Source of the DNA: Candidatus Saccharimonadota bacterium | GTDB lineage: Bacteria > Patescibacteriota > Gracilibacteria > BD1-5 > UBA2023 | Length of the DNA: 32,000 nucleotides | Direction: 5' to 3' | NCBI GenBank assembly: GCA_046350815.1 | Contig: JAXLZO010000001.1 | Coordinates: 1,050,001 to 1,082,000, forward strand | Part shown: positions 1 to 32,000 of the stretch, in pieces | How the letters are laid out: each line of letters opens with the position of its first letter | Numbering within the stretch: the stretch's first letter is position 1 | The notes under the pieces: model-generated | Told to the model about the DNA's origin: nothing | What the model saw: the letters and a program-made list of their open reading frames with translations, nothing else | Databases searched by the model: none | Position numbers and translations under genes: made by a program

Positions 1-302
1 ATGGATGGCTCTATTTTCCAAAATCAAATTTCTCAAATGAATTCCTATTTTTATTATTCCAGACAATCAGACCTTTGCTCATTCAACAATGAAGTGGTAG
101 TGTATTTACAAACTTGAAGACAGATATTCTAAAAGATTTTGAGGCACCATTACCAGATGATGATATATTAAAGGCATTTGATAATGTTGTAAAACCAATA
201 TTTTCTAAGATATATAACAACTCGCTCCAAATCCAATCTCTCTCAAAAACTCGCGATACACTTCTGCCGAAGTTGATGAGCGGGGAGGTGAGGGTCGCTT
301 AA
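1..302 (+). CDS. hsdS: Type I restriction-modification specificity subunit HsdS, C-terminal part (5' end outside window)
   Basis: Frame 3 is open from the window edge to TAA 300-302 once the in-frame TGA at 90-92 is read as Gly. The tail ...QIQSLSKTRDTLLPKLMSGEVRVA is the conserved C-terminal helix motif of HsdS subunits. Confidence 0.7.
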
Positions 303-327
303 TTATTTTTTAACTAACTTTTAATTT

Positions 328-711
328 ATGTTTGAACAAGAAATTAAAAAACTGCAGGAAGTTTTAAAATATTCAAGGTTGTGTAATAATAGTGAACTCT
401 ATTGGTTAGAATTTAAAACCAAATTTAAAGATGAAGAATCTATGCTTGAGCTGTTAGGGAAAAATATTTCCGGAATAGCAAATTCATGTACCTATAATAA
501 CTATAAAATCCACTGTAAAAGTGGATTTTTAAAGACAAATGGTGGAGATGACGGGAACTGCCCCCGTGTCCTCTGAGGCTCATTGTATACCGGTACGCTT
601 ATAGAATATTTGGATTACTCCTATTTCACGAGAAATACTCAAAAAGAAATATGAGACCTTTGTGAATACGAATACCTATCACAAAGAGTGAAAGACTTGA
701 GTATTCGGTAA
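328..711 (+). CDS. Hypothetical protein (127 aa with two in-frame UGA-Gly)
   Basis: ATG 328. The track ORF stops at TGA 574-576 but the frame stays open through a second TGA (652-654) to TAA 709-711. No recognisable motif. Confidence 0.4.
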
Positions 712-1052
712 CTCGAAGATACAACTCATCCCACGAGCACGGTAGAATGTGAGGTTGTGAGCAGACCATCTGGCACTCATCCACAATGTGGAGGCTCTAC
801 TAGTAATGTATGTGTATTACAGAACTAGGCAAAAGCTGGCGCGAACGCTACCTTTGACTTGAAGGCTGAAAGCCCAGCGAAACTACGTTTTGCAGTTGTT
901 TTTGTCGGTGTTGATCACAGAAGTCGCCGACACCTCCTGAAGCGAGTAGACAACAAGACTATCTCAAAGTAGAATTCTTATCATCCCCATGGAACCAACT
1001 GCACACCCAGTATAATGAGAATGCCTTGGTGAGCAAGAATTATTATGACAAT

Positions 1053-1385
1053 TTAGCCTTCAGGATCAATATTTGATCCGCGCATACCAATACCACCTCA
1101 CCTGCCAATAGGATGTTCTTCAACGAGTGCACCCAAAGCCTCGAAATAATTATCATTCGCTTCTCAACAACTCTTGCAAATACTCCAATTTGGTTGATGT
1201 GGCTTTCAACATGTTGAACAAGCATGAGAGGCTATCAAATCCACTACAGCTCTTCGAATAGCATGAGAGTATTGATTCAATCCGGCAAGACTTACCTCAG
1301 AATAATCAGGCAATTCTCTATACAACTTAAGTGCAGCACGTTCGATTTCACCACGAGCACGAAATTCAGAAACATTCATGCTCAT
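1053..1385 (-). CDS. Hypothetical zinc-ribbon protein (110 aa)
   Basis: ATG at 1385-1383 and TAA at 1055-1053, with three in-frame TGAs. Two of them complete CxxCG knuckles (CSTCG ... CKSCG), the classic zinc-ribbon pattern. The competing 60-aa track ORF 1043-1225 is in another frame and has no motif. Confidence 0.5.
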
Positions 1386-1495
1386 ATAAACAATAGTTTA
1401 AAAAAATATCAGTGATAGTAATCACGTAAAACTTATTGTCAAAATAGAAAATATCGCATTAAATATTACATAACACTAAATAAAATTATTATTAC

Positions 1496-1524
1496 TTGAC
1501 ATTATATATATAAATGATTAATAT
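1496..1524 (+). promoter_or_regulatory. Putative sigma70-type promoter for the 1551 gene
   Basis: TTGACA (1496-1501), 17-nt spacer, TAATAT (1519-1524), about 27 nt upstream of ATG 1551. Confidence 0.4.
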
Positions 1525-1550
1525 ACGTTTGTTATCTATTTTCTATTGGT

Positions 1551-2684
1551 ATGAAAATTAACACAATTCTTGGCATCGCTGCCACAATTTTTGCTACGAC
1601 TCTTGTTACAACTACGCTCACGGCTCAAGCATATGATGTTAACGCATACAATATGGGAGCAAAATCAGATACAGACAATATGGTTCCTTATGCGAGTGAA
1701 ATGAGATTTGCTCCATACTACTGGAACTACAGCACTTCGGACAACCGCAGAACTGAAGTTACAAACTACCGTCGTATGGTCCCTGTAGTGGCTGGCGGAC
1801 GCACTATTACAAATGTAGAGGTAGATGACAGCTTCAACGGTCAATATATCTATACAAGCTGGCGCTACTACCAGGAACGAACTGGTCAAACAAGCTATCC
1901 AGCAAATGCGATTTGGGTAAATACACCGAACGGTTATGGATTTTATGTTTCAACAACAAATTCATATTCTCCGACTACCACTCAATCGATTGTTATATAT
2001 ATTGTATCAAGCGACAAACAAACCTATGATCCAAATGGAAAAATGGTTGTAAATCTCTCCGATCGCAACAATAGTAACAACTATAGTTACAATAATAACT
2101 CTTGGAACAACAATCTTAATGATTACTACCAAAGTTATAATAACTATAATCGTTGCCGAACGGTAACAGCTCAGGATGAATGGAAACAGACAAGTCTCAA
2201 TGTATGGACTCGCGTTCCAGGGGTAACTACCACAAAATGTGACGATAATTCCAATTCAAATAATTGGAACTGGTACAATAATAGTTATAATAATTCCTCA
2301 TCATGGAATTCATACAACTATTCAACACCTACATGGAGTATTCCAAGTAATTATAACAGTTATTACAACTATAATAACTACAACAATGGATACTACTATC
2401 CAACTACTATCGAACGTCCAAGCGAACCAACTCTTCGTATCAACTACAATACGGACAATCGGGCTGGCAAACTCGTATGGAATAATCCAGGATCTGTTCA
2501 AGCAGACGAATGGAAAATATTCGAGAATGGTATCCAGATTGCAGCATCTCGCATCAGCGGATCTAATCAATCTGGAGAATATAATCTCAGCGAAACACGC
2601 ATCGGTAGCGAATATCGTGTAGAACTCTGTAAAAATGATTTCTGTACAACTTCTAAAGCGGTTGTATCATCTGGTCGTTATTAA
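1551..2684 (+). CDS. Secreted Asn/Tyr/Ser-rich low-complexity protein with a C-terminal Ig/Fn3-like domain resembling the chitinase A N-terminal domain
   Basis: Uninterrupted 377-codon ORF with no TGA. Signal peptide MKINTILGIAATIFATTLVTTTLTAQA. Long N/Y/S/W tracts (NNSNNYSYNNNSWNNN..., NSYYNYNNYNNGYYY). The C-terminus KLVWNNPG...WKIFENGIQIA...SEYRVELCKNDFCTTSKAV matches the 'W..NG....Y.v.lCn..gC..S' pattern of ChiA_N-type domains. Confidence 0.8.
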   Translation: MKINTILGIAATIFATTLVTTTLTAQAYDVNAYNMGAKSDTDNMVPYASEMRFAPYYWNYSTSDNRRTEVTNYRRMVPVVAGGRTITNVEVDDSFNGQYIYTSWRYYQERTGQTSYPANAIWVNTPNGYGFYVSTTNSYSPTTTQSIVIYIVSSDKQTYDPNGKMVVNLSDRNNSNNYSYNNNSWNNNLNDYYQSYNNYNRCRTVTAQDEWKQTSLNVWTRVPGVTTTKCDDNSNSNNWNWYNNSYNNSSSWNSYNYSTPTWSIPSNYNSYYNYNNYNNGYYYPTTIERPSEPTLRINYNTDNRAGKLVWNNPGSVQADEWKIFENGIQIAASRISGSNQSGEYNLSETRIGSEYRVELCKNDFCTTSKAVVSSGRY

Positions 2685-2690
2685 AAATAA

Positions 2691-2714
2691 AAAATTCCCA
2701 AATGGGAATTTTTT
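2691..2714 (+). terminator. Rho-independent terminator of the 1551-2684 gene
   Basis: Stem AAAATTCCC (2691-2699) pairs with GGGAATTTT (2704-2712) around a 4-nt loop, followed by a T-run. Confidence 0.7.
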
Positions 2715-2731
2715 ATTTGGGAGAATACAAA

Positions 2732-2846
2732 TCCCTCTCTTGAGGAGTGGAAAAGTCGGGGTGGAGTAACCGAAGAAATGCAGTGTAGCAGAAAGGATGA
2801 CAAATATTTAATGATTCTGTCTCAAGAGAACAGAGGGTTACTTTTT
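2732..2846 (+). repeat. Copy C of the repeated intergenic element (5' module only); possible small structured RNA
   Basis: TCCCTCTCTTGAGGAGTGG (2732-2750) plus GGGGTGG (2758-2764) match the 5' end of the element at 22744. CCCTCTCTTGAG can pair with CTCAAGAGAACAGAGGG (2821-2837), followed by TTACTTTTT. It lies between two convergent terminators, and the 72-aa track ORF there is not protein-like. Confidence 0.35.
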
Positions 2847-2860
2847 CATAATGACGCAGT

Positions 2861-2895
2861 ATACAAAAAAGAAGATCCTGAAACAAGTTCAGGAT
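2861..2895 (-). terminator. Rho-independent terminator of the pilus operon
   Basis: 8-bp stem ATCCTGAA (2875-2882) pairs with TTCAGGAT (2888-2895). On the minus strand it is followed by CTTCTTTTTTGTAT. Confidence 0.65.
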
Positions 2896-2930
2896 AACAA
2901 AATGATCAGTACCAAAAAGTATACCATTCA

Positions 2931-4106
2931 CTATCCACCAATATTCTGAGAAAGATTCATAATAGGCTGCAGTACCGAGAGAGCAACACCGCCAACAACA
3001 ACCGCCATGAATACAAGAATAATTGGCTCAATGATCTTCGAAATGCCAGCAATTTGGAGATCTACCTCTTCATCGTAGAAAGTAGCGATTTTTACCACCA
3101 CCTTTTCAAGCTCTGCCGTCTCCTCTCCAACCTGTATCATGGAAGCAAGCATATCAGGAATCATCGGATCATCAGCGACACTGTCAGCAAGCTTGATACC
3201 ACGCTTGACATCCTCAGCCATGAGGAGAATTCTTTGCTTGTAACGTTCATTACCAACTGCAAAAGCCGAGATTTTAAGTGACTCAACCACCGTAACACCT
3301 GATCCGAGAAGATTGGAGAAAAGACGACAAAATTTTGAGAGAGCAACTTTTCGAATAATTTTTCCAAAGCCCAGTGGAATCTCAAGCATGATACTATCGA
3401 GAATGTATGCACCATTTCGAGTATTGTGATAAATTTTGAGCATAGCAATACCAATAATAACCGAGAGAATCATTGCGATCCAGTACGACTGAAAAAAATG
3501 TGAAATATTGATCAGAGTCTGAGTTGATGATGGAAGAGCTTGCCCCTCAAAAAGAGTCATGAGTTTTGGAATAACCACTGTCATGAGCACACCTACTGCA
3601 AGAAACATAACAGCAATGATCGTCATGGGATAAGTAAGTGCTCATTTCACCTTGCGAGTAATAGACGCCACCTTTTCTACTTGATCAGCAAGCTGCAAAA
3701 GGGCGCTATTGAGACGACCAGTCTTTTCGCCAGATTCAATGAGCGCGAGCTCTGTCTCGCCAAAGGTGTGTGGATAGAGCTCAAGAGCAGCAGAAAATGG
3801 AAGCCCTTGGCGAATCGATCCAAGAACCGATGCAATGAGCATCTTTGCTTTTTTGCTTTTCTCTTGCTTTTCAAGAATAGAAAGAGATCGCATAAGCGGA
3901 ATACCCGCATTCACCATAGTTGCAAGGAGGCGGTAGAATGCAACCTTCTGAGAAACATTCAGAAGTGAATTCCGAGGAAGCATTGCTTTAAGCACATCGA
4001 TAAAATCATGTTCTCGTGGAGCCTGCGTATCACCACTTTTATCTCGATCGATAATAATGAGTCCGTCATCGAGAGGTGTCTCAGATGTATTTGAAATATT
4101 TGGCAT
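2931..4106 (-). CDS. pilC: Type IV pilus / type II secretion platform protein (GspF/PilC family)
   Basis: Track ORFs 3642-4106 and 2931-3626 are in one frame, joined across TGA 3639-3641 (...RKVK-G-ALTYPM...). Duplicated GspF-type repeats and three hydrophobic segments give 391 aa. It lies immediately downstream of the ATPase. Confidence 0.9.
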
Positions 4107-4117
4107 AAAAATAGAAA

Positions 4118-5383
4118 TTAGTTTCCTTCTTTCGCAGCAGCATACACTTCTTCAAGCGAGGTATGTCAGAGAAGTGCTTTGATGATACCATCTTGTTCGA
4201 GTGAGATCATACCATCATCGATAGCGCGTTCATTAATCATCGTTGCACTTGCACCCGAGAGAATCAACTCTTTAATAGGAAGTGTGATTTCAAGAATCTC
4301 ATATATACCAACTCGCCCAAGATATCCAGTATGGTTACACTGATCACATCATGCAGCCTCGTAGAATTCAGAACGAGCGAGTATTTCTGGAGAAACACGA
4401 TCGATAAGCTCTTGTTTATCCGTTCGAGCAATAGCTCTCTTAAGGGAAGCTTGCATCGTTTGTGGTAATGTATCAGCTTTGATAGGCTTTCGACAGTTCT
4501 TACAGAGCCGACGAACCAGTCTTTGAGCAATAATTGCATTGATAGCAGCAGGAAGAAGAAATGGCTGTATTCCCATGTTCAGAATACGAGTCAATGTCTC
4601 AGCAGCAGAATTCGTATGGATCGTTGAGAGTACCAGATGACCCGTAAGAGCTGCCTCAATAGCAATATTGATCGTCTCATGATCACGAATCTCACCTACC
4701 ATGATAATATCAGGGTCCTGACGAAGCGCAGTACGAAGAGCACCAGCGAATGTATATCAGATGTCTGGAAAAATTTGTGATTGATTTACTCCATCGATCA
4801 CATTTTCAACTGGATCTTCGATCGTCATGATATTTACATCTTCATGATTGAGTGATGTGAGACAAGAATAAAGTGTGGTCGACTTACCAGATCAAGTTGG
4901 TCATGAGGTAAGAATAATTCCATTTGGAAGCCCGATCGCCTTTTGAAGCAATCTACCATTCTTTCCTTCGATTCCAAGATCTGAGATACTTGGAATTTTT
5001 TTGCTCTTATCTACGATACGCATTACAATCTTCTCACCATGCACGGTTGGAAGAGTCGAAACACGAAGATCAAGCGATTTATCCGGAAGAGTAATAGAAA
5101 TACGTCCATCCTGTGGCATGCGTGATTCATCAATCTTGAGATTTGCAAGAATTTTATAACGTGCGACAATCTGAGAATGGAGAAACTGTTGGTATTCGAT
5201 CGCTTCATAGAGAACTCCATCAATGCGATAACGAATACGAACAAATCCAGAAAGTGGCTCAACATGAATATCTGAAGCTTTCATAACCGCCGCAGCATTG
5301 ATAACAAGGTTACAAATAATTTGCGTATTCTCTCATTTGTATATTTCAGCAGAGAGTTCTTTGAGGAGTGGATGAGAAAGCAT
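4118..5383 (-). CDS. pilB: Type IV pilus assembly ATPase (GspE/PilB family, short form)
   Basis: One frame from ATG 5383 to TAA 4120-4118 with six in-frame TGAs. Motifs: ASDIHVEP, Walker A GPTGSGKST (both underlined Gly encoded by TGA at 4901-4903 and 4892-4894), [25 protein letters not shown], and the tetracysteine CKNC...CDQC motif. Confidence 0.92.
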
Positions 5384-5418
5384 AGAACAAAAAGATGGAA
5401 GAAATATGCAAATGAATT

Positions 5419-6513
5419 TTACTGAAAAGAATCGATAGTAGATTCAATCCGAAGCGAAAGAGAATTAAGAGATCGGGATGCTTCAGAAATTCGAATATCA
5501 AGAGATGTTTCTGCAAGACCGGATGGGGCAATAGAAATACTCTGAATTTGTCCATCAATTGAAGTAAGTTCTCGTTCAAATGCACTCAAAGAAGCGAGCC
5601 TTGGACCATCCTCTTTATTCTTCTTCATCGCGTCTGTAATTCTTGTATGAATATCGTGCGATCGCTCTTTCAATCGAGAGAGAAAATCACCATATTGAGC
5701 AGCACTTGGAGATCGAAGATAGAGCGAAAGTTGAAGTGTAGCGGTAATCTCACTATCGTCATCTACTCGAGGAATTTCACTTGGTACAAATCACGTAATA
5801 CGAACAAGTGGGCTTGAGAGAATTGCTTTAGGTTCAAGAGAAGATGATCAAGTAGAAGAACTAATACTCGGGAGAACTCCTGCAGTATTGATAAATTGTA
5901 CAAATTCATATACATCTTTACTGAGACCTCGAATTTCAAGATTTACCGGAAGGGTAATAACATTTTTAATACCACCGGTTGCACTCACTATCTGCATACC
6001 ATCAAAGCCAATATTCGAAGTCGATTGAAGATGATGTTTTGAGAGCCAATTCACTTCAATAAGACGAACATAGTCCGTGAGAGTAAGTTCCCCAGCCCCT
6101 AATGAAGTAGGTGAAATAATTGGAATAATCGATGTAATAAGTTCCTCTCGACGAGATATTTCAGAGAGAATATCATTTGATTCATATCGCTTTATTTCAT
6201 CTAAAATCCATGTTGCATAAGGCGATGTGATACCTGTTGGCTTAACAATAGTAGATGTAAAACGAGATCGATCACTCGAATCAAGATGCGCAAGAGATGC
6301 AAACGTATTGATATCATCTCTCGTCGGACCATCGTTAGTCAATTTATCCAATCGATCCTTGAGATCATTTGCTGATTGTATTTCGAGAGCGAGAGCACTT
6401 CGTTTTGGAATTATGTAACTATAGAGAACTCCTGAGAGAAGAACGATGACTAAAAATGAAATAATAATCGTTTGTGCCTGTGCTTTTTTGGGGGATATTT
6501 CTTTCATATTCAA
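5419..6513 (-). CDS. Bitopic membrane protein of the pilus operon (PilO/PilN-like position, no recognisable domain)
   Basis: Track ORFs 5848-6513 and 5419-5673 share a frame and are joined through TGA 5848-5850 and TGA 5791-5793, ending at TAA 5421-5419. N-terminal TM helix IIISFLVIVLLSGVLYSYII. The start may be TTG 6513 or ATG 6507. Confidence 0.6.
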
Positions 6514-6518
6514 ATAAA

Positions 6519-7361
6519 TTAAGGCATGAGAAGTGGAAGTGCTTGCAATTCAAGATCAAGGTGAGACTGAGTTCCACCCTCCTTGAGTAACTCAAAAGAA
6601 ACATTTTTTGGAGGATTTTTCAATCGAAACAGAGATACAGGAGATTCAATAGAGTCAATGAAATCGAGTGCAGCAACACGTGAGTTCATAAAAGAATTAT
6701 CAGTCGTCAGCTTATAGGGAGAGGAAATATCACACGATCATTTTAATTGCCCATCATCAGAAAGACTTACAATTTTACAACTATACTTCATACGCTGCGA
6801 TTCGCTCTTCCCAAGATTTTCAACGCTTTGTGATTTGTTCTTCACAAGATCTTCAAATGCTTTGATCATATCGAATACATTGTATCGATTTTGTGTATTT
6901 GATTTGATAAACACAACTTCTGGATTTTTATCAAAAAATTCTACCAATCAACGCCTATAAGCAAAGGTTGAGATCTGAGAATCATATTGTGTAAGAAGTG
7001 CTTGAGTATCTCATCGATATTTTTCCTGAAGTCATACAACACTCAGATTACCTGCGTTGGATTCCCCATGAACACCAAGAGCCATATAATTTGCAAGACT
7101 GGACGGTATGAAACTTGGAGTTACCGAACTCGAACGAACAAACACATCAAATGCAAGGAGTGCTATAATTACAACAGCGAGGCTTGCAAAGACATGTGAA
7201 ATAGTGGCAATGAGAGCCATGCGACTCGTATGTTTTTTAGGCAGTGCACCAGAACCATGTGAGAGTTCTTGAGAGAGCTCGGAAAATGGGTTCTTATCAT
7301 CCAAAACAGCACCCGCGCCAGAGGATGGTGGATTTTGATTTGGGATAGTAGTATTCTCCAT
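6519..7361 (-). CDS. Bitopic membrane protein, first gene of the pilus operon (hypothetical)
   Basis: ATG 7361. Track ORFs 7032-7361 and 6738-6947 are joined through in-frame TGAs at 7032-7034, 7011-7013, 6948-6950 and 6738-6740. TAA at 6521-6519. TM helix MALIATISHVFASLAVVIIALLAFDVFV after a Gly/Ser/Pro-rich N-terminus. Confidence 0.6.
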
Positions 7362-7404
7362 AAGATAAGAATAGATAGAAATTAAATCAATACCATACTA
7401 TCAC

Positions 7405-7444
7405 ACAAAATAAAAAAATACCGTAATTTTCTATTGCGGTATTT
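7405..7444 (-). terminator. Rho-independent terminator of dinG
   Basis: Stem AAATACCG (7416-7423) pairs with CGGTATTT (7437-7444). A minus-strand T-run TTTTTTATTTT follows. The dinG stop codon (7431-7433) sits in the loop. Confidence 0.6.
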
Positions 7445-10223
7445 CTATTTTCTGTTTTGATAATTTTTTTTCTCGATAAAGATCAAGAAAAGATCGAGAA
7501 GAAACATGATGAATCTTGAGTCAAGTTGGAAGAGCATCAGCAAGACGAGCCCCCCATGAAGTCGTCACCAACCGATCATCAAATATAATAATTACACCCG
7601 TATCTTGAGGAGATCTGATGAGTCGCCCTATTCCCTGTCGAAGTTTGAGAATCATTTCCGGAATAGCATATTCAGCAAATGGGTCGCTATATTCAGCAGA
7701 CCGAGCTATATAGATAGGATCTGTGGGGACGAGAAATGGAAGCTTGAATATCGAGAGAAGAGAAAGCCCATCTCATGAGATATCAATTCCTTCCCAGAAA
7801 GCATCTGTACCAAAAAGAGCACTCCCATGAGCATTATTTCGGAAAGATTCAAGAATTTTTTTTCGCGAACCATTTCACTGAGAATAAAGCTCGATTCCAC
7901 TTGCCTTGAGGCGCTGTTTCACGGCTTGACTCGCCTCTCGAACCTGATCGTACGAAGTGAAAAGACCGAGCGTTCGGCCATGATTGATCTCGATTGCTTC
8001 ACCAAGTATCTCATAAGCCCTTTCGCGTGCTATGACCGACTTGATATTCGATATGTCAGATGGGATCAGCACCACCGCCTGACGGCTGTAATCAAAAATT
8101 TCACTATATTGAAGTTGACGTACTCACACCATACCAAGACGATTGCAGATGTAATCAAAATTTCCATTGATAGCAAGTGTTGCTGAAACACCAATAACAA
8201 CACCAACATCTTGAATATAGGATTGAAGATGTTCGGAGATACGAATCGGTGCATAGGATAATAACACTTGATCTCTGCGTTGATTGATCGATCTCACTAC
8301 ACCTGGACTCGCATTAAAATACATCTGAAGAAATGTGATACCATCATGGAATGTTCGCTGAATCATTTGGGTAAATCGGAGAGATTTCCCCTCAAGAAGT
8401 GTGTCAATCGCCTGTACATGGCTTGAGAGTGATGAGAGGAGAAATGATTTTTGGCGGAAAGTATCATCTGAGAGGATATTCGCATCAACATAGACCTCGT
8501 AGGTTTTTCCCCTCCCATATCCCCCACCTTGATCGCGACCAAGCGAATTACTGATTTTTTCATGATCAAGTAGGAGCGATACGAGCATTTCCATCTCGAG
8601 AAGCGTACTCTCACTATGTCGAACAAAATCATCAAATACTTCTCGTCCAAGTTTGACCTCGAAATCACTACGTCTCGATGCAAAACGGTCACATAATTTC
8701 TTGATAGATTCAATATCGAATCGAGCAGTCATCACACTCGTGATCGAGGACTCAAGAGCATGAGTCTCATCAACAATAAGCGCTCCAACATGTGGCATAA
8801 TACGATTCATAATATCCGACTCGATCTCCGTTGCGAGGAGAGAATGGTTGATCACGATAATATGAGCTTGTGCAGCTCTCTCACGAGCACATACAATCGG
8901 CTCGAGATCAAAATAAGGATTAGATTGAGAGAGTGTTTGTGGATGCGATGCATTGAGAGTTGAGAGGAGTGTCATATCACTCGCATACCAATTCATAGCA
9001 TCAATATCACCGATGGGATCATCATGAATTATTCGAAGCATACGCATCATGAGTATGGCATCTCGAAGAGAATAATGAGATTCTTCGAGTGCGTCGATCA
9101 CCCCAACAAGCGATACATAGTTCGATCGCCCTTTGAGAAGGGTATATGAGAGATCAATATCTGCACCTTTTGCTATAGTTGCGAGTCGAGGAAGATCTTT
9201 TTCAAAGAGTTGATCTTGGAGTGCTTTTGTACGAGTAGATATAGCTATATGACCCTTGGTAGTGTTCGTATAAGCAATAGATGGGAGGAGATAACCGAAA
9301 GTTTTTCCAATACCTGTTGGTGCCTCAATCAAGATCGATGTTTTACTTTCAAGGCAAGAGAGTATCTCTTGTTGCATTTCTCTCTGTGTTGGTCGTGGCT
9401 CCATACCACTCTTTTCATCAAATATTTTGGTCAAATGCTGAAATACATGCTGTGCACTTTCGTCACTTCTCGCATCTTCGTTTTCTTGCTCAATAATAGA
9501 TGCTTCAAAATCAGAAATTGGAAGTACTTTTTCTCTCGCTGCCAAGATAGATTCTCGAATATTATCATAACTTGCAAGCTCGAGAGAGCGAGCATTTTCA
9601 AAAAACTGTCGAAATGGATGCCTAGTATCAAGACGGGAGAGTATATAACTATACCATGTCCAGAGAGTTGTTGGTACTCATTCAATTTCTCATTCAAATT
9701 TTGCGAGCAAATCAAGGCTCGCAGCAGCATCACTCCAAGCACGATGTGCATCGGTATGAGTGATCTCATAATATTCCGAGAGTGTTGTGAGTGAAAGTGA
9801 TGCAAGATGTGGTGGTGCGAGAACCTGAGCTAAAGTGAAAGTATCGAGCTCCGTAGTGTTAGCAAGAATTGCAATCGTCTCATCTCCATCGGAAGATCTT
9901 CTCAATCCATTAGACGCAAGAAATTCGGTATCAAAACGAATATTATGGCCAACAATACAGGCCCCATCAATACGATCAGCAACATCATTGATAATCTCTT
10001 GAATATCAGGAGCATCATCCACCTCTGCCTGAGTAATTCCTGTGATATCAATAATTTCTTGAGTGAGTGGTTGCTCTGCATGGACAACTGTTGTATAGAT
10101 CTCGCGCTCAGCTCACGGGATGGGAGTAACAATACCAATCTCGATAATCTCATGATTACGATGATCGAGACCTGTTGTTTCAAGATCCAGACCTACATAG
10201 CGAATCTGCTGTAATGATGCCAT
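7431..10223 (-). CDS. dinG: DinG-family ATP-dependent helicase fused to an N-terminal DnaQ-like 3'-5' exonuclease domain (930 aa)
   Basis: Single frame from ATG 10223 to TAG 7433-7431, joining track ORFs 9690-10022, 8124-9545 and 7875-8075 through in-frame TGAs. Exonuclease motifs are GLDLETTGLD, GHNIRFD and HRAWSDA. Helicase motifs are EAPTGIGKT and IVDETHAL, plus the C-terminal RLIRS...G.. region. Confidence 0.9.
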
Positions 10224-10308
10224 ATTTTTTGGCTACTATAAGGAGGAGCTGGGAGAATGCAAAACAAAGAGTATTGAAAGGATAGAATCGTCTGTATTTT
10301 GCATAATT

Positions 10309-10461
10309 CCCCTCTTGAGTTTTGGTGAAAGCCGGGTTGGATATCTTGAAATCAAGAGATAATAAAATCCTCGTCATTTCGAACAAGGTGAGAGATCCCT
10401 TATACAAGATATTCTCACTGAACTTGACGTACAAGAGATCTCTCGTTCTATTCGAGATGAC
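10309..10461 (+). repeat. Copy A of the repeated intergenic element (5' motif plus arm-core-arm module)
   Basis: CCCCTCTTGAG (10309-10319) and GGGTTGG. Arms GTCATTTCGAACA (10373-10385) and TATTCGAGATGAC (10449-10461) flank a core at 10392-10426 that matches 22924-22958 at 34 of 35 positions. Confidence 0.6.
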
Positions 10462-10520
10462 ACCAAGACAGGAAAAAAGTAGATCCTCATCTTCATGGGA
10501 ATGACAGATAATTTTATGTC

Positions 10521-10540
10521 ATCCTCGCGGAGGCGGGGAT
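10521..10540 (+). repeat. GC-rich hairpin repeat (copy 1)
   Basis: ATCCTCGC-GGAG-GCGGGGAT forms an 8-bp stem including one G-U pair. With its flanks (ATGTCATCC...GGGGATCT) it is near-identical to the hairpin at 26885-26904. Confidence 0.6.
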
Positions 10541-10589
10541 CTCATGATAGATGGCAGATCTCAAATTACAACATAAACACATACGATCC

Positions 10590-11750
10590 CTACGCCGCTT
10601 TTTGATATCACTGAAGCTCTTTGAATCGAATAATCAGAGGATTCGACTGAATATAGGGACGAATGTCGCGATAATCTTTACCGTATTTATCTGCGATATT
10701 TTCTATACTAGTTGGAACTTGATCCCAATAATCAAGTGGCTTTGCCGTTAACAACCCACCATCAACTTGTTGTGTTGGTATACCATGAGAATTGAGTGGT
10801 GAATCTTTGAAAACAATATTCTCAATCCACATAAGATCTGGATTATCAGCTGCATGTGCAAAGGTAATCTCTATAGGTTTTCCATTCCAATACGTCTTAC
10901 CAATGATGGTTTCAACACGCTTCAAATGTTCATGAGTCATATCTGGTCACTTACGAAATCATCAGCGAAAATTCATATCAAATTTTGGATCGATAGGGAT
11001 CGAGCTCATTTTTTGTTTCACATCTCCAATCGAAAGTCACTTATCTAAATCCCCAAATGAATCTGCGTTTTGATACAACTTTGTTGATTGAAACTCATGT
11101 TTATATCGTTTTCTAAGATTCTCCATTCAAGACTTATCTACATTTGTAACTCACATTTGTGCTTTCCATATTTTAAGTAAATTTGTATTATTACTATAAT
11201 CCTTAGGAATATCATCAAACATTTTACTTAACTGCGAATCAACGACCGTCCCTTTTTCATATGATAAACCAAATTCACCCTGTCCTTTAGAAATAATATA
11301 GCTACCATCACCCTGAAGCAATACTCATTGAGAACAATGCCAATTTCCTCAACTTTGCGAAAAGTAAAACCATCGTGGTTCATATACTCAATTTACTTTT
11401 GTATATCAAAGAATTGTTTTACGGGCTCAAAATGCACTCGATACAAAAAATTCTCTTCATTCAATCACTATTTTATATTTTGGTTCCAAGCCAGGAGTAT
11501 TACGAAAGATCTTCTCTGCATCTCTTGAGAGCTCACCACGAGGAAAACTCGCGGGATCGATTTCTGTCATTCGAGCTTTTCATATGTTCACTTCCTTATT
11601 TTTTTCTGGTGCTTGCTGATTATTTTGATTTTGCTCGTTTTTTTGTTTCCCACTCTGTTCTTGTTTCTGATCTAATGATTTTTTCTCTCAATTTTTTATC
11701 AATTTTTCAGCCTCGACCGATGGTACATATCCTTCCATCGATATATCTTT
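10590..11750 (-). pseudogene. 3' portion of a roughly 1059-codon glycine-zipper/unknown-function protein gene interrupted by IS1595
   Basis: The frame is open (UGA=Gly) from the IS boundary to TAG 10592-10590 and contains track ORF 10608-10940. It is in phase with the 5' portion only after removal of the IS plus one 7-bp duplication. Confidence 0.75.
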
Positions 11751-12503
11751 GGGTCTAAACCAGTTACGGGTTATATTGACGAAGTAACTTTAGCACTTCC
11801 TTATAAATATCTTTTCATTGAATACGACAATTATATCTGAATTCAGATTCTTTCAAAAAATAGTAGAAGTAGACTTTCTTGATTCCATTGAATTGAGAGA
11901 GTCTTCTTTTGGTATAACTCCAAAATGACTCTATTCAATTAATGTGTTGAGTTCATCTTGCAAATTCATTTGCTCCGTGATGAACACGGTAGTGTTTCTC
12001 ATATCCAATATCTACAAGCCCATCATAAGCTCACCATCCATCACTGTTAATCTCAGACTCTTCTATACGAAGTTTTCATCGAATGATTGGCACGAGAGTC
12101 CTTGCTTTTACATCAGGAACTATCTCAGTATATACTTTTCAGTTTCTTTTGAGTAAACCAAAGACTATTGTCTTCATACCAGCTCACCTTCCTCTCTTTC
12201 ATCGGACTCTTGTTGGTCAGAAGTAACTCTCATCTATCTCAACATTTCCAGTCCATATTTCATTCTTTTCTCTCTCACAGAGAAAGGCTATCGCCTTTCT
12301 GATATATCTATACCAATCCTGTGTTGTTTTTGGATTGAGACCTGTTAATACCGCTGTTTTATCTGAAGTAAAATCCAGAGAAAAATATTTCACAATTTCT
12401 CTTATTTTTGCATCTCAAATTCGTGATTTTTTCCTATAGGTAGTTTTACTGATCATAGAGCCAAGTTTATGGGATAATTTATCCTGTCAACTGGTTTAGA
12501 CCC
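11751..12503 (-). mobile_element. IS1595-family insertion sequence (753 bp), intact
   Basis: Perfect 15-bp terminal inverted repeats GGGTCTAAACCAGTT (11751-11765, and 12489-12503 reverse-complemented), imperfectly extendable to about 25 bp. Flanked by the 7-bp direct repeat TATCTTT (11744-11750 and 12504-12510). Carries a single DDE transposase gene. Confidence 0.9.
11764..12456 (-). CDS. IS1595 (ISXO2-like) DDE transposase, 230 aa
   Basis: ATG 12456 and TAA 11766-11764. It is invisible in the track because of 10 in-frame TGAs, all at Gly positions of the family consensus: VEIDESYFGP..RGKRGRGAG, FGLLKRNGKV, INSDGWGAYDGL, HYRVHHG..EFARGTQHINGIESFWSY.KRRL, LKESEFRYN. Confidence 0.9.
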
Positions 12504-14529
12504 TATCTTTTTGCATCCGAATCACTCCGTTCTTATCTTTCCACGATACATCCCAGAGACCTGTTTGTTCATTCCACCGCTCCAGTCGTACTTTTCCGAT
12601 AGACCCATCACCAAGTCGATAATTGATCATCTGTCATTTTACAAAGAGTCCATCAACTGGAAAGAATCTTTGGCGAATTTGCACAATCTTCTCTGTCATT
12701 TTGAGAGAAACACCACTTGAGAGATGAACACTATTCTTGAGGCTCAAACCAAGATCATCGAGAAATTGTTTAAGTTTTGTGATTGGGATAGATTTCATAT
12801 CTCCGAGAAATTCCTTCAACTGCACAAGTTTTTCTCAGATATCTTTTGACCAATCGATAACATCTCAGTTATTTATGATTTGATTTTCACCAACATCTCA
12901 AAGAGTATTCACAACTTCATCAATCGTTTCAACGGTTTGACCATCCAAATATTTGTCTGGATTCTGTTGAAATCGATCACAATCTTTGAGAATCTTATCA
13001 AATTGTTCTGGATTTTTTGATGCAAGTGCTCGTTGCAATTCTCGATAGAGACGATCAGCCTCATCTCCTATTTCACGCCCACGAGGTCAGAGTTCGGAGA
13101 GTGGACGATGAGCACTATAGTTCGTCATCATTGCAAAGATTCGTGATTGTATTTCACGAGCATGCGGATCATGAATCAAGCGTTGATCTGGAAACATAAG
13201 ACGATTATGTGTGTCAAAATAGGTATCTGCTTTTTTGAGAAGAGCTTCTACCTGTTGCATATTACCAGCATTCTCAGTTGCAATCAGATCTTTTCGCATT
13301 TGGAGGAGCATCTTAGCAATATCTGGATTCAATGTACTTTCTTTTGATCACACTGCGAGTAATCGAGCGGACATTTCAGAAATTCGTTGATTCAACGCTT
13401 CAGGAATACCATTTGTTGAGGTTGATTCTCCTTCTCGTATTTTTTTCTTTTTGAGGCGTTTTGCACCAAATACAAGATCACCTGTCTCACCAACTCCAAC
13501 TGCCAATGCTCACGTTTTTTCAAGTATCTTTCATCCAACCTTTTTAAGTTTTGTTGCTCATTCCGCTTTTTGGATTGTTGTACCGAGTGCTTCCATTCAC
13601 TTTCAGAATTTTGCAGCTCATTTGAGAACGATTCATCCACCAACAAGAGCACCGATGATGAGACCAGGAATTCGTCCGATCGCTTCAGCTTGCTCTCATT
13701 GAGGGAGAGTAGCGATTCGCTTCATTTCTTTCGAGATGGTATCACCGATGATCACACTTGCTTTCGTCCATGTTTCTCATTTCCAGGCATTCTCCGTGAT
13801 AAATCCACCAACACCAACCATGAATTTTGCAGTCGCATCACGAGTCGACTCTTGCGTTGCAAAATTATAGCAAAATATCGCAAGATCAGGTATGGATTTG
13901 ATCACCATCCAGACACTCTCAGTGACTCATTCTAGGACTCCTTTTGCACCATGAAGAGCATTGCTTGCACCATCTTTCCAATTCTCAGCTGAGCCAAGTG
14001 ATCGAGCAGTAGTTCCAGCCATTTCCCCAAAAGTTGGCACATTCAGAGTATCACCCAATATTCCCGATAAAGTACGAAGAGTAATATTCATTTCTGCTAC
14101 TTGATCTCGTGTGAAATGTCTCACTACTTTTGGCACAATACTGTCAATTTCCCGAAGCATAGCTGCAGCTTCTCTCTGAAGATTGCCAATCATACTCTCA
14201 TACGTCGATTGCACCGTTTCTCCACCAAAAACACCAACAATCTTGTCCATTCATTTCATCACAAGTCCTGTATCTTCTTTGTATTGTGCATTGAGAGTAT
14301 CGAATCGTTCTCTGATATTTGCAGCACGATTTCAAAAGCGCTTGATAATATTTTGATTGATAACAACACTATCAAGTGCTCCAAGTTGATTCTTGGTTAT
14401 TTCTTTGAGACGCTCGCTACCACCCACCATTTTTCTATCAATGGTTCAAGATTTTTTCTGCATGAGAATATCTTGTTTTATTGCAGGCTTATTTTTAGGT
14501 GCTTCTCATGATGATGCAATTTCAGGCAT
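12496..14529 (-). pseudogene. 5' portion of the IS-interrupted large protein gene (as it stands, a 677-aa truncated ORF ending 8 nt inside the IS)
   Basis: ATG 14529. It joins track ORFs 13927-14250, 13087-13332 and 12634-12825, all in one frame, through many TGAs. It reads ...IRMQKD then R-V-stop (TAA 12498-12496) inside the IS end. Contains a Gly-zipper segment IPGLIIGALVGGGIVLKGAAKFGKG. Confidence 0.75.
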
Positions 14530-14604
14530 ATAGTATGGGTAATATTTGTCCCATCGTATCACAAGAAACTATATTCTGTCCAAGAAATAATCTTGACAAA
14601 TTCC

Positions 14605-14634
14605 AAAAAAAGAAGGACTAGTCCTTCTTTTTTT
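14605..14634. terminator. Palindromic bidirectional terminator after rsmG
   Basis: AAAAAAAGAAGGACTAGTCCTTCTTTTTTT is a perfect palindrome flanked by an A-run and a T-run. The rsmG stop codon (14618-14620) lies at the apex. Confidence 0.65.
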
Positions 14635-15286
14635 GGAACACAACGATATGTCGTATATGTTGATCTGCCTCATCTTTATAAATATCAAGTGTATAGGTAT
14701 GATCCGCCTCGAGCGCAAATCCAAGTTGTTTGGCACGCCGGAGACCATTCGTCCATTCCTTTGCATCAGGAGTCTTATAGAGAATGAGCGATCCACCGAG
14801 CCTCAGAAGCGGTCGGGCATACTCAATCATAATATCCATCTGAGCGGTCGACCTCGAGACAATCGCATCAAAGTAAATCGGCTCTTCAAAGAGTTTATGA
14901 AATTCCTCAGCTCTCGCCTGAAATGCTTCGATATTCTGCAATCCAAGGTCTATCATGAAACGCTGACATGCTCGGATTTTCTTTCCAACACTATCAAGAA
15001 GCACCACATGAAGCTCAGGATCGACGATCGCAAGGGGTATTCCTGGAAATCACCCACCAGTACCTATATCGAGAACCATTCATGAGAACGTGACAAACTT
15101 TCTCACCATGAGCGAATCAATAAAATGCTTGAGTACTATATCCTCTGGCTCACGAATCGCTGAGAGATTTGTATGACTGTTGTATTCCACAAAGAGATCG
15201 AGAAATTGATGAAATTGATCAATAATTTGAGAATCAAACTTCATTCCATGTTCCAAAAATCGTTGCTCTATTTGTTCTCTATTCAT
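14618..15286 (-). CDS. rsmG: 16S rRNA (guanine527-N7)-methyltransferase RsmG (GidB)
   Basis: Track ORFs 15080-15286 and 14618-15007 share a frame and are joined by TGAs at 15080-15082 and 15050-15052. The second TGA completes the SAM-binding motif VLDIGTGGGFPGIPLAI. Confidence 0.88.
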
Positions 15287-15716
15287 CTTTGAGCGACTTA
15301 ACGGCTACTTTTGATCCTTCATAGGAGAGAAGTTCTACTTTCTCTCCTACCTCAAAATCATCACTTTCACCAAGAATAAGATATGAAACACCGTTGATAT
15401 CTATCGCCTTATCACCACGTGGAGTGAGATGAATATGAAATTTTTGACCTATAAATGCTTTCACACCAATAGGATACTCAATCGTTGGAAGTGTTTTTCG
15501 AAAAATCCGTGGAAATGCAACAAGAAGAATAATGGATATCACAAAGTAGAGCACTGCCTGAATAAGGCTAAAATTTTGCTCACCCGTATACCAGACATAT
15601 CCTGCCAAAATGAAAGATGAGAGAGAGAGAGCGAGACCAAAAAAAGCAGTTGTCACAAGCTCAATCATCAAAAATACACATCAGATAGCGAGGTATGCAA
15701 TAAGAACATCTGTCAT
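15279..15716 (-). CDS. NfeD-family membrane protein
   Basis: ATG 15716, three nt after the SPFH stop, with one in-frame TGA extending track ORF 15279-15671. Two or three N-terminal TM helices and a C-terminal OB-like NfeD domain (GEKVELLSYEGSKVAVK). This is the classic SPFH-NfeD gene pair. Confidence 0.75.
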
Positions 15717-15719
15717 ATA

Positions 15720-16592
15720 CTACTTTTGAAAAAATTTGGACAGATTACCGAGAAAATCAGTATCAAGAACATATTTTGTATTACCACCAGAGAGTGCGTC
15801 ACGCATTACAGAGAGTTGTTCTCTCGCTACGGCTTGCCCCTGAAAATACGCCTGTGCAGCCTGAGACTCAAGCTGGAGAGCTGTCGCACGAGCTTGTGCT
15901 ACAGCTACCTCTGCTTGAGCCTGCCCTTCTGCAAGAAGACGTTGTGATTCTTTCTCAGATTCTGCCTGAAGAATTTTTGCTTGTTTTTCGCCTTCAGCAC
16001 GAGTAATAAGAGCTTGTTTGTATCCTTCTGACTCGAGGATCGAAGCGCGTTTTTCACGTTCTGCCTTCATCTGCTTGGACATAGAGTCCTGGATATCTGT
16101 CGGAGGATCGAGGCGTTTGATTTCGACACGTGTCACCTTCACTCACCAAGCATTCGTCTCACGGTCGAGCGACTCAAGGAGACGAGCATTGATGATTTCT
16201 CGATTGGAGAGCGTATCATCAAGGCTCATCGTTCCAAGTACGGAGCGAAGATTCGTCTGAGCAAGATTCACTACTGCAAGATACACATTATTTATATTGT
16301 ACGTAGCTGCCTTTGGGTCATTGATCTGAATATAGACAATTCCATCAACCGTAACACCTACATTATCTTTAGTAATAATCTGCTGTTCTGGAACATCCAC
16401 AACCTGTTCACGGATATCTACACGACGGATCGTCTGAACATAAGGAATAAGAAAGTGAAGACCTGCATCGACCGTACCAGCGTATCTACCAAGCGTCTCC
16501 ACAAGACCGAGAGAACCTTGATCAATTCTCTTAAAAGAACTCATCAGCGTAACAATGGCAATGAGGAAAACCAAAAATATAACAAAACTCAT
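15720..16592 (-). CDS. SPFH/band-7 (stomatin-like) protein
   Basis: Track ORFs 16143-16592 and 15720-16142 are contiguous in one frame across TGA 16143-16145 (...[15 protein letters not shown], the conserved WG.kV motif). N-terminal TM helix, SPFH core and a Glu/Ala/Gln-rich coiled-coil tail. Confidence 0.88.
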
Positions 16593-16646
16593 ATTTGAAA
16601 AAATCAGAAATTAAATACAGTAGCATCAATAGTGTATGCAAATCAC

Positions 16647-17636
16647 ATGAAAAATACAACTCCTTTGCGTAAAAATATTGTGAGGATTGGGTGAGGAAAT
16701 AGTGCTGATGCAGTGCTTGCTTGACTCAAAAAATATCATGACCTCAATATTGCGGCAATTGTTACTATGGCAGACAGTGGTGGATCGAGTGGCAAGCTTC
16801 GTGAAGAATTTGGGACACTTCCAGCATGAGATGTCAGACGGGCAGTGGTCGCGCTCTCGCGAGATGAATCTCTCGTGAGAGCACTCTTTGAGCATCGTTT
16901 CGAGTGAAATGGAACGCTGAGTGGACATACACTTGGCAATCTCATACTCACAGGGATGGAACAAATCTATGGCAATCTTCAGACAGCCATAGACCGAATG
17001 GGTGAACTCTTTCGTCTCGATGGTAAGGTCATACCCTCAACGCTCTCCAATGTTCATCTACGTGCAACCATGGAAGATGGTACTATTATTAATGGCGAAA
17101 CCAATATTGACGTCCCGAATAGAGACCCGAGACTTGCTATCACCAATCTTGAACTTATAGGAGATGCAAAACTCAATCCTCAAGCACAAGACGTGATAGA
17201 GCACGCAGACTATATTATTCTCGGTCCTGGTGATCTCTATACCTCACTTCTCCCCAATCTCCTTATACCAGGAATGTGCGAAGCAATAGCAAAAAGCAGT
17301 GCACGAGTCATCCTCATGGTCAATCTCATGACCAAACCGGGCGAAACATATGGATTTCATGTTGATGATTTTATAAGAATCATTGAAAAATATCTCTGAG
17401 TCAATATTATAGATTCAATACTCGTCAATAATAATCTTGATTTTCCGAGTGATCAACTTCAAAGATACAAAGATGGCTTACAGGAGCCAATCATTATCAA
17501 AGATAAAGAGTCACTCCTAAAACAAGGTTACCAAATAGTTGAGCGCGACCTGCGATCATACGAATCAGACGCACGACATGATATTGTCAAAGTTACAAGA
17601 ATTCTTCGAGATTTTATCGATGGATGGATCAAATAA
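16647..17636 (+). CDS. yvcK: YvcK/CofD-family protein (UPF0052, gluconeogenesis factor-like)
   Basis: ATG 16647 to TAA 17634-17636, extending track ORF 16956-17399 at both ends through TGAs. Motifs: IVRIGGGNS (TGA 16692-16694), [27 protein letters not shown] and LSGHTLGNL. Confidence 0.85.
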
Positions 17637-17649
17637 TAACTATCTCCCA

Positions 17650-18120
17650 ATGAATCGAATCACCAAAAAAAGCACCCACGAATCACCTCATCTCACCAAA
17701 GGTACTGAACTCGCCGCAAATGAACTTCGTCTTGATGCGTGACATATACGTGAGGATGTACCTCTCAACAAAAAAGACCTCGAAAATATAGCATCTATTA
17801 TCAAGGCAATTGATTCTCTTGGATTTGAGGAATTCATAGAATATATCAAATCACCATGGAAGTTGATTCTTCCAAATCTCGTTGCTGGGATTGCGCGAGG
17901 TGTCGGAACGCTCCTCGGCGCAACCATCGTAATAGCAATCATCACTTGGCTCATTGCAAAACTTGCAGTTGTTCCGCTTATAGGTCAATACTTCGGACAA
18001 ATACAGACCGAAATACAAAAGTACGTCGAGGATACCAACTACAACAGCGAATTTGCAGATATGTCAAAAATCCTAACAGAAATTCGTGATGAACTCAAAA
18101 CCGATCCATCTAACAAATAA
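17650..18120 (+). CDS. Small membrane protein (possibly DUF5665-like), hypothetical
   Basis: ATG 17650, with one in-frame TGA (17740-17742) joining it to track ORF 17863-18120. The hydrophobic core is LILPNLVAGIARGVGTLLGATIVIAIITWLIAKLAVVPLIG. Confidence 0.6.
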
Positions 18121-18122
18121 AC

Positions 18123-19487
18123 ATGCTTAAAACACCACCACATTCTATTGAAGCCGAGCGAGCTATACTCGGAAGCATTCTTCTCGAAAGCAAACTCATT
18201 GCAGAAGTGGCAGGATTTTTGCAACATGAGGATTTTTATGATCCTCGTCATGTACATATGTACGAGGCAATGATAGCACTCTATACAAAGAGTCGACCTA
18301 TCGATCTCCTGACTGTCAGCGAGTACCTTGATGACCGCAAGCTTCTCCAGAACATCGGAGGAAACGCCTATTTGATTGAAACATCTGAATCAGTATACAG
18401 CACCTCGAATATTTGGGAATACGCACAAATCGTCAAAGCAAAATCAGTCCTGAGAAAACTCATAAAATCCGGCAACGATATTCTCATGCTTGGATACAAT
18501 GAAGAATCAGAAATCAATCAACTTCTTGAAAAAGCGGAACAAGCACTCTTCGGTGTCACACAGACATTCATACAAAACAAGCTTGTACATATCAGAGATA
18601 TACTCTCATCTCGTTATGACGAACTCTCTGAGATTCATGCAGATCCATCCAGTGCCAACAATAATTCCTGTGCGAGCAAATTTCCATCACTTGATAAGAT
18701 GCTTGGGGGCTTCAAAGCTGGTGATATGGTGATCTTGGCAGCTCGTCCAAGTATGGGTAAGACTGCATTTGCACTCAATATAGCACAAAATATAGGGGAA
18801 GGCGGGAAAAATGTTGCCATCTTCTCGCTTGAGATGACCAAGGAACAACTCACGGATCGTATGATCTCAGCGAGTATGGCTGTTGATTCATGGAAACTCC
18901 ACAAGTGACTCCTCTCTGATCAAGAATTCTCCCGTCTTGGTGATGCGCTTGAGACACTCTCTGAAGCAAACATCTACATCGATGACAGCTTCGTTGCAAA
19001 TCTCCTCGAGATCAAGTCAAAAGCACGTCGACTCAAGATGGAATCATGACTTGATATGATCGTGATCGACTATCTTCAACTGATGGGAAGCGGAGTGAAT
19101 ACTAATCGCGTACAAGAAATATCCGAAATATCACGCGGTATCAAATCGCTCGCCCGAGAACTCAAAGTACCAATCATTGCTCTCTCTCAGCTCTCACGTG
19201 CTGTAGATAGTAGACCTGATAAAGCACCAGTGCTCTCAGATCTACGCGAATCAGGTTCTATCGAGCAAGATGCCGACGTCGTTATCATGCTCTTACGAGA
19301 GGATTATTATGACAGCCCAGGGGCAACTGCAAGCATGCCGGGGATAACTCGCGTGCTCGTCCGTAAGAACCGTAATGGGCCAGTTGGTGAAGTACAACTC
19401 AAATTCAAAAAAGAATCTCAAAAATTCGTAGAATTAGCGCCGGAAGAGCAGTATATACCGAAAGGACCACCAGATGAAAGTTTTTAA
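18123..19487 (+). CDS. dnaB: Replicative DNA helicase DnaB
   Basis: Track ORFs 18123-18908 and 19056-19487 share a frame and are joined by TGAs at 18906-18908 and 19047-19049, both at conserved Gly positions (..KLHK-G-LL.., ..[17 protein letters not shown]). Motifs: [16 protein letters not shown], Walker [11 protein letters not shown], and [29 protein letters not shown]. Confidence 0.95.
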
Positions 19488-19516
19488 TAATCTCTCAAAA
19501 TTATATTTGTCAAGCG

Positions 19517-19544
19517 AAAATTTCCTCCAAAAGAGGATTTTTTT
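19517..19544 (+). terminator. Weak putative terminator after dnaB
   Basis: TCCTC-CAAAA-GAGGA forms only a 5-bp stem, followed by TTTTTTT. Confidence 0.35.
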
Positions 19545-19568
19545 GAGAGAATATGTTAGCATACCAGT

Positions 19569-20150
19569 ATGAATATCAGAAATCTATTTCCGAATAAATA
19601 TCGGACGTCGTTCACTATTGGAATTTTCCTCGCACTTCCAGTTCTTATGGCTGGTACGTGGTTTTTGTGACGTGAGTTATTTTTTGATCACTGGAAAAAG
19701 TCAGTGAAAAAAACTCCACCGGCACAAACTATAACGAAAGAATCAGTGAATCAGCTCAATCAAATAACAAAATGAGGGAATAAATCAGACTGTGGATCGA
19801 TCAATAATAGTTATCTCAAAAATAGTTGTTACGATCAATTCACTCTGAGTGAAGCTCGAAAATCACCGAGTCAAGCAGAAGAAATATGTAAAACTATGCG
19901 CGAATGATTTCGTGTAAATGAATGTTTATCAAGTGTAAATATGGGTAAAGCCCTGGGTACCACTTGAACTATTCCATCTTCAGGTTGTGAAACACTTCCA
20001 GATATTCTCATGCAAGCATCGTGTATCGATGAGAAGGAAACAGTGGCACTAAGCAAAGAACGCTCAAAATGAGTAGTTCATAAAGAATTTTGTGATTCTC
20101 TTCTCAATGAGAGAATTCAGAAGGCTTGTTTCTCCTACGTATCACCATAA
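19569..20150 (+). CDS. Membrane-anchored cysteine-repeat protein (193 aa), hypothetical
   Basis: ATG 19569 to TAA 20148-20150 with five in-frame TGAs. N-terminal TM helix FTIGIFLALPVLMAGTWFL, then four C-x11-C units spaced roughly 30 residues apart. Its stop lies 7 nt before the next gene. Confidence 0.6.
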
Positions 20151-20157
20151 AGATCTT

Positions 20158-22695
20158 ATGAAACATATACTTGGATCGCTCTTGATATTTCTCTGTTTTG
20201 GATTTTTTAGTCTCCAAACAGTATGAGCATCTCCAAGTAGTCCGGATTATGGTGAGAGTATTCCATGATGACCAAGTGCATGAGTTTATACGCTTACTGG
20301 GACATTGAACAGTAATGAACTGGGGAGGATATATATATCTGCAACTTGAGCATCAAGATGACTCTTCTATGATAAAAACTCATACGGTCTTACAGGTAGC
20401 ATTTATTCAACAGGAATTGGACTCATCGAAATTACCAGTCTTAATAATCCATCATTCGTAAGTGGAGTGAAAGTATGTGACGGGCAAGATCTTGCAAGTA
20501 TAACAGTAGATTGCAATATTACCTGATCAGGGGGATGAGTAATCACTCTCTACAGTCCAGCTATCGGAACTCTTACTGGATCAGTAAGTGGAAAAGTAGA
20601 CTCCTTTACAAAAGAGATCAAAAATCTTACCTTTACCAATATTGGTTTTTGAACACCAATACTATCGCTCTCAGGTATCAATCTTGTACCAAAAGCAACC
20701 AATCTCACATGATGAGACTTTGGAACAGGAGTATACTATACAAATCACTCAGGAAGTATTCAGATATTCAACGATGGCACACTCTCAAGTAATACAAAAT
20801 CTATCAGACTCACACCAACAACGCTCAGTGGATCGATAACCAATATCATCAAAGATTATTCTACTACAACAGATACTTTCATATGAGTAGATATCTCTAT
20901 TGCTGGAAACTACCTCTATGAAATGAATATAGACGGCGTGATTTCCCGTGGACTCATCAAAGTAATTGCAAGTGAAGTGGGGACTACACTTTATTCAACA
21001 AGTACAACTTTTTTCAAACAATACTGTTTCGATAATAAAACAGATACATCAACCAACTATCAAAGTACGTGTCCAGAGAAGGATAGTCTCAAAGCAAGTA
21101 AAGTAAAGTCTGATTCGAGCATAAAACAGGCAAACAATAATGACAAGAATCCAATCATATTAAGCCTAAGGGATCAATATGGAAATAGAATATCAAGCAT
21201 TCCGCTTTATCTTGCAATAGATGTCAAAAGAACTCTGAAGAATGGACAACTCTTAAAAATAGATATCCCGAACGAGCTAAGATGAATTACTCCTGTAGCA
21301 TTACCAGGACTTGATGGGCTGAGGATTCCGCAATCAGACTGGAGCGGTACAACTTCATCACCAATAAATTATCCAGATTATGCAATGGAATCAGACAAAG
21401 ATCTTCTCATAGAACTTTTCTCATCAGCATCATGAAGCTTACAAGTAGAATGGAAAGCAAAAACTCGAAATATCTTTGGTTGATCATCTACTGATATTGG
21501 ATCAGAAACAACCCTATCAACATGAGATATCACTTTCGAATGACTTATAAAAACGAATAGCTTCATTATAAGCCCAACCAACCCTATTCTCCGCAACCGA
21601 GAATCAGTCTTTTCTCATCAATACACGATCTCTGACTCGGGAAGCATAGTAAATCCTCATCTCGAGTACATCATCACAACCTCAAGTGGTGAGATCGTTG
21701 ATCGTATAAGATCAATAGCTACAAACACTTGTGAAGGTTATACAAATACAGGCGGAACAAGCAAACCAACTGACGACTGTAAAGCGAGAAATGAAACTAC
21801 AGTTGATCATCTTGATACCCTCTTCTGAACAGATATTCCAAAAACGAATAGTGGGACAATCGATATAGGTCTCACATTCGCGACCGGAGCGATGACAAGT
21901 ACTGGAACTAATACTGGATATCTTATTGTGATGGCTTCATATGATATTGTTTGAGTGTGAACTATTCGCTATCCTCTCGTAAAGCAACCATTCAATACGG
22001 CAGAATCCACTGGCACTATTCCACTCAAGATCCTCGGACAAATCGGAAGCAGTGATCTTGGTACGAGCATAAAATCCCTCGATCTCCTCTCATCAAATCT
22101 CCTCAACACCGAGCGAGACAAAATCCGAAAACAAGCACAAATGATGAGGCAGAATTTTGTAAATCATCCACTGATTGTTGGCTCATTAACGGATATACCA
22201 AACCAAGTTTATATCGTCGAATGAGATATATATATCAATGCTGATATTTGGCCGCCCACTCCACAAAAACCAAAAGTACTGATTGCACTGAAAAAATCGG
22301 ATGGTACAGGTGGTAATATCTGGATTAATCCAAGTGTAAAAGATATTATTGCGTCACTTATTGCTGATGGATCAATATTTAGTGGTACATGACCATCAAG
22401 CTACCACACTCCTGCAACAACGGATAATCAACTCTATATTCTGGGAAGTATTATGAGTAACAATACCATTGGATGATTCGGGCTTGGTCGATGTCCAAGA
22501 AATGCTATAGGATGTACAGAATGATGATCTGGTAATTCCTGAAACTACGATTTCGAAAAAATGAGATGATTCGATAATACTGATTCTTCGAAAAAATCCT
22601 CATGAACAACAGAAACTGCCTCATTTGTTATCGAACACGATCCTCGCCTCGTACGGGACTCCCCTCTTGTGCTTATGCGAGATCTCACGAGATAG
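20158..22695 (+). CDS. Large secreted/surface protein (845 aa), hypothetical
   Basis: ATG 20158 to TAG 22693-22695 in one frame, with roughly 28 in-frame TGAs and no TAA or TAG. Only a 120-aa piece (20923-21285) is visible in the track. Signal peptide MKHILGSLLIFLCFGFFSLQTV. The sequence is Thr/Ser/Gly/Asn-rich and beta-rich. Confidence 0.8.
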
Positions 22696-22707
22696 TATCT
22701 CAATATA

Positions 22708-22735
22708 AAAACCTCATCGTTGCGATGAGGTTTTT
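22708..22735 (+). terminator. Rho-independent terminator of the 845-aa protein gene
   Basis: Stem CCTCATCG (22712-22719) pairs with CGATGAGG (22723-22730) around a 3-nt loop, followed by TTTTT. Confidence 0.75.
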
Positions 22736-22743
22736 ATTCTTCC

Positions 22744-23032
22744 CCCCTCTTGAGGAGTGGCACACAGTGATGGGGTGGCTTGTATTGGCGCGATTAAAGG
22801 AAGTCCAACAAGTCACACAGACGCGATAATTCGGGGATGAAGAAGGGTTTGCATTTGCTTGTCATCTCGAATACATGAAATCAAGCTCACCAATCCAGTG
22901 AGCTGCATAAAAGCAGCGAATCGGAGATCCCTTATACAAGATACTCTCACTGAACTTGCAGTCGAAGGAATTTTTCTCTATTGTTCGAAAGAACAAAACT
23001 CCCCCATCCGTCATTCTGATGAAAATCAGAAT
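22744..23032 (+). repeat. Copy B (largest) of the repeated intergenic element; candidate structured non-coding RNA or mobile repeat
   Basis: CCCCTCTTGAGGAGTGG (22744-22760) and GGGGTGG. Arm GTCATCTCGAATA (22861-22873), internal hairpin AGCTCAC-CAATCCA-GTGAGCT, and core 22924-22958 (34/35 identical to copy A). Arm TGTTCGAAAGAAC (22982-22994) and an 8-bp GAAA-tetraloop hairpin at 23013-23032. Confidence 0.6.
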
Positions 23033-23172
23033 CTTCCATTTCAATTTCCATAACAAGAATTTTTCAAAGAATATCTAAGGAAAAATTCAAAACATCACTA
23101 CAACCAAATATTACATTTATTCAAGTCTAATTTCGTGCAATTTCTGAAAAAATATGATGAAATAATGGGTAT

Positions 23173-25800
23173 ATGTACAAGAAAATTCTTTCATTCGTAT
23201 CTATCTTGGTATTGCTTCTCAGCAACACCTCATATTTATGGGCGCAAGGGCTCGTGGAAGATTCACAAATTACAAAAGAAAATATCAGCACCAAAAAAGA
23301 AATCTGAGAGCAAGAGAGGAAGGTTTCCATCGATCAGATCAAGTCAACACCGCTTGCTGATCTCATAGAGGAGTGAGAAATCACAACCAAACCAAGCGAA
23401 GAGATATCAGGAGATAAACTCATCCTTCCCAATGGAATGAAACTCAAAGGCATAGTAAAGGGTGGAAAAATTGAAGCAAAAATAGCACCAGAAACAAGTA
23501 TCGACATTGCCGGGAGTAGTGATGCTATCAAGACAAGTGACATAGGTATTACTCCCGTGAGCAAGGATGAAGAACAAAAAGCAATCAACGACGCATCGAA
23601 TGAGTCGAATGTAAGTTTTTTTGATACCCTACAATCATTGATCCTCCCAACAGCGAACGCTGCCGAAGCAAAAGCAAAACCAAATAACCAGTTTACCTTT
23701 GAGCTTGGAACAAAGTGAAAGCATCTCATTTTTAGTAAGCCAGTCGAAGTCAAAGTACGAACACCGTATGTTGATGGACAAAAATTTCGAATTCGAGTAC
23801 GTCATGCAAATGATAAAAACTATAATACTTCAGGACTCACACTCAATGCAAATGCAACGTGTGATAAAAAAGGATGAGTTTCCAATGAATCAAATATTGC
23901 TTATGCAAAAGATGGATATATCACCTTCTATACCTGCTGAGCATCATCATTCACAATTAATACGAGTGGAGGTACAACCGTGAATAATGGACTCAAAGTT
24001 GTCGTCGGAGATTGTGCTCAAACACAGATCACCTATATTAATAATGCTCAGGTATATGGCGGTGCTGTACCATGATCTGGATGTGGTACGCCATCATCAT
24101 GGCCAGCGCTTCGTATAGGAACTACAACCTATGCAAATGCTATCGGAACATCATTCACATCAGCAAATACTCGCGGTTATCAAAATGGTACGACCTATAC
24201 AGCTATCACAGATATCAATGTACTCCATACCAATGGGCTCTACTATAACCTCAAAATAGACTGGAACTACAATGCGCCAGATGATTTTTTTACCTGGAAA
24301 TGGACGATTAATATTCCAAGTGGAAATACCGATACAGTAAAATTCTACTATGCTATGGATTCATTCATTGGATGAGATGATGCTGGCGATGCAGGCTTCT
24401 ACGATGTATCTACTCAAAAAGTAGGAATTTGGGACTCTACCGACAAAATTGCAAATACCTTTCGAGTCACAAGTGGTCTCCCTCTCACCGCATATGAAGT
24501 AAAATGATATGCAACTATCAATAGCGATACCGCAAGTGGATTAGACTATGACAACTCACTTGCAGGAGCGGCTGATAATGGTCTTGGTTTGCAATGGACA
24601 GTCTGATCAACCCCTGGTGAATACAGTGCTACCAATGAGTGGGCATACATACCGTACGGCAGCTCTGGAACACCCGATCTACAGACAAGACTATCATGAC
24701 CAACAGCAACATTTGTAGTCAATCAAGAATCTACTATCACAGCAACCGCATATAATGCCGCATCTGGAAATTCGAATGGCAATAAAAGAATTCGATTTAC
24801 ACTTCCAGTGTGATTTACTGGATCAAGCATTGCAATGACAAACAATGGATGGTCCTGCGCAGCATTCGTACCAGCAACACGAATTGTTGACTGTACAAAA
24901 AATTTTACTCTCACAGGAAATACATCAGATACTGTCACTATTCCACTCACTCCATGAGTGACAACTGGGGGGACCAATGTTACCTATACAGCAGCTATTG
25001 CGCGTCTAAGCGGATCCACCGATAGCCCAAATAACAATAACACAGCATCACGAGTCGAACCAGTATCATCAACGGTACTCGATACAACTGCCCCAACTTT
25101 TACTTCTGTCTCAGTTGCTGATAATAAACTCATTGGTGGTGGAACATTTAATGTTGTATATGGATATTCTGATAATATAGCCATCAATTCATGAAGCATT
25201 CAATGATCACTCTACAAATGGAATGTGGCTACAAGTAGTTATATTCTCTATACACCCTCTACAGCCCTCACATTTACTGGGACAACACTCACTGGAACAA
25301 CTGCCAAAATAACAGGTATACCCATGTGAAAATACCGTCTCGATACAACTATCGTCGATACGAGCAACAATCAAACAACCAATAGTCGAACACTCTATAT
25401 TGATGCCCTTCTGATGAATGTATCCGCAGACACCTATGATATCGACAATGTAAGTATGTCACCACCAGCATTGGAGCAAATCATCACGGTATCGACTGTA
25501 TGAGCAGCGTTTACTATCAAAATCAATGGAACAACCCTCACAGCATGAGCCGATAGTATTGCAACCTACAGTGGCAGTACGTGATGGGGATACCACACCG
25601 AGAGTGGAGGAATTTACACCCTTACACCGATAGCACCATCAGGTGGCACTGTCTACAGCCAGTGAGCTTCAATCAACACAAATGGAGAATACAATATCTA
25701 TACATTCAAATTAAAATACAGCGGGGTTGTCAATGATGAACAAGCAATTGGTGACTATACTGGAAGCCTCAGTGTCACAGTTACAGGCGATTACCCATAA
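23173..25800 (+). CDS. Large secreted surface protein (875 aa) with a DUF11-like 'conserved repeat' domain
   Basis: ATG 23173 to TAA 25798-25800 in one frame, with roughly 19 in-frame TGAs. It contains track ORFs 23437-23718 and 24958-25194. Signal peptide MYKKILSFVSILVLLLSNTSYLWAQG. The segment TATAYNAASG...FTLPVGFTGSS...GWSC....VDCT..FTLTGN.SDTVTIPLTPG...TYTAAI....DSPNNNNTAS fits the DUF11/TIGR01451 pattern. Confidence 0.8.
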
Positions 25801-25852
25801 TAGTCTTCACCTTTAAATATTCAACAATCCGTTCTATTGGTCTTACAAGTAT

Positions 25853-26740
25853 CTATTTATCCAAACTTTGCTCAATTTTTATAAGTTCTTTTTGTAAAAC
25901 AGGTGTTGCAAAGCTTATTCAAGGAGTCATATCTATGATAGCTGTGTTGATGCCCACAACACGACCATCCAATCCTACGAGTGGTCATCAAGAACTACCT
26001 GGATGAATCGTAGCATCAGTCTGAATGAATCATTTTGAAAAATTATTCGCAGTGAATATTCGATCAATAGCAGAGACGACTCACATACTCATAGTGTTTG
26101 GAAGAGTAAGCAAAGGATTGCCGAATGCAAGCACGACACTTCCTGGATGGATATTGCTGTGTGAAGCAATATCCAAAAAGGCATCATGCACATACAAATT
26201 ATGCTCCTCATCATAGACCTGCAGCAAAGCAAGATCAGACCCACTTGCATCTGACCAAACCATTTTTGCATCCAATTTTCGACCACCCGATACAACCACG
26301 ATATATTCAGAAGATGAACTTTCCACAACATGTGCACTTGTCAGAACATATTTTCCACCAAGTACAAAAAAGCCAGATCCACCAGACAATTGCTTTTTCG
26401 TTCCATTATGCATCAAATACCATGGATTCGCTTCGTAAAAATCAATATCTTGTTTTGCAACGATGGATACAAGAGCTGGATTGATCTTTGCAGAAATGTC
26501 AACGAGCTCAGTAGAAAATTGTTGCAAATTCGATGCTTGAATTAATTGAGTATGAGGATCAAAAAAATAAAAGTAAATCATTCCAGTGATGAAACTGATT
26601 TGCAATACAAACAAAACTCCAACTCAACTCATCAAATGTGACTGTTTCATACAGGGAAGAAAAGAGGGAAATATTGTACACAAAAGAAACAAAGCTCCAA
26701 ACGCACGTAGCAGAACAAAATACTCATCTTTGCTTTGCAT
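25853..26740 (-). CDS. Membrane-anchored trypsin-like serine protease (S1C/HtrA-like, no obvious PDZ domain)
   Basis: This frame contains track ORF 26081-26614 and continues through TGAs to TAG 25855-25853. The catalytic triad contexts are TSAHVV, SDLALLQV and HPGSSGGPL, with the GG encoded by TGA-TGA at 25985-25990. The start is uncertain: ATG 26740, 26650 or 26632. Confidence 0.82.
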
Positions 26741-26775
26741 TTTTACAAAATTTCCATAGACTCCAGCGGTTGTTT

Positions 26776-26863
26776 GGAGAGGTCGCATAGTGGCCTAGTG
26801 CGCACGCTTGGAAAGCGTGTATACCGCAAGGTATCGGGGGTTCGAATCCCCCTCTCTCCGCCA
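26776..26863 (+). tRNA. tRNA-Ser (anticodon GGA), CCA encoded
   Basis: Cloverleaf by eye: acceptor GGAGAGG/TCTCTCC, anticodon stem CACGC/GCGTG with loop TTGGAAA, long variable arm TATACCGCAAGGTATC, T-arm GGGGG-TTCGAAT-CCCCC, then discriminator G and CCA. Confidence 0.9.
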
Positions 26864-26884
26864 TAATTATCAAAAGAAAATGTT

Positions 26885-26904
26885 ATCCTCGCGAAAGCGG
26901 GGAT
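26885..26904 (+). repeat. GC-rich hairpin repeat (copy 2) in the tRNA-Ser/tRNA-Ser spacer
   Basis: ATCCTCGC-GAAA-GCGGGGAT forms an 8-bp stem with a GNRA loop. It matches 10521-10540 including flanking bases. Confidence 0.6.
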
Positions 26905-26913
26905 CTACTATAT

Positions 26914-27001
26914 GGAGGGGTGCTAGAGTGGTTGAATAGGCTGGTCTCGAAAACCAGTATGGCGAAAGTCATCGTGGGTTCGAATCCCATCTCCTCCGCC
27001 A
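26914..27001 (+). tRNA. tRNA-Ser (anticodon CGA), CCA encoded
   Basis: Acceptor GGAGGGG/CTCCTCC, anticodon stem CTGGT/ACCAG with loop CTCGAAA, long variable arm TATGGCGAAAGTCATC, T-arm GTGGG-TTCGAAT-CCCAT, then G and CCA. Confidence 0.9.
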
Positions 27002-27103
27002 TCAGAAATTGAATCAATATCATACATGAGAAGTACAATCCAGCGAACAAAGCAATCATTGTGAGTCAGAAATCCTATCCACTCCACTATAGGAGAAAAA
27101 ATA

Positions 27104-27134
27104 AAGTGTAGTAACCTAAGTTGCTACACTTTTC
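27104..27134 (+). terminator. Putative terminator downstream of the tRNA pair
   Basis: Stem AAGTGTAGTAAC pairs with GTTGCTACACTT (one G-U pair) around loop CTAA, followed by a short T-run. Confidence 0.5.
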
Positions 27135-27188
27135 AAATATATTCGACTATTCATTGCTTTTTGTTAATATAGAATCTTCAAACACTCC

Positions 27189-27857
27189 ATGAAACACCGT
27201 TGGATAAGAGGCATAAAAATCGTTCTTCCTATTATCCTGCTTACTAGTTGGATTATTTTATTTCTTATACCACTTCTCTTTATATCTTACGAGGAACCAA
27301 AAACGATAGAATGACGAGTTGCACTAGTACTCGGAACGGCACCAGAAACAAAAAATGGAGGACACAACAGGTATTTTGATGGGAGAATTCGTACAGCATC
27401 CTATCTCTATCAATCATGAAAAATTGATTGCATACTCGCAAGCGGCGATAATGCGAATGCAAACTACAATGAACCAAAGTACATGGAGGAAGCACTTATG
27501 AAAGAGGGAATTCCCAGTGAACGAATCTATCTTGATTATGCAGGTTTTCGAACACTTGACTCCCTCAAGAGAGCAAATGAGATTTTTCAACTTAGTAGTT
27601 TTTATATTGTCACACAACCATTTCATGCTACACGAGCACAGATGCTCTCTCAAACTCTTGGATTTCAAACACAAAGAGCTCTAGCACCATGACAAAACAT
27701 TCGTGATATTCGTGTTTATCTGCGTGAAATTGGAGCGCGGATGATGATGTATATCGATATATTCTTTGATCGTAATGCACATGTAGGTTGAGAACCCATA
27801 GATATTAATTTTGACAGTATAGATGCAACAGGAAAGACATGTTCTGTACGTAAATAA
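27189..27857 (+). CDS. sanA: SanA/YdcF-family (DUF218) membrane protein
   Basis: ATG 27189 to TAA 27855-27857 with four in-frame TGAs; it contains track ORF 27483-27692. N-terminal TM helix, then LVLGT...RIRTASYLYQSGKIDCILASGDN....YNEPKYMEEAL...GIP..RIYLDYAGFRTLDS..RA.EIF......IVTQPFH..RA, a close match to the SanA pattern. Confidence 0.85.
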
Positions 27858-27871
27858 TAACTTTAAGAATA

Positions 27872-28759
27872 ATGAAGAAAATAAATCGAAATAACTTGCC
27901 AAAAGATTTTCTCTACTATCGAAGCTCTGACAAGGCATTCATTGCGTGTGTAGAACATTTAAATAACGGCAATATCCATCTTATTCAGCTATCCAATTAT
28001 GAAACCGGTTGGATCAAGAAATTCTTCCATGGGAAGTTTGCGCTCGCAAGATTTGAAAAAGTCGATACAGAGCCAACAATCGAAGCTATTCAAGCAACGT
28101 GAGTAAAACATGGTATTATCTTTTGGACACCATGGCGAACAACAGAAACTCCGATGGGTTGGAAAAAACTTCCAAAACCAATCGCTAAAAATCTTATCGA
28201 ATCCACACGAATGGGTTGGAGTGAAATTCTATCTGAAGATTTTTATAAAGATTGGAAATGAAGTGCTCGATGGACACACAAGAAAGCATTGCAGCTTATC
28301 GATGATAAAGTGATTAATATTCAAGAAGTAGACGCAACAACCTGGTGAGAGAGCTATAAAAAGAGTCCGAAAAAATTTACAAACCGACCCATCTATGAAC
28401 AAGTACAACAATACATCAGCAAAAATTACAGAAAATCACTCAGACACTACCTTGCTTATGTTCAATGAGAACCTCTTGCATGAATACTTTTACTTGATCA
28501 AAATACAGGAAATAACAAGATAACCACAACAACTTATCTTGCTGCCTTTCTGGAAGAGAAATGAAAGCCCTATTGTCTCGGTACTGCTCTCATCGATAGA
28601 GCTATGACCGACAGCTACAAAAAAGGCATTAAATATTTTAATTTTGATCACTTTCGTGATGAGGGACAGATAGCAAGTTTTCAAGGATTTACAGATTTCA
28701 AGGAAAAAATAGCTCAATATGATACCAATTTTCACGATATGTGGATTCGATGGTTCTAA
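27872..28759 (+). CDS. GNAT-fold / FemAB-like acyltransferase-family protein (tentative)
   Basis: ATG 27872 to TAA 28757-28759, joining track ORFs 27872-28102 and 28110-28313 and later pieces through six in-frame TGAs. The C-terminal segment G..YCLGTALIDRAM.DSYKKGIKYFNFDHFRDEGQIASFQGFTDFKEKI resembles the FemAB/Acetyltransf_6 C-terminal motif. The assignment is weak. Confidence 0.45.
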
Positions 28760-28774
28760 ATGTACAAATTAAAT

Positions 28775-28801
28775 AAAAAACACCTAAAGTAGGTGTTTTT
28801 T
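28775..28801. terminator. Bidirectional terminator between convergent genes
   Basis: AAAAAACACCTA-AAG-TAGGTGTTTTTT, a stem flanked by an A-run and a T-run. Confidence 0.65.
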
Positions 28802-29183
28802 ATTTCCAGAACTTCCATCAAGTCTTTGTTTCTTGATTATTGCTATTCAATGATGGCTCTTGATTTATCATATCTCAATTTTCATCGTACAATTCCCCCT
28901 CATCACCTTGTGCATGAGCATTAAGAGTTTTTGCAGCTTGCGCCATTTTAATAATAGTACTAGTATTTGGATTTTTGGTATATATTTCACCACGATCCTC
29001 ATAATACCAAAGAGGATAAATACCTTCTGAAGAGACAAAAATATAGTCTTTTTCGGTATTATTAGGATCTTGCCTGATAGTTTCATCTGTCCGAACGTAG
29101 TCATTCCATTCTTCAAGAGTAATTCTTTCACCATCGTCATCAAACCAATTTTCTTTGCGAGTTATATGCACATTATATCACAT
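28800..29183 (-). CDS. Hypothetical protein (127 aa)
   Basis: ATG 29183, the first start after an upstream TAA, reached through TGA 29178-29180. The body is track ORF 28875-29171. Under code 25 it reads through TGA 28875-28877 and one further TGA (28812-28814) to TAA 28802-28800. Acidic and Trp/Tyr-rich, with no motif recognised. Confidence 0.5.
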
Positions 29184-29208
29184 AGATTTTTAGTTTTATT
29201 GACATAAA

Positions 29209-30276
29209 TTACTCAGCTGCATCAACCGAACGAACGCTAATGGAATATCCAAGAAGTTCTGATGCAAGGTTCACATTTACACCACCCTTTCCAAGCACCT
29301 TTGGTTTTTCTTCTTCACTCACATAAGCAATAATACTGCGATTCTCTTCATCTACTTCACATCGAATAACATCACCTGGAACGAGCGACTCTTTTGCGAG
29401 CTCTGCCATATCAGGAGTATAGTTGATAATATCAAGTTTCTCACCAGAAATCTCATCAACTACGGCACGTACACGGATACCCTTTGGTCCGATCATACAT
29501 CCAGCAGGATCCACCTCATCGAATTCCGTACCGACAATTACCTTTGTTTTTACTCCTGGAATACGAGCAATAGCAACTATTTCAATCGTACCATCTTCAA
29601 GCTCTGGAACATGCATCTCAAAGAGTTTGACAACAAAATCTTTGTCTTTTCGGGTAAGAGTTACACGTGGCCCCTCAACAAGATCATTATTCACTGACTT
29701 CACATATACATGCATACGTGAACCAGGGGTTGGCTTATCGAGCGATGTTTGCTCGGATTTTGGAAGAATCACCTGGTTGCCGTTGAAATCAAGTACGACT
29801 TTCTTATTCTCAATCATTTCAACTTTAAGCGAAAGCACCTCTCCAACCTTATCCTTGAAAAGATCATAAATCTTCTCCTTCTCAGTCTCTTGAATTTTTG
29901 ATACAATCACCTGACGAGCAACCTGTGAAGCAATGCGACCAAATCCATCATTTGACAATACATCATCAGTAACGTCAATTTCAACCACATCACCAATAGT
30001 ATACCCTGACTCCTCACCTCCAAGTTCTTCAAGGGTAATTTCAAGATCCTCATCCATGAGGTCATCAGCAGCAACAACTGTTTTTTCAACGGACATTTCA
30101 AAGCTATTTTTTTCAAAATCAAGAACAACATTTACATTCATATCTTTTGATCCAAAATCACGCTTATAAGCACTCTTGAGAGCAGCCTCAACAACACCAT
30201 AAAGCTTTTCCTTTGGAATTTTCTTCTCAAGTGCAATCTGGGATACAGCTGCATCTATAAGTTTAAGGTCAAGCAT
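29209..30276 (-). CDS. nusA: Transcription termination/antitermination factor NusA
   Basis: Intact 355-aa ORF with no TGA. N-terminal NusA domain (IALEKKIPKEKLYGVVEAALKSAYKR), S1 domain and two KH domains (..GPKGIRVRAV.., ..LGKGGVNVNLASEL..). Confidence 0.93.
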   Translation of the reverse strand: MLDLKLIDAAVSQIALEKKIPKEKLYGVVEAALKSAYKRDFGSKDMNVNVVLDFEKNSFEMSVEKTVVAADDLMDEDLEITLEELGGEESGYTIGDVVEIDVTDDVLSNDGFGRIASQVARQVIVSKIQETEKEKIYDLFKDKVGEVLSLKVEMIENKKVVLDFNGNQVILPKSEQTSLDKPTPGSRMHVYVKSVNNDLVEGPRVTLTRKDKDFVVKLFEMHVPELEDGTIEIVAIARIPGVKTKVIVGTEFDEVDPAGCMIGPKGIRVRAVVDEISGEKLDIINYTPDMAELAKESLVPGDVIRCEVDEENRSIIAYVSEEEKPKVLGKGGVNVNLASELLGYSISVRSVDAAE

Positions 30277-30298
30277 AATTCAATGATAAAATGATATT

Positions 30299-30329
30299 TA
30301 TAAGAAAAAGTTTGGATCACTCCAAACTT
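30299..30329 (-). terminator. Rho-independent terminator after bcp
   Basis: Stem AAGTTTGGA (30308-30316) pairs with TCCAAACTT (30321-30329) around loop TCAC. A minus-strand T-run CTTTTTCTT follows. Confidence 0.6.
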
Positions 30330-30374
30330 CTGACACACAAAGGTTATGTATTTTTCTTTTTTTTGCAAGATTTA

Positions 30375-30836
30375 TTATAGAATTTCTTTTGTTTCACGCA
30401 GTACTTTCTCGGCATGACCAGTAGCGCGGACATTTTTCCATGTCTTGAGGATATTTCCCTCGCTATCGAGAAGAAAACTAGATCGAATAAGTCAAAAAAT
30501 TATTTTTCCATACATATTTTTCTCACCCATCACCGAGAATGAATCCACAAGATATCCATCATCAGCTATGAGATCAAGTCAGATACCACATGAAGACTGA
30601 AAATTCGCATGGGAATCACCACTATCTTTCGATACACCGATAACCTGAACTCCAAGAGAGAGAAAGTCCGAAGATAAACGAGTAAAATCCTGACCTTCCA
30701 ACGTACAACCGGGAGTATTATCCTTCGGGTAGAAATAAAGAAGTGTATACTTTGATCATGAAAGCAATTCACCATATGATATTTGTACATGATTTCCTCA
30801 CTTTTTTGTAAGAGAGAGAAGAGTATTTTTATCCAT
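30375..30836 (-). CDS. bcp: Thiol peroxidase / peroxiredoxin, Bcp (AhpC-TSA) family
   Basis: ATG 30836 to TAA 30377-30375 with four in-frame TGAs. LLYFYPKDNTPGCTLEGQDF carries the peroxidatic Cys motif, followed by VIGVSKDS..SH..F and GHAEKVL. Track ORF 30566-30907 is an out-of-frame artefact. Confidence 0.85.
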
Positions 30837-30846
30837 AGAAATAATA

Positions 30847-31476
30847 TTAAGATTGAATCTTTGAATTCCCCTGAATTCGTACTAAGAAGACAATAGCGAT
30901 AACGCACGCAAATGCAAGTAGCACAAGGCCAGTATATTTAATATATTCCTCAGCAATTTCCATCATGTGAGGCCCATATTTTCATCCCATATACCCGATG
31001 ATCGCAAGGACAGTACACCAGATTCACGCTCCAGCAACCGTCGCGATAGTAAAATTTCTTGGTGACATCAGAAATACTCATGCAGGAAGAGAAATGAGAT
31101 GTCGCACGACTGGAATAAGACGGCCAAGAAATGTATAGAGTATACTATTTTTGAGAAAGAGCTTTTCGGCTCGCCTGTATTTTATCTCAGTAATGCCAAG
31201 GTATTTACCAAATTTGAGAATAGCAGGAATACCAACAAATGAAGCAAGAAGATAATTTGCACACGCTCCAACAAGACTTCCAAAAGTTCCACTCGCAACA
31301 ATAATCCAAAGGGGAATTCCAGAATTATAAGCAATTACTCATGCAGGAATCATAACCAGTTCGGACGGCACAGGAAAGAGAGAAGACTCCAGTGCCATGA
31401 AAAAAAATATCGCCATTATCAAAATTTCATTCTGACCGGCGAAAGAATTAATGAGAATATTGAGTTCGTGAAACAT
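30847..31476 (-). CDS. dedA: DedA/SNARE-associated family membrane protein
   Basis: ATG 31476 to TAA 30849-30847 with four in-frame TGAs, so it is absent from the track. Family signatures: ESSLFPVPSELVMIPAG, GRLIPVVRHLISLPAG. Confidence 0.8.
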
Positions 31477-31482
31477 AAAAAA

Positions 31483-32000
31483 CTAGAGATGAAACATTCG
31501 TGCCAATCGCAAAAGAGGAGCTACTAAAAAACGGTCGTACGCTCTATTGTAACGATGAGTAAGACTATGTACAAAGAAAGCAACCATCATACCGATGATC
31601 CATCATGCAATAATATCCGATGGATAATGAATACCTGCTATAACACGTACTACACACATATCCAAGCCAATGAATCAGACCAAAATAGTCAGCCAACGAC
31701 GCTCAAAAATAACCGCTGCCGCAATCATCGATGCGGCAGCAAAAGCTGCATGTCCCGATGGAAAAGAGTTATCAGGAGTATGATCGATTAGTGGAGCTAT
31801 TCCTGGAACAATTACCTCTGGACGTGGACGCTCTGGAAGAAATTGATTGAAAATAGCATATACAAGAAAAACACTCACGATCATAAAAAATCATTTCAGT
31901 GCCTCTCGGCGATACACATCGGACCGATGGTACACCCCCAAGAGCCACCAAATCAATAAAGATAATGCCACAGCAAACACTGGAAGATCAGCATAAATAC
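31483..32000 (-). CDS. PAP2-family phosphatase (undecaprenyl-diphosphatase/PgpB-like), 5' end outside window
   Basis: The frame is open from the window edge to TAG 31485-31483 with TGAs read as Gly, and it contains track ORF 31675-31884. PAP2 motifs: SFPSGHAA, RVIAGIHYPSDIIAGG. Confidence 0.8.

Follow-up and report, generated by a model that had tools for sequence, protein, structure and literature searches.

In NCBI translation table 4, used by Mycoplasmatales, Hodgkinia, Zinderia, Nasuia and some Eggerthellaceae, UGA encodes tryptophan, and automatic heuristics based on coding density tend to default to it. In table 25 UGA encodes glycine, and both Codetta and gTranslate detect this code. 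Table 25, the Candidate Division SR1 / Gracilibacteria code, goes back to two 2013 papers cited by PMC8629427 (Campbell et al. 2013; Rinke et al. 2013) and is also documented by Hanke et al. 2014 (PMC4032931). Shulgina and Eddy additionally describe reassignment of CGA/CGG to tryptophan in Absconditabacteria, and of CGG to tryptophan in some Gracilibacteria (PMC8629427). Together with bioRxiv 10.64898/2026.05.24.727570, PMC8629427 and PMC4032931 form the literature behind the table 25 reading given below. The recoding biology is established, with table 25 on record since 2013; the value of the present case is therefore practical, not novel.

We analysed a 32,000-nucleotide stretch of a bacterial contig, hereafter the window (Table 1). 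Of its 28 protein-coding genes, 26 read through UGA in frame. The codon matches glycine rather than tryptophan, and the trait is common to the closest relatives. We are close to certain that the window translates with NCBI table 25, UGA being an ordinary Gly codon; its source is probably a UGA-recoded Gracilibacteria/Absconditabacteria lineage (GTDB class JAEDAM01). The likeness to table 25 organisms extends to UGA at conserved glycines, UAA and UAG as sole stops, UGG as tryptophan, recoded Gracilibacteria-type MAGs as nearest relatives, and a genomic GC content (39%) inside the reported 21-53% range. No difference in kind was found; the DnaB encoded here is at most 65% identical to that of any GTDB species representative, and the organism therefore probably belongs to an unrepresented lineage within the group. 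With table 4 the window shares the captured codon and the collapse of ORFs under table 11, whereas the amino acid here is glycine and table 4 would set tryptophan at each of 163 sites. With the extended Absconditabacteria code it shares UGA as glycine, but differs in that CGA is an abundant arginine codon and CGG falls on conserved arginine.

Table 1. Features of the window, with in-frame TGA counts and the basis of each assignment.
Feature	Coordinates	Strand	In-frame TGA	Basis and remarks
tmRNA	540..988	-		Rfam RF00023, 60.4 bits
Asn/Tyr-rich secreted protein	1551..2684	+	0	12 TGG
PilC (T2SSF)	2931..4106	-	1	Pfam T2SSF 2.1e-49
PilB (T2SSE ATPase)	4118..5383	-	6	Pfam T2SSE 2.6e-118, one match spanning all TGAs
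DinG-like exonuclease-helicase	7431..10223	-	7	Pfam RNase_T, DEAD, Helicase_C_2
Gene of unknown function split by IS	10590..14562	-		Two parts, IS between
IS1595-family insertion sequence, 753 bp	11751..12503	-		Pfam DDE_Tnp_IS1595
IS1595 transposase CDS	11764-12456	-	10	
RsmG	14618..15286	-	2	Pfam GidB, PDB alignments
SPFH/stomatin-family protein	15720..16592	-	1	TGA after TGG Trp, motif W-G; Pfam Band_7
YvcK/CofD-family protein	16647..17636	+	5	16692-16694 in G-G-G motif; Pfam CofD 5e-79
DnaB replicative helicase	18123..19487	+	2	18906-18908, 19047-19049; Pfam, PDB
Two large proteins, 867 and 875 aa	20092..25800	+	28, 19	No Pfam match
HtrA-like serine protease	25853..26650	-	6	Pfam Trypsin_2
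tRNA-Ser(GGA) and tRNA-Ser(CGA)	26776..27001	+		ARAGORN, Rfam
NusA	29209..30276	-	0	0 TGA among 24 Gly codons; Pfam
Bcp peroxiredoxin, DedA/VTT protein, PAP2 phosphatase (partial)	30375..31998	-	4, 4, 3	Pfam

Every TGA coordinate listed in the original prediction was verified as a TGA in the orientation and frame claimed. On the minus strand these are both glycines of the PilB Walker A motif (4901-4903, 4892-4894), the TGA-TGA pair in the catalytic G-x-S-G-G-P motif of the HtrA-like protease (25985-25990) and a position inside the SAM-binding G-x-G-x-G motif of RsmG (15050-15052); on the plus strand they are the YvcK and DnaB triplets at 16692-16694, 18906-18908 and 19047-19049. Under table 11, ORFs of 100 aa or longer add up to 5,874 aa, compared with 25,083 aa when TGA is sense. 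Freeing TAA or TAG instead gave only 8,439-9,378 aa, the approximately 4-fold gain being seen for TGA and not for TAA or TAG. Single, full-length Pfam matches run through TGA codons, and gene lengths up to the TAA/TAG stop are those of PDB homologues. As had been claimed, retranslated genes end in TAA (18) or TAG (9), and neither codon occurs internally.

Standard-code ORF calls are indeed broken, with a median of 19% of the protein made before the first TGA, and table 11 readings of the window are wrong for 26 of 28 genes. Other findings on the window that were built on the supplied ORF track call for reassessment under table 25. The total of 33 genes previously reported was not reproduced: we find 28 CDS (27 when the IS-split gene is counted as one), a tmRNA and two tRNAs. 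Shadow ORFs arising from greedy longest-ORF calls with TGA as sense were swapped out after inspection and Pfam scans; those rejected lie at 1539-2807 (minus), 29194-30300 (plus), most of 14877-17633 (plus) and 807-1415 (plus).

Fragmented ORFs alone could hint at decay, with UGA still a stop and the in-frame TGAs reflecting pseudogenes, sequencing or assembly errors, or rare selenocysteine or read-through events. Nothing more specific favours such an explanation, and we regard it as wholly improbable. The 163 in-frame TGA codons are spread over 26 of 28 CDS in which no in-frame TAA or TAG occurs, and they occupy catalytic and structural glycines in essential genes, among them DnaB, the Walker A motif of PilB and the active site of the protease. 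In 17 independent relatives, the same DnaB columns are TGA or GGN. Selenocysteine is at odds with a codon that is frequent, gene-wide and aligned to glycine, and cysteine was aligned to no TGA position, whether the comparison was with PDB homologues or with the consensus columns of DnaB. An identical NusA protein is found on three public Logan contigs from three independent sequencing runs, and the public standard-code calls flanking it are likewise fragments (51-125 aa).

Four blind tests, in which TGA was masked as X, addressed what UGA encodes (PDB alignments, DnaB columns, IS1595 homologues and composition). All four point to glycine, and away from tryptophan or stop, in support of the originally proposed reading as genetic code 25. 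Of the 28 TGA positions that could be aligned, 18 are glycine in the best PDB hit and none is tryptophan (background ~8%; binomial p = 1e-13). TGA positions that do not match glycine are poorly conserved columns, where homologues carry N, E, K, H, Q, A, S or R. About a third of the alignable sites sit in such variable columns and are therefore uninformative either way. The statement that each TGA marks an invariant glycine is accordingly true of roughly two thirds of the alignable sites and fails for the remainder, as in the DinG-like protein, whose TGA positions are variable columns with glycine at 0/6 in the best PDB hit and 2/3 in the second.

Conserved motifs illustrate the match. The PilB Walker A motif reads s-X-p-t-X-s-g-k compared with g-p-t-g-s-g-k in four PDB PilB chains, which have glycine at 5/5 aligned TGA positions. 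RsmG has g-t-g-g-X-f-p-g for the PDB g-x-g-x-g-f-p-g, YvcK has i-g-X-g for g-g-g (glycine at 4/5 TGA positions), and the HtrA-like protease has g-s-s-X-X-p for g-n-s-g-g-p (4/5 aligned positions). SPFH X149 is glycine in 3/3 PDB chains, and DnaB X263 and X310 are glycine in 3/4. For Bcp, the PDB homologues show glycine at X115 and alanine at X86. The small protein at 1053-1385 contains the CxxC-X motifs, with X, a TGA, as a candidate glycine. Counting TGA as glycine raises the glycine content from 5.7% to 7.4%, whereas counting it as tryptophan raises tryptophan from 1.0% to 2.7%, and the amino-acid composition therefore fits glycine and not tryptophan. UGA makes up 23% of the glycine codons in the window.

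DnaB columns were compared across 63 TGA-free and 18 TGA-containing orthologues. Of the 236 TGA occurrences, 116 coincide with columns whose consensus in the 63 TGA-free genomes is glycine (background 7.5%) and none with tryptophan; the two columns holding TGA in the window are glycine in 63/63 and 59/63 of these genomes. Within the clade, TGA swaps almost exclusively with GGN. The closest relatives (50-65% identity) are MAGs that carry the labels Gracilibacteria, 'Peribacteria' or Patescibacteria; in 17 of these 19, DnaB contains in-frame TGA. In a single-gene neighbour-joining tree, built without support values, the window nests inside the recoded clade, forming a long branch beside a 58%-GC relative. 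These recoded, enclosing relatives make the predicted lineage probable; their labels ('Peribacteria', 'Gracilibacteria') are taxonomically ambiguous, some Gracilibacteria-labelled genomes using table 11.

The IS1595 element has 15-bp perfect terminal inverted repeats (11751-11765 / 12489-12503) and a 7-bp target duplication, TATCTTT (11744-11750 / 12504-12510). Once the element and one target-site copy are removed, the two parts join into one ORF of 1,070 codons containing 35 TGA, showing that the gene had been correctly described as split. The transposase provides the apparent case for table 4, the code of Mycoplasmatales and several insect endosymbionts, in which UGA is tryptophan: the closest database proteins have W at the TGA columns, and long ORFs are restored under table 4 too. 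However, those W residues are TGA codons translated with table 4, as shown directly on one homologue (L084; 7 TGA and 4 TGG), and these database proteins have a median tryptophan content of 5.7%, compared with the 2.7% that table 4 would give the window. In low-Trp homologues, at least one of which comes from a contig with a correct table 11 translation, 7 of the 10 columns are glycine in 30-33 of 33 sequences, and standard-code relatives (53-60% identity) have GGN at the same sites. The earlier view that all 10 transposase TGAs behave as glycine is therefore upheld for seven on conserved glycine and not for the other three. True tryptophan columns are encoded by TGG and show no exchange with G. 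Among 120 homologues, W occupies the IS1595 TGG columns in 116 and 113. The TGG next to X149 of the SPFH protein likewise aligns to a conserved tryptophan in PDB chains, bearing out the claim that TGG still encodes tryptophan. With tryptophan absent from every PDB-aligned site and every DnaB TGA occurrence as well, we give the table 4 assignment next to no credence. Callers using table 4 would nonetheless return full-length proteins with tryptophan silently misplaced at 163 glycine positions, and relatives mistranslated in this way are already present in public protein databases.

A further option is that CGA/CGG are also tryptophan, in which case table 25 alone would still mistranslate the window. 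There is precedent in Absconditabacteria and some Gracilibacteria (Shulgina and Eddy, PMC8629427), and CGG is rare here (17.6 per 10,000 codons). Conversely, CGA is among the major codons, at 130 per 10,000, and aligns with conserved arginine in DnaB, PilB and SPFH, while CGG lies on conserved arginine at PilB residue 292 and DinG residue 884, although the CGG test is thin because just 2 of 17 CGG sites are in well-conserved columns. We judge this option very unlikely; UAA, UAG, UGG, CGA and CGG retain their standard meanings.

Under table 25, UGA would be decoded by a dedicated UCA-anticodon tRNA with Gly identity elements (G1:C72, C2:G71, G3:C70, U73), and release factor 2, the terminator at UGA, would have been lost. 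The tRNA and release factor steps draw on published work on the lineage and on related metagenome contigs. The only tRNAs of the window are the two tRNA-Ser genes, whose anticodons are not UCA; no tRNA(UCA) was found in its 32 kb by ARAGORN or Rfam, and a search there with the anticodon arm conserved in the tRNA(UCA) family, allowing up to 3 mismatches, gave no match. Nor was one found in 21 loci of recoded relatives (20 around DnaB and L084 around the IS1595 homologue). No prfB lies within the 32 kb, a span uninformative on RF2 loss. A metagenome pattern scan did find a conserved 76-nt tRNA(UCA) family on TGA-recoded contigs of the broad clade, although the pattern demanded the Gly identity bases, and their presence in the matches is therefore not independent evidence. 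On five recoded contigs this tRNA adjoins a tRNA-Gly gene; the contigs are related to the window only distantly (26-34% identity by tblastn).

UGA usage varies between gene classes. TGA provides 15% of glycine codons in annotated genes and none in NusA, one of just two TGA-free genes in the window, compared with 29% overall for genes that are lineage-specific, surface or mobile, the IS1595 transposase reaching 50%. Pfam gave no match for 6 of the 8 remaining hypothetical genes scanned, nor for a 295-aa gene or either half of the IS-split gene. The highest TGA counts in the window are those of the two large proteins at 20092..25800. It is conceivable, if doubtful, that the contig represents a deep unrepresented table 25 lineage in which UGA-Gly use is selected rather than neutral, being avoided in conserved or highly expressed genes and enriched in lineage-specific, surface and mobile ones. 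If so, the IS1595 element would exemplify mobile DNA that moved across a genetic-code boundary and was then locked behind it. The tag frame of the tmRNA reads AKRSFAGLSAFKSKVAFAPAFA and terminates at UAG.

In the window (GC content 39%), ORFs of 100 aa or more sum to 5,874 aa with TGA as a stop and to 25,083 aa with TGA as a sense codon; the longest ORF grows from 473 to 930 aa. If either TAA or TAG is opened instead, the totals reach only 8,439-9,378 aa, and the effect is therefore specific to TGA. The triplets cited in the original prediction were all confirmed as TGA in the orientation claimed. As many shadow ORFs also arise once TGA is freed, the gene set was curated by inspection and Pfam scans. 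This yielded 28 CDS (27 if the gene split by the IS1595-family element is counted as one), one tmRNA and two tRNA-Ser genes, fewer than had been proposed. A total of 163 in-frame TGA codons occur across 26 of the 28 CDS, with no internal TAA or TAG in the TGA-containing CDS of the window. The CDS terminate in 18 TAA and 9 TAG codons, and their lengths agree with those of PDB homologues. With in-frame TGA codons masked as X, single Pfam matches bridge the masked positions over nearly the full model for T2SSE (12-368 of 370), DnaB_C (4-254 of 255) and CofD (1-289 of 290), with further matches across TGAs to GidB, Band_7, Trypsin_2 and DDE_Tnp_IS1595, among others.

The X-masked proteins were aligned with PDB chains and scored for glycine at the TGA position in the best homologue. 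Glycine was found at all aligned positions of PilB (5/5, including both Walker A glycines), DnaB (2/2) and SPFH (1/1), at 4/5 positions in both YvcK and the HtrA-like protease (the latter including the TGA-TGA of the G-x-S-G-G-P motif), and at 1/2 in both RsmG and Bcp. The DinG-like protein gave 0/6, at variable columns and approximately 25% identity; a second PDB match gave 2/3. Overall, Gly was found at 18/28 positions and Trp at 0/28 (binomial p = 1e-13 against an 8% background). The claim that each TGA falls on an invariant glycine holds for about two thirds of the alignable sites; the others lie in variable columns. Glycine content is 5.7% from GGN alone and 7.4% with TGA added, while Trp content is 1.0% from TGG alone and would be 2.7% were TGA read as Trp. 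Conserved Trp positions align with TGG.

A contig search with the window DnaB returned 80 loci, giving an alignment of 81 orthologues in which 63 TGA-free sequences set the column consensus and 18 sequences carry TGA. It was found that 116 of 236 TGA occurrences lie on Gly-consensus columns, compared with a 7.5% background. The two TGA codons of the window DnaB occupy columns that are Gly in 63/63 and 59/63 TGA-free sequences. At TGA columns in general, clade members without TGA nearly always have Gly, also where the residue in Firmicutes is A, T or N, and never Trp. As judged from sequence comparison, UGA is a glycine codon at the coding-sequence level. Apart from modest overstatements, the original observation and its interpretation as genetic code 25 are correct; what they describe is table 25, a well-known code and not a novel one.

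TGA accounts for half of the Gly codons in the IS1595 transposase, and database homologues (P0001-P0120) display a near-pure mixture of Trp and Gly at the TGA columns, with a median Trp content of 5.7%. The Trp at these columns in public relatives is the result of table-4 translation of TGA (UGA as Trp). In the homologue from L084, one of the collected loci, the Trp residues correspond to 7 TGA and 4 TGG codons in the DNA. Such calls mean that proteins of table-25 organisms are systematically mistranslated in large sequence collections. Among 33 low-Trp homologues, Gly is present in 30-33 sequences at 7 of the 10 TGA columns; the other three are variable, and hence the proposal that all 10 transposase TGAs lie on conserved Gly stands for seven only. 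The low-Trp set includes a Chromatiales MAG and P0102, a homologue whose contig translates correctly under table 11. Homologues with Gly at the seven sites share 53-60% identity, and at least some derive from standard-code organisms.

Reassignment of CGA/CGG to Trp in Absconditabacteria, and of CGG to Trp in some Gracilibacteria, has been reported by Shulgina and Eddy (PMC8629427), and the same reassignment was therefore tested in the window. CGA, at 130 per 10,000, ranks as a major codon and is located on conserved Arg; the rarer CGG (17.6 per 10,000) falls on conserved Arg at residue 292 of PilB and residue 884 of DinG. Reassignment was rejected, for CGG on the basis of these two sites, and plain table 25 fits the window. 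The tmRNA tag frame is AKRSFAGLSAFKSKVAFAPAFA, terminated by UAG. Past its resume codon, the tmRNA extends for 113 nt, far more than the 42 nt of the model.

According to the literature on this code, tRNA-Gly(UCA) is present and RF2 is lost; by analogy, UGA would be decoded here by tRNA-Gly(UCA) with loss of RF2. The window contains only tRNA-Ser(GGA) and tRNA-Ser(CGA), and no tRNA(UCA) was found in 21 scanned loci from recoded relatives. A metagenome pattern scan requiring a UCA anticodon and Gly acceptor identity returned 80 loci, 43 of which carry ARAGORN-confirmed tRNA(UCA) genes of 76 nt (plus CCA). Because the Gly identity bases are forced by the pattern, their presence in the matches does not constitute independent evidence. 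One nearly invariant family (GCGGGGGTAACATAAAAGAGTGAGTGTACTAAGGCTTCAACCC...) makes up 38 of the 43 confirmed genes. It has an atypical D-arm without the usual GG, and the contigs bearing it have low GC and ORFs that collapse under table 11. The tRNA(UCA) contigs are distant kin of the window, with 26-34% protein identity. In five loci, tRNA(UCA) has a canonical tRNA-Gly gene, with anticodon GCC or UCC, as its direct neighbour approximately 6-18 nt away. A tRNA-Arg(GCG) occurs on the same contig in seven loci, one of which is shared with these five.

The nearest relatives by DnaB share 50-65% identity and are MAGs that carry the label Candidatus Gracilibacteria, 'Peribacteria' or Patescibacteria; standard-code Firmicutes follow at approximately 47%. 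The taxon labels of the relatives' records are unreliable. GTDB now assigns the organisms that use table 25 to class JAEDAM01, with orders BD1-5 and Absconditabacterales, and table 11 is used by some of the 'Gracilibacteria' of NCBI. Between 1 and 26 in-frame TGAs were found in DnaB from 17 of the 19 nearest relatives. In a neighbour-joining tree of DnaB only, every sequence with TGA belongs to a single clade, to which the two TGA-free relatives are sister, and the window pairs with L004 (CAZINU010000001.1) on a long branch. This closest DnaB relative has a GC content of 58%, yet carries in-frame TGA in DnaB; its GC lies above the 21-53% range of recoded Gracilibacteria and Absconditabacteria (PMC8629427). 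No species-level relative was found among GTDB representatives. An identical NusA occurs on short contigs of three SRA runs (SRR26348419, SRR26348423 and SRR14234124), where the neighbouring public calls, made with the standard code, are pieces of 51-125 aa. Translation of the window with table 11 yields a median of 19% of a protein ahead of its first TGA; the longest stretch free of TGA spans, in the median, 50% of a gene. The reading of UGA as Gly bears on everything else read from the window.

Features of the window and of related loci
Feature	Positions	Strand	Remarks
HsdS-like type I restriction-modification specificity subunit, C-terminal fragment	3-299	plus	weak Pfam Methylase_S match; 1 TGA; window edge
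tmRNA	540-988	minus	449 nt; Rfam 60.4 bits; missed by ARAGORN
Rejected ORFs	325-708, 807-1415	plus	shadows over tmRNA and zinc-ribbon gene
Asn/Tyr-rich secreted protein	1551-2684	plus	TGA-free; 18 GGN
Type IV pilus-like cluster	2931-7361	minus	PilC, PilB and two upstream membrane/secreted proteins (364, 280 aa)
Gene of unknown function split by IS1595	10590-14562		1,070 codons, 35 TGA; insertion frame-restorable
IS1595-family element	11751-12503	minus	minimal, 753 bp; perfect 15-bp inverted repeats
IS1595 element with target duplication	11744-12510		flanking 7-bp TATCTTT
Two adjacent large proteins (867, 875 aa)	20092-25800	plus	28 and 19 TGA, window's highest
NusA	29209-30276	minus	TGA-free; 24 GGN
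Transposase homologue (L084)	10001-10699		
tRNA(UCA) loci, among L088-L166	e.g. L099 624-796, L093 2639-2799, L113 3968-4137		

The use of TGA is uneven: its share of the Gly codons is 15% in genes with a Pfam annotation and 29% in those that are unannotated or belong to the IS (chi-square p = 2e-5), a difference that may stem from expression level, gene age or foreign origin. No Pfam match was found for the two proteins upstream in the pilus-like cluster, which might be lineage-specific pilus assembly components. The two adjacent large proteins, also without a Pfam match, possess N-terminal hydrophobic segments, are rich in Ser, Thr, Gly and Asn, and are probably surface proteins.

Follow-up and report, generated by a model that had tools for sequence, protein, structure and literature searches.

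The window analysed here is a 32,000-nucleotide stretch of a 1.28-Mb contig (JAXLZO010000001.1, positions 1,050,001 to 1,082,000) from a Candidatus Gracilibacteria MAG, in which UGA is read as glycine (genetic code 25), and it contains a complete insertion sequence (IS) of 753 bp on the minus strand at 11751-12503. The two arms of the element, 11751-11765 and 12489-12503 (GGGTCTAAACCAGTT), are complementary at 15 of 15 positions and constitute the top inverted repeat of the region. The left, transposase-proximal repeat (12489-12503, minus strand) has the same terminus in all related copies, and the right, transposase-distal repeat (11751-11765, plus strand) is overlapped at its inner edge by the TAA stop codon of the transposase gene (11764-11766). 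Abutting the arms are the two copies of a 7-bp target-site duplication, TATCTTT, at 11744-11750 and 12504-12510 (AAAGATA in the sense of the interrupted gene). The transposase gene itself occupies 11764-12456 on the minus strand and encodes 230 amino acids, with 10 in-frame TGA codons read as glycine and the catalytic residues D75, D139, E176 and K183. A sequence-only reading of this stretch had described the 753-bp element, its perfect 15-bp repeats, the TATCTTT duplication and the 230-aa DDE transposase with 10 UGA-glycine codons, and all of these were found as described. The terminal 15-mer does not recur in the window, and a scan of the window for a second copy, a fragment of the IS, or the different IS present in a related contig (L001, see below) found none.

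The IS separates two parts of a minus-strand gene. The 5' part (12504-14529) ends with the first base of codon 676, after codons 1-675, and the 3' part (10590-11743) takes up the other two bases of that codon and continues with codons 677-1059 and a TAG stop. In the present arrangement the 5' part reads two codons into the IS before terminating (...QKD-RV-stop, at 12496-12498), and an in-frame ATG (MEGYV..., 11736-11738) occurs in the 3' part, 12 nt past the end of the IS. Deletion of 11751-12510 generates one minus-strand ORF of 3180 nt (2026 nt plus 1154 nt; 1059 aa and the TAG stop) that contains 35 TGA codons and has the junction ...RMQKD-I-SMEGYV..., exactly the frame and junction predicted beforehand from the letters alone. 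Both halves of the gene are free of later frameshifts and of new TAA or TAG codons.

Long spurious ORFs abound in the window when, under code 25, only TAA and TAG count as stops, and the restored frame might be a mere by-product of this low stop density, the two flanks not being one gene at all. Pfam and PDB sequence searches with the restored 1059-aa protein gave nothing significant, the weak matches being to DUF3160 (15.7 bits, below cutoff) and YeaZ (E = 0.16), which would suit such a reading. However, a homologue with 88% identity (P0121) spans residues 407-1059 unbroken across the junction (...IRIQKDISMEGYIPS...), and a second one with 75% identity (P0122), which has a divergent C-terminus, is also continuous over it. 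The order of the neighbouring genes, encoding a DinG-like helicase, T2SSE and T2SSF, is conserved as well. For the interrupted gene, dN/dS is 0.26 upstream of the junction, 0.20 downstream of it, and 0.20-0.27 over all three segments tested, values that indicate purifying selection on either side. The homologues are thus not unrelated on the two sides, and the by-product reading is effectively refuted, with a probability close to nil, so that the earlier claim of an insertion into a single gene holds.

Related metagenome contigs (L001-L006) have a syntenic, orthologous locus in which the site is empty, with one copy of AAAGATA. In BLAST alignments, positions 2932-11750 of the window correspond to 13838-5118 of L001 and positions 12504-13544 to 5124-4084, and both segments share 7 bp on L001 (5118-5124), which are the single AAAGATA. 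The lineage of these contigs differs from the window by 6-17% at the DNA level. The insertion had been called clean and reversible; the empty site and the 7-bp overlap establish that it is clean, whereas reversibility is formal only, as no precise excision was observed. A different IS breaks the orthologue in L001-L006, which suggests that the cell may do without the target gene and that the insertion may have little effect on phenotype.

A filled site could also be produced during assembly, if a multicopy repeat were threaded into a gene that is unbroken in the true genome. In related populations the IS occurs in multiple copies, and mismatched flanks are frequent among the short-read contigs that contain it (for example L092, L093, L095, L099, L045 and L069). 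A chimeric join, however, would not duplicate exactly the 7 bp that are single-copy at the orthologous empty site, and a 7-bp duplication fits the behaviour of the family at at least 7 other sites. Moreover, the length of the source contig suggests an assembly of high contiguity. We consider an assembly artefact very improbable.

The transposase has one Pfam match only, to PF12762 (DDE_Tnp_IS1595, ISXO2-like), scoring 95.2 bits (cutoff 27), with residues 70-209 aligned to profile positions 4-153 of 153. An alignment of 21 homologues shows no variation at the catalytic D75, D139, E176 and K183, the last of which is seven residues after E176. This score bears out the assignment to the IS1595 family made from the sequence alone, which can now be sharpened to the IS1016 group. 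That group is the only one in the family that lacks the N-terminal Zn_Tnp_IS1595 zinc ribbon (PMC8101967); in the transposase described here the zinc ribbon profile PF12760 is likewise absent, and the N-terminal 69 residues have no Cys or His pairs. The signature of the group, E-DESYFG(~53)xxxD----Y(~24)HINGIExFWSxxK(14)..KExEFRxN (PMC12561309), is matched by VEIDESYFG, 55 residues, INSDGWGAY, 26 residues, HINGIESFWSYTK, 14 residues and YYFLKESEFRYN. A PDB sequence search with the transposase found no relative. Members of the IS1595 family have terminal repeats that begin with GG and usually a target duplication of 8 bp, and IS1016-group elements in ISfinder are about 700-745 bp long. The element has the single ORF and the short repeats, starting with GGG, of the family layout, with a duplication of 7 bp and not 8, and its length exceeds the upper bound of 745 bp by 8 bp. 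For the IS1016 group, AT-rich targets and duplications of 7-9 bp have been described (PMC12561309), and the targets used in this lineage (AAAGATA, TAAGATA, TATTTTT, TTGTTGA, TAAAATA and others) are AT-rich.

The IS1016 elements of Neisseria and Haemophilus, and ISApl4 of Actinobacillus pleuropneumoniae (PMC12561309), share with the IS in the window one ORF of ~220-230 aa with a DDE_Tnp_IS1595 domain and no zinc ribbon, the signature DESYFG...D(4)Y...HINGIExFWS..K...KExEFRxN, short perfect repeats starting with GGG, AT-rich duplications within the same size range, and multicopy occurrence, often at contig breaks. ISApl4 differs in its length (712 against 753 bp), its repeat (GGGGCTGTACTAGA against GGGTCTAAACCAGTT) and its duplication (8 against 7 bp). 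The transposase has at most 54% amino acid identity to any annotated plasmid-borne relative; those from PLSDB, ISAcra1 and a Francisella tularensis 'IS1595 family transposase', are of the same family and similar length, align over 87-97% of the protein with 51-54% identity, and belong to standard-code hosts (Gammaproteobacteria). Unlike these IS1016-group elements, the one in the window has TGA at half of its glycine codons, and its transposase is therefore translatable only under code 25. More distant similarity exists to the eukaryotic Merlin transposons, which, as described in PMC8101967 (citing Feschotte 2004), have a homologous DDE_Tnp_IS1595 domain without a zinc ribbon and GG termini, but longer terminal repeats and duplications of 8-9 bp.

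From these features we infer how the insertion could have arisen. The transposase, a 230-aa DDE enzyme, presumably binds the terminal repeats of 15 bp, and it would make staggered cuts 7 bp apart in an AT-rich target and join the ends of the element to it, with repair of the gaps giving rise to the 7-bp duplication. In the present case a copy landed in codon 676 of a lineage-specific gene, in the same orientation as the gene, and the product is truncated after residue 675 plus two residues encoded by the IS. A putative promoter of the transposase gene can be read from the sequence at 12464-12490 on the minus strand, with TTGACA at 12485-12490, a 15-nt spacer and TAAACT at 12464-12469; its TTGACA box includes the two innermost bases of the left repeat. 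Because the ATG lies 7 nt downstream of TAAACT, the transposase mRNA is predicted to be nearly leaderless. A scan with the sigma-70 consensus found promoter-like sites no more numerous than in shuffled controls, and missed this candidate because of its 15-nt spacer.

Several observations bear on the mobility of the element. A paralogue with 98% identity (P0142), annotated by NCBI as "IS1595 family transposase" of 'Candidatus Gracilibacteria bacterium', is located on the same source contig, and from cluster data the copy number in the source genome is at least 2. Copies of the IS that are 99.2-100% identical occur with other flanks in contigs from other samples (L090-L099). Relatives of 82-89% identity have the same repeats and 7-bp duplications at many other sites, with those at 89% found in at least three contexts with 7-bp duplications. 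Elements of 753 bp with the 15-bp termini of the window's copy occur at many other loci, at least 8 independent insertions having perfect 7-bp duplications, and one Gracilibacteria MAG has three copies, each with a perfect 7-bp duplication and 11 TGA codons. In the samples that contain the empty-site relative, many contigs end in these IS termini, and in GTDB representative genomes the IS is the only part of the window that was matched (82%). About half of the short-read contigs with complete copies have non-matching flanks, and counts of distinct sites from such contigs are soft because these flanks could be either chimeras or IS-mediated rearrangements. The IS in the window is probably still active.

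One may instead regard the IS as a relic, intact in structure but no longer mobile through an inactive transposase or lack of expression, the insertion being old and fixed. The signs of activity are indirect (identical copies at different sites, the empty orthologous site and the low dN/dS of the transposase), and the L001-L006 lineage, which lacks this insertion, is so divergent that the insertion could be as old as the split between the two. Yet the ORF is full-length with all catalytic and signature residues, the repeats are perfect, nearly identical copies are found elsewhere in other samples, the transposase is under strong purifying selection (dN/dS 0.05-0.07 against relatives), and both halves of the target remain open and in frame. 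We therefore regard a dead relic as unlikely, if a little less so than an assembly error. The earlier description of the insertion as recent and undecayed agrees with the open halves, the dN/dS of about 0.2 on each side and the 99-100% identical copies, with 'recent' referring to the time-scale of sequence decay and not to a date. Taken together, we are confident that the locus holds an intact, autonomous IS1016-group IS of a code-25 lineage, recently inserted in codon 676 of a 1059-codon gene. The case is an ordinary insertion in an unusual genetic code and involves no new mechanism.

The TGA codons of the transposase are at residues 14, 80, 86, 91, 106, 127, 142, 168, 174 and 214. Seven of the ten fall on the 15 conserved glycine columns that were scored, columns in which 52-60 of 60 homologues without in-frame TGA have glycine. 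In the neighbouring T2SSE ATPase, TGA encodes two glycines of the Walker A motif (S-[TGA]-P-T-[TGA]-S-G-K-S). All 22 tallied ORFs end in TAA or TAG, a count that is not independent evidence since the ORFs were called with these as the only stops. The only tRNA genes within the window are two for tRNA-Ser. TGA accounts for 50% of the glycine codons in the transposase, against 22% in the host ORFs. Since the first TGA is codon 14, a standard-code cell would make only a 13-residue peptide from the native gene. The element would thus be able to enter other code-25 cells but may be unable to establish itself outside them. In principle this barrier is asymmetric, as a standard-code IS whose gene ends in TAA or TAG could work in a code-25 host.

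Among the best 120 matches to the transposase, 60 (61 with the copy in the window) carry TGA at conserved glycine positions and 60 have none, with no intermediates. In an unrooted neighbour-joining tree of these top 120 matches (225 columns), the presence or absence of in-frame TGA forms a perfect bipartition, recovered in 190 of 200 bootstraps, and every one of the 60 database sequences that group with the window's copy has TGA at conserved glycine columns; wider sampling could break this clean split. Pairwise identity among the TGA-bearing transposases goes down to 44%. The closest relative found without in-frame TGA, with 65% amino acid identity (P0039), is encoded by a 737-bp IS in a contig (L100) whose host we infer to be Bacteroidota-like from a neighbouring Por_Secre_tail protein. 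That IS has the GGGTCTA terminus, a 7-bp duplication (TAAACAA) and the architecture of the element described here, but it is translated with table 11 and is on the other side of the split. The sequence-only reading held that the IS must be native and confined to code-25 hosts; this stands for the lineage, with its 60 TGA-bearing relatives, and the 'must' is better worded as 'presumably'. One may go further and propose that the TGA-bearing transposases are a single old clan that diversified wholly in code-25 bacteria, with no detectable exchange with standard-code sisters in either direction. This proposal is tentative, and we give it somewhat less than an even chance.

Phages of Gracilibacteria and Absconditabacteria that use code 25 likewise read UGA as glycine, as do their hosts, which binds these mobile elements to them (Liu et al. 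2023, PMC10746230), although some phages of these bacteria keep the standard code by avoiding TGA. The element in the window differs in being a chromosomal IS, with TGA-bearing relatives that form one clan. It had been put forward as a useful marker of how a recoded genome insulates its mobilome, a significance that was overstated because code-25 phages have been described and the paralogue on the same contig had been annotated by NCBI. A literature search for earlier accounts of Gracilibacteria or Absconditabacteria IS or transposases with in-frame UGA yielded none; what PMC11270868 describes as rRNA 'insertion sequences' in CPR bacteria is not the same as a transposable IS.

The locus provides a cleanly documented IS insertion in an uncultured code-25 CPR bacterium, with a filled site, an empty orthologous site, a duplication and multicopy relatives. 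An IS with defined ends, target length and transposase can be used in annotating Gracilibacteria genomes, a practical value that is modest but real: gene callers that use table 11 or table 4 shred or mistranslate such genes, and database copies of these transposases have Trp at glycine positions. To our knowledge, the isolation of a mobilome by codon reassignment has so far been studied mostly in phages and engineered strains, and the TGA split among the relatives of this IS is a small, ready dataset on how strongly such isolation acts. If the TGA-bearing transposases are indeed a single old clan, this IS family would be a natural and quantifiable case, in the simplest of mobile elements, of a genetic firewall kept up over the long term by codon reassignment, and the TGA share of 50% against 22% would mark the speed of lock-in.

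The insertion sequence (IS) occupies 753 bp (11751-12503) and is bounded by the top inverted repeat found in 11500-12800, GGGTCTAAACCAGTT, whose arms (11751-11765 and 12489-12503) are complementary at 15 of 15 positions; this 15-mer has no further occurrence in the window beyond the two arms. TATCTTT abuts the outer edge of each arm, at 11744-11750 and 12504-12510. The sole ORF of the element (11764-12456, minus strand) encodes, with UGA read as glycine (code 25), a transposase of 230 aa with ten in-frame TGA codons (residues 14, 80, 86, 91, 106, 127, 142, 168, 174 and 214) and a TAA stop that extends into the distal inverted repeat at its inner edge. In silico removal of 11751-12510 yields one minus-strand target ORF of 3180 nt (1059 aa plus TAG, 35 TGA codons), the 2026- and 1154-nt parts summing exactly across the junction ...RMQKD-I-SMEGYV.... 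The sequence-only reading had described the element with its perfect repeats and 7-bp duplication, the transposase with 10 UGA-Gly codons and the single restored frame; all of these details are correct, and its interpretation largely holds.

Further support for this insertion comes from relatives of the target gene. Searching a database with the restored protein gave just two, P0121 (88% raw identity; junction region ...GVIRIQKDISMEGYIPS...) and P0122 (75% identity; junction region ...IQKDVSMENYVPS...), both continuous across the junction; many P0121 mismatches are Trp for Gly, arising from a table-4 gene call of TGA. Uninterrupted homologues therefore exist, and one gene, rather than two unrelated proteins, lies on either side of the element. 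The contigs encoding P0121 (L001-L006, ENA ERZ7245xx) keep the gene order of the window, with a DinG-like helicase, two small ORFs, T2SSE and T2SSF in the same succession. DNA alignment pairs window 2932-11750 with L001 13838-5118 and window 12504-13544 with L001 5124-4084, the two alignments sharing exactly seven bases, the single AAAGATA of the empty site. Empty-site alleles, which the sequence-only reading had proposed to seek in related metagenomes, are thus found in all six contigs. Comparison of the window gene with this orthologue gives dN/dS values (Nei-Gojobori under code 25) of 0.27 in the N-terminal segment, 0.26 immediately upstream of the junction and 0.20 downstream of it, which makes the target a genuine protein-coding gene; neither half shows relaxed constraint.

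In L001-L006 the orthologue is itself split elsewhere, by a different IS of 1100 bp (L001 2984-4083, at about window 13540) with 24-bp perfect repeats, GGCTTAATAGTCAAAACTCTGTGG, and an 8-bp duplication, AAAAAGTT. This IS codes for an N-terminal zinc-ribbon/HTH part and then, in another frame, a DDE part with a marginal Pfam match to Transposase_mut (21.3 bits, cutoff 21). It is absent from the window at about 13540, and L001 lacks the 753-bp IS, so that each lineage provides the other's empty site. The target gene appears to be either dispensable or a repeated IS target. P0122 matches the N-terminal ~600 aligned residues (75%) until about 20 residues beyond the insertion point, and its remaining ~370 aa are unrelated to the product of window 10590-11743. 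The target protein thus combines a conserved N-terminal body with a swappable C-terminus, an architecture resembling that of polymorphic toxins; Pfam and PDB searches with the C-termini of the target protein and P0122 gave no match to either. The IS sits almost exactly at this domain boundary.

The element has the same orientation as the target gene, whose truncated product terminates ...QKD-RV. With an in-frame ATG (MEGYV...) 12 nt past the IS end, the cell could in principle still make a C-terminal fragment. The insertion had been called reversible, which holds only formally: the frame is restored once the IS and one repeat are deleted.

Against Pfam, the transposase matches DDE_Tnp_IS1595 over the whole profile (95 bits, cutoff 27) and no other family, and an alignment with 20 homologues shows no variation at D75, D139, E176 and K183 (E + 7). 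This evidence bears out the earlier IS1595 assignment, and further features place the element more narrowly in the IS1016 group. The published IS1016-type signature (DESYFG ... D(4)Y ... HINGIExFWS..K ... KExEFRxN; PMC12561309) is present, and the transposase lacks the N-terminal zinc ribbon found in every IS1595-family group but IS1016 (PMC8101967). The 15-bp repeats and 7-bp duplication also fit IS1016 elements, described as having short perfect repeats starting GGG and 7-9 bp duplications in AT-rich DNA, and at 753 bp the element is near their size of ~0.7 kb (PMC12561309). Judged by these sequence features, the element belongs to the IS1016 group of the IS1595 family. Its closest annotated PLSDB relatives (ISAcra1-like elements, Francisella, Trichlorobacter) reach at most 54% identity, so it counts as a new element under the usual naming practice for ISs.

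By analogy with the family, the DDE transposase would bind the 15-bp ends and cut the target with a 7-bp stagger, and strand transfer followed by gap repair would leave the 7-bp duplication. The route may be cut-and-paste or copy-out; eukaryotic Merlin relatives of the family move by cut-and-paste. A candidate promoter (TTGACA overlapping the left-repeat inner edge, a 15-nt spacer, TAAACT, and the ATG 7 nt on) would yield a near-leaderless transposase mRNA; a consensus promoter scan did not report this arrangement.

At 15 conserved glycine columns, 52-60 of 60 homologues without in-frame TGA have G, depending on the column; the window transposase and its close relatives have TGA at such columns, displayed as W in table-4 calls. 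A standard-code reading of the transposase would end after 13 residues. In the host T2SSE-like ATPase (4118-5383, minus strand), two Walker A glycines (S-G-P-T-G-S-G-K-S) are TGA, showing that the host reads UGA as glycine, the same code as the IS. Of the glycine codons, 22% are TGA across 21 host ORFs, against 35% for the target gene and 50% for the transposase. Among host ORFs the share is uneven: 0% in a NusA-like gene (29209-30276) and a 377-aa ORF (1551-2684), 4-13% in T2SSF, DnaB and the DinG-like gene, 22% in a large ORF (23173-25800), and 32-35% in the target gene and a pair of large ORFs specific to the lineage (14955-17636, 20107-22695), suggesting avoidance of TGA in genes that are conserved or strongly expressed. 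A tandem tRNA-Ser pair (26776-26863 and 26914-27001, plus strand; anticodons GGA and CGA) makes up the window's whole set of tRNA genes. Public code-25 transposases (P0001-P0031 and others) are translated by table 4, with Trp at every TGA, which lowers apparent identity and would mislead family alignments based on them; P0001 is 91% identical raw and 95% once Trp is corrected.

The sequence-only reading held that the IS must be confined to code-25 hosts. When the window transposase and its 120 best database matches were scored at the 15 glycine columns, 61 sequences had TGA at 3-15 of them and 60 at none, with no intermediates. An unrooted neighbour-joining tree of the window sequence and these best 120 matches (225 columns, TGA-derived W turned back to G) parts the two sets perfectly, and this partition recurs in 190 of 200 bootstrap replicates. 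In diversity the TGA-containing set matches the other (identities fall as low as 44%), pointing to an old radiation. Among the best 120 matches, the closest relative without in-frame TGA, P0039, is 65% identical and translatable by table 11; it adjoins a Por_Secre_tail protein, which suggests a Bacteroidota-like host. Its 737-bp IS (terminus GGGTCTAGACAACTTAA, 7-bp duplication TAAACAA) has the same design as the window IS but is written in the standard code. Within this truncated sample and unrooted tree confinement is thus supported, but the barrier is logically one-way: an IS in the standard code could still get in if its stop were TAA or TAG. Mobile elements sharing the code of these hosts have already been described for phages (PMC10746230). 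IS termini also occur at contig ends in MAGs labelled 'Candidatus Peribacteria' (L019, L022, L026; CAZXUQ01) and 'Patescibacteria group' (L016, L023; JAVHPT01). The standard code is reported for Peribacteria; either these labels are loose or the IS family extends past code-25 clades.

The IS lineage exists in multiple copies. At least 24 short metagenome contigs carry the exact transposase (in table-4 spelling), and the ten fetched (L090-L099) carry the 753-bp element at 99.2-100% identity in flanks unrelated to those of the window. For an 89%-identical variant, P0002, three or more contexts show perfect 7-bp duplications (TAAGATA, TATTTTT, TTGTTGA). When one genome per GTDB species was scanned, the Gracilibacteria MAG MFD02832.bin.2.127 proved to have one partial and three complete 753-bp copies, the latter 82% identical to the window IS, each with its own perfect 7-bp duplication and all coding, through 11 TGA codons apiece, for an identical 230-aa protein. 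Transposase dN/dS is 0.05 against the 89% relative and 0.07 against the 82% relative, and from these sequence comparisons the lineage looks active. In the ERZ7245xx samples, source of the empty-site relative, many contigs terminate 30-55 bp inside these IS termini, the typical mark of a repeat at which short-read assemblies break. Two IS subfamilies with an identical 15-bp terminus diverge directly inside it (GACAGGATAAATT... versus GACGGTAATCCGTT...; L029-L089, ERZ7245xx) and co-occur in the same samples. Where short contigs carry a complete copy, about half of them have flanks that do not match (L092, L093, L095, L099, L045, L056, L061, L069, L070, L031/L084, L009 and L011 lack a flank duplication), and L011 and L013 share a right flank with different left flanks. 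Such contigs reflect either chimeric assembly across a multicopy repeat or genuine rearrangement mediated by the IS; as they are probably chimeric, they were left out as insertion sites.

A second transposase, MFO0764371.1, 98% identical, lies according to cluster data on the window's own 1,283,673-bp NCBI contig. In NCBI this paralogue is already labelled 'MAG: IS1595 family transposase [Candidatus Gracilibacteria bacterium]'. The event itself is ordinary, a new IS1016-group member inside a lineage-specific, apparently dispensable gene of a Gracilibacteria MAG, and the sole part of wider interest is how cleanly relatives that carry in-frame TGA separate from those that lack it.
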